Program-made: the position numbers and the translations under genes | Virus record (IMG/VR): IMGVR_UViG_3300037043_000022 | Direction: 5' to 3' (one strand) | Source of the DNA: an uncultured virus (IMG/VR IMGVR_UViG_3300037043_000022) | Lineage: Duplodnaviria; Heunggongvirae; Uroviricota; Caudoviricetes | Length of the DNA: 64,000 bases | Shown: piece after piece, positions 1 to 64,000 of the stretch | How positions within the stretch are numbered: the stretch's first letter is position 1 | Layout: the number at the start of each line of letters is the position of its first letter | The notes under the pieces: generated by a model | The model's database searches: none | What the model saw: the letters and a program-made list of their open reading frames with translations, nothing else | Told to the model about the DNA's origin: nothing

Positions 1-135
1 ATTAAAAGATTAAAAGATTAAAAGATTAAAAGATTAAAAGATTAAAAGATTAAAAGATTAAAAGATTAAAAGATTAAAAGATTAAAAGATTAAAAGATTA
101 AAAGATTAAAAGATTAAAAGATTAAAAGATTAAAA
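1..135. repeat. Tandem 8-mer repeat (ATTAAAAG)n, at least 16 copies, running off the window start
   Basis: 16 perfect units plus a partial unit read directly from the sequence. Confidence 0.97.
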
Positions 136-765
136 ATGGTTTAAATCGAATAATGATGATGAGACGCCGTAATCGAATGCATCATCATTGGTTCACCATG
201 ACCATGTGGTCGAAAAACCGACGGGAGAACGGCACGTCATCTGCACGATACGCAGACCCCGGACCAAAGGACGGGAGAAACCCAGTGTGGGACAGAGGCC
301 CCCAGGTGAGTCTAACCATCTTACAGCCTGGCCATGAAAAGCGCCCTGCGCGTAATGCGCGGACGGGAGGATGTTTCTCCTTCCATATGTTTCCCAAGAA
401 ACATGTGGGCAGATGGGCCTCCACCGGTAAAATCATCCTATGCAAGACATTGGGTGATTTTTTAAGATTTAAACATCTGCATACCATAAAACCATGTAAT
501 CATTTAGCAATTAAGGCATACAATCAATCACATTTAGCCAATGTGATTGGGAAAAGCCCAGCATATTTATCATTATGCTGCTTGGTGCTAAATGATTATT
601 GTGATTTATTTTATGGTATACCCATAATGCATTAACCAAAATCATGGTTGTTTTGTGATTTATTGGCTTGCCCTATGGGACGCAGATGGTAGGAGATGGT
701 CTATATTGAATAAGATGAAAATCTAAACGCAGATGGAAATATATATATAGGAAGAGGAAAACTGT

Positions 766-2499
766 ATGGCCAAATCATGCAAACTTCCACCATTTGATGG
801 AAACCTCATCGATGGTGGGCAATACGCTGATAGCGAAGGGGTGATATATGAATATAATAAGAAATCAGATTCCTTTATCAATAAAGGGGTAATCAAAACA
901 CCGCCTAATGTCAACGAAGAAACCAATGGATTAATATATCCTAAATTATATGATAGAATTTTATTGATCAATAAGTATAAAAATCAATTAAATTTGATCA
1001 AATTCCAGACTGAAATAATGATGCCATCATATTTTTATTATTTTAATTCGTCAGATGATTTAATAAGATTTTATGGTGAGACACGAGAGACATTGCGATG
1101 TGAAGTCGATAGAGGTAGATTATATCAAAAAATCCTCAGGAACGTATGTGTCGGGGAACGGGGAGATGTTGGATATGAGGGCGATCAGGGTTGGCCAGGT
1201 ATGTCGGCACCTAAAGAAAGACGAATCATACCGAAATTCATTTCTAATGTCGAGGCAACATTCACTGTCGACGTCAACATACCAATTGATACGCCTATTT
1301 CGATACGATTATATAACAAATATGACATAAAAACGTCTGAGATATTAATTGAAACGGATGGCACTAACGCTGACAACATCACCATAAAGAATTATACTAA
1401 AAGCACCATAATAAGTGAAAATCCAACAATAAAGATAGCGAAAACTGAGGATGTGTGGACGATCGAGGCAACAATTAAGTTGTCGTTAGGTTCATACGAC
1501 AAGCATTATTTTAAAACCAGACAAATCGGCCCAAAGGGTGAAACTGGGCCGAATGGGCTAAATTTTCTACAAACTAAATTAAAATGGATTGATGATCTAG
1601 GGATAGTCTCTACTAATGCAGTGATAAACGTTAGGAAATCATCGACTTCTTCAGACATATTATATAAACGTCAAGCAGTAACTGAGGGATCCTGCGTTTA
1701 TGGTTTGACGCCGGTTTATGGGCTACCGCTTGACATAGTAGAGAGAGCATTATGGGTAGCAATATTGGAGACGTCCAGGGAATGTAAAGACATTGTCACT
1801 ATCAAGCCATTATCTCTTTCGGCAATATCCGAACCAGTGCTTAATTTACCATTCTGGACGCCAATGAAACAATGTGCTGATAGACTAAGATTTCCAATAG
1901 CGACATATGATTGGCAGGATGACATCCAGGCAGAAGAAAAGGGTGGTGTAATACCTTTCAACATATTAAAAGATCCACGCCCACCAGAACAATGTTGCCA
2001 ACAAGACTTATTTTGGTGCGCAAATGTCGGCGACTCATGTCCAGTAGAAGGCGATGTGCCTAAAATCATCAGATTTGAAACAGATGAATGTCCGTGTGAT
2101 TGTCAACCAAGAACTGACCTGATGATATTCGATGGTGAAACGACATCGAATACGTATCAGTGTTCAATAAATGGGAAAATGCACGAGTATCGGCAAGAAA
2201 TTATTTTAAATAAATCCAAAACGAAAATAACAATCGCATTGAATAACAATAATTACTGTGATGAGCACACAAAATTTAAAATAGAACCATGTTCAATAAG
2301 ATCTAACATAATACCGACCTGTCTGGAAGACGAGATGACACAAGACCCCGAAGGAATATTGGCAATAACAGACATGGGTAATGCATCAATAATAATCATT
2401 GGAACTGGGACGATGAGATTAGATATACAAGTAAATCTAGATAAAACTGTGTGCTGCATTGGATATGATCTAACGGTGACGGCGGAGGTGGTCGAATGA
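766..2499 (+). CDS. Putative virion structural/fibre protein, Cys-rich, short collagen-like GXY segments; paralog of the N-terminal part of the next ORF
   Basis: 577 aa; RBS-like AGGAAGAGG; shares YFYYFNSSDDLIRFY, LRNVCVG, RQIGPKGE and EPVLNLP.WTP with 2496..6854. Confidence 0.6.
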   Translation: MAKSCKLPPFDGNLIDGGQYADSEGVIYEYNKKSDSFINKGVIKTPPNVNEETNGLIYPKLYDRILLINKYKNQLNLIKFQTEIMMPSYFYYFNSSDDLIRFYGETRETLRCEVDRGRLYQKILRNVCVGERGDVGYEGDQGWPGMSAPKERRIIPKFISNVEATFTVDVNIPIDTPISIRLYNKYDIKTSEILIETDGTNADNITIKNYTKSTIISENPTIKIAKTEDVWTIEATIKLSLGSYDKHYFKTRQIGPKGETGPNGLNFLQTKLKWIDDLGIVSTNAVINVRKSSTSSDILYKRQAVTEGSCVYGLTPVYGLPLDIVERALWVAILETSRECKDIVTIKPLSLSAISEPVLNLPFWTPMKQCADRLRFPIATYDWQDDIQAEEKGGVIPFNILKDPRPPEQCCQQDLFWCANVGDSCPVEGDVPKIIRFETDECPCDCQPRTDLMIFDGETTSNTYQCSINGKMHEYRQEIILNKSKTKITIALNNNNYCDEHTKFKIEPCSIRSNIIPTCLEDEMTQDPEGILAITDMGNASIIIIGTGTMRLDIQVNLDKTVCCIGYDLTVTAEVVE

Positions 2500-5400
2500 T
2501 TATGTTTCCGCCAAATGCCAAAGACAAAGACCAAGTCATAGATGTTTATGGCGTACTGCATGAATTTGACATAGAATCTAATTCATGGATAAACAAGGGC
2601 GCGACGAAAATTCCACGAATTGTAGATGTAGAGAATGATGGGTTGGTGTATCCGACATTATTCGATCGGGAAAGAAAAATAGAATTCCACAAAGATGACT
2701 TACGCAAAACAGTAAAATTTGAAAATAATCAGGCATATTTCTATTATTTTAATTCGTCTGATGATTTGATTAGATTCTATCCTGAATCACAACAGAGCCT
2801 AAGATATGAGGTTGATAGAAGTAGATTGCATCAGAAAGTATTGCGCAACGTCTGCGTAGGTCCCAAAGGTGATGCTGGACTACAAGGCAAACAAGGCAGA
2901 TCTGGCATTAAGGCTTATAAAGAAAGGCATTTGAAACCCAGAAATTTAACCACATCATCAATGATGGTCGAGAAGGCATTGACGTTACCAATCGAGACGA
3001 ACATTTCACTTCGTTTATATAATTACAGAAATCAAGTTACCGAAATGTTGTTGACCAAAGACATGGAAGTAGTCGAAATAATCGGACAACAAGTCGAGAT
3101 CAAAGACATAACGTGGGAGAATGAGACGTTCAAAGCAACAATTTATGGAACGTTTGAGAAGGGTTCGTGGACGTTCAAGATCAGACAAATTGGCCCAAAA
3201 GGTGAAATCGGACCTGATGGTTTAAATTTCTTACAGATCATCGAGGACCAACAATTATTAGATAGTCTGATCGTAGATCAAGCAGTTAAAAATTTGAGAA
3301 AGAGCGACGTCGGCAATAACTTATTCTATTTGGTCGATGCAATCTCTAAAGAAATGTGCGTCATGGGTATTGTACCGACATATCTACCGCCAGCTACGGC
3401 ATTCAAACCAGTCATCATCTGTCACGAAAATCCATCGTCGCCAGGATATTCAGATCATCTAGTCAAATGGGTAGCAATACAACCGACGACCCAGACATGT
3501 AAATATATCGTCTATAATGAATACATCTCAACGGATTCGGTCGAGCCAGTGTTGAATCTACCGGCATGGACGCCACAGAGAGCATGCATTGACGTATCTA
3601 GATTCGATTGGGCGAAATTTGAATGGCAAGAAGAACAAACATTACCCTTCAAGATCATGAAAAATCCAAGACCAGAGGAATTTTGTTGTCAAGAAGATAT
3701 GTTTTTGTGCGCAAACGTTGGTGACGTATGTGATGTTGCTGGTGCATTCAGTCCACCTAAGAAAATCGGTTGTCCATGCCCATGTGAAATACAAGGCAAA
3801 GAAATTGACATCAACTGTTCACCATTGTGTTGTGTGGAATGCAAGGAAGAAACAATCAGATGCATACCACCACAAGAATGTGCCATTAATGGCGACAAAC
3901 AAATAGCCACATTTAAATTGAATTACGATGAATGGCTTGATCCAGCTTGTAGAAAAGAAGATGGATCTTATAAGCGGGGATGCTGCGATGATGGTGAATG
4001 GATAGCGTTTACGGTAAAAGTAAAATCACCGACTGATAAGTGCGACAAAGAACGAGGTGATTTTTTAGCTGCTGGTGGTAAATTCCCAAGTCGTTGCAAT
4101 GCAATTATGACGGCAGAATTATTGAGTGCCACTGGATTAACGCCAGTGTATTTTGAACAACGAGCAAAATTCTTCCCAATAGATACGACGCATCCGACGC
4201 CATTTAAATACCAAGAAAAAATGACATATCTTAAATTGCCCGACATTGACGCAATGAAGATGCCCGCATCTCTAGAATGGAATCAATCACGACAACAATT
4301 ATCTAATTGGACGGACGCACAATGGAATGCATATCTTAACGAACTTTATTTGAATGACAAATGGGTAGGCGATGCAATCGTCGCAGAATTAATGACGAGA
4401 CTCAAAGAAGTCCCAGTCCCAACAATCGGGAATGAGACATTTAAAGCAACAATATTAAGACCTGATGGTGGATTGCGTGAATTGACTTTCTTTTTGAGAA
4501 TACCAAAACCTAGTAAATTTGATACGCCAAATTATCAACCATGGAGCGGTAGTGCTCTAATTAAGGTGCAAATTAATTATAACCAGGTCGACTGTTGTAC
4601 CGGATATGAATTGGACGTATGCACATCGATACCATGCGACGCTGGGTCGTCGTCCAGTTCTAGTTCATCATCATCCAGTTCATCATCCAGTTCATCATCC
4701 AGTTCCAGTTCATCATCTAGTTCATCTAGTTCATCGTCTAGTTCATCTAGTTTATCGTCTAGTTCCAGCTCATCGTCTAGTTCCATGTCGTCTAGTTCCA
4801 GTTCATCATCATCTATGTCATCCAGTTCCAGTTCGTCGTCTAAATCCTCCAGTTCTAGTTCGTCTAAATCCAGTTCCAGTTCGTCATCTAAATCCAGTTC
4901 CAGTTCGTCGTCTAGATCCTCCAGTTCATCATCATCTAGATCCAGTTCTAGTTCGTCGTCTAAATCCTCCAGTTCTAGTTCGTCGTCTAAATCTTCTAGT
5001 TCATCATCTAAATCTAGTTCATCATCTAGATCCAGCTCCAGTTCATCTAAATCCAGCTCCAGTTCATCTAAATCCAGTTCGTCATCATCATTATGCTCAT
5101 GCACACCAACAATATTAGCTAGCAAAACAACCCATGGAGGAACAGATCCAATTTGGGATTTAACACCATATCAAGGAATTGGAATAGCAACATGTGGTGG
5201 ATACTGGAGATTAATAGAGATTGGTGCATGCTACCCAACTGTTTACCCATGGTATGGTGCCGGATGTATCGATGAAAACAATGAATTGCTCGGATTACCA
5301 GCACAATTCGTATCGTCTTACTATTATACCGGATATATGCAATTGCAGATTGGTTGTTCAGAATCAGACGATCAAACGACAATTCGATGGCCTGGCGATT

Positions 5401-6854
5401 GTCAACCCTTAACAAATATATCTGATTTTAATGACTGTGGCCCAATTATGATACTCGGCGGAGCATTTTTACAAAACATTGGTGATTCTTGGGATCTTGC
5501 CCAATTCTTAGGCAATGATATAGCAGAGCCAAATGCATTCTGGAGATTAATAGCAAGAGATGGATTCATATTTGATTATGGATGTGTTGACGCTAATGGG
5601 AAGTTAGAACTTCTACCTAATTCATTCATCGCTGACGCGAACCTAACAGAGATCAGATTAGAAATAGGTATATTATCTGGGTCTTATATAAATTGGCCAA
5701 ACAAAGAATCACAAACACCGTATCTTTGTTGGTCTTCGTCTTCTTTATCTTCATCTTTATCTTCATCTTCGTCTAAATCCTCTAAATCTTCTGAATCCTC
5801 TTCGTTTTCATCTAAATCTTCTTCATCCTCTTTGTCCTCATCTAAATCTTCTTCATCTTCGTCTAGATCATCATCCTCGTCTAGATCATCAGAATATTGG
5901 ACAGAAGCGAGACCTGCAGGGAACGTTGATCGTCATTTTACAGCATTAGCGATTGACGATGACGGCCAAAATTTGATCGCTGGGGCATATGGTAAAAGAT
6001 TGTATGTGTCGACCAATGGTGGAGATATATGGTCGGAGACACAACCGAATGATACCTATCAGGACTTAGATTGGGGGGATGCCGCCAGTAATTCTAATGG
6101 TTCACAAATCGTGGTGATTTCATCCAAAATTTCGGGTTTTACACCGACTGGAAGGATATATAAATCAACAAATTATGGATCATCATGGTCTGAATTACGA
6201 CCAATTGGCGACAATGATGAATATTGGGCTAGCATAGCATCTGATTCTGATGGATCTAATTTGATTGTGTGTAGTGACAGGGTATATATATCATCAGATT
6301 ATGGGTCCAATTGGTCAGAGACTACACCAACTGGAACTGCCGAAGATAAGAGTTGGGATGACGTTGCATCTGATTCAACTGGAACGAATTTAATGGCATG
6401 TGTATATGGCGGAAGATTATATTTGTCATCGGATTCTGGTGCAAATTGGTCTGAAATTTTTCCACCTGGCGGCACACCAGGAAATAAAAATTGGGATTTT
6501 GTGGCGTGTAGTCAGAATGGCCAATATATGTTAGCAGGCATATATGGCGGAAGATTATATTTGTCATCGGATTCTGGTGCAAATTGGTCTGAAATTTTTC
6601 CACCTGGTGGCACACCAGGAAATAGAAATTGGAGATGTGGTGTTATTGGTGGAAATGCTGCAATAATGATGGTGGGCATATATTCATCGACTACCAATGG
6701 TCGTATTTATTGTTCTACTGATGGTGGAACAAATTGGTTCGAACAACGACCTCTTGGTAATACTAATCAAGCTTGGAGTAAATTAGCTACAGACTCTGTT
6801 GGAGATAAAATGCTTGCTAGCACAACCACCAGATTATATTTACATTTTGGTTAA
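2496..6854 (+). CDS. Large fibre/receptor-binding-like protein with poly-Ser linkers and a C-terminal BNR/Asp-box beta-propeller
   Basis: 1452 aa; repeated SxDxGxxW Asp-boxes (STNGGDIW, STNYGSSW, SSDYGSNW, SSDSGANW x2, STDGGTNW); two Ser tracts. Confidence 0.7.
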   Translation: MIMFPPNAKDKDQVIDVYGVLHEFDIESNSWINKGATKIPRIVDVENDGLVYPTLFDRERKIEFHKDDLRKTVKFENNQAYFYYFNSSDDLIRFYPESQQSLRYEVDRSRLHQKVLRNVCVGPKGDAGLQGKQGRSGIKAYKERHLKPRNLTTSSMMVEKALTLPIETNISLRLYNYRNQVTEMLLTKDMEVVEIIGQQVEIKDITWENETFKATIYGTFEKGSWTFKIRQIGPKGEIGPDGLNFLQIIEDQQLLDSLIVDQAVKNLRKSDVGNNLFYLVDAISKEMCVMGIVPTYLPPATAFKPVIICHENPSSPGYSDHLVKWVAIQPTTQTCKYIVYNEYISTDSVEPVLNLPAWTPQRACIDVSRFDWAKFEWQEEQTLPFKIMKNPRPEEFCCQEDMFLCANVGDVCDVAGAFSPPKKIGCPCPCEIQGKEIDINCSPLCCVECKEETIRCIPPQECAINGDKQIATFKLNYDEWLDPACRKEDGSYKRGCCDDGEWIAFTVKVKSPTDKCDKERGDFLAAGGKFPSRCNAIMTAELLSATGLTPVYFEQRAKFFPIDTTHPTPFKYQEKMTYLKLPDIDAMKMPASLEWNQSRQQLSNWTDAQWNAYLNELYLNDKWVGDAIVAELMTRLKEVPVPTIGNETFKATILRPDGGLRELTFFLRIPKPSKFDTPNYQPWSGSALIKVQINYNQVDCCTGYELDVCTSIPCDAGSSSSSSSSSSSSSSSSSSSSSSSSSSSSSSSSSSSLSSSSSSSSSSMSSSSSSSSSMSSSSSSSSKSSSSSSSKSSSSSSSKSSSSSSSRSSSSSSSRSSSSSSSKSSSSSSSSKSSSSSSKSSSSSRSSSSSSKSSSSSSKSSSSSSLCSCTPTILASKTTHGGTDPIWDLTPYQGIGIATCGGYWRLIEIGACYPTVYPWYGAGCIDENNELLGLPAQFVSSYYYTGYMQLQIGCSESDDQTTIRWPGDCQPLTNISDFNDCGPIMILGGAFLQNIGDSWDLAQFLGNDIAEPNAFWRLIARDGFIFDYGCVDANGKLELLPNSFIADANLTEIRLEIGILSGSYINWPNKESQTPYLCWSSSSLSSSLSSSSSKSSKSSESSSFSSKSSSSSLSSSKSSSSSSRSSSSSRSSEYWTEARPAGNVDRHFTALAIDDDGQNLIAGAYGKRLYVSTNGGDIWSETQPNDTYQDLDWGDAASNSNGSQIVVISSKISGFTPTGRIYKSTNYGSSWSELRPIGDNDEYWASIASDSDGSNLIVCSDRVYISSDYGSNWSETTPTGTAEDKSWDDVASDSTGTNLMACVYGGRLYLSSDSGANWSEIFPPGGTPGNKNWDFVACSQNGQYMLAGIYGGRLYLSSDSGANWSEIFPPGGTPGNRNWRCGVIGGNAAIMMVGIYSSTTNGRIYCSTDGGTNWFEQRPLGNTNQAWSKLATDSVGDKMLASTTTRLYLHFG
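4647..5090 (+). repeat. Low-complexity poly-serine coding tract (~148 codons, mixed TCN/AGT)
   Basis: Seen directly; a second shorter tract lies at about 5733-5890. Confidence 0.95.
6403..6632 (+). repeat. Intragenic direct repeat, 92 bp x2 (6403-6494, 6541-6632), period 138 bp
   Basis: Near-identical DNA (2 mismatches) encoding YGGRLYLSSDSGANWSEIFPPGGTPGNxNW. Confidence 0.9.
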
Positions 6855-6894
6855 CAATCAGATTGCATTCTGACTGATCAAGGGAGAAACAAAA

Positions 6895-7641
6895 ATGTTC
6901 GATAAAGTTCTGAATAATAACATTTTAACCCACATGCCATTTGCGATGATTGGACCAAACAACGAAGACATATTGTTTTTCTGTAAATACGAAAAAACAT
7001 GGAAGATATGTTATGAAATTGGTGACGAGAACATAATCAAAATTAAAACTAATCTAGATGATGATACTTGCGAATGTGCACCAACAGCGTGGTACGAAGA
7101 TGGACAATGGAATGTATCATTCATATCTGGACCACCATTTTTCTTATATCATATGCACGGTAAAACATTGGATCAATTATCAGAACCAAAAATGATCATT
7201 AGGACTAGAGCCGGTTTTTTATATAAGAACCGTATTGTGTTTTCTGATCCAGAGATTAACGTACACATAAGAGACACAAATGATTCAATAATTAAATTGG
7301 ATGGTTTAATATATTATATTTCATATCGCTATGATGAACCAGACAAATTATTAATTACATATCAAAAGAACAGACAGAAAAATAAAATAATACAATGTAC
7401 ATCAGAATATGATTTAAATTCGAATGAAGAACGTATTTTAGAATATAACAATGAATTGTTATATAAATCAACAATATTTAAAGGAATGCTAATTCATGCC
7501 AAACGAATTGGTGCTGGATTCGAGGACAGAAAACTCAAATTGGAACAATCTGTGAAATTTAAAAAAGTGAATACAATGAAACGACACAATATTGATCGTT
7601 TGATTAGATTAAATAGACCAATCATCAACGAGTGGTTATAG
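6895..7641 (+). CDS. Hypothetical protein
   Basis: 248 aa; RBS AAGGGAG. Confidence 0.7.
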   Translation: MFDKVLNNNILTHMPFAMIGPNNEDILFFCKYEKTWKICYEIGDENIIKIKTNLDDDTCECAPTAWYEDGQWNVSFISGPPFFLYHMHGKTLDQLSEPKMIIRTRAGFLYKNRIVFSDPEINVHIRDTNDSIIKLDGLIYYISYRYDEPDKLLITYQKNRQKNKIIQCTSEYDLNSNEERILEYNNELLYKSTIFKGMLIHAKRIGAGFEDRKLKLEQSVKFKKVNTMKRHNIDRLIRLNRPIINEWL

Positions 7642-9283
7642 CTTCCACAAACCATTTTGGCAACATTGCTCTGTTCCGTTGTACAAATCTATCGAATTCC
7701 GAATCGATGACATAAGTATCGGCCCAATCATCCTCGGATCTGATTGATCTACCATAAGATTGTATTATCTTTAATGCACATAAATAACCTAAATAATTGT
7801 GGTTCAACTCTGTCCTCATCTTTAATTGTTTATTGTCCATAAAATTTGGATATGGAATTTTGCAAATGATTTGAAATCGACTCAAATCATCACGAAGATC
7901 GAGACCCTCGTGCATCGCTGGTGCAACGATGATGCCATTCTTAGTCTGTGCATGCTCTTCCAACATTGCTTCTTTGTTTTGAAAATTAGTCTGCAATAAA
8001 AATCTTTGGGAGACCTCCTGCGAACAACATTCTTCAAGTTTCTTCATGATTTCAAAATTATGCGTATGGATGATTCCACGGAAATCACGATAATGACGGC
8101 ATATGTCGTTTACTTTCTTAATTAATTCTGGCATAGTACCAAATTTATCTTTAAAGTTCATTGATCCAGCATATTTTTTATAGATGGGACGATTCTCTTT
8201 TGGAAAAGAATTTGGCATAGTGATGGTGACACAATCATTGCGATCAATGCCATACATATCCATAATCATGTTAAAATCAATTAGAGTTGCACTCATAATC
8301 AAGATAGAGGAAGCTTTACTAAACACCAAACGATTGACGTGTTGTCTTACATATATTGGTTTAAATTCTAACGTCGTGTTGCCATTCTTGTGATTCTTCA
8401 ATTCGTATACCCACCACGTTGGGTCTTCTATCATAAACATATTTAATTTGATTTCGAGACGTTCAATTTCTTCGTATTCTTTAATAGAAGACTGACTAAG
8501 TGCAAGAGCCTTCAATTCTGATAAAATTGATGATATGTCATTCGTTCTAAATCGCTCTTGATATGCCTGGACAGACCCCAAATCCTCTATCTTGATGTTC
8601 GCCGCACGAAGCATTTTGTCGGTAAACGTTACGCTTACGAAATCCATCAATTCATTTTCTATGTTATGACCTTCATCCGCGATGAGTAAAGATCTATCTA
8701 CGAAACGATTGCCAACCATCATTTGGAATAAAAAGCTCTTATAGTTCATGGCACAGACGGTGGCTTGTATTGCTTCGTTCAATCTATTCCAATATTCACA
8801 ATTGCCTTCATATTTGCATTTTGCACTACCAATCGATTTACAATGTCCATTTGCACAATTCTTGTAGGATTGAGAATGCGTTATCGCGTCGATGGTATTG
8901 CAACAACTTGGATCATTTAAATAAGAGGTCCAATAATTACATTTATATGCATTGCGACCTTTTAGATCAACAATGTCGTCAAAATCGCCGACCAATTGTG
9001 ATTGTAATATCTTAGTAGAAGTCAAATAAAACGATGACCCTAAAATTTTAGAAACGGTATATCCAATCACGCTTTTCCCACTACCAGTTGGTGCATTCAA
9101 AAGAACGAATTTCTTCCCACTAGAAAATGAATCTAAAATCTTCTTGATTGCTTCTTTCTGTCCATGACGATACTCTTTCATTGGGAAAACGTCATCAATG
9201 AAATTGTCTTCCACTTTCACGTCCTCAACCCGGTCGACCGGGTCAAGAATCAATTTTCTTTTGCCCATGTTGTCTATTCGCAT
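7625..9283 (-). CDS. DinG/Rad3-like SF2 helicase
   Basis: Walker A APTGSGKS, DEGH, MSATL, HEGLDL, QSYGRSIRSEDD; start chosen by the GGAGGA RBS. Confidence 0.9.
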   Translation of the reverse strand: MRIDNMGKRKLILDPVDRVEDVKVEDNFIDDVFPMKEYRHGQKEAIKKILDSFSSGKKFVLLNAPTGSGKSVIGYTVSKILGSSFYLTSTKILQSQLVGDFDDIVDLKGRNAYKCNYWTSYLNDPSCCNTIDAITHSQSYKNCANGHCKSIGSAKCKYEGNCEYWNRLNEAIQATVCAMNYKSFLFQMMVGNRFVDRSLLIADEGHNIENELMDFVSVTFTDKMLRAANIKIEDLGSVQAYQERFRTNDISSILSELKALALSQSSIKEYEEIERLEIKLNMFMIEDPTWWVYELKNHKNGNTTLEFKPIYVRQHVNRLVFSKASSILIMSATLIDFNMIMDMYGIDRNDCVTITMPNSFPKENRPIYKKYAGSMNFKDKFGTMPELIKKVNDICRHYRDFRGIIHTHNFEIMKKLEECCSQEVSQRFLLQTNFQNKEAMLEEHAQTKNGIIVAPAMHEGLDLRDDLSRFQIICKIPYPNFMDNKQLKMRTELNHNYLGYLCALKIIQSYGRSIRSEDDWADTYVIDSEFDRFVQRNRAMLPKWFVEAITTR

Positions 9284-9346
9284 CATTCCTCCATTCATGA
9301 AACCACATATCAAATACTTGTTATCTTTGTCAAGTATTTAACGATT

Positions 9347-10447
9347 ATGAATAAAGCATTGATTTTTTCAGATCCACATCTCGGAATCCCCAGCAAGTTG
9401 GACAATTGTATTTGGGCTATGATGATTATGCGACAATATGCACATGATCATCACATAACCAACGTTTATTGTCTAGGGGATTTGTTTCACGATCGGGTAA
9501 GCATAAACATTGAGACGTTAGTTAAAGCATATGATTTTTTCAGCGAAACGCAAGAAAAATGGGGACAAAAATGGACCACGTTCCCAGGAAACCATGACAT
9601 GTTTTTAAAGAATTCATGGGACATAAATTCAGTGAGACCGCTTGGTAAAGTGTTGACGGCGATCGACGAACCATCAGTGATTGATTTCGTCGACTTCAAA
9701 TTCTTCATATTGCCATTCATTTATAATGAAGATGAATATTTGGTCCATCTGATGGAGATCAACAATCGTGCTGAACCACAAGACATCCTATTGACGCACA
9801 TCGGAGTGCGCGGCGCGGAACTAAACAGATGCTTCCTATTACAACATTGGTCGAAAGTTCATTTCGATGACGTAAAAATGTCATCAATTTTCACTGGACA
9901 CTTCCATTGCCAACAACAAGTAGGAGATCGGATTTGGTATCCAGGCAGTCCAATTTCATTTAGATTCGACGATGGATTAGTTGATCATGGATTTCTGGTC
10001 GTAAATTTCAATCCCCGAAAGGTTGAATTCATAGACATATATGATGCATGTCCGGCTGAATTATTAAGTCAGGCACCGCCAAAACATTTGACTAATATGA
10101 GTGACACGGAAGAGGGAACCATAATCAAGAACGCAAAAGGCAATAATATAAAAATCATCTTATCTAGAGAATATACGCCAAACGAATTGACGACCATTCG
10201 ACAAAACTTGATCGAGAGTGGTGCGAAATCAGTAGTCTTTGCACGACCTAAGGAACAGATTGAAACCGAAAGAAAAATGTCGAACGTAAAGGTGGATTTG
10301 CGAAATCACAAATCTGCTCTACATACTTGGCTTAGCGTCGACAAACCAACTGAATATGACATAAAATTATTGGAAAAATTGAATGAGAGCATATCTGAGA
10401 GAGCCGAGGAAATACTCATCGAAAAAGGGTTGGAGGACGATGAATGA
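9347..10447 (+). CDS. Mre11/SbcD-like nuclease (T4 gp47-like)
   Basis: Metallophosphoesterase motifs SDPHLG, LGDLFH, GNHD, GHFH, YPGSP. Confidence 0.92.
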   Translation: MNKALIFSDPHLGIPSKLDNCIWAMMIMRQYAHDHHITNVYCLGDLFHDRVSINIETLVKAYDFFSETQEKWGQKWTTFPGNHDMFLKNSWDINSVRPLGKVLTAIDEPSVIDFVDFKFFILPFIYNEDEYLVHLMEINNRAEPQDILLTHIGVRGAELNRCFLLQHWSKVHFDDVKMSSIFTGHFHCQQQVGDRIWYPGSPISFRFDDGLVDHGFLVVNFNPRKVEFIDIYDACPAELLSQAPPKHLTNMSDTEEGTIIKNAKGNNIKIILSREYTPNELTTIRQNLIESGAKSVVFARPKEQIETERKMSNVKVDLRNHKSALHTWLSVDKPTEYDIKLLEKLNESISERAEEILIEKGLEDDE

Positions 10448-10773
10448 GTTATGCGGTTCACATCAAAATAAAACGAAACGTCTTATCAGAAATTGAAATG
10501 GCATGTCTAAACATGAATTTTTCATATGTGGGTAAAGATAAGGATTATCACACTTACAGGAAGAATGACGTAGACATACTGATCAAGATTGGTAATGAAA
10601 TCGAAATATTCATAGTCGTGCCATGGAAGGGTGATTGGAAACAGATATATGAACCGGCGATGATTCTTTTAAAAAGATTCGGCGGTAAGATTGATGGTGA
10701 TGGAATCGAAAGATCACTACCAGAGAGAGATGAATGGTTGAAAAGAATGGAGAAGGATGGATGCTTGGATTAA
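10444..10773 (+). CDS. Hypothetical protein between gp47-like and gp46-like genes
   Basis: 109 aa; overlaps both neighbours. Confidence 0.7.
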   Translation: MSYAVHIKIKRNVLSEIEMACLNMNFSYVGKDKDYHTYRKNDVDILIKIGNEIEIFIVVPWKGDWKQIYEPAMILLKRFGGKIDGDGIERSLPERDEWLKRMEKDGCLD

Positions 10774-12563
10774 AGAGCGTTACGATTAGTGGTTTTAGAT
10801 CTTTTGGTGTAGAAGAAACGACGATTCGTCTCGACAATCTCGGTCCGACTTTGATAATTGGCCATAATGGTGACGATGTTAGCAACGGCGCTGGCAAGAG
10901 CACTTTGGTAGATGCTATATTGTGGTGCTTATTTGGCAAAATGCCGTCGTCAGAACGACCAGCAAACAATGTAATAGGTTGGGGTCTAGATGAATGTTAT
11001 GTGTCATTGGAGACCGACACTGGACATACAATTAAACGATTCAGAAGAAAGAATGCCAACGAATTATTCATTTATAAAGATCAGACCGACATCACTCATT
11101 CGACGAGCACTAATACGCAAGCCACATTAAACAAAATGTTCGATCTGGATTACGAATTGTTCATAGCCGGAACGTTCTTCGGACAATTCAGTAAACCATT
11201 CTTAGAATTACCGGACGCAAAACGCCGTAAATCACTCGAAAGATTATTGCACCTCCATAGAATGAACGTCCGCGCCGAAATAGCTGGCGAAAAGGTCAAA
11301 GAACTCAACCAGATGCAATCGATGAATGCAATTGCATATGATGACATGGTTTCTGAATTAAGCCGAATAGAATCTGACATTGTAAACACCAAACAAAAGA
11401 TGAAACCGTTCGAGATTGAGAGATCAGATAAGATCAAGAAGATGACAATGGCGTTATCCACTATGGAAGAAAAATTGACCAGAGATGGGAATCTGATCGA
11501 CATTCAGGATCTAAAAAAGAAATGGGAAGTCGTATCAAAGGTTCAGAGCAAAATAAATGCGATGCGATCGAAAATTGACGATTATAATTCTAATGAATTA
11601 TTAAACATCAATTCGAAAATCGATTCTAGAAATAGAATAATGGATGAATGGAAAAAGAAATCCGGTGGGATCTGTGCGAAATGTCTACAAAAAATCGATC
11701 CAAATCATGCCAAAAAACACATTGATGAAATCATAGAGGAAATGTCAAAATTGGTTGACGCAAAGACGCAGATAACGACCACAATCAATCAATTAAGAAC
11801 GACTGCCAATAAAGCGGAACAAAAATTAGAAGAGATCAAACCAAAAATCACGGCGCGTGAAGCAGAATTACATAATGCATCTGTAAACAATCTGGTTAGA
11901 GACATTTCTCAGCATAAATTAATGATTGAATCTAAACAGAACGAAAGGAATCCCTACGAAACGTTAATAGATGAATATAATAAACAATTAATAAAGACCA
12001 AAGAAAAATTGCGAGACCATGATCTGAAGACGACAAAACTGAACGTCTTCATAAGACATGTTGATTATATCTACAAAATGTATCATGACAAAAACAAATT
12101 AAAGAGTCTGATATTGACTGATTTGATACCATATTTAAATAATAGACTTTCATATTATATAGAAGCAGTTGGTCTTGATACTAAGTTAGAATTTAATCAA
12201 TATCTACAATGTAAGAGCGACAAATGGGATTACGTCTGGTTTTCCGGCGGTGAGAAAAAGAGAATTGACGTCGCATTGATGTTTGCACTATATGATCTAC
12301 ATTCTGCCATATATGGCAAACAATGCAACATATTAGTGCTTGATGAGATAGATGGGAGATTGGATAAGAGTGGGATACAATCATTCGTCGAGATCATTTG
12401 GAAGGATTTTGTAAACAATGACCAAATGACCGATCGTCCGGATAGTATATTAGTCATAAGTCATAAATCAGAAATGTTCGACGCATTTCCGACCAAAATC
12501 ATAGTAGAAAAACGACCACCTGGTGTGAATGGTAAATCAACGGTCAGAATTGAAGGACTATGA
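10761..12563 (+). CDS. Rad50/SbcC-like ABC ATPase (T4 gp46-like)
   Basis: FRSFG, NGAGKST, coiled coil with CAKC zinc hook, FSGGE, LDE, ISH. Confidence 0.95.
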   Translation: MLGLKSVTISGFRSFGVEETTIRLDNLGPTLIIGHNGDDVSNGAGKSTLVDAILWCLFGKMPSSERPANNVIGWGLDECYVSLETDTGHTIKRFRRKNANELFIYKDQTDITHSTSTNTQATLNKMFDLDYELFIAGTFFGQFSKPFLELPDAKRRKSLERLLHLHRMNVRAEIAGEKVKELNQMQSMNAIAYDDMVSELSRIESDIVNTKQKMKPFEIERSDKIKKMTMALSTMEEKLTRDGNLIDIQDLKKKWEVVSKVQSKINAMRSKIDDYNSNELLNINSKIDSRNRIMDEWKKKSGGICAKCLQKIDPNHAKKHIDEIIEEMSKLVDAKTQITTTINQLRTTANKAEQKLEEIKPKITAREAELHNASVNNLVRDISQHKLMIESKQNERNPYETLIDEYNKQLIKTKEKLRDHDLKTTKLNVFIRHVDYIYKMYHDKNKLKSLILTDLIPYLNNRLSYYIEAVGLDTKLEFNQYLQCKSDKWDYVWFSGGEKKRIDVALMFALYDLHSAIYGKQCNILVLDEIDGRLDKSGIQSFVEIIWKDFVNNDQMTDRPDSILVISHKSEMFDAFPTKIIVEKRPPGVNGKSTVRIEGL

Positions 12564-13096
12564 AAAGTCATTCAAAAATAAGACAGGAGGATGGAATGCG
12601 ACAAACAATTCAGGAAAAAATTAGAATGATGTTTAACCTTGAATATGCCAAAAGGCTGCTCATTCGTTATTTCATCAAAAAGGGATTTGCAGATAATTTC
12701 GACATACATGTTTATCCCCCTATGATTGCTGATTTATCTAAAGAAATACCTCAACTTTTAGGCAAGGTGGAAATCGTACCATACATGGAAGAAATAGACC
12801 CATCAAGCGGCACAGTAAGAGTTGGATGGAATTTATTTGTTTTGGGACATAGTAGAATGTACTTGGGTAATTCAACCCACAAGGACATTAATGAATTGAA
12901 TCTTGGTCAGTATGCTGGTGCGACGTCGATGTCTTCTAGAAAAATGGTTACGCCGAAACAGATCATCAAATTCATCGTAGGTGAATTACAACATAAACAA
13001 GGTGGATATCTTGATACCGCCCCAACCATTGCGCCTACGCCTATCACTGCATCGATGGCATCAAATCAATTCTATTCTAAAAAGAGACCGATTTGA
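12560..13096 (+). CDS. Hypothetical protein
   Basis: 178 aa ORF in operon context. Confidence 0.7.
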   Translation: MKSHSKIRQEDGMRQTIQEKIRMMFNLEYAKRLLIRYFIKKGFADNFDIHVYPPMIADLSKEIPQLLGKVEIVPYMEEIDPSSGTVRVGWNLFVLGHSRMYLGNSTHKDINELNLGQYAGATSMSSRKMVTPKQIIKFIVGELQHKQGGYLDTAPTIAPTPITASMASNQFYSKKRPI

Positions 13097-13380
13097 TGAC
13101 CCATGATGAAGAACTTTATCGCATCATTGACGAAGTACTTTATTATGTCTGGGATCCCATTGGAGTAGCAGAGACTCCACAAGCACGTAATGAATACCAT
13201 GAATATGTTCCGCAAGTTTTCCGCTTACTCAAAGAGGATGTAACTGCAACTGTGATCGCGGAGCATTTATTAAAAACGTCGATTAAACATATGGCTATCG
13301 ACCAGAATCGTCATGGAATGGTAGTTGCAGAAATTCTTCTACAATGGAAAGCAATAATTAGCAGAAAGTATAATCATTAA
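13096..13380 (+). CDS. Small conserved-looking hypothetical protein (WDPIG...EY motif)
   Basis: 94 aa; LYYVWDPIGV...NEYHEYV. Confidence 0.6.
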   Translation: MTHDEELYRIIDEVLYYVWDPIGVAETPQARNEYHEYVPQVFRLLKEDVTATVIAEHLLKTSIKHMAIDQNRHGMVVAEILLQWKAIISRKYNH

Positions 13381-13739
13381 TTTATCAAACAGTTTGCTGT
13401 GAGTGGTGCTTCTTCAACTAATGCTGATTCACAATCAAATCCCGTAATTGCATGGACTATCCCGTCCAATTGGGATGTTAATAAATAAAGTTCTTTGGTC
13501 ATAGCTTTTGGTTGTGCAATTACAAAAAGATATATGGAATTATCCTCACCGAATTTCAAGGCAAACCGTTCAATTTCAATTTTCATAGATCGCAATAATG
13601 TCTTCCAGCGTCCCAATAATTCAACCAGAACAGCCATCTGTTCAGTTACTGTTTTCTCATTGGTTATTTTTCTCTGAACGTTTGAAAGCCATTCTTGTGT
13701 TAATATAGTCTCAAATTGGACTTGGTTCTCCACTTTCAA
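13377..13739 (-). CDS. Hypothetical protein
   Basis: 120 aa; AAGGAGG RBS; coupled to the upstream gene. Confidence 0.6.
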   Translation of the reverse strand: MKVENQVQFETILTQEWLSNVQRKITNEKTVTEQMAVLVELLGRWKTLLRSMKIEIERFALKFGEDNSIYLFVIAQPKAMTKELYLLTSQLDGIVHAITGFDCESALVEEAPLTANCLIN

Positions 13740-14788
13740 CCCTCCTTTGGGCGAGCCTTGATCTGTTCAACTAATTTAAGTATGTCATCGACGGCAGTTT
13801 TATGGTCGAGTCTATTGAAACGATTGGCGAACGGCCATGGGTTCCAGGCGCTACAAATGACATATCTGTCTCTTTCATTTTCCGTTAAATTGTCTGCAGC
13901 CCATTGATAACTATTGGCCTCATGTTTAAACCTATCCTTACGTATGTTAGGGCTGACATCAGGATTCGTCCCATAATGATGTAATTTTCCAGTTTTTGGA
14001 TCAGCACACATGTCTAACCCAAAAATAAATACTTTATCATAATTCATATAATGCGCAGTCTGCATGTTTGCATATACCGTTGATCTACCTATGTGATATC
14101 CTTGCATTAAATCTCTAGAGAATCCTATCCCCTGCTTTATTCTAACTATGGTTCTATTCTCAGTTCTGTCTTTGACTCTGACAGAGGTAGCTGTGATTAC
14201 GTGCGTTCTAGTGTCATTCCAATTGTCTGGATTTCGCAAATATTGAGTATGATCGCAGATTGACCACCATCTAGTCGGCCATAGTCTTTTGTCTGGTTTG
14301 TTAATTGACATTATATCAATCAATTCGACGCCTTTTAATTTATCTAGTGGTGCTTCTGAAATCGATGGACCATTACCTACAACGATCAATATACGTCCTT
14401 TTCCTACGTCTCTTAATTGTGCAACGTTAGCATCTATGGCGTTGATTAATGTTTTTCGTATTCCTGCGACGTTGGCTGATGTCTTTTTTAATTGTATACG
14501 TTTCGGTTGAGCCACAACCGACGGCCTTCTAAGCTCTTGCGGCGTTGGTCGTCGTAATTGTTGAGGTTGAGGTTGAGGTTGAGGTTGAGGTTGCAATTGA
14601 GGTTGTGGTACAGGTGATGGTCGAGAATGTTGCACCACCAACGTAGATGATTGCCGTTTTAATGTTTGTGGAATTTTTGCCGTCTTGGTTGCTCTAGCCG
14701 CAGCTATTGTTTGTCGCCCAAGATTTACAAATTTTGGCAGATTATGTTTTATCGTTATGTTAACGCGTCTCATTGGCGGCGATGCCAT
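13736..14788 (-). CDS. Maf/DUF115 (MptE-like) or sialyltransferase-like glycosyltransferase with PQ-rich N-terminus
   Basis: IVVGNGPS, MSIN, VFIFGLDM and HHY motifs; (PQ)n tract. Confidence 0.7.
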   Translation of the reverse strand: MASPPMRRVNITIKHNLPKFVNLGRQTIAAARATKTAKIPQTLKRQSSTLVVQHSRPSPVPQPQLQPQPQPQPQPQQLRRPTPQELRRPSVVAQPKRIQLKKTSANVAGIRKTLINAIDANVAQLRDVGKGRILIVVGNGPSISEAPLDKLKGVELIDIMSINKPDKRLWPTRWWSICDHTQYLRNPDNWNDTRTHVITATSVRVKDRTENRTIVRIKQGIGFSRDLMQGYHIGRSTVYANMQTAHYMNYDKVFIFGLDMCADPKTGKLHHYGTNPDVSPNIRKDRFKHEANSYQWAADNLTENERDRYVICSAWNPWPFANRFNRLDHKTAVDDILKLVEQIKARPKEG

Positions 14789-15431
14789 GTCTTTTCCTCG
14801 ATTTACATTTATGACATAATTTTGTTTGGAACAAACTACATGTTAGGACTCTCACCTGCTCACCACATTTACAATTAATCAAACATGACGTTCTCTTTTT
14901 TAAATGATCACGTATGAAAGAACCCGGCACGACATTTGGATAACGATCAATTATGTATTTATAGTCATCATTGTCATTGGTTAGTTTCTCGTTAGATACT
15001 TGACAAGGAATTAACGGTGTGGTAAAATTGCACACGGACATAAAATTTTGGCTTCTTTCATAGGATTTGATATCAATGAGCTTTGTTGAAATTTTTTGCT
15101 TGTACTTGTCTATTTGTTGTTTGAGCCTTTTGGCTTTATTCATTTTCGAGTACAATAAGTGGAATGCAGTGGTCGTTAATAAATTAAATACTGGTGCTTT
15201 GCCAGCGACAAATCGCAATTTCCCTGAATTGATCTTATCCAGGATTGCTGTCGTAGCGTCGTGGGTATGTTCAATTTTTTCGTCATCATTTTTAGGATTG
15301 AAATGTGTTGACACTCCGTCGCATATTTTGTAAACCATCAACGATAGAGACTCCCATTTCTGTGGGTCTTTGTCGTTTAGCCATCCTCCCCATGTCTTTT
15401 CAAGTTCTTTCGTATCGACGTACTTTGTCAT
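14760..15431 (-). CDS. T4 gp55-like late sigma factor with Cys-rich C-terminus
   Basis: KYVDTKEL, KICDGVS and KAPVFNLLTTTAFHLLYSKMNK resemble gp55 N-terminal and region 2 motifs. Confidence 0.55.
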   Translation of the reverse strand: MTKYVDTKELEKTWGGWLNDKDPQKWESLSLMVYKICDGVSTHFNPKNDDEKIEHTHDATTAILDKINSGKLRFVAGKAPVFNLLTTTAFHLLYSKMNKAKRLKQQIDKYKQKISTKLIDIKSYERSQNFMSVCNFTTPLIPCQVSNEKLTNDNDDYKYIIDRYPNVVPGSFIRDHLKKRTSCLINCKCGEQVRVLTCSLFQTKLCHKCKSRKRHGIAANETR

Positions 15432-15461
15432 GTTTGCTCCCCCCAAGAGCATTAAAATACT

Positions 15462-16730
15462 GTGGATCATTTAACATTAGATTTGGAGAAAACAGAAATG
15501 CGCCAAGTAGCCAAACTCTTCCTCAGAGGAAAACGATACAACGACACATTGAAAAATTTGTCGGATGGGGACAGAGAAAGGCTAGACACATTGATACGGC
15601 GAGTACGAAGCATGCCAGAAATGCAAAAATGTCGGAGCATTTTCTGTAGGAAATTGGCCACCACAATTAAAAACGAATATTGTAACCCAGAAGTGGCTCA
15701 GGGTGAATTTGACATAGCAGTCATGCGAGCTGGTGTCACGACTTTGTTCGTGCAGCCAGTAGAGAATGAAGTATTAAATGATCCAAACCAAATGAGGAAA
15801 ATTTTTACATATTGGGTGTTTAATTATCTAAAACAGATCATTAGGGAAAACGTAATACCAGCGGTTACAATTTCACAGAAGAAGAAAATTGCGGGTGAGG
15901 AAATAGTCATAGAAGAGATTAAAAAATTATTAAATTCACAAGGACTCGAAAACAGATATGTTTTAACGCATGATGAAAATCACACGTTCATCAAATTAGA
16001 TACTGATCACTGTAGTAGCAACGTAATGTCAATATTAAACATGGATGATGGCATAATTGGAGCATCCAAATTCGTAGACATAGTCAAAAGATCTGGATGT
16101 TCTATAAACGTAATTCCTGGCATGATAATCATCACCCGTCTGAATGACATAACCATTACCGTGGAGCAGAGGCATAAAGAGAATTTATCTATAACGAGTT
16201 TTGAGGGTGGTGATGAAGAAAACGATAGATATAGAGATTCACTAGAATATCGGATGCAGACTGATAACCGCAAACACAACGAAATTGAGCGCAAGAGCGT
16301 AAATCTTAGAGAGATCGATGATTTAATTCCGGAAGAATGTAGAGACGTCTATTTAATAATGTCCGATCCACCAGACATTTTCTTAATGGAATTTGGTGAA
16401 GAAGCAAGATATAATTATTCAATGATAGCCAAATTCCTGGGCTTACATTCAAGTTCAGTAAAGGAGAAATTGCGCATAATCAGAATGACATTAATGCAGA
16501 ATGATATAATACCACAATTAACAAAGCACAACATGGATGAGGAACGGAAACCAACGCCACATGATGATGTGAGTAAAGGATATACGATTGGCAGTAAATG
16601 GATTGACAATCATGGCATTGAATACGTCTGTATGGACAATAATGCAAATTCTGCACAATGGGAAATATATATGGACAAAGATGCCATTAATGTCGTCAAT
16701 TTAGTTGAATCATATTCCAATCAGATATAA
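15462..16730 (+). CDS. Possible sigma-like/HTH protein with an appended C-terminal module
   Basis: FTYWVFNYLKQIIRE (region 2-like); YSMIAKFLGLHSSSVKEKL (region 4 HTH-like). Confidence 0.45.
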   Translation: MDHLTLDLEKTEMRQVAKLFLRGKRYNDTLKNLSDGDRERLDTLIRRVRSMPEMQKCRSIFCRKLATTIKNEYCNPEVAQGEFDIAVMRAGVTTLFVQPVENEVLNDPNQMRKIFTYWVFNYLKQIIRENVIPAVTISQKKKIAGEEIVIEEIKKLLNSQGLENRYVLTHDENHTFIKLDTDHCSSNVMSILNMDDGIIGASKFVDIVKRSGCSINVIPGMIIITRLNDITITVEQRHKENLSITSFEGGDEENDRYRDSLEYRMQTDNRKHNEIERKSVNLREIDDLIPEECRDVYLIMSDPPDIFLMEFGEEARYNYSMIAKFLGLHSSSVKEKLRIIRMTLMQNDIIPQLTKHNMDEERKPTPHDDVSKGYTIGSKWIDNHGIEYVCMDNNANSAQWEIYMDKDAINVVNLVESYSNQI

Positions 16731-16927
16731 CGCCACCCTTGGGGTGGTGATTGATTAGGTTGGTGTGATTGCACGTTTTGGCCCATATTACGGCTTATGC
16801 CAGGATTTTTCTTCCCTGGCGCATTCTGAGGGCCACGTTGTTTCAGATCACGTGCCCAACAATAACCAGCCCCACGTCCAGTCATTGGTCCTTTCCCAGC
16901 GGGTCCAGTACCGTCTCTCTGTGGCAT
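16721..16927 (-). CDS. DUF5320-family small protein
   Basis: Signature MPxxDGTGPxGxGPMTGRGAGYC; AAGGAG RBS. Confidence 0.8.
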   Translation of the reverse strand: MPQRDGTGPAGKGPMTGRGAGYCWARDLKQRGPQNAPGKKNPGISRNMGQNVQSHQPNQSPPQGWRYI

Positions 16928-17042
16928 GTTTTAACTCCTTTCTTTTCTTTTCTCGTTGCTGTTATCGGCTTTTTTGCCGAATTTCCCGGAAGGTCGATCA
17001 TTGACGACTATGAATTCATTCTTAATCGTCATTTGTCCATAT

Positions 17043-17501
17043 TTATTTCCCCCACCGTATGGACCGGCGGCGGTCTTTTTTTGTTCCGGTTTTGTTGGCA
17101 TATCTAGGTCTCCTCAGTTTCATGACGTACACAGGGAAAGGTGAACGATACAACGTAATCTTCCCATATATTTTTGCCGCTACGATCATGTCACGCGACA
17201 ATGCGACGTTCAGAATATCAATGACTAATTTCTGATCCAAATCTTTTGGCAAACTAACTAATATCGAATTCAAATCATTATATGTATTGATCAATTTACC
17301 TAAAACATGACCAAGATCGTTTGTTTTAAAGTAATTATGTAATTTCACGTATTTTTTGCATTCGGCACATTTTAATACTTTAATTACACCATCCCTGACA
17401 ATTTTTGAGCCAATGCCGTTGCAATTAGGACAATCTACCCAACTTCGTTTAGTGAGCCGTATCGGATTAACAATGTATTTCATGTCTATGGTCACCACCA
17501 C
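17043..17501 (-). CDS. Hypothetical Zn-ribbon protein
   Basis: CPNC...CAEC. Confidence 0.55.
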   Translation of the reverse strand: MVVTIDMKYIVNPIRLTKRSWVDCPNCNGIGSKIVRDGVIKVLKCAECKKYVKLHNYFKTNDLGHVLGKLINTYNDLNSILVSLPKDLDQKLVIDILNVALSRDMIVAAKIYGKITLYRSPFPVYVMKLRRPRYANKTGTKKDRRRSIRWGK

Positions 17502-18012
17502 AGTTTATCTATGCGGCCCAATTGAACATGATGCCAAGCCCGGCGACTGGCGTGATTGGTGGACGTATAAATTATCTACGATAAGAGACATATCAAACAG
17601 AAATTTAATATCGATTCTCAATCCGTTGATCAAGCCACATGGCATGCCAAAAGAAGCATACTTGCCACAAGATGAATATTGGAAAATGTTGAATGAACGC
17701 AAAAACGTTAAGGATGCATTTGTTGGTATGAACGCCTGCATAGAAATGTGTAGAACTATGGTGACAATTAGTGACGTCATATTATGTCGTCTACCAAAAA
17801 TTTTTACAGTTGGCACCATAGAGGAATTGTTGCTTGCCAAGCAACTGAGCAAAGATGTCTTCTTCGATTGTCCAGACGGAATACCATCTTTCTGGCTTTT
17901 GGCTGAATTCGCCAAACATGATACAATAGATGAGACGTTTTTTCTCAATCCAGAGAAATTGTTAGAAGCAATCACAGGATTGGCTAGAAGGAGAAATGCA
18001 TGTTTGGTTTGA
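17482..18012 (+). CDS. Nucleoside 2-deoxyribosyltransferase-like / N-glycosidase
   Basis: VYLCGPI, WR, ILNP, SDVIL and GTIEEL motifs; start approximate. Confidence 0.75.
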   Translation: MSMVTTTVYLCGPIEHDAKPGDWRDWWTYKLSTIRDISNRNLISILNPLIKPHGMPKEAYLPQDEYWKMLNERKNVKDAFVGMNACIEMCRTMVTISDVILCRLPKIFTVGTIEELLLAKQLSKDVFFDCPDGIPSFWLLAEFAKHDTIDETFFLNPEKLLEAITGLARRRNACLV

Positions 18013-18794
18013 CATCGAGATTTGAAATCAATATCGGAAATGAATCAACCCCAATGGAAACGGCAGACACCATCACTTTCGCCGCCAAATATCGTTGTCC
18101 TGCAATAGTCATACCACCCATATTGGTGCCTGTTGCTATCGTTGAACGGTCGAAGATACGTGCACAATATAAAATCATAACCGCAATTGATTTTGATAGA
18201 TCCAACAATTATGCGCTGGATAAATTCAAAAATCTTGACCGAAGCGTCTTTCAATCGGATGGATTTGACGTATTAATAACTGAAGGTAAAAATCTAGGCG
18301 AGACAATTAATGAAATGAAAGCCCTAACTGAATTCATCAGAACTAGAATTAATCCGACATTAGAGATCAGATTCGTTCTAGGTGCATTGCATCGTAGTAA
18401 AGAAGCAATTGATCTCATATTACAAGCTGCGAAGAGCGTGCCGGTTGCATATATTAGAACGGACCATCATTTAGTGTCGCCAAAATGCAATGATGACGTA
18501 CAAAATAGCATCATATCTAGCATCAGAAAAGTCATACCGTACCCAATCAAATTGAGTTGTAACATCACATTAGATACGTGTCAGAAATTCAACGTTAATA
18601 GATTCGACGTTACCACAACACAGATCAAGGAAATAATTAAACGGAGCGTCGAACAGACAAAATCCGATGACTCCATAAAACAGGACATAAAAACGTTTAG
18701 GACGATGGGTTATTCAGAGACAGAATCAATACGTAGGGCGATGGCAAGTAGAGAAGATAAAAATGATGGCACTCTTCCATTTCCAGAGGATTAA
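18000..18794 (+). CDS. Divergent DeoC (deoxyribose-phosphate aldolase)-like TIM barrel
   Basis: AAKYRCPAIVIPP, TAIDF, GFDVLI, YIRT and IKLS follow the DeoC strand order. Confidence 0.5.
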   Translation: MFGLTSRFEINIGNESTPMETADTITFAAKYRCPAIVIPPILVPVAIVERSKIRAQYKIITAIDFDRSNNYALDKFKNLDRSVFQSDGFDVLITEGKNLGETINEMKALTEFIRTRINPTLEIRFVLGALHRSKEAIDLILQAAKSVPVAYIRTDHHLVSPKCNDDVQNSIISSIRKVIPYPIKLSCNITLDTCQKFNVNRFDVTTTQIKEIIKRSVEQTKSDDSIKQDIKTFRTMGYSETESIRRAMASREDKNDGTLPFPED

Positions 18795-19361
18795 ATGAAC
18801 GGACCATTACCTGATCACGAAATAAATTCACTTGGGATAGTTAATCCATGCGAATCTAAACAGAATCTCATATACGGGCGTAAAGTGCCGTCGTGGGGGT
18901 TGCAATCATTTGGATATGATGCGACGCTCGACAAAAACGAATTCTTTGCATTTTCAAACGTTGGGGGTGGCATTATTGACCCAAGGAAATTTGACGATAA
19001 ACTATTGGTAAAGATGGAGCCAAGAATAGATGGAGATGGTCTGGCATATTTCATCGTGCCGAGCAACGGAACTGCACTAGGAGTAACTAGGGAAGCATTT
19101 CTTATGCCTAATGACGTATTGGGCATGGTATTTGGCAAAAGTACTTATTCTAGATGTGCATTGGTTATTAATTGTACGTTACTTGAACCGGGTTGGGTTG
19201 GCAGATTGGTAATTGAATTACATAATTCATCTCCAATACCAATCAAAGTATATGCAGAAGCAGGGATATGTCAGATAGTATTCGTTAGGGGTAATTTACC
19301 AAACCATATCTATGATGGTAAGTATCAACACCAAAACCGTTTGATAACGGCTAAGATTTAG
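18795..19361 (+). CDS. dcd: dCTP deaminase
   Basis: SWGLQSFGYD, GKSTYSRC, LEPGWVG, GICQI, YDGKYQ. Confidence 0.95.
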   Translation: MNGPLPDHEINSLGIVNPCESKQNLIYGRKVPSWGLQSFGYDATLDKNEFFAFSNVGGGIIDPRKFDDKLLVKMEPRIDGDGLAYFIVPSNGTALGVTREAFLMPNDVLGMVFGKSTYSRCALVINCTLLEPGWVGRLVIELHNSSPIPIKVYAEAGICQIVFVRGNLPNHIYDGKYQHQNRLITAKI

Positions 19362-19370
19362 GAGGTCACA

Positions 19371-19583
19371 ATGTTCAAAAAGAAAATCACGATAGAGTTA
19401 CCGAAAAATGAGGCCGAATTATTGCTGGAAGCTTTAAATCTGCTTCCTAAGAACAAGCGCACCATAGTATATGAGAAATTACATGCCAATATCCAAAACG
19501 TAGTAACGCTGTATATGAATGCCGAGAGAGTCGAGATGATTAAGAAACGACAAGATGAATTAAAATCAAAGATTAGGAGATAA
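19371..19583 (+). CDS. Hypothetical protein
   Basis: 70 aa; AGGAGG RBS. Confidence 0.75.
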   Translation: MFKKKITIELPKNEAELLLEALNLLPKNKRTIVYEKLHANIQNVVTLYMNAERVEMIKKRQDELKSKIRR

Positions 19584-19585
19584 CC

Positions 19586-20278
19586 ATGCCAATCATTTGT
19601 CTCGAAGGACCGGATTGTACCGGCAAATCAACCGTTGCTGCTGCAATAATAGAATGGTTGCAAATCACATCAAGGCAGGCAATCTTGGCGAATAATCCAG
19701 GATCAACACCACTGGGTAAGACCATACGCAAATTAATCAAACAGCCGGAGACGTTCTCAGACGACATCCAAATAGATCCACGCACTGAGCGGTTGTTGTT
19801 TTTGTGTGATAATTCAGTTTTTGTAGAGACGATACTCAAAAAGAACCTTGATAAATGGATCATAATGGATCGCTGTAATTTCATAAGCGACATTGTGTAT
19901 GGCGAATCGCTTGGCGTAGACCTAACGACGATTCAAAAAATGCATGCCTGTATTGAGAGTCCACCATTGATCGACATGTTGTTTGTCTTCAAATGCTGTG
20001 ATGAAGTTTTAGAAATTAGACGTAAAGCAAGAAATGAACGCTGTAGGATAGAACGATATGGAGATGATTACTTAAAACGAGTCAACAAATCATATTCTAC
20101 GATATTAGAGACGCATGGATATTACCTTAAGAATTTCGTTAAAAGCAAGCAAGTCAATGGTATTTGTGGTTCACCAGCGAGAACAATACTACATGCAGAA
20201 TATGTTGACGTCTCTATGCCAGTTGGTGAGGTCGTCAGGACTATAATTGAAAAAATTAAGATCAATCAAGGAATTTAG
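19586..20278 (+). CDS. tmk: Thymidylate (dNMP) kinase
   Basis: LEGPDCTGKST, PGSTPLG, MDR. Confidence 0.92.
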   Translation: MPIICLEGPDCTGKSTVAAAIIEWLQITSRQAILANNPGSTPLGKTIRKLIKQPETFSDDIQIDPRTERLLFLCDNSVFVETILKKNLDKWIIMDRCNFISDIVYGESLGVDLTTIQKMHACIESPPLIDMLFVFKCCDEVLEIRRKARNERCRIERYGDDYLKRVNKSYSTILETHGYYLKNFVKSKQVNGICGSPARTILHAEYVDVSMPVGEVVRTIIEKIKINQGI

Positions 20279-20297
20279 AAATAGGAGAATGAAAAAC

Positions 20298-20858
20298 ATG
20301 AATGGTCTAGAGAAATATTCGAAAGATGAAATTAATTTGGTTCTAGACGTCATCAAGTGGAAAGAGGAACAGGAACATAAGCAATTAATTAGAATAAAAT
20401 ACACTGATGATGGGTATGGCGAAGCAGCTAAAGAATTTGGGTTACCACAACGTGCTTATGATGATGATGCTGGCCTTGATCTAGTGACCGTTCTTGATTC
20501 AGATTCGCGGGGACACGGATGTATGCGCATACATCCAGACGAACGTATCTGTTTACATACTGGTATTGTAGCGGAATTTCCAATTGGTTATTGGGGTATG
20601 ATCATACATCGGTCGAGTTCCGAACGGCGATTCAGATTACGGGTCGTAGAAGGTGTCATAGATGATTATCGAAATGAATTATTGATCCAAGTCCACAACA
20701 TGAATACATGGCCTATAGACATCGAACATGGACAGAAAATCGCTCAGTTAATCTTATTTAAAACGGTTAATTTTAAATGTGAAATAGCAGAGGCGCTGCG
20801 ACCAAGCAAACGGGGATCAAATGGATTTGGGTCATCTGGATTTAAGGCGGGTGTCTAA
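20298..20858 (+). CDS. dut: Trimeric dUTPase
   Basis: DAGLDL, RSS, GVIDDYR, KIAQL, RGSNGFGSSG. Confidence 0.92.
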   Translation: MNGLEKYSKDEINLVLDVIKWKEEQEHKQLIRIKYTDDGYGEAAKEFGLPQRAYDDDAGLDLVTVLDSDSRGHGCMRIHPDERICLHTGIVAEFPIGYWGMIIHRSSSERRFRLRVVEGVIDDYRNELLIQVHNMNTWPIDIEHGQKIAQLILFKTVNFKCEIAEALRPSKRGSNGFGSSGFKAGV

Positions 20859-21151
20859 TGATAGTGATGTATGCAAGAGTATGTGATGCGAAAAATCCAG
20901 ACGGCAAGCCAATAATTGTCATAGAGGGACCATTCTATGCTGGGACGGCTATTGATCAAAATCATCTTAGAGAGATTCTAAAAGTCGTCAACAATGACAA
21001 CAGAGGCGGTATGGTCATCATTAAAGTCTATAAAAATATGACGCTTGCCAAAGCATATAAAACCTCAGAGAAGGCATTTCTAAAAATATATGATGAAGTT
21101 TGTGCTACCAAACAAACATTGAGGAAAAAGAAAAATGGAATGGTACGATGA
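20858..21151 (+). CDS. Hypothetical protein
   Basis: 97 aa; translationally coupled. Confidence 0.65.
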   Translation: MIVMYARVCDAKNPDGKPIIVIEGPFYAGTAIDQNHLREILKVVNNDNRGGMVIIKVYKNMTLAKAYKTSEKAFLKIYDEVCATKQTLRKKKNGMVR

Positions 21152-21458
21152 ATTAATAAGGTTGTTTGCGCAACCGGAAGACATAACCGTAGAGGTGATC
21201 GGAAAATTAGAAAACAAGAAAATATCGATCGTAGTCATCGTAGATTCCGAATTTGAGGTAATAATGTTTGAGAAAATAATTGACGACGAACATATAGAAC
21301 CAGAAATAATCAGAGATAAACTAATCAATAAAATCAACAAAATAAAAAGAATGAATTTCATCAGTCTTGTTGGGATGATGTCAACGGAAGAGTCCACCAA
21401 ACACAAACTAATCTCCATGTCACTAGACGAGGTGAAAAATGACAAAAAAGAAAATTGA
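21135..21458 (+). CDS. Hypothetical protein
   Basis: 107 aa. Confidence 0.6.
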   Translation: MEWYDELIRLFAQPEDITVEVIGKLENKKISIVVIVDSEFEVIMFEKIIDDEHIEPEIIRDKLINKINKIKRMNFISLVGMMSTEESTKHKLISMSLDEVKNDKKEN

Positions 21459-21527
21459 AAAGCAAGATGAGAAAATTGCCAAATTGAGGAATGCAATGCG
21501 ATTCATTGTCGAGATATTGGGTAAACG

Positions 21528-22493
21528 TCAATCAAACATCGAGATGTCATCAAAGAAGGCATCTATGACGTTTCGCACAAACGTTTCACAAGAGTAAAGA
21601 TCAGCCGTGTGTTGTTTGAGATTCAGGCGATCTGTGTGATGTTCGTTCAATGCGACGCTCAAAAGATTCACCATATCCCTTGCATTAATGTTTGCGTTCA
21701 CGATCATGGTATCGTCAAGATATTCGCCGATGGCACATTGATCGTCAAAATCAATGGCTATGGTCGGCGTACCACATAATCCCGGCTCAATCAATGATGG
21801 ACTTCCTAATGATCTATGATTCTGATGTCTAATGCACACGCAGTGAGACGCCTGCGATATGAGATCGATCTTTTGTGATTCATTTATTTCCCCAAGCATT
21901 ACCGCCCCATATGTTGACTTAAGGTCATGCCTTCCAACGACAAACAGTTGCTGTCCATTTAAACGACAGGCTTCAGCGGCGACGTTCACGCCCCATTGCG
22001 TGACGCACCCAATCATAACCACAGTCTTTTCATCTATAACGACTGATGATTTTTTAATTGGACTACAATGCCGGATCACTTTAATTCGTTTTGATTTTAT
22101 GCAATTAGCTTCTGTCCTACTTCTAACCAATACGCATAAATCATCACAATTCAATTGTCCGACCATGGCAATCTTATTATTATACTGTCGTAATTGGCGC
22201 AAGTGTTTAAGACATACATCAAATCCAAGTCTGACTCCATTTAGATGCCAATCAACGTTTGCTGGAATGATAATTAAATCGAATAAATCCATAAATTCCA
22301 AGGTGGCAGACATTGAGTTTGGTCGGAACGTACCACTAATTAACGGCAAATCAATGTGATGTTTACGCACTGAAATAACGGTCATATCATGATTACCACT
22401 TCCACACATAAATCCATGCCACATTCTTTCTAAATTACCGCTAAATGGTGGCGGTATTTTAACTTCAAATGGATCTATTAAGGCAATCTTCAA
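21528..22493 (-). CDS. Glycosyltransferase, GT-B (GT4-like)
   Basis: MKIALIDP..PPPFSGNLER, LGEINESQK, LIEPGLCGTPTIA. Confidence 0.7.
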   Translation of the reverse strand: MKIALIDPFEVKIPPPFSGNLERMWHGFMCGSGNHDMTVISVRKHHIDLPLISGTFRPNSMSATLEFMDLFDLIIIPANVDWHLNGVRLGFDVCLKHLRQLRQYNNKIAMVGQLNCDDLCVLVRSRTEANCIKSKRIKVIRHCSPIKKSSVVIDEKTVVMIGCVTQWGVNVAAEACRLNGQQLFVVGRHDLKSTYGAVMLGEINESQKIDLISQASHCVCIRHQNHRSLGSPSLIEPGLCGTPTIAIDFDDQCAIGEYLDDTMIVNANINARDMVNLLSVALNEHHTDRLNLKQHTADLYSCETFVRNVIDAFFDDISMFD

Positions 22494-22565
22494 ATCAGTT
22501 CCTCCAAACGTATGTAATTTGTCAAAAATATGTAAAGGAACCGTTTTAGAAAGAGGAGACGAAAA

Positions 22566-22979
22566 ATGCCGGAAGATCTCGATTTGGACACTCCAATTGA
22601 AATACCTGATGAATCAGAAGTTGATGAACCAAAGGCTGACACGCTCAGTTCGCCACAACGTAGAATGATCGGCGATTTCCAGGCGAAGAAATCGCTTGAG
22701 AAATTACGTGATCGCCTTGGTGAAACATCAGGGGAATACCACGATGATGCACCAGAGAAAGGGCCATCATTTTTTACAGAACCGATCGGCCCCATGGGAC
22801 ATCACATAACGGTGTCGTTCAAAAATGGCAAGACAGTAATGAAGATGAACGCCAAGGGAAAAGAAGACACAATTGTCGTTTTTATGGAAAAATTAGTAGA
22901 CGGATATAACGTAGATTCGGCTGTGCGATTCATTAAACAAGCACAGAGAATAATTGCAGAAATACATGCAATGTATTAA
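22566..22979 (+). CDS. Hypothetical protein
   Basis: 137 aa; AGAGGAG RBS. Confidence 0.75.
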   Translation: MPEDLDLDTPIEIPDESEVDEPKADTLSSPQRRMIGDFQAKKSLEKLRDRLGETSGEYHDDAPEKGPSFFTEPIGPMGHHITVSFKNGKTVMKMNAKGKEDTIVVFMEKLVDGYNVDSAVRFIKQAQRIIAEIHAMY

Positions 22980-22987
22980 AAACTTTA

Positions 22988-23388
22988 TGAAAAGACGAAA
23001 ACAAAAGAAGAAACTAGTCTTGTTAATCAATGTCAAAGGCGCATTGGCGAGCTGGCAGATAAGTGCACACATGAAACATCTAGTTGAAGGATTAAAACCA
23101 CATTTAAGAGCATATGAAGTGATAATAATGCCAGTGGTTGATCAACCAACTACATTATATTGGTTAGATGGTAATGCGGATGATTTGTGTGATGTTAAAA
23201 CGTTTGATAATATAAAAGACATTATCAAACCAGTTTTACATGATATATTGGAGGAATGCTTAGAGATAAAACCATCGTCCTTGGTGGTGCCAAACACGGC
23301 ACAAGAAAAGATGCAAGAATTACTGATGAAGAACATGTCCGAATTGGAGAAGAAAATCGATGAATCACACTCTGGCGCACAGACTTAG
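22988..23388 (+). CDS. Hypothetical protein
   Basis: ORF track; start approximate. Confidence 0.6.
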
Positions 23389-24262
23389 AGAAAAAATCGT
23401 TTTTCTCATTGGGGACATTAGACGAATCAAGCATTTTCCATGGATGACATGGGATGTCAATTCGAAACAGATGTCTTATAATGAGGCACTTGATGGCATC
23501 AAAATTTCCAAAGCTGGTGATATTGGGTTACATTTGGACGTAGGATATTTGTCAAATCTTGCCATACCAGGATTCTTTAAACATGCATGGATTCATGTAA
23601 CTGATGGAAATGAATTAGGACGGGCAACCGTCATTGAAGCAATCTCAGAGGGCGTAGTTAGACGACATGCGATGTATCCAGTGTATAGCGATTATGCCAT
23701 AATTTTACGACCACCACAGGACAAAGTAAATCAACACGACACAGAATTAGCCATAAAATATGCAAACAGATTGGAAGGCTGTAAATATGATTCAAAATTC
23801 GAGTTTGACATAGAAGATGCCTTCATAAAATTGGAAGAACTTGACGACGATAGATTGCGGTGCAAAATGTTGGCTATAACTACGGACGAACATGGAGTTG
23901 ATGTCAAACAGAATGAAATTTGTGAACCATTGACTGTCGAGAAGAGAATGACAATTAGAAACATGATGATCCAGAGATTGAAATTAACGGAGGACGAAAT
24001 TACAAATTTAGACGAAAGTAAAAACAACTTAAAAACAACTTTTGGTGCATTCTCGTGCACCGAGGTAGTGTCCTTTGCGTGGTGGCATAGACGTAGAGAA
24101 TTAAGAATCGGTAGAAAAAGATACGCTGGAAAAGAAATAATAACTGCAGATGATTTGTTGAATGGATTCGACATCGTCTGGAAAAGCAAAAACGTCACGG
24201 CTGATGTCGTGCGTAGAAAACTGCCAGAAGTATTGACGCAAAAAATAGCAGATTTTAAATAA
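23360..24262 (+). CDS. Permuted papain-like NlpC/P60 (YiiX/YebB-like) amidase
   Basis: GD, GFFKHAWI, VIEAISEGV, YD..F, FSCTEVV (His before Cys). Confidence 0.8.
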   Translation: MNHTLAHRLREKIVFLIGDIRRIKHFPWMTWDVNSKQMSYNEALDGIKISKAGDIGLHLDVGYLSNLAIPGFFKHAWIHVTDGNELGRATVIEAISEGVVRRHAMYPVYSDYAIILRPPQDKVNQHDTELAIKYANRLEGCKYDSKFEFDIEDAFIKLEELDDDRLRCKMLAITTDEHGVDVKQNEICEPLTVEKRMTIRNMMIQRLKLTEDEITNLDESKNNLKTTFGAFSCTEVVSFAWWHRRRELRIGRKRYAGKEIITADDLLNGFDIVWKSKNVTADVVRRKLPEVLTQKIADFK

Positions 24263-24288
24263 TTCTGGCCGAGACCCAAACAAAGGAG

Positions 24289-24996
24289 ATGGACATGGAA
24301 CAAAGAATCGCCATTCTGGTCGATGTACAGAACATGTTTTATTCTGCAAAAAACCTCAAACAAGCAAAAGTTGATTATGGTTGCTTGTTGAAACAAATTG
24401 TCGGCGATCGACATCTAATAAGGGCGATTGCTTACATTCTCCAAAAAGAGAACATCGATCAATCGTCGTTTCATGATGCACTCAGTAAATTTGGATATGA
24501 ATTAAAGATCAAGGAATTAAAAGTAAGGACGGACCATGAAGGCAAAACGACAATAAGCAGAGATTCGTGGAGCGTCGGACTAACAATCGATGCCATTCGA
24601 CTCGCAAATAAAGTTGACACAATCGTGTTGGTTACCGGCGATGGTGAATATGTATATTTAGTAGAAACATTAAAATCAATAGGTTGTAGGGTTGAAATTG
24701 TAAGTTTCGATCGATCGACTGCTGGTGAATTAATTAAAGCTGCAAATCAATATACGCCAATCCAGGATTCATGGATTTTCAAAGAGAAGAAATTTGAAAA
24801 ACCAGATGAAAAACGTATCGATGTCGAAGAGGAACAAAATGATTCAATTGGTCTTCTTGGTTCAACCGCCGCTGGTAAGACAATCATAGATGGTCTGCCA
24901 AGAGACGACGACGACATCGACGACCTCGATGAGGTGGATGTTGAAGTGAGTAAAACCGATAAGAACAAATCAAATAAATTTGGTATATTTGGATGA
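24289..24996 (+). CDS. NYN-domain (LabA/DUF88) protein
   Basis: ILVDVQNMFY, LTIDAI, LVTGDGEY, GCRVEIV. Confidence 0.92.
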   Translation: MDMEQRIAILVDVQNMFYSAKNLKQAKVDYGCLLKQIVGDRHLIRAIAYILQKENIDQSSFHDALSKFGYELKIKELKVRTDHEGKTTISRDSWSVGLTIDAIRLANKVDTIVLVTGDGEYVYLVETLKSIGCRVEIVSFDRSTAGELIKAANQYTPIQDSWIFKEKKFEKPDEKRIDVEEEQNDSIGLLGSTAAGKTIIDGLPRDDDDIDDLDEVDVEVSKTDKNKSNKFGIFG

Positions 24997-25247
24997 TGAC
25001 GTTCGCCGTCATTTATAAAGAGAAAGACAAAGGTTGGCAAATCTCTCACATAACTAGTGGGGATGATGGTCGCATATTGGCATTCTGTGGTGCCAACGAC
25101 ATTAGAGAACAGGAAGCATCGTACAATAAAAAGACCAAAGTAGAAGTTGTAGATTATGATGAATTTCACATGGGAAAATATAAACCACTAAAATGGACCA
25201 CTTCGACAAATGACATAATCAGAATGATAGACAAATTCACTACCTGA
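24993..25247 (+). CDS. Hypothetical protein
   Basis: 84 aa; coupled. Confidence 0.6.
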   Translation: MMTFAVIYKEKDKGWQISHITSGDDGRILAFCGANDIREQEASYNKKTKVEVVDYDEFHMGKYKPLKWTTSTNDIIRMIDKFTT

Positions 25248-25261
25248 AGTATTTCAAAAAC

Positions 25262-26461
25262 ATGAATGAGAATAAAGAAATTAGAGAACTCAAGACGAGA
25301 GTAAGTCTATTAGAACAACATGTCGATCGCATGCGCATAGATCATATCGAAAGACAATTAAATGCAAGATTGATTAAACCACCGCTTCCTCAAATGCGAA
25401 CCGAACAAACCAAGAAGACCAAATTAGTATTATGTAGCAATTGTTCACCCGGTGACATTGTGATGTTGACTGCTGCCGTGCGTGATCTTCATGTCAATCA
25501 CCCAAATAAATTTCAGACTGACGTCTGTACTACGGCCATGCAATTATGGGACAACAATCCATACGTTACCCGATTAAATGGATGGAATGAGACGTTAGTG
25601 AATACGCCGAATGGATTAATTAAGAAAATAACGTCTAACGACAAAGACATAGGAGTCGTGGAATGTAATTATCCGTTGATTGACAATTCATTTGGACCAG
25701 ACTCTGGCAGTAATCATTCACCGCATCATTTCATTCATGGTTATATCAGGAATTTAGAAGACCAACTGAACATAAGAATAAAACCAACCAAATTCAAGGG
25801 CGACATTCATCTCTCTAAAGCTGAGAAAAATTGGACGTCACAGGCTGAGGAACATGGAATCAAGAACTTCTGGATAATCATAGCAGGTGGCAAAAATGAC
25901 TTTACCGCAAAATGGTGGAATCCTGCATACTATCAAGCAGTCGTTGACCATTTTAAGGATAAAATAAATTTCGTACAATGTGGTGAGATTAGCAATGGTC
26001 ATTGGCACCAACCATTGAAAAATGTGTTGGATTTGCGTGGTAAAACCGACACCAGACAATTTATAAGATTGATGCATCATGCAAGTGGTGTAGTATGCCC
26101 AGTCACGTTCGCCATGCATCTGGCGGCGGCTGTAGAAACTAAGGGGACGCCAAAAAATAGAGCATGTGTAGTGATAGCCGGTGGGCGGGAACCATCACAA
26201 TGGGAAGCATACCCACATCATCAATACATACACACAAATGGTGCTTTATTATGTTGTGATGACGGTGGCTGTTGGTGTTCCAGATGTCAATTAATTGGTG
26301 ATGGTGACGAAAAGGATGAGAAAAATTTATGCTCCAATCCGATCCAAATAACGTCGGAGCTGCGAATCCCCAAATGCATGAACATGATTGCTCCAGAGGA
26401 AGTTATTAGGCGAATTGAATTATATTATGAAGGGGGCGCTCTACAATATGCACACGCTTAG
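25262..26461 (+). CDS. Glycosyltransferase family 9 (heptosyltransferase-like)
   Basis: PGDIVMLTAAVRDL, NNPYV, KWW, DLRGKT, FAMHLAAAV. Confidence 0.88.
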   Translation: MNENKEIRELKTRVSLLEQHVDRMRIDHIERQLNARLIKPPLPQMRTEQTKKTKLVLCSNCSPGDIVMLTAAVRDLHVNHPNKFQTDVCTTAMQLWDNNPYVTRLNGWNETLVNTPNGLIKKITSNDKDIGVVECNYPLIDNSFGPDSGSNHSPHHFIHGYIRNLEDQLNIRIKPTKFKGDIHLSKAEKNWTSQAEEHGIKNFWIIIAGGKNDFTAKWWNPAYYQAVVDHFKDKINFVQCGEISNGHWHQPLKNVLDLRGKTDTRQFIRLMHHASGVVCPVTFAMHLAAAVETKGTPKNRACVVIAGGREPSQWEAYPHHQYIHTNGALLCCDDGGCWCSRCQLIGDGDEKDEKNLCSNPIQITSELRIPKCMNMIAPEEVIRRIELYYEGGALQYAHA

Positions 26462-27308
26462 GATATATGCTGATGTCGGTTGGAATAAATACCCAGCGAA
26501 TGATTTGTGCAATTATTTTAGACAGCGAATTACGGTCGAAATTCTAGACAAAAACAAATTCCCATATCAGACGACGCATACGAAATATGATATGTCCGGC
26601 CAAATGCATCGTACGATTGTATTACAACGATCAAATGACACATTTATCATATTTGATTTCGATGATAAACCACATTTTAATAGAATATCTGGATTAATGG
26701 CTCACCCAAAATGCATTGCTATTTTGAAATCGCAATTTCAACCAGGAATCTCCGATAGTGACATTAGAGTGAAACCATATGTCTATTGGGTAAGGAATCC
26801 AGAGACATATAATGAATTGAGAAGTGAATTGTTAGTGACCGAAAAAATTGAGAATAAACTGTTTTATGTTGGGTCAGAAGGACGCAATAGAAAACCCATG
26901 TTGGATTCAATGAGAAACATTTTGAATGAGAACGTAAAATTAGAACATGGAATATATCTTCAGACGTTATCTAAACATAAAATTGCGCTCTCATTGCCTG
27001 GTTCTGGGAATTTTTGTCATAGAGAGTTAGAATGTTTTGGCATTGGCGTACTCGTGTTAATGCCTAAATTGATCAATAAATATTACAATGATTTAATTCC
27101 AGGAGTGCATTATGTCCCAATAACGGCTGGCAATGCAATCAAGAAATATTATGACGTCATTAATGATGATGATTTCAGAATGAGAATCACTGCAAATGCC
27201 CTGGCATGGTATGACGCCAACATAGCGTTTCCAAACAACATAAAACTCATTGAGGAAATAATGGAAGGATCTAATTCAGATGATTGTCGGAATTTTTTCA
27301 AAATTTGA
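26448..27308 (+). CDS. Putative glycosyltransferase (GT90/GT47-like C-terminal domain)
   Basis: KIALSLPGSG..CHRELE, LIPGVHYVPI. Confidence 0.7.
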   Translation: MHTLRIYADVGWNKYPANDLCNYFRQRITVEILDKNKFPYQTTHTKYDMSGQMHRTIVLQRSNDTFIIFDFDDKPHFNRISGLMAHPKCIAILKSQFQPGISDSDIRVKPYVYWVRNPETYNELRSELLVTEKIENKLFYVGSEGRNRKPMLDSMRNILNENVKLEHGIYLQTLSKHKIALSLPGSGNFCHRELECFGIGVLVLMPKLINKYYNDLIPGVHYVPITAGNAIKKYYDVINDDDFRMRITANALAWYDANIAFPNNIKLIEEIMEGSNSDDCRNFFKI

Positions 27309-28350
27309 AGTGTCCGGTGGATCAGAGTTTAGATGCATTGAAATGGCGAATTCAATCGCCAGACATACGCCACATAAACCGATATTGTTTGCGGAAGGTA
27401 GATTGTTGGATTCAATCAGACAGAGATTGATGCCCGAAATAGAAGTGCGGTCGAACGTCTTTAAACCAGAACCAAACCCCGAAAACATAATGAGGTTATA
27501 CGACGTTGACACGTTGTTGACGGTAAACACTGACAGTTATTCATTTTCGAAATTGGATTATTGGGAAGGTAGAACGGAACATCACAAATGTTTTGTCGAT
27601 TTGACCAAAATTAAACAAATGGCATTCTTATATAACTTCGTGATCAGCCCATCTACTAATTTACCAGGAATAGAGGAAAAATGCAAAGACATTAGGATAT
27701 TGGTTGGTAACAAACGTTTTATGGATGAAATTAATGGCAAGAAAGATAAATTACGAGTCGTACAACATTATCCGCGCATGTTATTACATAGCCCAATTGA
27801 TGTGACATCAGTCGACCCGGATAAAGACCAGAGTAATAAAATCAGAATTGGTAAACATTCCAAAGCATATGGTAATAAATTTAATTCAGACCATGCTAAA
27901 TTGATACGAGCGGTCAATGAAAGATATGGTGATAAAATTGTTTGGGATTTCTTAGGAGTGCCGGGCAACAAAATTGATTCAATTAAGGATATATCGAATG
28001 TCATAATCCGAAAAGAATTCTCAATTTCAGTAAAACAATATTTGAGGAACATCGACATATTCTTGTTTTATCTAGAGTATGATCGAATAGAACCATGGTC
28101 AAGATCGACAGCCGAGGCAATGGTTGCTGGTTGTCCAATTATAGCAAACAACAGAGGGGGCAACATAGAACAAATATTGCCTGGTAGCAATGGATATTTA
28201 TGTAATGGATATGATGATTTCTTAATGTGGACGACCCATTTGCTTGACAATCCAGACAAAATAAAACTTTTAGGTAGGAACGCTCAAATTTATGCCAAGC
28301 AATTTAAATCCGAGAAAATAATAAACCAATTTTTTGATTTCATTGCATGA
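27280..28350 (+). CDS. Glycosyltransferase family 4
   Basis: GGSE; EPWSRSTAEAMVAGCPIIANNRGGNIEQI. Confidence 0.9.
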   Translation: MIVGIFSKFEVSGGSEFRCIEMANSIARHTPHKPILFAEGRLLDSIRQRLMPEIEVRSNVFKPEPNPENIMRLYDVDTLLTVNTDSYSFSKLDYWEGRTEHHKCFVDLTKIKQMAFLYNFVISPSTNLPGIEEKCKDIRILVGNKRFMDEINGKKDKLRVVQHYPRMLLHSPIDVTSVDPDKDQSNKIRIGKHSKAYGNKFNSDHAKLIRAVNERYGDKIVWDFLGVPGNKIDSIKDISNVIIRKEFSISVKQYLRNIDIFLFYLEYDRIEPWSRSTAEAMVAGCPIIANNRGGNIEQILPGSNGYLCNGYDDFLMWTTHLLDNPDKIKLLGRNAQIYAKQFKSEKIINQFFDFIA

Positions 28351-28918
28351 AAATGGTATTTGATCTTGTCTTAGCTACAATTTTATAATCATTGGATGTC
28401 ATGAATGGCACAATGTTTTGATCATGTTCAGTTTCCACGCAGATGATTGGGATTCTACGTTTCTTTAGATTCATGCTTTTTAATATCGTCAGATCATATC
28501 CTTCGGCATCAATCGAGACGAGATCCGGAATTTTTCTAAAATAATCGAGAACATCATTGATGTTGCATGCTGATGCCGTTACCTGTCGTTTATGTTCCGG
28601 TGGTTTCGTCGACACTATTCTACTACCACCGCCATGACGACCCTTAACGCGAACATAGACCTCCGATTCAGCGCCATCATAGATCACACCTTCTATCAAT
28701 ATGTCCCTAGGCCGTTTTTCTCTTATTAATTTACAATTCCATGGAAGTGGATCAACCAATACCCCGTGGAATCCTTTTTGATAAAAATAGTATGTATTGT
28801 TGATTATAATAGGATCACCAGCACCTATGTCAACATATGATATGTCTTTTTTACCCAAATCAACAAGAAATTTATCCATCAATAAATCTTCATTGTCTTG
28901 TGCGTATGATTGAGTCAT
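28340..28918 (-). CDS. FkbM-family methyltransferase
   Basis: SYAQDNED, YVDIGAGDP, SIDAEGYD, IICVE. Confidence 0.9.
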   Translation of the reverse strand: MTQSYAQDNEDLLMDKFLVDLGKKDISYVDIGAGDPIIINNTYYFYQKGFHGVLVDPLPWNCKLIREKRPRDILIEGVIYDGAESEVYVRVKGRHGGGSRIVSTKPPEHKRQVTASACNINDVLDYFRKIPDLVSIDAEGYDLTILKSMNLKKRRIPIICVETEHDQNIVPFMTSNDYKIVAKTRSNTIFMQ

Positions 28919-29747
28919 CTAAATTCTCCACGAAATCCAGAGCTGAATTACAGAAACGTGCACCTTTCCCGAAATATATATCATCTAAGTCCTTGACTGG
29001 TCTCTGATTTCTAATTATATATGTAGGACTGCGGACGCTACATGAAACATGTGCGAATCCACTATCCACGCCGACGAACAATTTGCACTTCGACAAGTGG
29101 TTTACACATTCATTTAGAGACAAATGACCGCCTAATTTAATTGGTGATAATCCATGTGATTGTAGAGAATCAATAATTAATTTCTCATGATCTTTAGTCA
29201 TGTTTTTCGCGCCTTTATGTGACTTGCCATCAAATTGATAACAAAAGGTAGTAGAATTCGATTCTGATGGATGACCACAAATTGGAATGTCCATCCATCT
29301 AATCTTTGTAGGAAAATATGGTATATATCCTATGTTCTGATGTCTTATCTTTATTGTAGGATCACCATCAACAAAATTCATCGATCCAGTCGAATCAATC
29401 AATGGAATTATTTCTGCCGCCTTGCGTTCGAATTCGCGCCTCCTTTGTGATTTCATATAATATTTAGATAATTTCAATTTGGTACCAAAATCTTCACTCA
29501 ATTTATAAAAATAACAGATTGATCCCCATACGTCACCCAGCCCACGACCATTCACAGAAAATATCTCTTCGGTAATTCTGAATTTCGTATCTATAAAATA
29601 ATGATTCGTATGTCTGTCCGTGATTGGAGGTATGGATTGTTTAATGTCTATGGGTTGCTTAGTGATTTCTTTTAATCTGTGTGTCATCCACGGCGGCACT
29701 GGCATCATCTTTAGCTCCAATCTCATATTATTTACGAAAATAACCAC
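28890..29747 (-). CDS. GT9-like glycosyltransferase
   Basis: GLGDV; FVGVDSGFAHVS. Confidence 0.7.
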   Translation of the reverse strand: MVIFVNNMRLELKMMPVPPWMTHRLKEITKQPIDIKQSIPPITDRHTNHYFIDTKFRITEEIFSVNGRGLGDVWGSICYFYKLSEDFGTKLKLSKYYMKSQRRREFERKAAEIIPLIDSTGSMNFVDGDPTIKIRHQNIGYIPYFPTKIRWMDIPICGHPSESNSTTFCYQFDGKSHKGAKNMTKDHEKLIIDSLQSHGLSPIKLGGHLSLNECVNHLSKCKLFVGVDSGFAHVSCSVRSPTYIIRNQRPVKDLDDIYFGKGARFCNSALDFVENLDDSIIRTRQ

Positions 29748-29753
29748 AAACGG

Positions 29754-30080
29754 ATGATGAAAGATTCAGAAGGATTTGAAATGCACAATGAGCTAAGTAT
29801 TTATGAAGTTCAGAGATTAATAGGTCTCGGAATGGACTGCGAGGAGCAAAGAATGAAACAGACGCAAGGAACACTCATAACAGGAACGAAAGAAGAGGTT
29901 CTTGGTACAACCACAACAGCTACAAAATTGTCGTGGACTTTCGTTATTCCTTTTGATTTATGTCAACACGAAAACGGCACATATAGTTCAATTCCTGCAC
30001 GTTTATTTGGTCGTCGGATTGTATTCGTTTGTGTTGATTGTGGACACATACTTGATGCCAAGACTATGCAGAAGGTATGA
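29754..30080 (+). CDS. Hypothetical protein
   Basis: 108 aa; CxH...CxxC. Confidence 0.6.
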   Translation: MMKDSEGFEMHNELSIYEVQRLIGLGMDCEEQRMKQTQGTLITGTKEEVLGTTTTATKLSWTFVIPFDLCQHENGTYSSIPARLFGRRIVFVCVDCGHILDAKTMQKV

Positions 30081-30084
30081 TTCG

Positions 30085-30813
30085 ATGGCATTTCACAAGA
30101 TTTCACTTTGTACCACTTGTATGGGTAGGTTGCATCATTTATGTGAGACATTACCCAAGAATATTGAAGACAACATCTATCCAAACGTAGAATTTGTGAT
30201 CCTAAATTATAATTCACCAGACAATTTAGACGAATGGATGAAGCAATATGTGCAATTAATGGACGATGGTAAGATCCTGTATCTGAAAGAAAGCACCATA
30301 AGATTCTACAGCATGACACATTCAAGGAACGTTGCCTTCAAAGCGGCAACTGGGGACATCGTTTGCAACGTTGATGCTGATAATTTCACCGGCAATTTCG
30401 CAACTGAATTAAATAGATTAGCAAACGAAATGGGTACGAAAACGTTGTTTTCGAAAGGTAAAAGATTATTGCATGGACGATTGGGATTTTTTAAAAGTGA
30501 TTTCATTAATATGGGTGGTTATGATGAAGACATAATTGGTTATGGTCATGACGATAGAGACATGTTTGACAGAGCTATGGCATTAGGTTTTAAGATCGGA
30601 AGATTCGAGGGTAATGTCTACATCAACAGATTGCATCATGCAAGAGCTGATCGGGTCAAGTATATGCTGGAGAAGAATCGTAGGGCAATGGAAGAAAGAA
30701 ATAGAGCAATATCAATGAAAAAATTGAAAGATGGGATGTTGGTAGCCAACGTCGACAAAAATTGGGGATCAGCCACGTTGTTGAAGAATTTTAGGGAGAC
30801 GATCACACAATGA
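30085..30813 (+). CDS. GT-A glycosyltransferase (GT2 with GT7-like C-terminus)
   Basis: ISLCTTCMGR, SRNVAF, NVDAD, GGYDEDIIGYGHDD. Confidence 0.88.
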   Translation: MAFHKISLCTTCMGRLHHLCETLPKNIEDNIYPNVEFVILNYNSPDNLDEWMKQYVQLMDDGKILYLKESTIRFYSMTHSRNVAFKAATGDIVCNVDADNFTGNFATELNRLANEMGTKTLFSKGKRLLHGRLGFFKSDFINMGGYDEDIIGYGHDDRDMFDRAMALGFKIGRFEGNVYINRLHHARADRVKYMLEKNRRAMEERNRAISMKKLKDGMLVANVDKNWGSATLLKNFRETITQ

Positions 30814-31523
30814 AAAACGTGATTACCTGTTATCTTAAAAAGCAGAAAGACTTTCATTATTTCGAATCATATTTGAAGGCACAAATCGACAATAGCATCG
30901 AACTTGGTTGGTCGACTGATTCAATCATATTGGTGACTAATTTCGATTTTGAATTTATGGGCGTCAAGGCAATGAAGATGGATTTAAATCCAGGGGGATG
31001 CTTAACCGGTAGTAAGACATTCTCAACTTTATTGTTGCTCAAACACGGAATGAACGAACCATTCTGGGCGCATGATTTAGATGCATGGCAACAAATAAAA
31101 TTTGATATGCCAGAATTTACAGACATAGGGGTCACGACATACTCAGTAGAAAGAAAAATCAATGGTGGCAGCATGTTCATACGGCCATCAGCTATTGATA
31201 TGGTCCAAGAAATCGTAAATGAGATTGAACGACAACAATCGAAAAAAGAAGAACCAATAATCAGGAAAATCCTAAATTTAGATCAATATAAAGGTAGAAT
31301 AACGATTGTGGACCAAACATTCAACGTCGGATGTTCTGGATTTTGGAAGAGATATTATAGGGCATCTAAACCAATTCATGTGTTTCATTTCCATCCAGAA
31401 ATGAAAGGAACGAGAGCAAGGGTAACCATGGCAATTGACGAGAATGGACAACAAGTCATGGATGATAGAACTAAGGCAGTGTTTGCAAGATATTGGCCTA
31501 ATACCACGCCTACAAACATATAA
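30810..31523 (+). CDS. Putative nucleotide-diphospho-sugar transferase (GT-A)
   Basis: HDLD (DxD), NGGSMF, HFH. Confidence 0.6.
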   Translation: MKNVITCYLKKQKDFHYFESYLKAQIDNSIELGWSTDSIILVTNFDFEFMGVKAMKMDLNPGGCLTGSKTFSTLLLLKHGMNEPFWAHDLDAWQQIKFDMPEFTDIGVTTYSVERKINGGSMFIRPSAIDMVQEIVNEIERQQSKKEEPIIRKILNLDQYKGRITIVDQTFNVGCSGFWKRYYRASKPIHVFHFHPEMKGTRARVTMAIDENGQQVMDDRTKAVFARYWPNTTPTNI

Positions 31524-31524
31524 T

Positions 31525-32019
31525 ATGGAACATAAAACGACATTGTTCTTAGGAAATGATGAGTATGGGGCACACGGTTGGCATCTGTCACACGTCGGGC
31601 GTAGAATATATAAGACACAACAAGGAACATGGATGAATGCACAAATCACAACGGACATAGATTGTATTATGACGGCAGAATTAATGAAATATACGTCATT
31701 TCTAGTCATGGGTGATCGGCAGGTCATAGAGAAAGATGAACCGGTATCAGAAATTAGAGTTTGCGTAGCAGACAAAACACCAGCTGGGAAATGCGTTCCA
31801 TGCGATCCATATACTCCATTTCTTACTTGTAGAAAATGTATAGTGATCGACATGTTTAATGCTAGTGAAGACGAGAAGGGCATCCCAGACAATGTCATGA
31901 ATGATCTGCTGTCATTGATCAAGGAATATTGTAAAAAGAAAGAAGAAGCCCTAGGGAATTGTGTTTATATTCCGCCTAAAAACTATCCGGACATTAATGT
32001 AAAAGCAGCAGCAATGTAA
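31525..32019 (+). CDS. Hypothetical protein
   Basis: ORF track; start at MEHKTT. Confidence 0.6.
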   Translation: MEHKTTLFLGNDEYGAHGWHLSHVGRRIYKTQQGTWMNAQITTDIDCIMTAELMKYTSFLVMGDRQVIEKDEPVSEIRVCVADKTPAGKCVPCDPYTPFLTCRKCIVIDMFNASEDEKGIPDNVMNDLLSLIKEYCKKKEEALGNCVYIPPKNYPDINVKAAAM

Positions 32020-32021
32020 GG

Positions 32022-32825
32022 TCACGATGATTCATAACGTTGATCGATGAACCAATTGAGCATCCTGTGGTCAAGATATGCCCTGCGACATATTCCAACA
32101 GTATTACCAAGTCGTTTCGCTGTCTTCTCGACTATTTCCCTTACTTCTGCTTTGGCATTTGTTTTAGTGTCAACTAAAGGTTTATCAAGAATTTTCTTCA
32201 TATAATTCCAAGCAGATATATTTGCACAAAACGTCCGCAGATCTTTTGGTATGAATTGTTCACCAATGTTTCTCTTGATGAATTTAAACAGGGTGGCATA
32301 ATCTATTTTCAGCCATTTTTCGTCAGGATTGTTCGGATCATGATATAATTTTCCATATCGTTTTAGGAAATCATTTACAACAATAATGTTATGCGCCACT
32401 TGTTCCTTTCCTAGGAAATCAAGCATCATGGCACCGGTGGGAAATGATATATGTCTATTTAATAAAGTGGTCGTCCCGTATGTGTGGACAATTTCGCCCT
32501 CATTCTTTTTCAATCCCGAAACATATCCTTCTGCAGAACCCTCATTGCCTATTCTTACACCATACAACATCATAAGTAAACTAGCAAATGCACACCGACC
32601 ATCGTCTGTATTATGGCCTTTTTCGATAATTGCCTGTAATTCTTCAATAATCTCATCAGCATAGGACCCAAGTTTGGCATATCTATTAAATTTACCTTTA
32701 TCGTATTCTACAGTTTTATTTCGACCGCGTGGATTCCCCCAGTATGGATACTCGTTATTCAGATAGACAAACATACCGAATGGTTTAATTATGTCGTTAG
32801 ATTCAAACAATAGCGATAATTTCAT
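32022..32825 (-). CDS. DNA topoisomerase IB (bacterial/poxvirus-type catalytic core)
   Basis: RIGNE, YGTTTL, FLGK, PKDLRT, LGNT..ICRRAYLD (catalytic Tyr). Confidence 0.9.
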   Translation of the reverse strand: MKLSLLFESNDIIKPFGMFVYLNNEYPYWGNPRGRNKTVEYDKGKFNRYAKLGSYADEIIEELQAIIEKGHNTDDGRCAFASLLMMLYGVRIGNEGSAEGYVSGLKKNEGEIVHTYGTTTLLNRHISFPTGAMMLDFLGKEQVAHNIIVVNDFLKRYGKLYHDPNNPDEKWLKIDYATLFKFIKRNIGEQFIPKDLRTFCANISAWNYMKKILDKPLVDTKTNAKAEVREIVEKTAKRLGNTVGICRRAYLDHRMLNWFIDQRYESS

Positions 32826-32978
32826 AAATTATATTTGCAATTTCTCTGTAACTACAACCCTCACAATGCCAGGGGACAACTCGTTGATGGCGACGATGGG
32901 ACGATATTCCTCACTGGAACAAGGGTGGAAATTATCGAGCACTCATTCGGCAAAGAACCTGTTGCTGCGGAGCATATG

Positions 32979-33581
32979 TCATTCATCTTCTAGTCCTTTC
33001 GAATATGTCTTGAGACTCTGGTCTTTGTCTATCTCGAACGGGCCAATCATGATTGGCTCTGGTATCTTGCCTAAGTCAAGCTGATTTAAATCAAGTCCGT
33101 CCGATTCGATGAAACCGACCATTGAAGGATCCGCAAGATTAATTGTGTTAATCATGCTGATGCTTTTACTGCGGAAATGCAATGGTTTAAAGAGAATTTG
33201 TCGTTCGGAACTTTCCGGTATAATTTCATTATTGGTCATTACATATTGAATTAATTGTCTTTCTTTTGATTTAATTAGGTTGGGAAACAATGCAACTTCG
33301 TAATGAGCCACATCACGTTCAACAATTAATTTAAACCATTCATGTGGTTTATCCTCTGACCATAGCAGAATATGGTCAACTATTTCTCTAGCTTTATTGA
33401 TCAAAAAACATGGGATGTGTTTATCATTTATTTGTGCCCACACGCAAGCAATTGGGCATGGTACATTTTCGATGGCCTCATTTAATAATTTGATGATCTC
33501 TTTCATTGAGTGATTTTTAGTTGGGTCAGCAATGAACAGTGGTATATAACTTACGCAAAGGACCAATGGTGATTTATTCAT
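32979..33581 (-). CDS. Hypothetical protein
   Basis: 200 aa; RBS AAGGGG. Confidence 0.7.
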   Translation of the reverse strand: MNKSPLVLCVSYIPLFIADPTKNHSMKEIIKLLNEAIENVPCPIACVWAQINDKHIPCFLINKAREIVDHILLWSEDKPHEWFKLIVERDVAHYEVALFPNLIKSKERQLIQYVMTNNEIIPESSERQILFKPLHFRSKSISMINTINLADPSMVGFIESDGLDLNQLDLGKIPEPIMIGPFEIDKDQSLKTYSKGLEDE

Positions 33582-33641
33582 TCTTGTTCCCCTTTAGAGG
33601 TTCACCTCGTATCCGTATATACGGCTGGAGGGTCTCCATCA

Positions 33642-34004
33642 ATGTTTAGATGTCCCAAATGTAAGTTCGAACAAGAGGGTCGCAATGAATCATGGCATGA
33701 ATATTTAGGATTTCCATTTATCTGCCAAAAATGTGGCGAAATGTTCTGGATTAAGAAAATCAATGAAATGATGTTGATCATGCCAAACCAGAAGATAAAA
33801 GCCAAAATACCCTTGTTAAAGATTGGTACTAAAATTTACCTCAATAATGCTGATCATAAATTTTATCTCTCTCCAGGGACAATTATCAATAAAGACCACG
33901 TTCATTATCGCGTATGTTTAAGATACCATGACGGACAATTAGTTAAGAATACGATCTTCTGGTGTCCAGAAAATTGGATTAAATCAATACCTAATTGGTT
34001 ATAA
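33642..34004 (+). CDS. Hypothetical Zn-ribbon protein
   Basis: CPKC...CQKC; GGAGGG RBS. Confidence 0.65.
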   Translation: MFRCPKCKFEQEGRNESWHEYLGFPFICQKCGEMFWIKKINEMMLIMPNQKIKAKIPLLKIGTKIYLNNADHKFYLSPGTIINKDHVHYRVCLRYHDGQLVKNTIFWCPENWIKSIPNWL

Positions 34005-34028
34005 AACATACTTTAAAGGGGATAGAAC

Positions 34029-37000
34029 ATGCCTGTTGCACCTGCAATTGATAGATTTCAACCTAGTTTCTTTAGGTTTGACATCCAAAATGCCAGAACC
34101 GGATATCAAGATGTCTCTTTGCCATTGATCCTAGTCGTACCATGGGTTAGATCAATGAGTGGGACGCCTTTGTCTGACTCTGCGGTGTCGGAATTACAAT
34201 TTTATATTGAAGATGCGCCTACACCAGCTAAAGTAGCCGGTCCGGAGAACGTTGGGGTTTTTGTTCCACAACGGACGTTATATGTCTTCGAACCTGGTAC
34301 GCAAGAATTTATAGACAGCAGATTAAATACCATTCTAGAAGGGCAAAATTTCTATGCTTCCGACGGCACGCCAAAGACATATGAAGAAGCAGTGAATGGC
34401 GATTATTTTGAATATCGTTTAAGATCGGGTACAATAGGCAGAGTGCCATATTACAAAGATGCCGATTATTATGATTTATCCAATTTCAAAATAAGCGTCA
34501 GTGGTCTGCCAGAGGACGATTATTATTTTGTGTGGCAATGTAGATATAAAATTCGATCGACAACGTCTACTAATGATTTTGATTGCATTCGAGATGAATT
34601 TGCAATTGCTAGATTTCGGATGTTGATGGCACATCCTGGTGACGTCCATCGGATGATGATTGATAACATGCCAGCGATATATTTAGGAGACGTCGACCGT
34701 ACTAACGACCCAGTAGTAAAATTGATGCGGGCATACGCTGATGGATTACAGGACATATTTGATGAGCAGAAATTATTGCTTGGAGTGAATTGGATCAATA
34801 AAATACCAGTACAATTGATACCATATCTCGCATATTTAATTGGGTGGGATTTACCAAATTTTCCCAGAAATAAAGATTCGATACGTCGTGCAATGCTTCG
34901 TAATGGTGTCCGATTACAAAAATTGAAAGGCACGAGACTTGCAATCTCTGATTTGTTCAAAATTTTTGGTTTTTCAATAGAATTAATTAATCTTTGGTAT
35001 TCCAAAGATGGCAAAAGATTCATCGGCCCAAATGAGCCATTGCCACCCCATTATTCCGACCAGAAAATTATGACACAGGAAAAATGTCAGACTGATGCAT
35101 TGGTCTCTGATTATGTTGCAGCCGGTTTTGGGCAATTCAGCGTTCCATTGTTGTTCAGAAGCAATGATATGATTGCTATTGAAGCATGGCATGTTAAAAA
35201 AGATGGCCCAATTTATTCACAATTGAAAGACATAATTAATCAGATAATGTCGGGTCCAGAATCCACAGAGGATGCTTGTAAAAATGATGCTGCTGGATTT
35301 CCATCATCTAAATTATTAAACCAAATCATACCCGACCAGACCGTGATAGGACATTCGCGGATTCTCGTCGATCAAAAAAGAGGAGCTATAGATGAATATG
35401 GAACCGGAATCACACCATTGTCGAAATCAGGGATTTCATATGGACATGATTTCAACGTTATAAACGTCACATTTGATCATTACATTAAATTCAATGAGAA
35501 TGATGCTTTGTTCATTTTTGCCGTCTATCCCAGAACCAAGATCATTTTGCCTGATTCCTTGATTGATTTAAGGTCTAATAGATTCGATGTAAATATTGCC
35601 TCACAATCTGAGGATGATATACAATCAGATCTACTTGATTTCTTAATAAATTTCATATTTAAGCTGAAAGCATTTCACAGCTTATTGCGAAAATTGACGT
35701 TTACACAAAATGTGTTGGACATATATAACGTCACTGATTTTTGTTTGGGTGCAGATAACAAACAAGATCCTAATTATGCTGGTGGTAAATTGGAAAAACC
35801 ACCATATTTTTATCCACCAGACGAGAGCGCTGATAAGTGTAAGCCAGGCACTGAGAATGGCATCATTACTGAAAATCAAAAATTACGCTCAAGAGTAATA
35901 GATGGTTTAAGAGCCGAACACATTGCTTGGAAAGATCTCGATGGTACTCATATTTTAACGCCCGATCAAGAAGAATTGGTGAATCGTTTATCTAGAGTTC
36001 CATCAGGGAAACCGATTGGTACTGAATGTCAATATACGCAATTCGGGCAAGAATTACTTAAGAACGTTGATTTGGATTACGACCAGGTGCCGGATTTACG
36101 TGAGAAAGTATGTGATGACGACGCAACGGTCAATAAATGTTATATTGGGCGGGTCGTTGATCGACTTAAAAATGAACGACATCTAAGAATGATTGATTCA
36201 GTAAGATGCAAACCATGTCTATTAGGATTTGGTTCTGGAGTTTATTATACGATCAATAAGAAGGCGGACGTCCTAGAGAAAGGTGGTTTCCTAGGTAAAT
36301 TACGCACTGATTATGATGAGCCACAACCGTCATTGCGATTTACTGATCGTGCATATTTCAATGAAGATGATCAAAAGAATAATTATTTGGCATGGCAGAG
36401 ACGGTCATTAGACATACAGAAATCTAATAGTTTTTTCCCTGGTCATCGATTCATAACTGCTGATAAATTGTTGAACGACTATGAAAGCAAAAATTGGAAA
36501 GCTAAACCATGGGATTATCCTTGGCCAACATACGATTGCAATGGCATAAATTATGATAACCCTCTAAATGCACGTCTTGAGATTGGTAGCGATGGCAATC
36601 AGCACATTTATTTTGATGATGCTCCCTATAGATTATCTGGTAATGGCATAACCCAAGACATCATGACCTTCGGAGATCACACATCTACCTTATTCGTGAC
36701 TCATAAAATCTACATGCATGATGAGTTGCAACCGGGTGATCCTAGGTTGGCGATTACATTCGATCAGACTACGACCACCACTGAGACTACAATCAACGAT
36801 GGATTACACATTTTCCAATCGGAATCACAAAGTGGTGAAGATTGTATTGATGGTCACCCGTCTGAATATGGCACATATGAATATTCATTTGATAGAGGAT
36901 TCGAAAGAGGCGGGACTGATGATCAGGACTTGATGGAATTGCTCAATTTACCAACACATGATTCTACTGGGTCACTTCCATTATTATTCAAGTCAGGCAG

Positions 37001-37847
37001 TGGAATACTGATCGATGAAAGCATATATAGATACCAACATTACCAAGGACTGCGCAATGATTGTGGTTGTCTGGATTGTGGTGGTTCTGATGCCAATGAC
37101 AGGCAATGTATGATCGATAAGATGCGCACGGCAAATGGAACAATCGATGCGCATTGTGATCAATTATCCGTGCTTCCCAAACTAAAATTAAATGAAACGT
37201 TTGGAAGTTGTTCCAACATTAATGATGGTTCTATTCCTGATTCATTTAGATTGAAAGATGCCCAGACAGAAGGGTCGTTCTTTTTTAAAGATAATTATGA
37301 CACACAATATGAGGTCGAGTATAAATTCTATGACAATAGATTGGACATATTGACGACAACGAAAATTCCACATGTATGGGGTGAATCGCCAGCCGGAGAA
37401 ATTATAAATGGTCGGGTATTTAGACGTGGAATTGTGACAATCGACAGAAAAATCATCGAATTTTATGCCTCTAGTTATCAAATCATCTCCGCCGGTGGTG
37501 AACAACGAATTGAATTAATTCAAACGTCATGGAAATGCGGCGATAAGATCCCATTGAAGGCTGAAACGATATTTGGTGATTTCTTCAACTGTGGGATCAA
37601 AGAAGTGGTTGAAATGCTCATTTCATGTGGAACGAGATGGGCAAACGTCAATGTTCACGAAGATCATTTAGTTTATTGGCCTGACTTAATTCAGGTAGGT
37701 GCTGAACTTTATTATATGGTTCCTAGTAGTCACCATCAACCCTTTTATTGGATTAATGTGTGGGGTAACGATGATGGCATAGCTGTTTGTGATGCCACTT
37801 GGCCCGGAACTGGAACCGAAGTTACTGTAGGACACGATGATATTTGA
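34029..37847 (+). CDS. Baseplate wedge/tail protein (P2 gpI-like segment)
   Basis: 1272 aa; LIPYLAYLIGW...RRAML...KLKGTRLAISDLFKIFG. Confidence 0.7.
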   Translation: MPVAPAIDRFQPSFFRFDIQNARTGYQDVSLPLILVVPWVRSMSGTPLSDSAVSELQFYIEDAPTPAKVAGPENVGVFVPQRTLYVFEPGTQEFIDSRLNTILEGQNFYASDGTPKTYEEAVNGDYFEYRLRSGTIGRVPYYKDADYYDLSNFKISVSGLPEDDYYFVWQCRYKIRSTTSTNDFDCIRDEFAIARFRMLMAHPGDVHRMMIDNMPAIYLGDVDRTNDPVVKLMRAYADGLQDIFDEQKLLLGVNWINKIPVQLIPYLAYLIGWDLPNFPRNKDSIRRAMLRNGVRLQKLKGTRLAISDLFKIFGFSIELINLWYSKDGKRFIGPNEPLPPHYSDQKIMTQEKCQTDALVSDYVAAGFGQFSVPLLFRSNDMIAIEAWHVKKDGPIYSQLKDIINQIMSGPESTEDACKNDAAGFPSSKLLNQIIPDQTVIGHSRILVDQKRGAIDEYGTGITPLSKSGISYGHDFNVINVTFDHYIKFNENDALFIFAVYPRTKIILPDSLIDLRSNRFDVNIASQSEDDIQSDLLDFLINFIFKLKAFHSLLRKLTFTQNVLDIYNVTDFCLGADNKQDPNYAGGKLEKPPYFYPPDESADKCKPGTENGIITENQKLRSRVIDGLRAEHIAWKDLDGTHILTPDQEELVNRLSRVPSGKPIGTECQYTQFGQELLKNVDLDYDQVPDLREKVCDDDATVNKCYIGRVVDRLKNERHLRMIDSVRCKPCLLGFGSGVYYTINKKADVLEKGGFLGKLRTDYDEPQPSLRFTDRAYFNEDDQKNNYLAWQRRSLDIQKSNSFFPGHRFITADKLLNDYESKNWKAKPWDYPWPTYDCNGINYDNPLNARLEIGSDGNQHIYFDDAPYRLSGNGITQDIMTFGDHTSTLFVTHKIYMHDELQPGDPRLAITFDQTTTTTETTINDGLHIFQSESQSGEDCIDGHPSEYGTYEYSFDRGFERGGTDDQDLMELLNLPTHDSTGSLPLLFKSGSGILIDESIYRYQHYQGLRNDCGCLDCGGSDANDRQCMIDKMRTANGTIDAHCDQLSVLPKLKLNETFGSCSNINDGSIPDSFRLKDAQTEGSFFFKDNYDTQYEVEYKFYDNRLDILTTTKIPHVWGESPAGEIINGRVFRRGIVTIDRKIIEFYASSYQIISAGGEQRIELIQTSWKCGDKIPLKAETIFGDFFNCGIKEVVEMLISCGTRWANVNVHEDHLVYWPDLIQVGAELYYMVPSSHHQPFYWINVWGNDDGIAVCDATWPGTGTEVTVGHDDI

Positions 37848-37877
37848 CGCTTAAGAATGGCGAGATAAAAAAAGCAC

Positions 37878-38174
37878 ATGACTACAGAAGAATTTCTAGA
37901 CAAAATCGAAGTCTGCAACCACAAAGAACGTTTCAAAACCGGAGATGGACTATCCCACGTAGTCACTCTGATTGGTAATTTGTCATGGTATGATAAATTA
38001 TTCTTTTATTATGTCTTGGGATTCACCGGAAGTAAATGGATATATTTAATATATAGCATATACTTTATGGTAGAATTCAAACACATGAATTTCCTGGATC
38101 GTTTATATTATTTTGTGTTTTTTCGGAATTCATATGCCATCATTGATGCGCGAAAGCTAGCCAAATTAAAATGA
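37878..38174 (+). CDS. Hypothetical protein
   Basis: 98 aa. Confidence 0.55.
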   Translation: MTTEEFLDKIEVCNHKERFKTGDGLSHVVTLIGNLSWYDKLFFYYVLGFTGSKWIYLIYSIYFMVEFKHMNFLDRLYYFVFFRNSYAIIDARKLAKLK

Positions 38175-38217
38175 TTCTATAAGACAAATATAAATTATTG
38201 CTTTGGGAGGAACGAAG

Positions 38218-38619
38218 ATGGATGACACGAAAATTGATTCTGCGCTTGATAGACTGTCGGATGACAAATTTGTTGACGTATATGTTACGTTAGGTAAATT
38301 ACAGGATTTGAGAGTACAACAACAGATTTTATCTGAGAAATTGCGCAATATCGTAAGCGATTTAATGAATAATATCCTAACAGAAACCAAAGACAAATTT
38401 AAAATAGACGTAGATATGACTCTAAATGAAATTCACACTTTGATTTTAAAACGTGGAATTTCAGATTTAAAAATAATACCTAATTTTAGTCTAAAGATTT
38501 GGGATGTTACTGGTAATTTATCAGATACGTTCAATGGAAAATATGGTGAATTACCATTGTCAAGAGACATATCTGAGTCGATCGTTGAATTCTTTAATCA
38601 ACGATATGAACGTAAATAA
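38218..38619 (+). CDS. Hypothetical protein
   Basis: GGAGG RBS before MDDTK. Confidence 0.65.
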   Translation: MDDTKIDSALDRLSDDKFVDVYVTLGKLQDLRVQQQILSEKLRNIVSDLMNNILTETKDKFKIDVDMTLNEIHTLILKRGISDLKIIPNFSLKIWDVTGNLSDTFNGKYGELPLSRDISESIVEFFNQRYERK

Positions 38620-38636
38620 GAGAGATAGGAGACAAA

Positions 38637-39263
38637 ATGACCTTACCAGACAATAGATTTCGGATCCCTGGACCACTGATTAATTTTCCATCGGATGTTG
38701 GTGAAACTGGCCAACCACATGATGAATATCCATCACCTGGTCAACCAAGATATGATTGGATGAGAATGGCAATCATAGCATTGCTATCCAATCAATCGTC
38801 TTATGATGAACCACAAAATTTCAGAGTAGGATCACCGTGGTTTGATTTAAATGATATGACATTGAAAATTCGAACTGGCACTGGCGTGGCCGGCACTGAG
38901 TGGTCACCAGTATCAGATGTCATTTCTCTTGGATTACCTGGGCCTATTTCATTATCACAATGGTATGACAGTGCGAGCGTCGCATTAGCATCCATACGAC
39001 CACAATCGACATATAGTGGTCGTGCCATTAATGCTACAAATGGCATACCGATACCTGAATCAATCAGATCAAGCATTTACTCAAACACTAGACCGTTTGT
39101 ATGGGTAAATGGATCATTGATCGATCCTCGCGACGTACAAATCGATCCCGGTACTTGTCCAGTCAGAATAAACTTAGTGAATGATTTGAAAACTGGTGAT
39201 AAATTTACCGTTTTGTTGACCAACATAGCCAATTTCGTCAATGGTGACGTGTTGGCCGGATAG
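38637..39263 (+). CDS. Putative virion structural protein
   Basis: 208 aa; FVWVNG motif; AGGAG RBS; baseplate neighbourhood. Confidence 0.55.
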   Translation: MTLPDNRFRIPGPLINFPSDVGETGQPHDEYPSPGQPRYDWMRMAIIALLSNQSSYDEPQNFRVGSPWFDLNDMTLKIRTGTGVAGTEWSPVSDVISLGLPGPISLSQWYDSASVALASIRPQSTYSGRAINATNGIPIPESIRSSIYSNTRPFVWVNGSLIDPRDVQIDPGTCPVRINLVNDLKTGDKFTVLLTNIANFVNGDVLAG

Positions 39264-39272
39264 GAGATAATC

Positions 39273-40328
39273 GTGGCTACAGTTAAAATGTTTGATGAGG
39301 TTCACAAAGGGAATGCTGGACCGATGGCTGGCATGCTCGAATTCATCATCAAGGACAAAAACGGTGATGTCGTGGATAGAATAATTGATCGTAATTTAAT
39401 TAAGATACATGCGAAGGAAATTTTATCACATCGCATGCCATTTAATGAGGTGTGGAACCCAGTAGGCGGCACTGGCACTGGTGCGTGGGAGCCAACCACA
39501 TTTGATCCTGATGGTGAATACGGCGTCAAATACATTTTATTTGGGGCAAGTTTTGATCCTAATGGTGTACCATTAGACGCTGATGATCCAAGATATTATG
39601 TCACCGATCCAGTCACTGGCACAAAGGTCCCAATCCGTTTAGGCGTTGGAGCTGAATATGGTGGTGGGTTGATTAATGCCATACCGATTGCCGAACCGTA
39701 TAGAGCATTGAAACGCATCGAATCAGTCTCTTTCGAACCAACTGCACAACCGGCCGGTACGCCATTATTGCAGGCAGACGTAAGGACAATAAACAATATA
39801 GTGAATCTCCAAACTACATTGATGCTCGATGAATATAATGGTTTTGGTCTAACTGATAGCGATTATTTCACAATATGTGAGGTGGCATTAGTCGCTGGGA
39901 AAAAATTAGATCATGTGAGCGCATGTGAATGTGATCCTCATTCGTTATTTATGGAAGGACATTCAGATGGGACGCCATTATCGGTGATCGCCAATGGGAC
40001 AGACGTCATAACGTTGGATCCATCTGAGGCATTAATTGATTTAATTAGAACCGGCGACATGATCAAATTGGTATCTGCTGGCGGATCAATTGCTGATGAC
40101 ACTCTTGGACAGATTACTCCGTACTATCTGGTTATGGACAAATTACCCGGTGGTAGAGACATTCAATTAGATAGAGTGCCGACAGACGCAAATCAACAGG
40201 TCCTGGTCGGACAGATCGGAGCATACAAAGACACAATGAGAATATTCGCGCATCGCGTGCTAGCCACTCCCGTCAAAAAATCAAATAATTTTGAAATCAT
40301 AACAAGATGGAGCATAATTTTCAATTAA
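39273..40328 (+). CDS. Putative baseplate/tail-collar structural protein
   Basis: EYNG...ICEVAL and C-terminal VKKSNNFEIITRWSIIF, typical of phage tail proteins. Confidence 0.6.
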   Translation: MATVKMFDEVHKGNAGPMAGMLEFIIKDKNGDVVDRIIDRNLIKIHAKEILSHRMPFNEVWNPVGGTGTGAWEPTTFDPDGEYGVKYILFGASFDPNGVPLDADDPRYYVTDPVTGTKVPIRLGVGAEYGGGLINAIPIAEPYRALKRIESVSFEPTAQPAGTPLLQADVRTINNIVNLQTTLMLDEYNGFGLTDSDYFTICEVALVAGKKLDHVSACECDPHSLFMEGHSDGTPLSVIANGTDVITLDPSEALIDLIRTGDMIKLVSAGGSIADDTLGQITPYYLVMDKLPGGRDIQLDRVPTDANQQVLVGQIGAYKDTMRIFAHRVLATPVKKSNNFEIITRWSIIFN

Positions 40329-40542
40329 ATTTTATGTATTTTAAAAATATGTCTTGCTCAAACAAAATATCTGAAGCATTGACAAAATATAAATGGACTA
40401 CGGAGAAGATGAATATCTTAAGGATCATTATCTTAATAAGACAATCAAACAGATATCAACATTTGTCTGTTTCCCACCACTTGTAATATGGCGACGAGCA
40501 AATTTTAAAAAATGTCCATTAATCAAAAAAGAAAATTTTAAA

Positions 40543-41124
40543 ATGAGAGGAATTGCCATGCGGATCTCAAATTTACATAAGACTAAGCAATGCTTCCAAT
40601 TATTTGAGCACATATCAACGACTATTGACATTTTAGATGACATCACGAAACGCACAAACATCTCGGCGATGATCATAGGGGGTGCTGCTCTACCGAAATA
40701 CAATTATAAACGAACGACGGAAGACATTGATGTAGTTACGTCGGCGATTGATGCTCAAAAATTAGCCAACGAATTAGAAGCGGCTGGTTTTCAGTTTATT
40801 GGGCACAATAAATTCAAACGTGGTGAATTGGAAATCAATCTCTATCCAGAGGGAATGTTGACACATCCACAAAGTAAAATTAAATTCCCTGCCACAGAAG
40901 ATAAATCAGCTGGTTTGCATTATGTCAGTTTGCCTAGATTGTTGGCACTCAAGATTTCTGCTGGTCGTCTGAAGGATCGTGGTGATTATGCAGAATTAAT
41001 TAAAATAAACAATATCGACCAGGAATGGATAGAAGATAATGTTATACCGTTATTAACGACTGGTCAATCTAGACGATGGGCAATAGAATTCTGGAAAATA
41101 GCACAGAAAGAATTAAGGAATTGA
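40543..41124 (+). CDS. Nucleotidyltransferase (MNT/AbiEii-like)
   Basis: IIGGAAL, RTTEDIDVV, LLALKISAGRLKDRGD. Confidence 0.8.
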   Translation: MRGIAMRISNLHKTKQCFQLFEHISTTIDILDDITKRTNISAMIIGGAALPKYNYKRTTEDIDVVTSAIDAQKLANELEAAGFQFIGHNKFKRGELEINLYPEGMLTHPQSKIKFPATEDKSAGLHYVSLPRLLALKISAGRLKDRGDYAELIKINNIDQEWIEDNVIPLLTTGQSRRWAIEFWKIAQKELRN

Positions 41125-41131
41125 AATTCGA

Positions 41132-41734
41132 TTATTTGCAGTTTGATAAAAAACGAATTTGTTCCGCCAATTCTTTTTGATGAGTTGACGCCTCCCCCTC
41201 AAATTCTTCACTTTGCACGGAATTTTCACAAACGAAATGAACGTGCGCAAAGTCGTGCGGATCAATTTCGATTTCTAAGTCAACACCGTTTTGGTGCCAT
41301 TCCAACTGAACGCCCCCTGAACTTGTCGGAAAAATTTGTGGAATCGGAGTGGTGGGTAGCATCACATCTTGTAAGAGACCGATTACCGTGGGAACCACGG
41401 AATCGGCGATCTTCGGAGCGCCGTAAGAATCCCAGTTTTGAGGAAGAGACAACAACTCATCCAGTTTTTTTGCAACCGGTCGCACCCAATCCATCGTCCT
41501 TCTTGGAGCATCAAAAATCGGTTCATTGCCGAAGTTATTGAACGGCATCTCTTTGGGTGTTTCCATTTTTATAGTTAAGCTCCACAAAGGCTTAGGACCT
41601 GTTTGAGGATGAACAGTGTGCTCGTCCCAATCCGGGCTTGCATTGAGCACGTCAATGCCCAGTTGGGTTGCAATAGAATGATCATTAGAAAGAAAAGCAC
41701 GTCTTTCCATGAGTTCCGCAGTTTCAGCGGTCAT
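41132..41734 (-). CDS. Conserved hypothetical protein of bacterial type
   Basis: LPQNWDSYGA...PTSSGGVQLEW; visibly higher GC than its flanks. Confidence 0.65.
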   Translation of the reverse strand: MTAETAELMERRAFLSNDHSIATQLGIDVLNASPDWDEHTVHPQTGPKPLWSLTIKMETPKEMPFNNFGNEPIFDAPRRTMDWVRPVAKKLDELLSLPQNWDSYGAPKIADSVVPTVIGLLQDVMLPTTPIPQIFPTSSGGVQLEWHQNGVDLEIEIDPHDFAHVHFVCENSVQSEEFEGEASTHQKELAEQIRFLSNCK

Positions 41735-41845
41735 TGGTGCGCTCCCATTTCACCTTCGCTAATCTCTCTTCAGTGACCCCCTCGACAACCATCACCTACC
41801 CCCAATTCGTTCGCTCATCTTTTCTCCTCGGCCAAACGTCGGTCA

Positions 41846-42196
41846 CTAAACTTCAAATGTTTCATATTCATAATATGGGGTGGTGCACAAATCCAACGAC
41901 AATTTATTTTCTAAAATCATGCTGCACAATTCGCCATCATCGCCATTAAATTTTGGATGTTGATTTCTTGCAACTTTGATGACTAATGATATGATTTCTT
42001 TTGGCATATTCATCATGTACATTGGATTCATATAAAAAATGCCTTTATGATCGGTAATTCGTACCATTTCATGACCGTTTTTCCTAATCGAGGGACGAAT
42101 TTCAATGTTGTTTCTGATCCATTCATATAATTTTATTTCTTCGTCGGTTGGATCAAACCGGTGTCTTTTAGCTTTAATGTCATATGTTCTGATCAT
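41846..42196 (-). CDS. Hypothetical protein
   Basis: 116 aa; GAGGAGG RBS. Confidence 0.7.
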   Translation of the reverse strand: MIRTYDIKAKRHRFDPTDEEIKLYEWIRNNIEIRPSIRKNGHEMVRITDHKGIFYMNPMYMMNMPKEIISLVIKVARNQHPKFNGDDGELCSMILENKLSLDLCTTPYYEYETFEV

Positions 42197-42244
42197 CGCT
42201 TGTCCTCCTCAGAGGATTTTTATCGCGATTTGATCTACAGTCAA

Positions 42245-42676
42245 TTATTCACGATCCTGCCCACCAGCAAGGCGATCAATTAATTCTTGGTCAATTGACT
42301 CATCGCCATCGACGTCAGCAAAAATCTCTAACATGTCCCATTTCTCATGTAAAAAATTTGATATGTAATTCATATATTTTCTATAAGAAGCCGTATTATA
42401 TAAATTCTGGAGATTCAACCGTGTGAGCAATGACTCAAAATTTTTGTCTATTATTGTCTTGATTTGTTCGACGCTTGGTTGTGTGGAGTATTTTTTCAAT
42501 AATTCGTCGATAGTATTAAGATAGACTGTGGCTTGTCCTCGTTGAAATTTCTCGTTTTGATTGTCCTGCCATTTCCGAGTCCCTGGGTCGTCTGTGGGTC
42601 CATAGATAAGATGCATATATCTTACTTCACACAATACGTCTTCCATAATCAAGGATAATCTATTTTTGAAATTCAT
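42245..42676 (-). CDS. Hypothetical protein, possible internal head protein
   Basis: N-terminus MNFKNRLSLIMEDVLCE. Confidence 0.6.
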   Translation of the reverse strand: MNFKNRLSLIMEDVLCEVRYMHLIYGPTDDPGTRKWQDNQNEKFQRGQATVYLNTIDELLKKYSTQPSVEQIKTIIDKNFESLLTRLNLQNLYNTASYRKYMNYISNFLHEKWDMLEIFADVDGDESIDQELIDRLAGGQDRE

Positions 42677-43029
42677 TTTCGTCTCTCAATGTCTATTCTG
42701 CGCAAACCCTTTACGTTCGTGGGTTGGTTCAATTCATTGATTACTATTGGTTTGGCGACAAATTGTCCATTTTTCAGATCGTCCATAATTGATTCGTCAA
42801 TTATGTCTGCATTCATCATTAATTCGTCATTATGTAGAAAGACGCTTTTCACCTTGTGTGTCTTCTTACCAATTTTTTCAATTGATTTACGATTTAATAA
42901 CCCACCACACACGTCATTGGGATTTTTATTAAAATCATCTATAATTTTCTGCACAGTCTGTCGATTATATATTAATCCTGATGATGTTGGTTTGTCGACC
43001 ACAATCCCAGTTGAAATGATCACATTCAT
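42673..43029 (-). CDS. Degenerate prohead-protease (gp21)-like small protein
   Basis: SGLIYNRQTV...THKVKSVFLHNDELMMNADII resembles the gp21 N-terminal half. Confidence 0.4.
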   Translation of the reverse strand: MNVIISTGIVVDKPTSSGLIYNRQTVQKIIDDFNKNPNDVCGGLLNRKSIEKIGKKTHKVKSVFLHNDELMMNADIIDESIMDDLKNGQFVAKPIVINELNQPTNVKGLRRIDIERRK

Positions 43030-43499
43030 TTTGTCACTTTCCTCTCTTTTTTATGTTTGTCGTAGAGATTCATTGCATCTATCGCAGATTTCACGTTTAG
43101 TGCCTCACCGATAAGAATGTGTCTTATCTTATTAAGGTCGTCTTCATTTAGTGATGATAAGATTTCTATTGTTTTATCATTATTCAATCTACCGAAAATG
43201 GTAGCATCATATGAACACCCATTGCATGTCGGGACTAATCTCGACGTTCCTGGTATGATCGCCGATAATTTCACGGCCGGTTTATGACACCAAAAACATT
43301 CAGACAGCATTAATTCCTTCTTGTTTCTGTACCTTTCACCAGCCAATTTGAACGGTTCTGGATTTTTGGCATATCGTTTTCTTCTTGCTGCGTTCCAACA
43401 TTCTCTGCACCAACGAAAATACCCACTTGAATCACTCTTATTTTTAGAAAAGGCGGTAAGCGGTTTTTGTATGCCACACTTATTGCATTCTTTAGTCAC
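43026..43499 (-). CDS. Zn-finger protein (endonuclease-associated N-terminal type)
   Basis: KECNKCGIQKPLTAF...WCREC. Confidence 0.6.
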   Translation of the reverse strand: MTKECNKCGIQKPLTAFSKNKSDSSGYFRWCRECWNAARRKRYAKNPEPFKLAGERYRNKKELMLSECFWCHKPAVKLSAIIPGTSRLVPTCNGCSYDATIFGRLNNDKTIEILSSLNEDDLNKIRHILIGEALNVKSAIDAMNLYDKHKKERKVTK

Positions 43500-43525
43500 A
43501 CATTTATCCTTTTAGACTTTACAAA

Positions 43526-44791
43526 TCAGAAGCAAACCATGTCGTTTGATTTTGCGCCGGTACCAAGAAACTTCAACATTGCACCAGTTCCATTTGTTAC
43601 CTGCATGACGTTGTTTTGCAACCACGCAGATGCTCTAGGATGATTGTGCATGACGTCGACAACCATTCCTCGTTTACCGGTTAACGTGGCGTCAACGTAA
43701 TTCATAAAATTAACTGAAATAAACGTTTTACCATTCGTTTTATTATAAATGATTGCATCTCTTAAATTGATTTTGGACCAATTGTATACGCGTCGTTCCA
43801 ACTTAGTGAGTGACGTCGTTTCTCTAATTTCGGCTGATGGGTCGATGTTCTTGATGCCGCTGTCATTCGTTACTTTATCCCAGGTGATTTCCTGTTGATC
43901 TTCATAACAAGCACCACTGTCGCCTTTAATTGTCTCGACATAACCATCGTCGCCTTTAATTTTCATTTGCGATATTTCCTCGTGATTCAAAATCTTGCCA
44001 TTTCTAGAATCTACATATTTGTTGTTGTTTACGCGGATTGGATATGTTCTAAAGTTAATGATTACGTTTCCAGCATAAAATGGCGGAATGCCACAATCAT
44101 CTAGTGCGGCCGCGACGGTACAATTGCGGCTCGTCGTCTTCGGTGCGAACCGTGGTTCCAAATATCCCAATTGGAATCCTTGAGCAATCTCACAGATGCC
44201 TGACTGGCCGCCGTTTAGTCTAGTCACTATTTCGGCACGAGAATCACATATATATTCCTGCAATTCGGGTACGTCTTTTGCGTATAAAGCATTGTTTTTA
44301 CGCAAAATGCGTCGTGCTCGTGCGGCACCGACTCCGTGCAGTGTCGAACCTAATTTGAGATTCTCACAAACTCGTCGTTCTTGGAAATAATTTCCGTCCA
44401 AATCACACAAACCACATTCATAGTCAATGTCAATTTGTTGGACTATGGCCACTAGTGGATGGATGCCAATTTTATCTTTCGGGATTCCATTTTCTTCGAT
44501 CTCCTTCAATAATGCTGGCAATTCTATTACTGCTCCACCACATATATAAATTTTCTCATATCGTTGATGTAAATATGCCATTGAAGATAAACATTGGTAT
44601 AAATATTGTTTACCAGATTCTATTATTACTATGTGCGCTGCATTTGACATAAATGCATGACATGCAAATTGCCAACTACTCGAATTTTCTGCTATAAATG
44701 ATCCAATTTTTCCTTTTCCAGAACTTCCGGCCCCACCATCCATTACAAACGTCAATTTTCCGGCATTGAACACAAAATCAGTATTAGACAT
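43526..44791 (-). CDS. purZ: PurZ-type adenylosuccinate synthetase homologue (2-amino-2'-deoxyadenylosuccinate synthase)
   Basis: PurA fold with GSSGKGK (Ser in place of the PurA Asp), EIAQGFQL, TSR, RTYPIRV, GDSG, TTSLTKLERR, and NFMNY instead of TKxD. Confidence 0.8.
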   Translation of the reverse strand: MSNTDFVFNAGKLTFVMDGGAGSSGKGKIGSFIAENSSSWQFACHAFMSNAAHIVIIESGKQYLYQCLSSMAYLHQRYEKIYICGGAVIELPALLKEIEENGIPKDKIGIHPLVAIVQQIDIDYECGLCDLDGNYFQERRVCENLKLGSTLHGVGAARARRILRKNNALYAKDVPELQEYICDSRAEIVTRLNGGQSGICEIAQGFQLGYLEPRFAPKTTSRNCTVAAALDDCGIPPFYAGNVIINFRTYPIRVNNNKYVDSRNGKILNHEEISQMKIKGDDGYVETIKGDSGACYEDQQEITWDKVTNDSGIKNIDPSAEIRETTSLTKLERRVYNWSKINLRDAIIYNKTNGKTFISVNFMNYVDATLTGKRGMVVDVMHNHPRASAWLQNNVMQVTNGTGAMLKFLGTGAKSNDMVCF

Positions 44792-44929
44792 TTTCTTCTC
44801 CTTTGGATGAAAATGGAATCATTCACAAATCATTAAATACTTATATGCAATGAATAAATCCGTCAATTTTAAAAATAAATTGACGAATTTGATGACATAG
44901 ATTAAAGACGTTTGCAGAGGAGGAACCAA

Positions 44930-45202
44930 ATGGATGATATGATCGTTAAAATTTTCGAGTCCAGCATCGCTTCAGAGGCATTGGCGACTGGCAATGATCC
45001 AGCTGTAATTGCACATGAACGAATGGGACACATTTATGATTGGCTAAAAAATGGTTTTGATGAAGAGGCCATTAAAATTATCGATGAGACCATGAATTCA
45101 AATGAGAAAGAGGAATTCATGAAACAATTCAACCAAGCACGTCGAAATTTTGAACGCCCAGTAGTCATAAGCGACGATTTCATGGGGAGGATAGAAAAAT
45201 GA
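44930..45202 (+). CDS. Hypothetical protein
   Basis: GAGGAGG RBS. Confidence 0.7.
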   Translation: MDDMIVKIFESSIASEALATGNDPAVIAHERMGHIYDWLKNGFDEEAIKIIDETMNSNEKEEFMKQFNQARRNFERPVVISDDFMGRIEK

Positions 45203-45522
45203 AGGATTTTAAAAATGAAAACTGGCACGTGGATACGCAGGGCCATGGACAATGTGCGGTTGTTGACGATAAAGGACGACATATAGCCGACTTTGGGATA
45301 CAATCTGATGAGTCTCTACAAAACGCGACTGCGACCGCATTGTTGCCGAGGCTTATTTGGGTATTGGATAACCTTGAGACGTTTGCGGCAATGGAGTTAG
45401 ACGAACTTGAGGATGTTGAGAAGGAAAACCCACAGTTATATTGTGCCGTGGACATGGCGAGGATGATTTTAAAGAAATTGAGCGTAGGCCGAACGGAAGT
45501 ACGCAATGATGGAACAATCTAA
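45199..45522 (+). CDS. Hypothetical protein
   Basis: 107 aa; GGAGG RBS. Confidence 0.7.
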   Translation: MKDFKNENWHVDTQGHGQCAVVDDKGRHIADFGIQSDESLQNATATALLPRLIWVLDNLETFAAMELDELEDVEKENPQLYCAVDMARMILKKLSVGRTEVRNDGTI

Positions 45523-45525
45523 GCA

Positions 45526-47478
45526 TTAGGCAACGATTTTACCGTATGATTCCAATGCACTTTGTAGGCCGTCGAACAGGTCTTCGTATTGTTGCGTGTT
45601 TCGTTCCATGGCTGGAACGTGTTTTTTGATGGTGTTGTGTATGTCGTATTTAGTTAGGTCGCCTAGCTTCGCCTTGTTTAACAATTCGCGGAGCATGGCA
45701 ATTGATTCTTCTTTGCCTTCGGATAGCGTTTTAGATTCAGATATGATCGCTATAAGCCGTTTTTCATCTATTTCGAATAGACATTCTAGCGTATCGTCGA
45801 CGATCATTTCAAATGATTCAGAACTAAGACCCATAGCGGAGAGTAACCAATTAGTCCCATAAAACAATAATTTCTCGAATCTCTTCTGTAAATCAGGGTA
45901 ATCGTTTTCGATTTTTTTCACGCCTTCAAACACTCTATTTGCATTCTTTTGGCTTATGCCATGGCCAATGTGCGTGTTAATGGCATTGAACCAAACGTTT
46001 TTAGTGTCGTCATAATCCTGTTGCGTGACTGGTTGCAATTCAGATCTCTTAACAAATTCTTGGTACACTTTTTGGAAGGTATGTGCAGGATTACCTGGTC
46101 GATCAGCAAGATTGATTGGTCCTTCTTGATCAACTTCGACTAGTGGCACACTTGTTTTTTCCGTCGATTCTTTCATTTTAGTTCTCTCCCGTTCCCATTT
46201 GAATGCGTTTTCGGCCTCAACGGTCCGTATCAGGTCATTGATCTCTTGTTTGCTTGCACCTTTTGCAACGTATTCATCGACAATGTCTTGATATTTATTT
46301 GGGGATGATTGTGGGTCCTTCGCACGTTGCGTGACTTGTTGTACTAGGTCATCCCATTCTTTTTGTGATCTGAATTCTTGTCTCCCCTTACGGCCCAGTG
46401 CGTGTTTGTCACGTTCTTTCCGGAATACGGCACCGCCGCCGAGTGCCGATTTTTGTATAATCGATTCCATCAATTGAAAAAATCTCGTAAATGGGTATTC
46501 ATCGTGAATGATTTCATTCTTAAGCAAAGCCATTTCATTTTCCCAATGTTCATATCTCTGTTTACTTACTTGTGCATCTCGTTCAAGTTTTTGTTTATTT
46601 TTATTGTCGCCCTTCAACAGCGTTTCGTGTACCATTAATTGTGCATACATGATAGTCAGGAATTCCTTCTTCAATGCTTCAAGTATGGCACCCTGTTTTC
46701 GTTTCAATTCTCCATCTGGCGTTTCAATGACGTTACCGTCCTTGTCTTCAAGATATTTCCAACCTTTTTGCATGCCAGTCTCTCGATCCCATCCGATTTT
46801 TTCGGCTCGTTTATACCAATCGCCGTATATTTCCGTTTCGGCGGTTGGATCATCGTCATCGTCCACATATGGTCCTCTCAATGCTTTATTGATCTCACCA
46901 GCAGCAGTACGCATAACGTCCGTTTCTTCTTTAGGTGGTTGCAGCGCAGCCATCAAATAACCAAACATCTGACCCATCGTATGCATGTCATCTATTTGTT
47001 TCGAATGTCTACCTAACAATGCAGCATCATCAATGTGTAATTCAAAAATCGATTTAACCTTAGTTTTAATTTCCGTAAGTTTCTCATTCATGTTATGCCA
47101 CCAGGCCGGTTTTTCTTCGCCTGATTTGACATCATCTAAATCATTTTGTTCGACCCTTCTAGGACTATAACCACCAGCCGCCGCCACATCAATAAAATGT
47201 GGTAGAGCGGCCCTGAAATCATTGACCACTGCCGGTGGTAACAAATCAACTGGACCACCACCAATGCCATGTTGCATGCTCTTCGTCGCCGTACCTCTTT
47301 CAGTACGAGCATGTGCCATAGCAGCGAGCACTTTTGGATCAATCTTCTCCAATCGTCCTGCAACAGCTTTAGCCGCTTCCGGTTGCGCAGCCGTTCTCAG
47401 TTTTTTAATATCCGCCGTAGGCATCATTGGCACCGGTGCCTTTTTGGGTAGATCAGCTTCCGTAATGTCCTGGTACAT
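45526..47478 (-). CDS. Large hypothetical protein, possible internal head protein
   Basis: ~650 aa; AAGGAG RBS; several (L/I)xE motifs near the C-terminus. Confidence 0.7.
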   Translation of the reverse strand: MYQDITEADLPKKAPVPMMPTADIKKLRTAAQPEAAKAVAGRLEKIDPKVLAAMAHARTERGTATKSMQHGIGGGPVDLLPPAVVNDFRAALPHFIDVAAAGGYSPRRVEQNDLDDVKSGEEKPAWWHNMNEKLTEIKTKVKSIFELHIDDAALLGRHSKQIDDMHTMGQMFGYLMAALQPPKEETDVMRTAAGEINKALRGPYVDDDDDPTAETEIYGDWYKRAEKIGWDRETGMQKGWKYLEDKDGNVIETPDGELKRKQGAILEALKKEFLTIMYAQLMVHETLLKGDNKNKQKLERDAQVSKQRYEHWENEMALLKNEIIHDEYPFTRFFQLMESIIQKSALGGGAVFRKERDKHALGRKGRQEFRSQKEWDDLVQQVTQRAKDPQSSPNKYQDIVDEYVAKGASKQEINDLIRTVEAENAFKWERERTKMKESTEKTSVPLVEVDQEGPINLADRPGNPAHTFQKVYQEFVKRSELQPVTQQDYDDTKNVWFNAINTHIGHGISQKNANRVFEGVKKIENDYPDLQKRFEKLLFYGTNWLLSAMGLSSESFEMIVDDTLECLFEIDEKRLIAIISESKTLSEGKEESIAMLRELLNKAKLGDLTKYDIHNTIKKHVPAMERNTQQYEDLFDGLQSALESYGKIVA

Positions 47479-47603
47479 GAAATTTTTCTCCTTTTGATTT
47501 TTCAAAGCAGGCAATACAGAATTATTGTATTGCGCCAATGTTCTCCAATATGTTTGACATAACACACAAAAAACACACAGAAAAAGGCAATAAATACAGT
47601 AAC

Positions 47604-47972
47604 ATGGACAATGTGTGTACAGTTATGATTTTTAGTTATCGTCTCATTAAAATACTATTGTTTTGCAAACATTGTGATGTTCTGTTATGCTTCAATCATA
47701 TGGACAATGTGTGTACAGTTATGATTTTTTAGTTATTGTCTCATTGAACGTTGTGGTGTGTGCATTAGTTGCACTCACAGAAATGCCTGTCGGCTCAATT
47801 TCATTACCTCACTGCACACGGAAATATGGACAATGTGTGTACAGTTATGATTTTTAGTTATTGTTCTACCAAACATGCAGGGGTCGCATATGGAATATAT
47901 CTCTCGCTCGCTGGAAGAACAAGATAGTTATGATTTTTAGTTAAGGGTCGCATACGGAATATATCTCTCGCT
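47604..47972. repeat. Dispersed direct repeats in the strand-switch intergenic region
   Basis: 36-bp ATGGACAATGTGTGTACAGTTATGATTTTTAGTTAT x3 (47604, 47700, 47826) plus a partial (47926); GGGTCGCATAYGGAATATATCTCTCGCT x2 (47881, 47945). Confidence 0.9.
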
Positions 47973-47997
47973 GGAAAGGAATCGGATCGCCCGGCGC

Positions 47998-48053
47998 GGG
48001 CCGGGCGGGGGCGGGGCGCGGGTGGGGCGGGGGACGGGACGGGCGGGACGGGG
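47998..48053 (+). other. G-quadruplex-forming G-tract cluster
   Basis: 11 runs of 3 or more G in 56 nt within an AT-rich genome. Confidence 0.75.
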
Positions 48054-48112
48054 CCGACTGGCTGGTCGGCTGGCCTGCTCGTCTGGTTTTTCTGAGAGAG
48101 GGAGATACTACT

Positions 48113-48319
48113 ATGGCGAAGGTACTCAACAACGACACGGGGTCCCTAAAAGTGGGGAAAGCCGGGGAAAACCTCAAGGTCGGGGATAAAATCCGGATTT
48201 CTGGCGAGGACAAGATCAGGACCATCAGCTACATCATGGGTGCGGGAGAAAAGACCCATGTCTGTACCAAGGGGTTCGGACCCTTCCCGTTGGGTGAGGT
48301 CGAGTTCTCGGCTGAATAA
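48113..48319 (+). CDS. Small protein, tandem paralog 1 (KOW/SH3-like LKVGDKIRI)
   Basis: 68 aa; GGGAG RBS; highly similar to 48452..48667. Confidence 0.85.
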   Translation: MAKVLNNDTGSLKVGKAGENLKVGDKIRISGEDKIRTISYIMGAGEKTHVCTKGFGPFPLGEVEFSAE

Positions 48320-48381
48320 CCCATCTGATGAGGCTGGGTGGTCCCCAGCCGAAAGGGGGAGGATTTTCTCTCCCTAATGGG
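48320..48381 (+). ncRNA. Type I hammerhead ribozyme HH1 (CUA; predicted cut after 48376)
   Basis: CCCAU-CUGAUGA-GGCUGGG/CCCAGCC-GAAA-GGGGGAG/CUCUCCC-UA-AUGGG. Confidence 0.93.
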
Positions 48382-48451
48382 AAACCAGAAGGTTTCGTAA
48401 GGTGAGTGTTTCACCCGACGATAATCTTCTAATTTGAGAGGGAGGTGTAGA

Positions 48452-48667
48452 ATGGCGAACAAAGTGACGAACAACGACACGGGCAGCTTGAAAGTGGGAG
48501 CGGCTGGTGCGAATCTCAAGAAAGGTGACAAGATCCGTATTGCCGGAGAAACGGCGGATCGGGTCATCAGCTATGTCATGGGTGCGGGAGAAAAGACCCA
48601 TGTCTGTACCAAGGGGTTCGGACCCTTCCCGTTGGGTGAAGTTGAATGGGAAGCCTCGCAGGACTAG
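48452..48667 (+). CDS. Small protein, tandem paralog 2
   Basis: 71 aa; GGAGGT RBS; identical MGAGEKTHVCTKGFGPFPLGEVE. Confidence 0.85.
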   Translation: MANKVTNNDTGSLKVGAAGANLKKGDKIRIAGETADRVISYVMGAGEKTHVCTKGFGPFPLGEVEWEASQD

Positions 48668-48695
48668 TCACACCGGGTGAAAGCCCGCCGAGGGT

Positions 48696-48749
48696 ATGAT
48701 CCCTCGGTAGACAACCTTCCACAAAGAGGGTTGTCTACCCAGGGATCAT
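48696..48749. other. Long intergenic hairpin (about 22 bp)
   Basis: ATGATCCCT-c-GGTAGACAACC / GGTTGTCTACC-c-AGGGATCAT. Confidence 0.8.
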
Positions 48750-48795
48750 TGTGATCCTAATCGAGTAGAGTAAAGTCAGAAAAAGGAGGTGTCCA

Positions 48796-49002
48796 ATGAA
48801 TGAAAACCTGTGCCAGTTGGGACTGAAATGCTTCCCGTCCCCAGACAAGAAGATGGTGGAAATCAGGAAAAGAAGTGGTCAGACCGTCTATCGTGGGACG
48901 GTCGATGAAGCCGCGAATTACATAAAGATGTTGAATCGTGCACGCCACATGCAGGTAATCGACCTGCAGGCAGCTATCGAGGCTGCGCTGCAAGCCAAAT
49001 GA
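48796..49002 (+). CDS. Hypothetical protein
   Basis: 68 aa; AAGGAGGT RBS. Confidence 0.8.
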   Translation: MNENLCQLGLKCFPSPDKKMVEIRKRSGQTVYRGTVDEAANYIKMLNRARHMQVIDLQAAIEAALQAK

Positions 49003-49006
49003 CCTG

Positions 49007-49040
49007 TGCCACCGGGGACAATAAATCATCCCCGGTGGCA
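49007..49040. other. Perfect 12-bp hairpin directly after a stop codon
   Basis: TGCCACCGGGGA-N10-TCCCCGGTGGCA; no U-tract. Confidence 0.7.
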
Positions 49041-49277
49041 ACATATACAAGCCTATTGTCATATCTGACCGATTTCGGGGGATATAGCAACATATACGCT
49101 TTTATTGCCGATGAACATACAAACCAAGAAAGGAGGTGCGACATTCTTGTGAATTAAGACCCAGTCCGGAGGGAGCCATTAGATACTGGGAGGCAAAATA
49201 TGCTTGTGCTCCTGACCGTAGATCCCGGTACAATTAAAGAAGGAGGTTTCTTATGCGATATTCGTAAAAAATAAGAA

Positions 49278-49434
49278 TGCAGCACCGCACAACGGTCGAA
49301 AGCCCTCGACCGAAACTAGCTGCTGAAGATGGGGGAAAAGCACATGAACCAACTCTTCATTGGATTGGTTCATATGCAAAGTACCCCAGTAAGCCGAAGA
49401 GAACCCGCGTGCAGGAAGAAGCTAGGGTGCTGCA
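49278..49434 (+). ncRNA. Unclassified multi-stem structured RNA directly 5' of HH2
   Basis: Pairs UGCAGCACC/GGUGCUGCA, CGGUCG/CGACCG, CUAGCU/AGCUAG, AUGAACCAA/UUGGUUCAU; two AGUA/GAA loop-E-like motifs. Confidence 0.6.
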
Positions 49435-49435
49435 G

Positions 49436-49492
49436 CCCATCTGAGGAGACCGGTGGCACGGTCGAAAGGGGAGGGAAACCTCCCCTAATGGG
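49436..49492 (+). ncRNA. Type I hammerhead ribozyme HH2 (cut after 49487)
   Basis: CCCAU-CUGAGGA-GACCG/CGGUC-GAAA-GGGGAGG/CCUCCCC-UA-AUGGG. Confidence 0.93.
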
Positions 49493-49519
49493 AGCCACCA
49501 AACTGAAAGGAGGTGTGGC

Positions 49520-49705
49520 ATGCGTCGAAGCACCAGCAAGATCGTAGAGAAGGAATATTTCTCCAACGACTGGAAGTGGTCATGGTCTTGTCGTGCGAAG
49601 ACCCGTTGTTCTCAGAAAATCAAAAAGCAGCTGAAGAAAGCTGCACACCGTCGTGCTCGTCGCGGTGATGGTGTTATCTTCCTCAACGGTTATGATGTCA
49701 TCTAA
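49520..49705 (+). CDS. Small basic protein
   Basis: 61 aa; AAGGAGGT RBS; KKQLKKAAHRRARR. Confidence 0.75.
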   Translation: MRRSTSKIVEKEYFSNDWKWSWSCRAKTRCSQKIKKQLKKAAHRRARRGDGVIFLNGYDVI

Positions 49706-49813
49706 TAGAAACGTATATGTTGTTATATCCCCCGAAATCGGTCAGATATGACAATAGGCTTGTATATGTAGAAACCCCACAAATAACATCCACCAAACGA
49801 AAGGGAGGGAGAG

Positions 49814-50158
49814 ATGAGAAAAAAGAGATTCGCATTCATTTCAAGACATGTACCGACCGAGGATCAGATTCAGTTGGCAGACCAGCTTCGCATCGAGTTG
49901 GTCCACGTTGGTGATGAGGATGCATTCAGTGAAACTGCTGCTGGTGATAAAGATGAGGAGTACGAAGGTGTAGTTGTTGTCAATCCTGCTGCTGCACTGA
50001 ATTACATCTTGAAAGTCCCTGTGGGCGTTTTCGAAAATGCTGCTCGACCAGGAGTCGACGGCAAACCGTCATTTAAAGCAGTATCATTCCGTGTTTGGAA
50101 TCTCCAACAAGGTGATGATTGTTACTGGCATTGTGATAAAACGATCAAGGAGAAATGA
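49814..50158 (+). CDS. Hypothetical protein
   Basis: 114 aa; GGAGGG RBS. Confidence 0.75.
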   Translation: MRKKRFAFISRHVPTEDQIQLADQLRIELVHVGDEDAFSETAAGDKDEEYEGVVVVNPAAALNYILKVPVGVFENAARPGVDGKPSFKAVSFRVWNLQQGDDCYWHCDKTIKEK

Positions 50159-50159
50159 C

Positions 50160-50312
50160 ATGATCCCAGACGGAATGGATGTAGCCGCAGAACAAGCTGC
50201 CGAGGAATTCAACAAGGAATGGTCGGCAAAAGAAGTCGCCATTTGGTGGAAGAAATGGTACAAACATGCTGGTCACAAACGACTGGGACGGATTCTTGTG
50301 GGTAAATCATGA
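50160..50312 (+). CDS. Small hypothetical protein (WWKKWYKHAGHKRLGR)
   Basis: AAGGAG RBS before MIPDG. Confidence 0.65.
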   Translation: MIPDGMDVAAEQAAEEFNKEWSAKEVAIWWKKWYKHAGHKRLGRILVGKS

Positions 50313-50563
50313 AGGAGGAGGGTGCCAAAATGGATCACGATGAACTTCAAAATGCCGAAACACCAAATTGGCACCGAGAGATGGCAATTTATATTCGTAA
50401 AACGACAGGTTGCACACATGAAGTTGCTATGGATGTCGTCGGGAAATTTATTGAGATTCATTTGAATGCCTGGAACCAACGATGGTGTGCTGGTTATAAC
50501 GCGGGAGCAGAAGAAACGCGGTCGCGTTTTGCCAGGCATAAAGAACGGGAACCAGATGTCTGA
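50309..50563 (+). CDS. Hypothetical protein
   Basis: 84 aa. Confidence 0.65.
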   Translation: MKEEGAKMDHDELQNAETPNWHREMAIYIRKTTGCTHEVAMDVVGKFIEIHLNAWNQRWCAGYNAGAEETRSRFARHKEREPDV

Positions 50564-50574
50564 GGAGATGCCAT

Positions 50575-50913
50575 ATGAAAATGCTTCTGATTGATGATTT
50601 AAGAGTAATGACCGTCCACCGCACAGCCAGAACATATGATGACGGAATTGTGGCATTACAGAATGGTCCCTGGGATGTCCTGTACTTGGACCACGATTTA
50701 GGTGAGGAGAAGACGGGATATGATATAACCAATTGGCTGGAACAAAATCCTGCCTATCAACCAGAAGCGGTCGTATTAGTAACTATGAATCCAGTGGGGA
50801 GAGAAAACATCGCTCGTGCGTTAGTGGCAATGGGGTACATCAGAATTAGTGTTACCGAGTTGGTTCGGTGTGATCCAGTTCAAACTAACCCAGAACGTAT
50901 TGATGCACAATGA
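50575..50913 (+). CDS. Cyclic-phosphate processing receiver (cREC) domain protein
   Basis: LLIDDLR, LDHDLG, TGYD, NPVG signature. Confidence 0.85.
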   Translation: MKMLLIDDLRVMTVHRTARTYDDGIVALQNGPWDVLYLDHDLGEEKTGYDITNWLEQNPAYQPEAVVLVTMNPVGRENIARALVAMGYIRISVTELVRCDPVQTNPERIDAQ

Positions 50914-51176
50914 GCGTCAACGTTTTGCCGCAACAAGTCACCCTTAGAGCTAACGCCGCAAGCGTTAGATTGGGTGATTTCCACGTAAAATGTAGCCGGG
51001 AAAACCGGAGCATCTTAAATGTGGATAGCGGTTTTCTTTGTTCTGGTTCAAACTAACCCAGAACGTATTGATGCACAATGAGCGTCAACGCTTGCTCGGT
51101 GTGCAATAAGTCAGTGCACAATGAGCTGCACAATGAGCGTCAACGCTTGCTCTATGTGCATTAGGGTCGCATACGG
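50878..51176. repeat. 45-bp perfect direct repeat (50878-50922, 51046-51090) with further TGCACAATGAGC copies
   Basis: GTTCAAACTAACCCAGAACGTATTGATGCACAATGAGCGTCAACG x2; sub-repeats at 51115 and 51127; GGGTCGCATACGG at 51164. Confidence 0.9.
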
Positions 51177-51354
51177 GAGCTATTAAGTAAGCATTAGCAA
51201 GCTGTTAATATCCTATTAGTGAAATAATTAAAATATATAATATATTTGCGATAATCAAGCCTCTTACACGCACTTAAAGGGTTCTTCAACCAACACCAAC
51301 AACGGGATTGTTTCGATGATTGGGAGGGAATGCGATGAGTGATGAGGCATTTGG

Positions 51355-51549
51355 ATGAGATTTAGGATTAGGCGGAAGTCTGATGGTGTTTTTTTGAGTG
51401 ATGATTTGACGTTTAAGTCTGTTCAAGAGATTATGGGTTGTTCTAACTTTAATTATTCGAAGCGTGACATTGTGTATTATACTACTAGTTGTGAAATAAA
51501 TGAAGTTATTTCGTTTGATGATGAAACTGAGTTGGTACGTGTTTTGTGA
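51355..51549 (+). CDS. Hypothetical protein
   Basis: 64 aa. Confidence 0.55.
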   Translation: MRFRIRRKSDGVFLSDDLTFKSVQEIMGCSNFNYSKRDIVYYTTSCEINEVISFDDETELVRVL

Positions 51550-51839
51550 TTGTTCAGGGGGATTATAACGTGAAAAACCATGATGATCTCGATGCGTTGG
51601 CTGAACTAGTTGGTGCGCATGTGATTGTGAAATGTTGGGAGTGTGATGTTTTTCTGTTGGAGAACGGGGAACGACCGGTCTGTTATATGTCTGACAAACC
51701 AGATGGTGTTTATAGATGGTTTGTTATGGATATGGGGAATGGTATGTTTATGGTCCGAACAGCAGATGAAAAGAGTGATTTGAGATTCTGGGATAGGGAA
51801 TGGATCACCTGGCGTGCACCGGATGTTTTTCAGGTGTGA
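51546..51839 (+). CDS. Hypothetical protein
   Basis: 97 aa; coupled. Confidence 0.6.
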   Translation: MIVQGDYNVKNHDDLDALAELVGAHVIVKCWECDVFLLENGERPVCYMSDKPDGVYRWFVMDMGNGMFMVRTADEKSDLRFWDREWITWRAPDVFQV

Positions 51840-51946
51840 TTTGGAAGAGGCGGATGTCAGAAGTAGACCGCCGGGATGTAGATGTCATATGCATATGATT
51901 TATGAATGTGATTACTGTATGGGATATGCCTCGGAACCATAATTGA

Positions 51947-52005
51947 CCCATCTGATGAGACTAGCTAGTAACTAGTCGAAAGGGGATCTCATATCCCCTA
52001 ATGGG
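51947..52005 (+). ncRNA. Type I hammerhead ribozyme HH3 (cut after 52000)
   Basis: CCCAU-CUGAUGA-GACUAG/CUAGUC-GAAA-GGGGAU/AUCCCC-UA-AUGGG. Confidence 0.93.
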
Positions 52006-52030
52006 AAACTAAGATGTTGGGAAATAATAA

Positions 52031-52276
52031 ATGAAAATGACAAAAGAAAGGGAAAAGAAAATGATAAAGGGTGATCGGGTTGTCGTTTTGAATGATGTTT
52101 TCTGGTCTGATGGCGAAAAACAGCATCTTCATGTCAGTAAAGGAATGACTGGTGTAGTGACTGACGTTGAACCATTTGAAGACGGTCGACCCAAAATGAT
52201 CGTGAAATTTGAAAACGATGCGAGTCGTCAAATTTGGAGTGATGATTTTAAGAACTTCCAGCGCCTTAATGAATAA
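52031..52276 (+). CDS. Small KOW/SH3-like protein
   Basis: IKGDRVVV...GMTGVV. Confidence 0.7.
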   Translation: MKMTKEREKKMIKGDRVVVLNDVFWSDGEKQHLHVSKGMTGVVTDVEPFEDGRPKMIVKFENDASRQIWSDDFKNFQRLNE

Positions 52277-52336
52277 CGAGGAACGGATGAATAAAACGAA
52301 CTCAGAAAACACTAATAACCATTTAAGGAGAACGCC

Positions 52337-52714
52337 ATGACAAGAAAAGAACTACATGATTGGATTAAGATGATTGAGGACAAGAACAAGAACGCACCGG
52401 TACTGGTTGATTTTACTACGCACGTGCCAACCACTGAAGAACTGAACAATCTTTGTTATCTCAGCATGAAGTACGTCATTGGTTGGCAGATGAGGGCAGT
52501 AGATTTTTCCGTAGTCATGATGATGAGCGGAACCGCAACGACCGTGAATGATTTAGACAATTCGTTCATCCCTGCATTGGCCGAATACATGTGGGACCAT
52601 CTCATGAGCGAGCCTGATGAGATCTCATCAGAAGACCTTGAGAAAGCAATTAAGGCCGTCCGTGATATGCTGTATGGAATGGATGAAAACACTAGAAACG
52701 ATATGACCAAATGA
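52337..52714 (+). CDS. Hypothetical protein
   Basis: 125 aa; AAGGAG RBS. Confidence 0.75.
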   Translation: MTRKELHDWIKMIEDKNKNAPVLVDFTTHVPTTEELNNLCYLSMKYVIGWQMRAVDFSVVMMMSGTATTVNDLDNSFIPALAEYMWDHLMSEPDEISSEDLEKAIKAVRDMLYGMDENTRNDMTK

Positions 52715-53037
52715 CACAGATAAAGGATAAGATCAAGACCAAACGTGGAAAGACGACGCTCAACTACGCCGTTTGCCACGACCGAATGAAGATGGTTTTA
52801 ATCTCCAAGAAAGCCATCAAGGAAAGTCCTGGTTTCAATATCGATGATAAAATCGACGAGCACGGCTCGTTTGAAGTACCAGACGGTACCGACGTCTTCT
52901 TTGATTCGGGCTTTTGTACGTTCGTCATCAAGGAAGACGGGAAATACGTTTACGCCTTACCGGAAATGCGGGGCAAGTACGAAATCGAAGAAGCGAACCT
53001 CACTAAACTGGTGTGTGACGTGTGGACTGAATGGTAG
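52711..53037 (+). CDS. Hypothetical protein
   Basis: 108 aa. Confidence 0.7.
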   Translation: MTQIKDKIKTKRGKTTLNYAVCHDRMKMVLISKKAIKESPGFNIDDKIDEHGSFEVPDGTDVFFDSGFCTFVIKEDGKYVYALPEMRGKYEIEEANLTKLVCDVWTEW

Positions 53038-53054
53038 GAGAGAACCAATGAGAT

Positions 53055-53297
53055 ATGGCAAGTACCACGGCATATGTCAAGGACACTGCAAACATGAATA
53101 AGCCATGTTCGTGTGGCAGCGGCAAAAAGAAGAAGAAATGTTGTGCTCGGCAGGTTCCCTCCACAAATATTGAACGGATGGAACCGAAGGTAAAGAAAAA
53201 GATTTCACCGGCATTGTTATCTATGTTCAGCCCTTATATTGGGAAAGCAATCGAGAACGAACTCAGAAAACTACCATTAAGGAGAAACGAGCGATGA
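53055..53297 (+). CDS. SEC-C motif protein
   Basis: NKPCSCGSGKKKKKCC. Confidence 0.8.
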   Translation: MASTTAYVKDTANMNKPCSCGSGKKKKKCCARQVPSTNIERMEPKVKKKISPALLSMFSPYIGKAIENELRKLPLRRNER

Positions 53298-53482
53298 CAG
53301 TCAGCCAACTGGACGTTAACATTATTCTGACTTCACAGAAGAAGGAAGACGTCGAGATCTTTATTGATCTTGAATTAATTAAGATCCGTGATGGGACTGC
53401 AGACGTTGAGAAAATCGCTGGGCAAATCAAAGAGGCAGTCATCGCCGTTCTAACCAAATATGGCGATGTGGACGAGTTCTGA
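53294..53482 (+). CDS. Hypothetical protein
   Basis: 62 aa; AAGGAG RBS. Confidence 0.65.
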   Translation: MTVSQLDVNIILTSQKKEDVEIFIDLELIKIRDGTADVEKIAGQIKEAVIAVLTKYGDVDEF

Positions 53483-53500
53483 CATCAAGGAGGATTAAAA

Positions 53501-53821
53501 ATGGGAATGAATGCACTTGCACAACTGTATATGAAACCCAGAACGGCAAATGAATTTGAACGAGAAGAAATCATGGGCAAAGCTTATGATTTCAAGGCGT
53601 TTGCCGTCAGGGAGAATCTGGTCGTTCTCCTGTTGGATGATGGGCGGTTGTTTCTGGAAGTAGTAAAAAATGATGTTGTCGCTTGTGATTGGTATCCCAA
53701 GGATAAATGGGAACGAGTTGGTTTCTGGTTCAATAAGTCATCTCTGAAAGACCTGGGCGACAGGTTGCGGAAAAGCAATAAACGCATCAAAATAAACTCA
53801 TGTCTGTGGGAATGGAGATGA
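53501..53821 (+). CDS. Hypothetical protein
   Basis: 106 aa; AAGGAGG RBS. Confidence 0.75.
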   Translation: MGMNALAQLYMKPRTANEFEREEIMGKAYDFKAFAVRENLVVLLLDDGRLFLEVVKNDVVACDWYPKDKWERVGFWFNKSSLKDLGDRLRKSNKRIKINSCLWEWR

Positions 53822-53845
53822 AAGGAGCAACGACTGCAACGACGG

Positions 53846-53921
53846 CTGGCAGCGGCAGTAAGACAAGATGGTCAGGCACTTAAGTATGTCAAGGACCCAG
53901 CCCTTAGAGAGGAGATAAAAC
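53846..53921 (+). pseudogene. Orphan 3' remnant of a DUF4116 gene
   Basis: Reads LAAAVRQDGQALKYVKDPALREEIK; its last ~36 nt recur at about 54612-54648. Confidence 0.7.
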
Positions 53922-54692
53922 GTGCACTGGATGACGAACGTAACCAAAGAACAATTAAATGACGTGATCCAGGCAATGAGGAAGATTGATTATGAACGAA
54001 TGAAGGATGCAACGATTGTCAAGAAATTGATGAATGATGAAATAGGTTTAGGGAATGTACTCAAACACCTAAATGAGCAATTTCCTGAAATATGCATGGC
54101 GGCAGTGCAACAAAATCGTCGAGCGCTTGAATTTGTTGAAGAGCAGACGCCAGACATATGTCTAGCGGCGGTAAAACGAGATGGTCTGGCACTTCATTAT
54201 GTTAAGGAACAGACGCCGGAATTGTGCATGGTAGCAGTAAAACGAAACGGTTTTGCACTCGATTATGTCAAGGAACAGACGCCGGAATTATATCTGGCAG
54301 CAGTACAACAAAATGGTTCGGCACTTGAATATGTCAAAGAACAGACGCCAGAAATATGTATGGCAGCAGTGCAACAAGATGGTGATGCACTTCGATATGT
54401 CAAAGAACAAACGCCAGAAATATGTATGGCGGCAGTAAAACAACATGGTTGGGCACTTAGATATGTCAAATATTCTGCGAACAACAAAGAACAGACGCCG
54501 GAAATGTGCATGGCAGCAGTAAGACAAAATTGTTACGCACTTCAATTTGTTAAAGAACAGACACTGGAAATATGTATGGTAGCAGCGCAACAGGATGGTT
54601 GGGCACTTCAATATGTCAAGGACCCAGCCCTTAGAGAGGAGATAAAACATGGAGAGACGAAAAGGAGGGTAAATGAATGGGGATGGACGTAA
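53922..54692 (+). CDS. DUF4116 repeat protein
   Basis: 24-aa repeats EQTPEICMAAVQQxGxALxYVK. Confidence 0.9.
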   Translation: MHWMTNVTKEQLNDVIQAMRKIDYERMKDATIVKKLMNDEIGLGNVLKHLNEQFPEICMAAVQQNRRALEFVEEQTPDICLAAVKRDGLALHYVKEQTPELCMVAVKRNGFALDYVKEQTPELYLAAVQQNGSALEYVKEQTPEICMAAVQQDGDALRYVKEQTPEICMAAVKQHGWALRYVKYSANNKEQTPEMCMAAVRQNCYALQFVKEQTLEICMVAAQQDGWALQYVKDPALREEIKHGETKRRVNEWGWT

Positions 54693-55129
54693 CCGGGACT
54701 AAACCGAGAAATGAACAGGGCGAGTATTTCAGGGCTAATATTTGGTCATGGCATCCACTACATGAATTGTTGGGCATCATCAACAAACGAAACAATAATG
54801 AGTTGATTTCTGAGGAAGTGTACGTTGCAATGAGGTATAACGACGGTGCGGGATTGACCGACGAACAATGTCTGCGCGTAGCCGAGGAATTAAACGAAAT
54901 TATCAACAAACCAGCACTGGCTACCGAATTTGGTTTTGTTCTTGGTGACAATGAATTACGTCTTCCTACAAATTCGTTGGTAATTGACGAGAAAACCAAT
55001 GCGTTTGTCAATATGAAAACGTACAAGGGCAGTAGGGATGATCTGGTCAGTCCATACAGAATTAATTTGGATCACCTAAAGGAATTCATTACATTTCTAC
55101 AGAACTGTGGTGGATTTTCCGTATATTAG
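54677..55129 (+). CDS. Hypothetical protein
   Basis: 150 aa; MGMDV..GEYFRANIWSWHPL..CGGF. Confidence 0.8.
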   Translation: MGMDVTGTKPRNEQGEYFRANIWSWHPLHELLGIINKRNNNELISEEVYVAMRYNDGAGLTDEQCLRVAEELNEIINKPALATEFGFVLGDNELRLPTNSLVIDEKTNAFVNMKTYKGSRDDLVSPYRINLDHLKEFITFLQNCGGFSVY

Positions 55130-55138
55130 GAGGGGTGC

Positions 55139-55330
55139 ATGAGCAAAAACAAAGTCGGTGATCGCGTTACGATTAGAGTGAAGGGTGAGACGCATCCAAA
55201 ATATGATGGCATGGTCGGCAAAATCACTAAAATTGTCGGGGAAGTCCCGCCTTGTATGTGGGAAGTGACGTTTGACGATGGCCGATCAATTCTGATTCGT
55301 GGTACTGAGTTGGAGGTTACAAATGAATGA
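55139..55330 (+). CDS. Small KOW/SH3-like protein
   Basis: KVGDRVTI...GMVGKI; AGGAGG RBS. Confidence 0.7.
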   Translation: MSKNKVGDRVTIRVKGETHPKYDGMVGKITKIVGEVPPCMWEVTFDDGRSILIRGTELEVTNE

Positions 55331-55535
55331 AACGAAAACGAGTTCTGAGAAGTACAAAATGTGGTTAGATGCAGTGACACGTTGTTGGGAATCTGGATGG
55401 CGATGTGAATCCGACTGGACGTTCATCTCCCCGTCGGGGACGCGCCATGATTTATCTGCCGCTGATCTAAGGCAATTATCACGCATCGAACGTGAAGGGC
55501 TGTTCATGAACCAAACTTCTAATCGTTCTGTATGA
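55323..55535 (+). CDS. Hypothetical protein
   Basis: GGAGGT RBS before MNETK. Confidence 0.6.
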   Translation: MNETKTSSEKYKMWLDAVTRCWESGWRCESDWTFISPSGTRHDLSAADLRQLSRIEREGLFMNQTSNRSV

Positions 55536-55624
55536 CAATGGTTCTCTGAGATGACAGACATTTCGCAATGTTTACGCGATAGAAGAACGGATTTAATGGT
55601 TGGGGGCGATGAAAGGAGACAGAA

Positions 55625-56794
55625 ATGAATGTAGCTGAATTGAAGGGTGCGATCGGACTGTGTCACAAAGTACAAGTGCCCATCATGATTTGGGGTCATC
55701 ATGGGATGGGTAAGTCAAGCATCGTCAGACAAGTTACACAAGAAATGCAAATTGGTTTTGTGGATTATCGGGCTGCACAGATCGAGGCCACGGATCTCCG
55801 AGGATTTCCGGACAAAGAAAACGGCTATACGATCTATCGCCCACCAGCGGAGTTGCCCCGCGAGGGACAGGGGTTGTTCTTTCTGGATGAATTAAATCGA
55901 GCAGATGACCCGGTCATTCAGGCGGCGTTCCAATTGATCGTTGAGAGGAGAATTGGCACGTACGAGTTACCAACCTCATACGACGACAATGATAATTTCA
56001 CTGGTTGGTCAGTGGTCAGTGCTGGCAATTACAACAACGGATACCACGTCAACGATTTCTGTAAGGCATTCATTGGACGATTCTGCCACGTAGAATTGAC
56101 CATGTCAGAGGATTACATGACGGAATGGATGAGCTACGTGACCAACAGAACAAATACGGAAGTTACGCGGATCATTCAGTTCATCGGTTCAGATCCGGCC
56201 AATCTCTGCACGAGAGAAAAAGGTTCATTGGATTTCAAGATCGAACCATCACCGCGATTGTGGGAGGCAGTGGGACGCATTGAGAAACATGCCCCAGAAT
56301 TCCCATTGGACGTCGTGCGTGACGTCAGAGCGGGATTGATCGGTCGTGAATTGGCCATCCAATATGAAAAGGTCAATTTCGAGATCGAACCGAAGGACAT
56401 CCTGAATTATGGCGTGAAACCGATCTATGATCTGGGACGAGAAATAAGCCGTGATCTGATGGCCGGTCTGGTGTGGGGTGTGGTTTCATATATCAGAAAT
56501 TTGGACAAGAAAGTAACCAAAGCGCAAGTCAGCAATGTCTTTGATTTCGTGGAACATCTCTGCGACTCGAAGGAAAAAGACATGGCCATAGTCTTAGCCT
56601 CACAAATCCTTAAGCCGCAATATCAAACCATGGGAATTGTGATCGTGGCTAATGCAGCCGTCGCCGACATCATGTCAAAGACGAACAACATTTGGCTGAA
56701 AGAAATACCGAGCAGAACCAAAATCTTCGAGTTGACAAAACAACTGATGTCAAAAGACGAAACGGAAATGGCACCAAGAGGTTCTCCTGATTAA
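55625..56794 (+). CDS. MoxR-like AAA+ ATPase
   Basis: WGHHGMGKS, TDLRG, FFLDELNRA, SAGN, RFCH, SPRLWE. Confidence 0.92.
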   Translation: MNVAELKGAIGLCHKVQVPIMIWGHHGMGKSSIVRQVTQEMQIGFVDYRAAQIEATDLRGFPDKENGYTIYRPPAELPREGQGLFFLDELNRADDPVIQAAFQLIVERRIGTYELPTSYDDNDNFTGWSVVSAGNYNNGYHVNDFCKAFIGRFCHVELTMSEDYMTEWMSYVTNRTNTEVTRIIQFIGSDPANLCTREKGSLDFKIEPSPRLWEAVGRIEKHAPEFPLDVVRDVRAGLIGRELAIQYEKVNFEIEPKDILNYGVKPIYDLGREISRDLMAGLVWGVVSYIRNLDKKVTKAQVSNVFDFVEHLCDSKEKDMAIVLASQILKPQYQTMGIVIVANAAVADIMSKTNNIWLKEIPSRTKIFELTKQLMSKDETEMAPRGSPD

Positions 56795-56830
56795 GACCAC
56801 GTTCAGATTTACTCAAGAGGAGGAAATCAG

Positions 56831-57118
56831 ATGGCAAAGATTAGGACGTCAATTAACGTGGATGCTGACGGACTTTACCAAATTCTTGTTTTGGAAAATG
56901 GTAAAATGGTCTACGTGGCAGAAGAGCATTGCGTCAATGGGAACGGGACGGCTTACAACGTGGGTGATTTGACGGATGATCACACTGAACGCAGGGCGAC
57001 GCTGGATGATTTGATGGGGATTCCAGCAAGGATAAAGAAAGAATTTCCGTGTCTTGATCCTGAAGATCCTGAATTTTTTGAAACGTATCCTGGCTCTGAA
57101 CTTCAACGGCCCATCTGA
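56831..57118 (+). CDS. Hypothetical protein; its stop codon lies in the HH4 core
   Basis: 95 aa ending ...RPI*; GAGGAGG RBS. Confidence 0.75.
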   Translation: MAKIRTSINVDADGLYQILVLENGKMVYVAEEHCVNGNGTAYNVGDLTDDHTERRATLDDLMGIPARIKKEFPCLDPEDPEFFETYPGSELQRPI

Positions 57119-57171
57119 TGAGGTTGGATGACGACCAGCCGAAAGGGGAGAGGAAATCCTCCCCTAATGGG
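57110..57171 (+). ncRNA. Type I hammerhead ribozyme HH4 (cut after 57166)
   Basis: CCCAU-CUGAUGA-GGUUGG/CCAGCC-GAAA-GGGGAG/CUCCCC-UA-AUGGG. Confidence 0.93.
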
Positions 57172-57221
57172 AAAGTCAAGAAGGGGACGTGGGAACCACC
57201 TTTTCAAGGAGGAAGATGCTG

Positions 57222-57845
57222 ATGAAGAAAGAACTCGATGTGAAGAACGTCACCACGCTGAGCGCCCAGGTGACGACGGGAGATCTGGTGGCAATTAAGG
57301 TCTCTGAATTTGAAAACAAATTGATGGTGGAGGAGAAAAAGATCGTGGCCGAACTGGCGGCGACGAAAAAAGAACTGAAAGAGAACAAGGACGGCTTCGA
57401 AAAGATGACTTCTCAGTCAGCGACCAATTACTGGACGCCGAAAGTGAAAAAGCTGCTGGAAGCGTACAAGGATCTGAACGTGAAAGTGAAATGCAGCATG
57501 CAGGCGTCAATCGTGGGACCGTGTGAAAAGGCAGAAACGCTCATGTTGAGCGTGGTCGTTTCGGTTGACAAAGAACACTCATACTGCAACAACCTGTACG
57601 ATGCGCAACTGGAACGGAAGTTGAACGACGAGGAAAAGAAAGCGATCAAACGCAACGAAATGCTGGAAAAGGCGATCGATGACGCCCAACGGAAGATCAT
57701 CGAAATCCGCACGAAACTCTCCAAGATCGGCACGATGGAAAGAGCGGTTCGTGCTGAAATCGCCCGCAAGACGCTCGGCGCGTCAGGATTCGCTAACGTC
57801 GCTTTAGCGATCGCCGACATCAAAGTGGACGTGCTGGAGAAATAA
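57222..57845 (+). CDS. Coiled-coil hypothetical protein
   Basis: AAGGAGG RBS; heptad-rich. Confidence 0.8.
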   Translation: MKKELDVKNVTTLSAQVTTGDLVAIKVSEFENKLMVEEKKIVAELAATKKELKENKDGFEKMTSQSATNYWTPKVKKLLEAYKDLNVKVKCSMQASIVGPCEKAETLMLSVVVSVDKEHSYCNNLYDAQLERKLNDEEKKAIKRNEMLEKAIDDAQRKIIEIRTKLSKIGTMERAVRAEIARKTLGASGFANVALAIADIKVDVLEK

Positions 57846-57851
57846 ACAGTC

Positions 57852-58151
57852 ATGACCGAGGGGATCGCTGACAAAATGAATGTTACCATCGTAGTTCCAA
57901 CCATGGAAGGACGACTCGACGATGATGTGAAGCCGATCGTCCTTCCAGGACATCTCAATCAAGAAGAAGCAAGAAAAATTGCTTTAGACTTTGGCAGCGG
58001 TTATCCACATTGTTCGATCGTTTCCGTACCGGATGGACACCTTGCAAATTTCTCGAACGACGTCAATCCGCCGCTGGAAAACGGTCTGGTCAGTGAAGAA
58101 GTACAAGGACATTTAGTTCTTCAGTTTTATCACTCATCTTTGCCCATCTGA
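57852..58151 (+). CDS. Hypothetical protein; its stop codon lies in the HH5 core
   Basis: 99 aa ending ...LPI*. Confidence 0.65.
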   Translation: MTEGIADKMNVTIVVPTMEGRLDDDVKPIVLPGHLNQEEARKIALDFGSGYPHCSIVSVPDGHLANFSNDVNPPLENGLVSEEVQGHLVLQFYHSSLPI

Positions 58152-58199
58152 TGATTTCCGTGGCAGGAATGAAAGGGGAGGATTTTCTCCCCTAATGGG
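58143..58199 (+). ncRNA. Type I hammerhead ribozyme HH5 (cut after 58194; U.U at the base of stem II)
   Basis: CCCAU-CUGAUGA-UUUCC/GGAAU-GAAA-GGGGAG/CUCCCC-UA-AUGGG. Confidence 0.85.
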
Positions 58200-58222
58200 A
58201 GCCTAATCGAAAGGAGGATAAC

Positions 58223-58912
58223 ATGGAAATGGAAGTGCTGGGAGCAGTTAAAAACGAGGACGGCACGTGGGAGATGAGCGTCAATCCAGAACCACTGATC
58301 AACGCCACCGGTGAAGTGATTTACGGTGGAAGAGAAGAGATCATCGCAGCAATAAGCGCTACCTGCATGAAAGAATCGTTGGAAGACGCCGATCTGACCT
58401 GGATTAAAACCAACTGGAACAACATAAGAGTAAGCGAAAAACCGGTCTTTGTCGGTCAAGACGTAAACAGAGCATGTGAATTGGCAAAGAAATACGGTGC
58501 AATAGTAATTGACTATCCTTACACGAAATTGCCGGACGACATAAAGTTCAAAGACGGACTTCTGATCTATGATCCGAAACAGAAAACGCGAAGAGAACGA
58601 ATGAAAAAGAACAAGATGAAATCCGGCGACTTCCCGCTGGACAATTTGAAGCTGATGGCCAAAGAACTCAGTCTGCGACTGCAGTCGCAATTCGGTGAAA
58701 TTGGAAAGTTGATCGACTGGATCTCATACCGAAGAGTGCATCTCAATAAGAACAATTTCATGCATTTCATCGTGGCTGCCGATGCGGTGTTGATTAAACT
58801 GGGCGACGATGAAAGAAGCGAGACGTTTAAACGCTTCGTAGGTGAAATGCAAACGGGAGCCGACGCGACCGACAAGAAGTTTGGGGAATGGTTAAAGGAG
58901 AAAGAATGTTGA
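58223..58912 (+). CDS. Hypothetical protein
   Basis: 229 aa; AAGGAGG RBS. Confidence 0.75.
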   Translation: MEMEVLGAVKNEDGTWEMSVNPEPLINATGEVIYGGREEIIAAISATCMKESLEDADLTWIKTNWNNIRVSEKPVFVGQDVNRACELAKKYGAIVIDYPYTKLPDDIKFKDGLLIYDPKQKTRRERMKKNKMKSGDFPLDNLKLMAKELSLRLQSQFGEIGKLIDWISYRRVHLNKNNFMHFIVAADAVLIKLGDDERSETFKRFVGEMQTGADATDKKFGEWLKEKEC

Positions 58913-58959
58913 AACGAAATTGGTCACGACGCTCATGACGAAGAAAGAGAGGAGCAAGA

Positions 58960-59700
58960 ATGAACGGCAAAGAATTGATAGACGAGATCAATGCGTTGGT
59001 CAGACAGAGACTTGGGGAGAAATGGCCCAAGATTGACGGCGTGAGATACGTGATCTCCATCTCTCCGGAAGCTAGAGGTTCACAATTTGCCAGGTATGGT
59101 TCCCTGTTGCTTGCGCAAATGCAAATTGAAATTGACGGCAAGACGTTTGATTGGAACGTTTATATTCAAGGCAAACAATTTCGCATCAACAACAATTATT
59201 ATGCGGACATAGATGCGTTGATGGCCGGAATACCAAAGATCATTGCATCCAAACGCAAGGCGGTAAGTAAAATCCCCACCCCACCGGAGGAAATCATCAA
59301 ACAACGCGATGAATTGATTAAGAAAATGTTGGATAAGGGAACGATTGAAAAGTTCGATGACAAAGGCATCGTTCACTTTAATCTTCCAACGGGGACTAGA
59401 CGAATCAACGATTATTTGGTTAAGGACACCAACGTCGTCATTTCAGAGGTTGCGGAGGATGTGCCATTAATCCAGATAGGGCGGCGATTACGGCACGATG
59501 CCGGTCTCATCGTGATTGGATGTCTCCGAGAACAGCGTAATCCTCATCGTCGATCAGTTAATGAGCCGTTAGACACGCAATTTTGTGATTCAAAGTCAAC
59601 GACGTCGATCTGGTTAATGTCGAGCCAATGCTTAATAGTATTGACGATTCTATCTTTCTGTGAAAATTCATGTTCCCAAAGATATCTAATTTCATATTGA
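58960..59700 (+). CDS. Hypothetical protein; 3' end overlaps the antisense endonuclease gene and may be disrupted
   Basis: GAGGAG RBS; 157-bp convergent overlap. Confidence 0.6.
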   Translation: MNGKELIDEINALVRQRLGEKWPKIDGVRYVISISPEARGSQFARYGSLLLAQMQIEIDGKTFDWNVYIQGKQFRINNNYYADIDALMAGIPKIIASKRKAVSKIPTPPEEIIKQRDELIKKMLDKGTIEKFDDKGIVHFNLPTGTRRINDYLVKDTNVVISEVAEDVPLIQIGRRLRHDAGLIVIGCLREQRNPHRRSVNEPLDTQFCDSKSTTSIWLMSSQCLIVLTILSFCENSCSQRYLISY

Positions 59701-60599
59701 TTTGGAAAATTATTCATTATATAAGAAGATTTTGCCGCATCTCTACTGATGATGTCCGGCTTTGAATGCCAATAATCACCCTGACATTCGATGAGTAACG
59801 TTTTGTTGCCACGAGGAATGACACAATCGAATTGATACGGACCGATCATACATTCTTTGTCTGACGGTCCATCTTCACGTTCTTTAAAATAATTGATTTT
59901 AAGATCATCTAATATGGAATAAAGCGTCTTTTGAATGCTTGAAACTTTTGGTTGGTCGCGCATTTTTTGTCTAAATTGTTCGTCGGTGCGCCACTTATTG
60001 CGCATTTTCTCTGCCATTTTGATGCGATATTCCGGATCTTGTAATTTATTGAGTATCTTATCTCTATACTCCTTATTTTTCCACAATTCTTTCGACGATT
60101 CGACGATTGATGTACGATATTCATCGTTTTGCCAATTTTTTCTATTATTCATGACGACCTTATTGCGAAATTCGTCGTTTGTCCATGCTTCTTTTGCTTG
60201 TCTCGTTCTTGCTTTTATGGCAGCAACATGTCGTTCATGATCCGATAAAATTTTCTGCCAAGTTGCTTTAGCTGCAATCGACGCCTTTATTGGGTCTGGT
60301 TTGATTGTCTTATTCCTCTCAATGAGTTTAGCAACGTGAATAGGATCAGTTCGTATCTTACTCATTTTAGTACGACGTTCCTCGTCATTCCAAATTTTCC
60401 TACTGCTTGAAACCACGAGTTCACGAAACTTTGGGTCCTGCCATTGTCTTTTCGCAGTACATCGTTTACAATGATGTTTAGTAATTTGTAAATCTGATTC
60501 GCGACGTATTTTCCTCGTCATTTCAACACCGCAGTCATCACAGTTGACGACTGCGATGAAAGGAGGTAAAGAATTTTGAGTTTTGATCCAGTTGAACAT
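59544..60599 (-). CDS. Putative free-standing homing endonuclease (helical basic repeats plus Vsr/DUF559 PD-(D/E)xK domain)
   Basis: WxxxEYR repeats; YQFD, LIECQGDYWH, RD..K, YLWEHE; lone antisense gene in the + strand block. Confidence 0.8.
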   Translation of the reverse strand: MFNWIKTQNSLPPFIAVVNCDDCGVEMTRKIRRESDLQITKHHCKRCTAKRQWQDPKFRELVVSSSRKIWNDEERRTKMSKIRTDPIHVAKLIERNKTIKPDPIKASIAAKATWQKILSDHERHVAAIKARTRQAKEAWTNDEFRNKVVMNNRKNWQNDEYRTSIVESSKELWKNKEYRDKILNKLQDPEYRIKMAEKMRNKWRTDEQFRQKMRDQPKVSSIQKTLYSILDDLKINYFKEREDGPSDKECMIGPYQFDCVIPRGNKTLLIECQGDYWHSKPDIISRDAAKSSYIMNNFPNQYEIRYLWEHEFSQKDRIVNTIKHWLDINQIDVVDFESQNCVSNGSLTDRR

Positions 60600-60670
60600 G
60601 ATGTTCCTTTCAATTGTTGTTCCATCCCACGGTTTATGTTTGACAAAAATACTAGAGAAGGAGGTGACAA

Positions 60671-61993
60671 ATGATCCAAATGGAAAGAATTCAAAAAGTG
60701 CGCTGCCAACTTCTTATGCGGAAGCCATGGTATGGGACTTTCGCTTCAATGATGAGGTGGCGTGAGGTAAATGCTAGAGACTGTAAAACGATGGGCGTGT
60801 CGGTCATTTCTGATGGCACGGTGGATTCGGTCTACAATCGTGAATTCGTCGATAGTCTCAGTAATGAGGGATTAGCATGTGTGATCATACATGAAATTGA
60901 TCATATCATCAGATTGCACTGCATCAGGAAAATGAGTAGGATCAAGGAATGTTGGAACATCGCGGCTGATGCGATTGTCAATGGCACAAAAGATAATCCA
61001 AACATCAAGATCGTGGGCAAAGATTATAGCGAAAAATGTTATCTTCCAAATAGTGTCGTATGGTATACGGCACCGGAAAGCAATCTCGGCACAGAACAGT
61101 ATTACGACTGGTTGAAGAAAAATTCTACTATCTGTCCGACATGCGGTGCAATGGTCATTCATTTCGACCCGAATGCAAAAAATGACCAGAGTAAGGGTAA
61201 GGGTCAAGGCCAGAATCAGAAGGGTCAAGGCCAGAATCAAGGCCAGAATCAAGGCCAAGGTGGTGGAGGTAGTCAAAATCAGGATGATCAGGGTCAGGAG
61301 AAGGATGAACATACGTGTCCGACGTGCGGTGCTAAACCAGAAATGGTTGATGATCATGGTATGTGGGATAACAGCACGGCAAATGAGGATGATGCTCGTG
61401 CGATTGTTGATGGCATGGTCGCACAGACATGTAAGTCCGCTGGAAACGCACCGGGTCATCTTGAAGAAGCCATCAAAGCATTGAAGGAAGTACGCACTAA
61501 TTGGATGCGTGAGATGAACGAATGGATGGGGAAGAAATGCGGCGGAAGACGCAATACGTTTTCCAGATTGAATCGCCGACTCCCTAGATTCGGCATACCG
61601 GGATCGACCAGCAGGGCGATGGTTGATCTAAGCGTATTCTGTGATACGTCTGGATCAATGGGACCGGATGAAATCAGTGAAGCGTTCAGCAACATTGAAA
61701 AACTCGCCTACCGATCTAAAATCAGATTAATTGAATTTGATCATGGCATAGAACACGTCAGCAAATACCGGAAAGGTGATTGGAAGAAAATTAAAATCCA
61801 CGGTCGTGGTGGGACGTCGATCGTCAGAGCACTGAAAGAGGCAGAAGAACGCGGTTTGATCGGTGACGTCAACGTAGTCATCACCGACGGTTATCTAGAA
61901 TGGCCAGAACAGAAATCATACCCAATGTTGTGGTATGTCGTATCATCCTCAAATCAAATGCCCACATGGGGAAAAGTAATCAAACCAAATTGA
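60671..61993 (+). CDS. DUF2201-type metallopeptidase plus VWA domain protein (MoxR partner)
   Basis: HEIDH, WNIAAD, G/Q linker, DDH, DTSGSM, GRGGT, ITDGY. Confidence 0.92.
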   Translation: MIQMERIQKVRCQLLMRKPWYGTFASMMRWREVNARDCKTMGVSVISDGTVDSVYNREFVDSLSNEGLACVIIHEIDHIIRLHCIRKMSRIKECWNIAADAIVNGTKDNPNIKIVGKDYSEKCYLPNSVVWYTAPESNLGTEQYYDWLKKNSTICPTCGAMVIHFDPNAKNDQSKGKGQGQNQKGQGQNQGQNQGQGGGGSQNQDDQGQEKDEHTCPTCGAKPEMVDDHGMWDNSTANEDDARAIVDGMVAQTCKSAGNAPGHLEEAIKALKEVRTNWMREMNEWMGKKCGGRRNTFSRLNRRLPRFGIPGSTSRAMVDLSVFCDTSGSMGPDEISEAFSNIEKLAYRSKIRLIEFDHGIEHVSKYRKGDWKKIKIHGRGGTSIVRALKEAEERGLIGDVNVVITDGYLEWPEQKSYPMLWYVVSSSNQMPTWGKVIKPN

Positions 61994-62006
61994 GGGAGGA
62001 GTAAAC

Positions 62007-62315
62007 ATGCGGAAAGAGATAGATGCAATTTTAGAATCAGGATGGAGATTAGGCATAGTTACATGGGAAAAATCAGATTGTGTTTACACTGGCATAGGGG
62101 CACAAAAAATTGGAACAAAAGATAAAAGCAGTTTTGTACCAATAGCATACGTTTTTACATATGATGGTGAAATCGATTGGGATGGTAAAGATGAAATTGA
62201 TTTTAATATGTCGGATTATGATTTAAGCAAAGACGAAAGAAAAGCCATTGAAAAATTTCTTGCATCTAAAAACAAAGAAAATTTTAAAGGAATAAGAATT
62301 GACGGGGCAAAGTAA
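62007..62315 (+). CDS. Hypothetical protein
   Basis: 102 aa; GGAGGAG RBS. Confidence 0.75.
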   Translation: MRKEIDAILESGWRLGIVTWEKSDCVYTGIGAQKIGTKDKSSFVPIAYVFTYDGEIDWDGKDEIDFNMSDYDLSKDERKAIEKFLASKNKENFKGIRIDGAK

Positions 62316-62344
62316 TCAAACCAAATTGAGGGATCCAGATAAGA

Positions 62345-62629
62345 TTGGAGAAAAGAATGAATGAAGAGAGACTGTTGGATGCAACTGAATTACGGAAATT
62401 AATGCTAACTAAGGTGGTTAGTAAAATTAAGGAATTAAATGAACTCATTGAAGGAATGATGGAACAGCCAGCTGTTGAACTGAGTTACGATGAGTTGAAT
62501 GAAATGCTCGATCTGTCCATTGATCATGAATGGAACAACAAACCGAAGAAGATAATCTTCAAAGCAGGTAAAGCGGCTGGATGGGTAGAATTGCGATGTC
62601 CAATCAGGACAGTGATGAGAAAAGTTTAG
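62345..62629 (+). CDS. Hypothetical protein
   Basis: 94 aa. Confidence 0.65.
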   Translation: MEKRMNEERLLDATELRKLMLTKVVSKIKELNELIEGMMEQPAVELSYDELNEMLDLSIDHEWNNKPKKIIFKAGKAAGWVELRCPIRTVMRKV

Positions 62630-62705
62630 ACCCCATCAAGGATGGAATACGGTTTTTACCCGCACTTCCAAAAACATTTTAAAATCTTGACTGAAGGAGA
62701 ACAAA

Positions 62706-62765
62706 CCCGTCTGACGAGACCGAATGGTCGAAACGGGGAGAGGAACAAGCGCTCCCCGTCACGGG
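62706..62765 (+). ncRNA. Type I hammerhead ribozyme HH6 (GUC; cut after 62760)
   Basis: CCCGU-CUGACGA-GACC/GGUC-GAAA-CGGGGAG/CUCCCCG-UC-ACGGG. Confidence 0.93.
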
Positions 62766-62806
62766 AAAAGAAACCCACCTAAAACCCCATTCTAAGGAGA
62801 AAACAC

Positions 62807-63004
62807 ATGAGCAGATTTGCCCTGATCGTGTTCGACGGTTGTAACGGTGACCAAAACAGAGGGGTCATTTCGGACGAGAAAGCTGTCGAGACGTTGGTGA
62901 ACGAGGGCAAACGCACGGAGGAAGAGTTGGAAGAATGTGAAGATGGAAGTGAAGTCATTATTGACGTTGAAGGTGACCAGCACAAACGTCTTCGCAAGCT
63001 GTGA
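62807..63004 (+). CDS. Small acidic protein
   Basis: 65 aa; AAGGAG RBS. Confidence 0.75.
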   Translation: MSRFALIVFDGCNGDQNRGVISDEKAVETLVNEGKRTEEELEECEDGSEVIIDVEGDQHKRLRKL

Positions 63005-63188
63005 CCCGCCGGAGCGAGCAAGGCGGCACGGACACCAACGGAGTGAGCAAGAACAAGTACGATCTAAGATAAAAACCCTTGAGATCACGAAAGGAGGTGC
63101 CACTTCAATTAGTTACCGATCATGTTCGACGTGAGCGGCACACGTCAAGGCCATTTAATTGCCGAACGGAATAATTGAAAGGGTAAAA

Positions 63189-63280
63189 CCCATCTGACGA
63201 GATCTTAATGATCGAAACAAGCACACCACACGGGTTATAAGGCACAGAAGTCCGCCGCCCGTTGGTGTGCTTGTAATGGG
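63189..63280 (+). ncRNA. Type I hammerhead ribozyme HH7 with extended stem III (GUA; cut after 63275)
   Basis: CCCAU-CUGACGA-GAUC/GAUC-GAAA-CAAGCACACCA/UGGUGUGCUUG-UA-AUGGG. Confidence 0.92.
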
Positions 63281-63303
63281 CAAGGAGATTAAAATCGTTT
63301 TGA

Positions 63304-63359
63304 TTGACGATGACTAGATGGTAACTAGTCGAAACGGGGAGTTCTCTCCCCGTCATGGG
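63304..63359 (+). ncRNA. Degenerate hammerhead HH8 (3' half intact; 5' stem I and core altered)
   Basis: UUGACGAU-GACUAG/CUAGUC-GAAA-CGGGGAG/CUCCCCG-UC-AUGGG; no CCCAU. Confidence 0.65.
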
Positions 63360-63390
63360 AAACCTAATCAAATCATAGAAAGGAGCTTGA

Positions 63391-63936
63391 ATGCACTGGA
63401 TGATAGACATAACTAAAGAGCAATTAGCTGACGTGCTTCAAGCCTGTCGTTCATTGGAAACGGTAAATTTGGCATTCAGCGGTGATTTGCCACCAGAAAC
63501 AATTATTGAGCTGTTATTGAACAATAAAGTAAATTTATCTGGTATCATCGGACAATTAGATAAGCAATTTCTATCTATATGTATGGCAGCAGTGCAACAG
63601 AATGGTTATGCACTTAAGTACATTAAAAATCAGACGCCAGAAATCTGTCTGGCGGCAGTAAAACAAAATGGTTGGGCACTTAAATATGTCAGGGAACAGA
63701 CACCAGAAATATATATGGCAGCAGTAAAACGAGATGGTTATGCACTTCACTTTATTAAAGAACAAACACCAGACATATGTTTAGCAGCAGTACAACGAAA
63801 TGGTCAGGCACTTCAACATGTTAAAAAACAAACACCTGAAATATGCATGGCAGCAGTACAACAAGATTGCCATGCACTTAATCTTGTTAGGGATCCAGCC
63901 ATTAAATGGGAGATAGAACGTGCATTGGCTCTCTGA
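63391..63936 (+). CDS. DUF4116 repeat protein
   Basis: MHW..TKEQL N-terminus; QTPEICLAAVKQNG.AL repeats. Confidence 0.9.
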   Translation: MHWMIDITKEQLADVLQACRSLETVNLAFSGDLPPETIIELLLNNKVNLSGIIGQLDKQFLSICMAAVQQNGYALKYIKNQTPEICLAAVKQNGWALKYVREQTPEIYMAAVKRDGYALHFIKEQTPDICLAAVQRNGQALQHVKKQTPEICMAAVQQDCHALNLVRDPAIKWEIERALAL

Positions 63937-64000
63937 GGTGACTAAAGAACAATTAGCTGACGTGATTAAAGCCTATCATTCATCCTTTGGGCTACTGAAT
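63920..64000 (+). CDS. Start of a further DUF4116-family paralog (truncated by the window end)
   Basis: GTG start after GGGAG; MHWLSEVTKEQLADVIKA matches the paralog N-termini. Confidence 0.7.
   Translation, partial: MHWLSEVTKEQLADVIKAYHSSFGLLN

Follow-up and report, generated by a model that had tools for sequence, protein, structure and literature searches.

The genome studied here, taken from a virus record with phage genes, is that of an uncultured groundwater jumbo phage and is complete at 320,399 bp. We analysed a stretch of 64,000 nt of it (the window), in which eight hammerheads (HH1 to HH8), seven of them complete and of type I and one decayed, form an array of about 15 kb, all on the + strand. 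GC content rises from 0.38 on the left of 48 kb to 0.40-0.55 on the right, with a genome mean of 0.415; a high-GC island was rejected in view of this mean and of a purine-rich + strand block that continues for more than 40 kb. Upstream of the first + strand gene lies a promoter-like repeat region (47604..47960, + strand), in which a motif of about 36 nt occurs three times (at 47604, 47700 and 47826), accompanied by two further related copies and, just beyond, by a G-rich tract (47985-48060). Judged from these repeats, the region is a candidate start region of the transcription unit. A role of the repeat as a genome-wide promoter was rejected, since the 20-nt core of the motif occurs nowhere else in the genome. 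Depth was zero in the bin 47567-48133 in both RNA libraries, which is no evidence for a start site.

HH1 is flanked by two small + strand genes that are paralogs (81.5% identity over 65 aa). The TAA stop codon of the first (48113..48319, 68 aa) abuts stem I of HH1, and the second (48452..48667), preceded by the RBS GGGAGG, opens the HH1-HH2 unit. Further along the + strand are genes for a cREC domain protein (50575..50913; PF20274 at 3.6e-19 and 69.7 bits against a cut-off of 27), which has a single copy in the genome, for a DUF4116 repeat protein (53922..54692; PF13475, 6.2e-38) and for a MoxR-like AAA+ ATPase (55625..56794; phrog_1297 ATPase, 1.7e-48; AAA_5, 7.6e-06). A DUF2201 protein with a metallopeptidase domain and a VWA-like domain (60671..61993, + strand; DUF2201_N, 1.1e-21; DUF2201, 1.5e-13) is of the partner type of MoxR ATPases. 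The first gene past HH7 and HH8 encodes a second DUF4116 protein (63391..63936, + strand; PF13475, 1.2e-33), which shares 55% identity with the first. One gene (59544..60599, 351 aa) lies on the - strand; its coding score is 0.197 as against -0.27 to -1.29 in the five other frames, and its product has 98 homologs with E down to 3e-95. In these homologs, of about 500-560 aa, an HTH and a weak REase-like match below threshold (MTES_1575) are combined with a Mom domain at the C-terminus; the phage protein aligns to their residues 1-376 and lacks the Mom domain.

Eight + strand hammerheads had been listed in a preliminary description of this DNA, and a structural descriptor together with a covariance model confirmed every site at its coordinates. 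The descriptor called for 4 bp or more in stem I, CUGANGA, a hairpin for stem II, GAAA, closure of stem III by A15.1-U16.1 and an H17 other than G. In its strict form it retrieved HH1, HH2, HH3, HH4, HH6 and HH7, and HH5 when one mismatch was allowed at the base of stem II. Applied to both strands of the 320,399-bp genome, it returned the seven known copies and no other, and no match was obtained in any of 30 dinucleotide shuffles of the genome. The covariance model, R1, was made from the seven complete copies. Run on the window with filters off, it listed 24 matches at E<=10, eight of them significant: the seven copies at 54-75 bits and HH8 at 30 bits, with the other 16 at or below 11.5 bits. 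Across the whole genome R1 recovered only the same eight matches. Thus, the absence of hammerheads from the left 47 kb, noted earlier, holds and extends to the other 256 kb of the genome. A type III candidate at 91600-91736 was rejected: its stems are weak, it lies across an RBS and start codon, and R1 does not find it.

The complete copies share a consensus core (C3 U4 G5 A6 N7 G8 A9 / G12 A13 A14 / A15.1-U16.1 / H17), every base of which is kept in seven of the eight sites, and stem I is just 5 bp long in these copies. HH1 (48320..48381, + strand), with a predicted cut after 48376, scores 75.4 bits with R1 and has the three-way junction as its MFE structure (z -2.5); its loop II carries UGGU, complementary to an ACCA that begins 2 nt past stem I. 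Candidate pseudoknots of the same kind are found in HH2 (49436..49492, + strand; cut after 49487; 71.2 bits; z -3.7), where GUGGC faces GCCAC, in HH3 (51947..52005, + strand; cut after 52000; 65.6 bits; z -2.5), with UAGU/ACUA, and in HH4 (57110..57171, + strand; cut after 57166; 74.2 bits; z -2.7), with UGAC/GUCA. HH6 (62706..62765, + strand; cut after 62760; 57.2 bits; z -2.5) has a GUC site and a stem I of CCCGU/ACGGG, and a search for a pseudoknot near its stem I found none. HH7 (63189..63280, + strand; cut after 63275; 54.3 bits; z -5.3) has a long extended stem III and shows a pseudoknot only at a different offset.

Two copies depart from this pattern. HH5 (58143..58199, + strand; 65.6 bits; z -1.6) has an intact core and would be cut after 58194 if active, but the core-adjacent pairs 1.1-2.1, 10.1-11.1 and 15.1-16.1, intact in six of the seven complete copies, are interrupted in HH5 by a U.U mismatch at 10.1-11.1. 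Published search criteria require intact core-adjacent pairs and would reject this U.U (Perreault et al., 2011, PMC3088659). Thirteen of 200 shuffles of HH5 fold equally well, and with the mismatch beside its core HH5 is probably slow or inactive. HH8 (63295..63359, + strand) retains stems II and III, GAAA and a GUC site; its 5' core (the C3-A9 strand) is damaged, stem I is absent from both the MFE and the centroid structure, and R1 aligns (30.3 bits) over 63312-63353 only, at model positions 13-55. By its sequence, HH8 is a dead copy.

The Rfam check suggested in the preliminary description did not bear the array out. Run on the window, the Rfam hammerhead models gave no match at gathering score, a score that marks curated membership and is not a biochemical criterion. 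The single sub-threshold match was of RF03152 (RAGATH-1-hammerhead) to HH6, at 26.7 bits against a cut-off of 56.3, and on a 101-nt stretch around HH1 no hammerhead family appeared even at E<=10. Like the type I family (RF00163, in a clan with RF00008, RF02276, RF02275 and RF02277, and with the variant RF03152), the copies have the consensus core, the three-helix junction, an open stem I and an H17 cleavage site. They differ from Rfam type I in a fixed 5-bp stem I, CCCAU/AUGGG, past which the 3' tail forms a short pseudoknot with loop II. Rfam-based annotation thus misses a type I subtype with these two features, and therefore such arrays are probably under-counted.

The fold is supported by covariation. 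In all seven complete copies the three-way hammerhead junction is both the MFE and the centroid structure (z -1.6 to -5.3), and over 18 pairs 98.3% of cells are paired, a share that falls to 41-56% once the partners are displaced by 1-3 columns. Compensatory changes occur in 11 of the 18 pairs, a number that none of 500 shuffles reached. The earlier remark that stems II and III vary yet pair around a fixed core is thereby borne out. The pseudoknot, which was absent from that description, covaries as well. We compared loop II with the 9 nt past stem I in 17 sequences (the seven copies and ten from other contigs). Their complementarity totalled 53 nt, whereas permuted pairings gave 38.8 +/- 3.0 and only 2 of 20,000 permutations reached the observed total; for the ten external sequences alone, 138 of 20,000 did so. 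At least 3 bp beginning 1-3 nt past stem I can form in 13 of the 17 sequences, and a pseudoknot of 3-5 bp is present in HH1-HH5 and in eight of the ten external relatives.

These motifs are genuine hammerhead-type motifs. One might still suppose that they are inert relics of a once-active repeated element, which have lost cleavage at physiological Mg2+ and serve no function today; the short stem I, the mismatch beside the core of HH5, the broken HH8 and the lack of a score from the Rfam models would fit such a history. However, pairwise identity among the copies is only 52-77%, and at this divergence all seven keep every core base while helices and pseudoknot covary, as one would expect if the fold were under selection. 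The copy that lost its working 5' half, HH8, did decay. We therefore regard inert relics as very unlikely.

The sites are placed at gene boundaries: all eight are intergenic or overlap a stop codon. In four copies a stop codon adjoins or lies within the ribozyme, abutting it in HH1 and forming part of it in HH2, HH4 and HH5, where the TGA of the CUGA core is the stop of the upstream ORF. An RBS-like GGAG or AGGAG precedes six of the seven downstream starts. Thus, the location on the coding strand at gene boundaries, with the RBS of the next gene on the 3' product, is supported. The cut positions reported before and the lengths of the units between them (1111, 2513, 5166, 1028, 4566 and 515 nt) were identical on recomputation; the blocks between ribozymes, 0.5-5.2 kb long, contain about eleven genes at most. 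Most cuts had been said to fall about 30-75 nt ahead of the next start codon; the distance is 28-75 nt in six copies and 115 nt in HH7. The would-be cut of HH8 lies 36 nt from the start codon downstream of HH7.

It is likely that these type I motifs act as self-cleaving ribozymes in + strand messages and cut transcripts between gene blocks. A transcript that crosses a hammerhead site would cut itself. The upstream product would then end in the folded ribozyme, with two hairpins and a 2',3'-cyclic phosphate, and the downstream product would start with a 5'-OH some tens of nucleotides ahead of the RBS. The likely effect would be to uncouple the stability and translation of adjacent gene blocks, with no host RNase required. 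From sequence and placement we infer that the ribozymes cleave in vivo, that transcripts run across the sites and that the phage benefits.

The idea that a single polycistronic transcript is divided in this way is weakened. The - strand gene at 59544-60599 lies inside the proposed 4566-nt unit between HH5 and HH6, so that this is no simple operon with all its genes in one direction. Terminator-like sites on the + strand were not above chance within the region. Contigs from two RNA libraries, belonging to two studies, cover parts of it, a coverage that is no proof of transcription, and such contigs reveal neither strand nor RNA ends. Among the 16 RNA contigs listed (259 records are outside this list), at low depth, none spans a predicted cut. 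Two of the listed contigs end within HH2 and HH7, ahead of the cut; since contig ends are not RNA ends, these, like the uncovered bins, say nothing on cleavage. The co-oriented gene block extends for more than 40 kb past the array with no more ribozymes in it, so that ribozymes are evidently unneeded for most of the long transcription units of the phage.

The cREC gene between HH2 and HH3 might suggest a further coupling, in which its product would open the 2',3'-cyclic phosphates made by the ribozymes. For cREC, processing of cyclic-phosphate ends has been predicted (Iyer et al., 2021, PMC7824862), the only cREC gene of the genome lies within the array, and a homolog in Ochrobactrum phage OC has a polynucleotide kinase on one side and RNA ligase 1 on the other. 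The array makes up 4.7% of the genome, however, and one gene inside it is weak evidence. As in the cREC systems of jumbo phages described by Iyer et al. (2021), a stand-alone cREC occurs here together with a MoxR ATPase and peptidase-vWA pair; these authors tie cREC to RNA ligases and NAD-related systems, whereas searches of this genome for RtcB and for Rnl2-type ligases found neither. A term search of PMC7824862 returned neither 'ribozyme' nor 'hammerhead'. The ORFs neighbouring cREC gave no family match. We collected 154 cREC homologs at E<=1e-5, and PF20274 was present in all 120 of those listed. Of 50 whole viral records with a cREC gene, none had a type II hammerhead by RF02276, a model that was silent in control genomes too and is thus of unproven sensitivity; R1, the model for type I, had no match at E<=1 in any of 80 cREC loci (1.44 Mb), and neither of two cREC regions from GenBank phages had any Rfam match at gathering score. 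A mismatch-tolerant descriptor for three topologies was discarded, as it recovered 6 of 23 known positives and gave 4 matches in shuffles as against 6 in cREC loci. A link between cREC and hammerheads is thus not supported by these three sets, and opening of the ribozyme-made ends by cREC, e.g. for a change in fragment stability, for re-ligation or circle formation, or for hiding of ends from host sensors, is highly improbable.

Self-cleaving ribozymes that separate messages remain our preferred reading, and the arrangement recurs elsewhere. The order of stop codon, hammerhead, AA and pseudoknot, RBS and start codon is found in unrelated viral and metagenome contigs. With stem III also fixed, the exact subtype pattern had no match in viral contigs; a looser pattern had 14 viral, 49 metagenome and 19 reference-genome matches. 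R1 found one match per locus and none extra in the first 63 external loci (viral and metagenome), among which the strict Python descriptor passed just 6 matches and so cannot exclude arrays. In the genome collection, all 18 R1 matches were below 28 bits, a range in which the matches that we inspected were without stems. Close relatives of the phage were not found by megablast or by single-protein pattern scans, and tblastn matches were below 30% identity.

It is also conceivable, if rather doubtful, that a hammerhead, an RBS and a gene block together form an exchangeable module, and that the ribozymes are retained chiefly for travelling with gene cassettes that recombine between co-occurring strains, or for marking the joints of these, with own mRNA ends as the selected benefit. 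In one DNA run (X4) the main form has a depth of about 3,700; minor-variant contigs at about 200-290 link 49495 to 60652 and 52012 to 62706. Position 49495 is 3 nt past HH2, 52012 is 7 nt past HH3, 62706 is the first base of HH6 and 60652 immediately precedes the RBS of the DUF2201 gene. Three of the eight endpoints of four 'skip' joints fall within 7 nt of a hammerhead edge, which is unexpected since windows of +/-7 nt cover about 1.4% of the stretch, although this threshold was set after inspection of the data. Another X4 contig departs from the reference after 54683 into a hammerhead-like 3' half. HH8 has a mosaic look, with a stem II like that of HH3 and a stem III like that of HH6, and two pairs of paralogs adjoin hammerheads. 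Elsewhere the same ribozyme subtype stands beside unrelated genes, and proteins of the array recur in none of 63 other loci. However, each joint is a single contig from one sample, with short matching sides of 21-30 nt; joints in metagenomes often stem from other organisms or repeats, and repeats in themselves draw assembly breakpoints. The minor variants with breakpoints at hammerhead edges are a hint of cassette exchange. It is unlikely, however, that co-occurring strains of this jumbo phage vary in entire blocks whose joints are ribozyme edges, with the ribozyme giving a new block its own mRNA ends whatever stands upstream.

As for the ribozymes themselves, the array is a further instance of an arrangement described from phages as early as 2011. 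The preliminary description spoke of isolated phage copies; such copies are known, but this understates the record, as clusters flanking prophage genes and the idea of transcript processing were both published by Perreault et al. (2011, PMC3088659). Examples are the triple arrays of Agrobacterium tumefaciens, Azorhizobium caulinodans and Clostridium scindens, and cleavage of triple arrays in vitro and in vivo is reported there. As in those arrays, hammerheads of one orientation flank phage genes or short blocks and a pseudoknot serves as tertiary brace, and the role proposed there, the cutting of long transcripts to gene- or operon-length mRNAs, is the one considered here. In contrast to those prophage arrays, seven intact copies and one relic extend over 15 kb of a complete 320-kb jumbo phage genome, all of type I, with blocks of 0.5-5.2 kb and an opposite-strand gene inside one of them. 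According to a review (PMC6765202), it is still largely elusive what purpose clusters of self-cleaving ribozymes serve in bacteria and phages. Within the literature searched, no paper ties hammerheads to jumbo phages, cREC or DUF4116. A list of genes associated with twister and hammerhead ribozymes was reportedly compiled by Weinberg et al. in 2015.

The array adds no new principle; its value is that of a clean test case, with a complete genome and seven exactly predicted cut sites, an internal negative control (HH8) and a probable weak copy (HH5), in a region contained in at least two public metatranscriptomes. In addition, the variant breakpoints at ribozyme edges provide a checkable lead on the build-up of ribozymes in variable phage regions. 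If true, the reading as cassette joints would account for the occurrence of ribozyme arrays in those phage regions that are variable and made up of small genes.

Seven complete hammerheads and one degenerate copy, as claimed in the preliminary description, were confirmed by a structural descriptor, covariation, a covariance model and folding, with caveats concerning HH5 and the divergence of the copies. The eight sites (HH1 to HH8, + strand, starting at 48320, 49436, 51947, 57110, 58143, 62706, 63189 and, for the decayed HH8, 63295) share a common order of CCCAU, CUGANGA, stem II hairpin, GAAA, A-U-closed stem III hairpin, UA and AUGGG. HH6 departs from this order with CCCGU for CCCAU and UC for UA, and HH8 also has UC. 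With a strict structural descriptor, six sites were found in the window on the + strand and none on the opposite strand; tolerating one mismatch at the base of stem II raised the number to seven. On both strands of the whole genome the descriptor found nothing beyond these seven sites, and dinucleotide shuffles gave zero matches (30/30). In the alignment of HH1 to HH7, standard pairs fill 98.3% of cells vs 41-56% in controls with the partners shifted by 1-3 columns, and changes on both sides were observed in 11 of 18 pairs, a level reached in 0/500 shuffles. The covariance model R1, built from the same seven copies and run with filters off, scored them at 54-75 bits and HH8 at 30 bits, the latter over model positions 13-55 only. 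The remaining 16 of the 24 matches listed for the window scored at most 11.5 bits, and genome-wide R1 matched these eight sites and no others. The three-way junction is both the MFE and the centroid structure in all seven complete copies (z -1.6 to -5.3), and HH8 folds into stems II and III only. HH5 carries a U.U at 10.1-11.1, a position at which published search rules demand pairing (PMC3088659). Judged from a pairwise identity of only 52-77%, the copies are old and diverged and not recent duplicates. When recomputed, the cut sites (48376/7, 49487/8, 52000/1, 57166/7, 58194/5, 62760/1 and 63275/6) and unit lengths (1111, 2513, 5166, 1028, 4566 and 515 nt) equalled those proposed before.

The Rfam hammerhead models, suggested earlier as a check, missed the copies, and no family reached its gathering score in the window. 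With permissive filters on 47500-64000, the only match was a sub-threshold RAGATH-1-hammerhead at HH6 (26.7 vs 56.3 bits), and no hammerhead family was found at E<=10 in the 101 nt around HH1. Since the Rfam models miss the copies, their predicted membership rests on the defining features of hammerheads and not on curated models.

In HH1 to HH5, the middle of loop II is matched by a complementary stretch of 3-5 nt that begins 1-3 nt past stem I (HH1 UGGU/ACCA, HH2 GUGGC/GCCAC, HH3 UAGU/ACUA, HH4 UGAC/GUCA, HH5 GGC/GCC). This complementarity is absent from the preliminary description. Independent sequences were obtained by scanning public collections with a pattern of stem I and core; on our own inspection, external matches with at least 35 bits in R1 were real hammerheads of the same layout, and those with at most 28.4 bits were without proper stems. 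The pseudoknot test set comprised 17 distinct sequences (7 local and 10 external), leaving out HH8, exact duplicates and low-scoring matches. True loop/tail pairings gave 53 complementary nt in total vs 38.8 +/- 3.0 when permuted (n=17), and 53 was attained in 2/20,000 permutations. For the external sequences alone, two of which are closely related to each other, the observed total was attained in 138/20,000 permutations. In 13/17 sequences, 3 bp or more form at offset 1-3. Such pseudoknots are a common tertiary brace across all three hammerhead types (Perreault et al., 2011, PMC3088659). The pseudoknot supports reading the copies as built to cleave. Single type I hammerheads with the CCCAU/AUGGG stem I also occur on many uncultured viral and metagenome contigs (loci L016, L010, L014, L033, L035, L062 and others), and the external loci show the same succession of stop, ribozyme, pseudoknot, RBS and start beside unrelated genes. 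In the reference-genome collection, none of 19 pattern matches was convincing.

The window corresponds to positions 104959-168958, minus strand, of a single-contig virus record of 320,399 bp with direct terminal repeats and a completeness rating of 100%. Its left 47 kb has the gene content of phage replication and nucleotide metabolism (helicase, SbcC-like nuclease, dCTP deaminase, thymidylate kinase, dUTPase, endonuclease VII and a PurZ-like enzyme), and a PHROG search left the majority of ORFs without a match. Therefore, the source is a novel jumbo phage, and the reading as a chromosomal prophage was set aside. The public runs containing it are groundwater and coal metagenomes. The PurZ-type annotation belongs to a 421-aa adenylosuccinate-synthetase-like protein (43526-44791, minus strand; phrog_1211, 5.7e-34), and the genes for dCTP deaminase, dUTPase and thymidylate kinase map to 18.8-20.9 kb; together these genes may point to a modified-base genome.

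The ribozymes are confined to the first 15 kb of a purine-rich + strand gene block that starts at about 48.1 kb and runs more than 40 kb beyond the window. The block start directly follows a region of promoter-like repeats and a G-rich tract. In the repeat region (47604-47960), which adjoins the first + strand gene on its upstream side, three copies of a motif of about 36 nt stand at 47604, 47700 (with an additional T) and 47826, and two related copies follow; the motif core has no other occurrence in the 320-kb genome, and the repeats could serve as stacked promoters or as operators. The tract of about 80 nt (47985-48060) contains runs of 3-5 G between the repeats and the RBS of the first gene. 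Read mapping skipped it, treating it as a repeat at which reads appear cut. HH1 is flanked by two tandem paralogous small genes (81.5% identical) and the upstream TAA abuts its stem I; at HH2, HH4 and HH5, the stop of the upstream ORF is the TGA within the core CUGA. Further named genes of the block encode two DUF4116 paralogs and a MoxR-like ATPase with a DUF2201 peptidase-VWA protein, a pair known from one jumbo-phage group (PMC7824862). Between HH1 and HH2, the intergenic stretches 48668-48780 and 49003-49130 are GC-rich with strong hairpins (e.g., an 11-bp stem at about 49008-49040), and several ORFs within them have poor coding scores. Rfam found nothing in either stretch, and both may be structured non-coding RNA.

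Hammerhead cleavage generates 2',3'-cyclic phosphate ends, and the sole cREC gene of the genome (50575-50913) sits within the array. Proteins of the cREC family are predicted to process such ends (PMC7824862), and in Ochrobactrum phage OC a cREC homolog lies between polynucleotide kinase and RNA ligase 1. That cREC acts here on the ends made by the array is nevertheless very improbable: no RtcB or Rnl2-type ligase was found in this genome, R1 had no match at E<=1 in 80 cREC loci (1.44 Mb), and Rfam had none at gathering score in two GenBank phage cREC regions. The type II hammerhead model RF02276 was also silent in 50 whole viral cREC records, a test of unproven sensitivity because control genomes gave no match either. 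In these tests, the link between cREC and hammerheads did not generalise.

The proposal that the array cuts one single early transcript is weakened by a minus-strand gene at 59544-60599, between HH5 and HH6, the sole opposite-strand gene within the array. Its coding score is on par with true genes and it has 98 homologs (E down to 3e-95), of which it represents residues 1-376 of about 500-560 aa. In the homologs, a Mom domain at the C-terminus exceeds the Pfam cut-off, beside weak, sub-threshold HTH and REase-like (MTES_1575) matches; the Mom domain is missing from this truncated homolog. Its 3' end overlaps the + strand ORF 58960-59700 by 157 nt. Since this gene is real, the array region does not form a simple operon with all genes in one direction, which makes the 4566-nt unit doubtful. 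Metatranscriptome contigs (two libraries, two studies) cover 24/30 bins of 47000-64000, showing neither strand nor ends, and are no proof of transcription; nor do they support an early timing.

In X4, a public DNA run with contigs from the region, minor variants of about 5% of depth have junctions 49495-60652 and 52012-62706; 60652 is just upstream of the DUF2201 gene RBS. Three of the eight endpoints of four 'skip' joints lie at most 7 nt from a hammerhead edge, and one contig departs from the reference after 54683 into an extra hammerhead-like 3' half. Breakpoints at hammerhead edges fit the idea that strains swap cassettes of 'ribozyme + RBS + gene', and we regard them as a hint of it. However, the joints are single contigs with sides of 21-30 nt, which are often spurious, and repeats draw assembly breaks.

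Prophages carry multiple hammerheads at the flanks of genes or of short gene blocks, and it was proposed that these process long phage transcripts into operon- or gene-length mRNAs; three triple arrays were cleaved in vitro and one in vivo (Perreault et al., 2011, PMC3088659). A 2019 review states that bacterial self-cleaving ribozymes cluster among themselves and with particular genes, that polycistronic processing was suggested and that roles are largely elusive (PMC6765202). In the literature collection searched, no paper connected jumbo phages, cREC or DUF4116 with hammerheads. Transcript cutting by the array would be the mechanism already published by Perreault et al. (2011, PMC3088659), and it is plausible. 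The useful particulars are the type I topology with tail pseudoknot, the invisibility to Rfam and the jumbo-phage setting; in addition, the array offers a built-in dead copy (HH8), a probably weak one (HH5) and a testable hint of cassette exchange.

Follow-up and report, generated by a model that had tools for sequence, protein, structure and literature searches.

The stretch of DNA analysed here (the window, 64,000 nucleotides) is part of a virus record of 320,399 bp that has direct terminal repeats and is near-complete in groundwater and coal metagenome runs. This giant phage is T4-like and has a T4 gp23-type major capsid protein sharing 27 to 38% identity with those of annotated phages. Elsewhere the genome encodes a tRNA-Met and a tmRNA; the latter (39160-39541 in record coordinates) adjoins the tRNA-Met and carries an unusually long tag of 18 residues. 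The element under study lies near the start of a long + strand block of small genes. By descriptor, we identified six type I hammerheads (CUGA at 48325, 49441, 51952, 57115, 62711, and 63194); BLAST added a seventh at about 58144, and there is probably an eighth, recognized by eye, near 63300. According to PMC3088659, hammerheads flank prophage genes, and cutting of long transcripts has been proposed as their role. The features of the locus are as follows.

49034-49106, no strand: left arm of an inverted repeat, 73 nt (92%)
49128-49157, + strand: strong Shine-Dalgarno sequence (SD) and 4-codon frame starting from AUU (ILVN, then stop); the TAA stop is TAG in the variant contig X9
49200-49274, + strand: putative 24-codon frame with GGAGG upstream
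49238-49267, + strand: strong SD and 4-codon frame (MRYS, then stop); the stop lies 10 nt before P1
49278-49434, + strand: structured RNA domain of 157 nt (from folding), a three-way junction P1/P2/P3 with P3 running into a long arm
49278-49286 / 49426-49434, + strand: P1, 9 bp
49281-49305, + strand: twister-like segment resembling the 3' half of type-P5 twisters in related phages, with 16 of 19 invariant bases; catalytic strands absent
49293-49312, + strand: P2 hairpin of 7 bp, made of CGGUCG/CGACCG (49293-98/49307-12) and an A-U as seventh pair
49316-49321 / 49420-49425, + strand: P3, CUAGCU/AGCUAG, stacking directly on P1
49322-24 / 49392-94, + strand: GCU/AGC helix, pair probability 0.49
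49325-49327 / 49388-49391, + strand: loop-E motif 1, GAA/AGUA, with a 3-nt bulge after GAA
49331-34 / 49384-87, + strand: GGGG/CCCC helix
49335-49337 / 49380-49383, + strand: loop-E motif 2, GAA/AGUA
49340-49377, + strand: apical helix with 5-nt loop, including a small UCU/GGA stem
49340-42 / 49375-77, + strand: GCA/UGC helix
49344-52 / 49365-73, + strand: AUGAACCAA/UUGGUUCAU helix, 9 bp
49395-49419, + strand: one-sided bulge of 25 nt (from folding)
49436-49492, + strand: HH2, a type I hammerhead predicted to cut after A49487, whose loop II is able to pair with the 3' tail
49520-49705, + strand: gene for a basic protein of 61 aa, downstream of HH2, with four distant relatives and no family
49704-49776, no strand: right arm of the inverted repeat

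The 73-nt inverted repeat brackets the whole cassette, and each of its arms is quasi-palindromic. In one of the four runs compared over 48000-50400, an RNA-library contig (X6) joins 49040 to 49769 on opposite strands with 46 shared letters, which may reflect an inversion, a template switch during reverse transcription, or an assembly artefact. The 61-aa protein is rich in Lys and Arg, and its W-x3-W and KK-x2-H-x2-AR-x2-DG motifs are invariant in five sequences. It matched no Pfam or PHROG family and could bind RNA. Used as queries, this protein and a neighboring 71-aa protein found no relative in the viral scans, and relatives of the neighboring 68/71-aa genes were recovered from five metagenome contigs and one genome contig. 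Other structures occur around the cassette. Between divergent genes at 47596-48060 lie direct repeats of 28 to 47 nt and a very G-rich tract, and a comparable G-rich tract precedes the homologous gene in two of the related contigs (L319 and L320). Directly after the 71-aa gene, at 48668-48760, there are a GAAA-capped hairpin and a 24-bp hairpin with an alternative fold (z of -6.7 for the segment); this slot is occupied by a twister in relatives. At 63087-63190, about 100 nt upstream of a hammerhead, a very strong SD without a proper start codon resembles the site at 49128.

We then analyzed the fold of the element. P1 is followed by a 6-nt linker, hairpin P2, the triplet AAA, and P3. Beyond P3 come the one-sided bulge, GCU/AGC, the first loop-E motif, the 3-nt bulge, and four G-C pairs, and the arm continues through the second loop-E motif, GCA/UGC, and the 9-bp helix to a short apical stem-loop. 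Pair probabilities of the named helices range from 0.87 to 1.0, except for the terminal U-A (0.54) and GCU/AGC, whose low value is explained by the nearest-neighbor model, which credits loop E with nothing. The minimum free energy of -63 kcal/mol (z of -6.32) was equalled by none of 200 shuffles. Strong folding is nevertheless common locally, since 5 other 157-nt windows of 29 in 48000-50400 reached z values of -4.6 to -6.7. Over the upstream 171 nt, structure does not exceed the chance level (z of +1.1), which supports the 5' boundary of the element. Folding of the reverse strand is almost as strong (z of -5.19), and placing the element on the + strand therefore relies on the motifs, on the direction of the genes, and on a G-U pair in the X9 variant. 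Modeling suggests two possible pseudoknots of the 25-nt bulge, one with 49287-90 (4 bp; 3% of shuffles) and one with apical 49353-58 (6 bp; 5% of shuffles).

Every helix named in the earlier note was found where that note had placed it. Likewise, a lone G (49435) separates P1 from stem I of HH2, so the element indeed ends 1 nt before the hammerhead, and the strong ribosome-binding site with the MRYS frame precedes it as described. The UCU/GGA stem, the 25-nt bulge, the second SD with its 4-codon frame, the 24-codon frame, and the inverted repeat are additional to that description. The proposal that HH2 sets the 3' end of the element did not hold, as the predicted cut lies 53 nt further downstream, after A49487. 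The upstream product would thus carry the element together with the hammerhead core (about 53 nt), and the cut would separate both from the 61-aa gene.

Both GAA/AGUA pairs, which we take to be loop-E motifs with a presumed three-dimensional form, are in register, in line with the two motifs claimed previously. On both strands of the 320-kb genome this double motif was found a single time, and it appeared in none of 30 genome shuffles and none of 20,000 element shuffles. The distinctive feature of the element is hence the in-register GAA/AGUA pair and not strong folding alone.

Natural variation was available from a lake-water DNA run, in which a single 151-nt contig (X9; depth of 2.6, so that it may hold errors) covers 49280-49427. 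It differs from the element at three sites: C49311 is U (turning a G-C of P2 into G-U), an apical U-G is U-A, and a C.A of the arm is C-G. All three differences keep or improve pairing, and all are one-sided in this single low-depth contig. Random triples of transitions folded as well as X9 in 4% of 600 cases, and the chance that three changes all fall on compatible paired sites is 2%, against 43% for merely breaking no pair. Compared with the genome, X9 shows 3 differences in 148 positions in the element, and the 71-aa gene close by has 17 in 245 (Fisher P = 0.034), but the element is no better conserved than the upstream piece (3/148 versus 7/184; P = 0.52). As a side observation, X9 carries a 21-letter loose end before 49427 that, with 5 mismatches, resembles codons of DUF4116 repeats found at another place in the genome; it was disregarded.

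The same contig bears on whether the element is a small protein gene. A frame of 55 codons (49277-49444) is open and in phase with the MRYS minigene, from which it could be reached by read-through. However, its own start has no SD, and the X9 changes are all non-synonymous and hit second codon positions, one of them creating TAG. A stop in the only long frame argues that the element is not coding, and it is without coding constraint; we consider a protein-coding role very improbable.

Two RNA libraries from two studies yielded contigs over 49139-49422 and 49112-49457, the latter spanning the whole element. The element contigs are the deepest in these libraries (34 versus 6 to 12, and 24 versus 3 to 15), a comparison in which contigs cannot rank expression. 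RNA-library contigs can contain DNA, and they carry no strand, end, or level information; with this reservation, the element is apparently expressed in nature. None of 11 RNA pieces crossed either hammerhead cut site, while two DNA pieces crossed the HH2 site, at patchy cover.

Could the element act in cis on HH2 or on the genes behind it? A switch or an elongation signal (put/nut-like) would have its fold altered by a ligand, a protein, or a ribosome on the minigene, and would tune HH2 cleavage or read-through of the long early operon. The location of the element, at the beginning of a very long block of genes on one strand or close to it, would suit such a role, and the MRYS stop would place a ribosome at the foot of P1. 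Moreover, 49327-33 is perfectly complementary over 7 nt to HH2 stem I and the start of the core, and 49306-12 is so to stem II. For the segment at about 49208-30, folding predicts mispairing with HH2, favored by 3.5 kcal/mol before the pseudoknot is counted. Matches of 7 nt are, however, common by chance, the folding model ignores the pairing of HH2 loop II with the tail, and HH2 folds normally when the element alone is present. Indeed, its stem probabilities are 0.8 to 1.0 with the element attached, indicating independent folding. Because this independently folding hammerhead stands between the element and the next gene, and because the element has no + strand terminator behind it, regulation in the usual cis sense, one of the two roles put forward in the earlier note, is unlikely. 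We regard the cis reading as a whole as unlikely too, but as deserving consideration.

We searched for homologues by several routes. An exact 20-nt pattern gave no match in viral contigs. A loose double-motif pattern matched at least 118 loci, and among the matches listed, the 28 with three or four complementary inner bases fold unlike the element. Patterns built on the G/C stem found nothing in viral or genome contigs (the viral pattern does match the window), and the metagenome pattern search was likewise negative. All these scans demand exact matches, so that a homologue with other motif bases would be missed. Searches by blastn gave only 21- to 29-nt chance matches in phages and none in plasmids. 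A covariance model built from the one sequence found only the element itself in its own genome. It found nothing in 80 of 114 hammerhead-pattern loci, only 2 of which had real hammerheads, and nothing in 25 of 80 capsid-related records, only 2 of which are at least 90% complete. At five loci with relatives of the 71-aa gene there was nothing below an E value of 0.1, and loci L324-L327, L235, and L236 were also negative. At the one locus retrieved that encodes a relative of the 61-aa protein, such an RNA is absent, showing that element and protein are not a fixed pair. The covariation data thus consist of the near-identical X9 contig, with its three one-sided compatible changes and no two-sided covariation. 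A literature search outside which most subscription papers lay found no description of this RNA, and a 15-nt piece of it is absent from six of the supplementary files of the largest phage RNA catalogue (PMC10690425).

The element might be a leftover, that is, decayed ribozyme cassettes and hairpins that still fold well and are no longer selected. It is a single copy without a homologue in the viral, metagenome, genome, phage, and plasmid collections searched, fragments of it resemble parts of twisters and hammerheads, and the other strongly folding windows nearby show that hairpins abound here. Neither twister nor hammerhead, however, would supply the twin loop-E arm, which never arose from shuffles, and the X9 variants are compatible at all three sites. 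We find this origin doubtful and judge that the element is probably under selection.

The earlier note had recognized no known ribozyme or riboswitch and had proposed a scan against Rfam. That scan matched no family. Rfam 15 gave no hit in the window at the gathering threshold, in scans that also miss the window's hammerheads, and at an E value of 10 the element drew only chance-level miRNA, snoRNA, and CRISPR matches (E values of 2.3 to 8.7). Descriptor scans for type I and type III hammerheads recovered HH2 and nothing within the element. By eye, no rearranged hammerhead was found either, as CUGAAGA at 49323 faces GUAA and not GAAA, and there is no UH block with a fitting stem I. HDV-like, pistol, hatchet, twister-sister, and hairpin ribozymes gave no Rfam hit at an E value of 10, and comparison by eye with their consensus features did not reveal the class-specific pseudoknot topology and conserved core of any of them. 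The UGGN-ACC antiterminator bulge and the stem IIA/B signature of T-boxes are absent from 49107-49500. ARAGORN found no tRNA-like structure in the window, and there is no GUUCGAA. Retrons, diversity-generating retroelements, Y RNAs, and TnpB guide RNAs were rejected for want of a cognate gene in the phage genome (RT, RtcB, Ro60, and TnpB-type genes absent; PF00078, PF05731, and PF07282, with controls detected), a host protein acting in trans being possible. Partial likenesses, seen by eye, to c-di-AMP, cobalamin, and lysine riboswitches, group II domain 5, pistol, and an anticodon loop had no Rfam backing and were discarded.

The closest resemblance is to the twister. Three of the five metagenome contigs with relatives of the 68/71-aa genes (L319, L320, and L321) contain six type-P5 twisters, five of them over the Rfam cut-off. 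All have a 3-bp P2 and follow 71-aa gene homologues and other small genes. By eye, a type I hammerhead is present in L320 as well (near 1505-1580), and the class of ribozyme seems interchangeable in this phage group. A further contig, L322, has an intergenic RNA motif in five copies (about 35-100, 395-452, 922-984, 1665-1732, and 2170-2240) without Rfam hit, in which a short helix is crossed by GGCGG/CCGCC pairing and accompanied by a variable hairpin and CGAA; the end of one copy immediately adjoins the 5' end of a tRNA-Lys. This motif, a candidate ribozyme or processing signal, sits where related phages have hammerheads or twisters.

Within the element, 49281-49305 is the genome's best match to a twister half, reached by 2 of 5,000 element shuffles with a motif of 19 invariant bases that was defined after the resemblance had been seen. 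The P4 loop U-NNN-AA-GC and the upstream GC for pseudoknot T2 are present (49296-49303 and 49287-88). The catalytic strands are not. The N-A-A cleavage strand directly 5' of P2 is absent (ACC is preceded by AGC), as is P2'-G-A with the T1 strand, no GGUGA or GAUCG occurring in 49107-49500. The sole GAUUG of that region lies within the apical helix without a fitting P2'. The Rfam twister-P1 and twister-P5 models find nothing on the element at an E value of 10. We therefore rejected the element as a twister, both catalytic strands being missing. From the shared segment, common ancestry with twisters is plausible, and the 5' half of the element may derive from a twister ribozyme that lost its activity. 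Rearranged twisters have been looked for without success, as reported in PMC10085705.

These data also bear on a new self-cleaving ribozyme, perhaps a distant twister relative, in which the bulge would form a pseudoknot with the junction and the loop-E arm would dock to complete an active site. Such an activity would fit an element found among at least six type I hammerheads, in a neighborhood whose homologues carry type-P5 twisters (five over the Rfam cut-off, one under), and bearing the twister half-match; pistol, hatchet, and twister sister came from such neighborhoods, and yet other structures from them did not cleave, as reported in PMC6765202. The twister half-match counts for less because of the late definition of the motif, and P4 would have only two pairs. 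One RNA contig spans the element whereas no RNA piece spans a hammerhead cut site, a weak comparison at patchy cover. Finally, a second cut within 53 to 210 nt of that of HH2 looks redundant. We consider a new ribozyme quite improbable. Of the ribozyme or regulatory RNA that had been suggested, the structured RNA thus stands, and the ribozyme is not favored, the element failing the defining features of the classes that could be tested.

Taken together, the element is a genuine non-coding RNA domain on the + strand, of a kind not described before and belonging to no known family. For its function, inferred from anatomy only, our preferred explanation, to which we give an even chance, is that of a stable non-catalytic RNA domain released from an early transcript and binding a partner through its loop-E arm. 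The element would be made within the phage's long early transcript, which would be cut upstream in or near the 73-bp inverted-repeat stalk in the style of RNase III, and downstream by HH2. The released piece, of about 380 to 400 nt, would contain no frame of more than 24 codons behind an SD. Its 5' side could be protected by ribosomes at the strong SD and minigene sites, and its 3' side by what is left of the hammerhead; strong SD sites stabilize transcripts, including an mRNA of phage SP82, according to PMC7509114. In the least certain step, the stiff arm, with its two distorted-groove loop-E motifs and the 25-nt bulge, would form a putative platform that docks a host or phage protein, the RNA acting as decoy or scaffold during early infection.

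A bolder reading, which we hold to be rather unlikely, is that of a new phage RNA class built on a twister-derived junction, either as a new self-cleaving ribozyme or as an ex-ribozyme turned abundant decoy. In the first case, the loop-E arm and the 25-nt bulge would provide the active site; in the second, the decoy would bind a host translation or defence protein. If true, either would provide a natural example of an RNA fold being remodeled for another function. Neighborhoods like this one have yielded new ribozyme classes, and most of the non-cleaving RNAs found there are still without function. Pending a homologue or an assay, the element is a single well-formed orphan, which limits its interest. 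It is also short, self-contained, apparently expressed, and flanked by plausible processing signals.

Compared with known systems, the element shares with twisters (RF02684, type P5; RF03160, type P1) the ACC-GC-linker-GGU-NNN-AAGCCC segment and the ACC/GGU helix, its long arm occupies the place of P5, and the matching gene neighborhood of relatives has twisters. Unlike twisters, it has neither the NAA cleavage strand nor the GA-T1' strand, a perfect helix stands in place of the catalytic internal loop, and the P4 loop is tied up in a hairpin of 7 bp. Its CUGAAGA and several GAAA words recall the hammerhead but are not in a working arrangement. HH2, for its part, is a type I hammerhead with a loop II/tail pseudoknot, like the class described in PMC3088659.

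In T-box stem II and other loop-E/S-turn arms, the 5' strand bears GAA and the 3' strand AGUA. The arm of the element has the same arrangement, but it carries the motifs in tandem, has no Rfam hit, and is followed by no amino-acid gene. The stable RNAs of T4 (rnaC and rnaD) and T5 (RNA1, 2, 2H, 3, I, III, and IV) are similar in size (73 to 172 nt), in their closed multibranch fold, and in having an unknown job; they differ in being located in tRNA clusters, and none has an in-register loop E by descriptor. The best alignment to them (T5 RNA2H) was reached by 2 of 200 shuffles among nine tests and is not seen by the covariance model. Non-cleaving structured RNAs from hammerhead and twister neighborhoods are the RAGATH-type motifs. 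The element differs from them in being one example with no Rfam model hit at an E value of 10, but it is, like those in PMC6765202, an orphan structure beside ribozymes and small phage genes.
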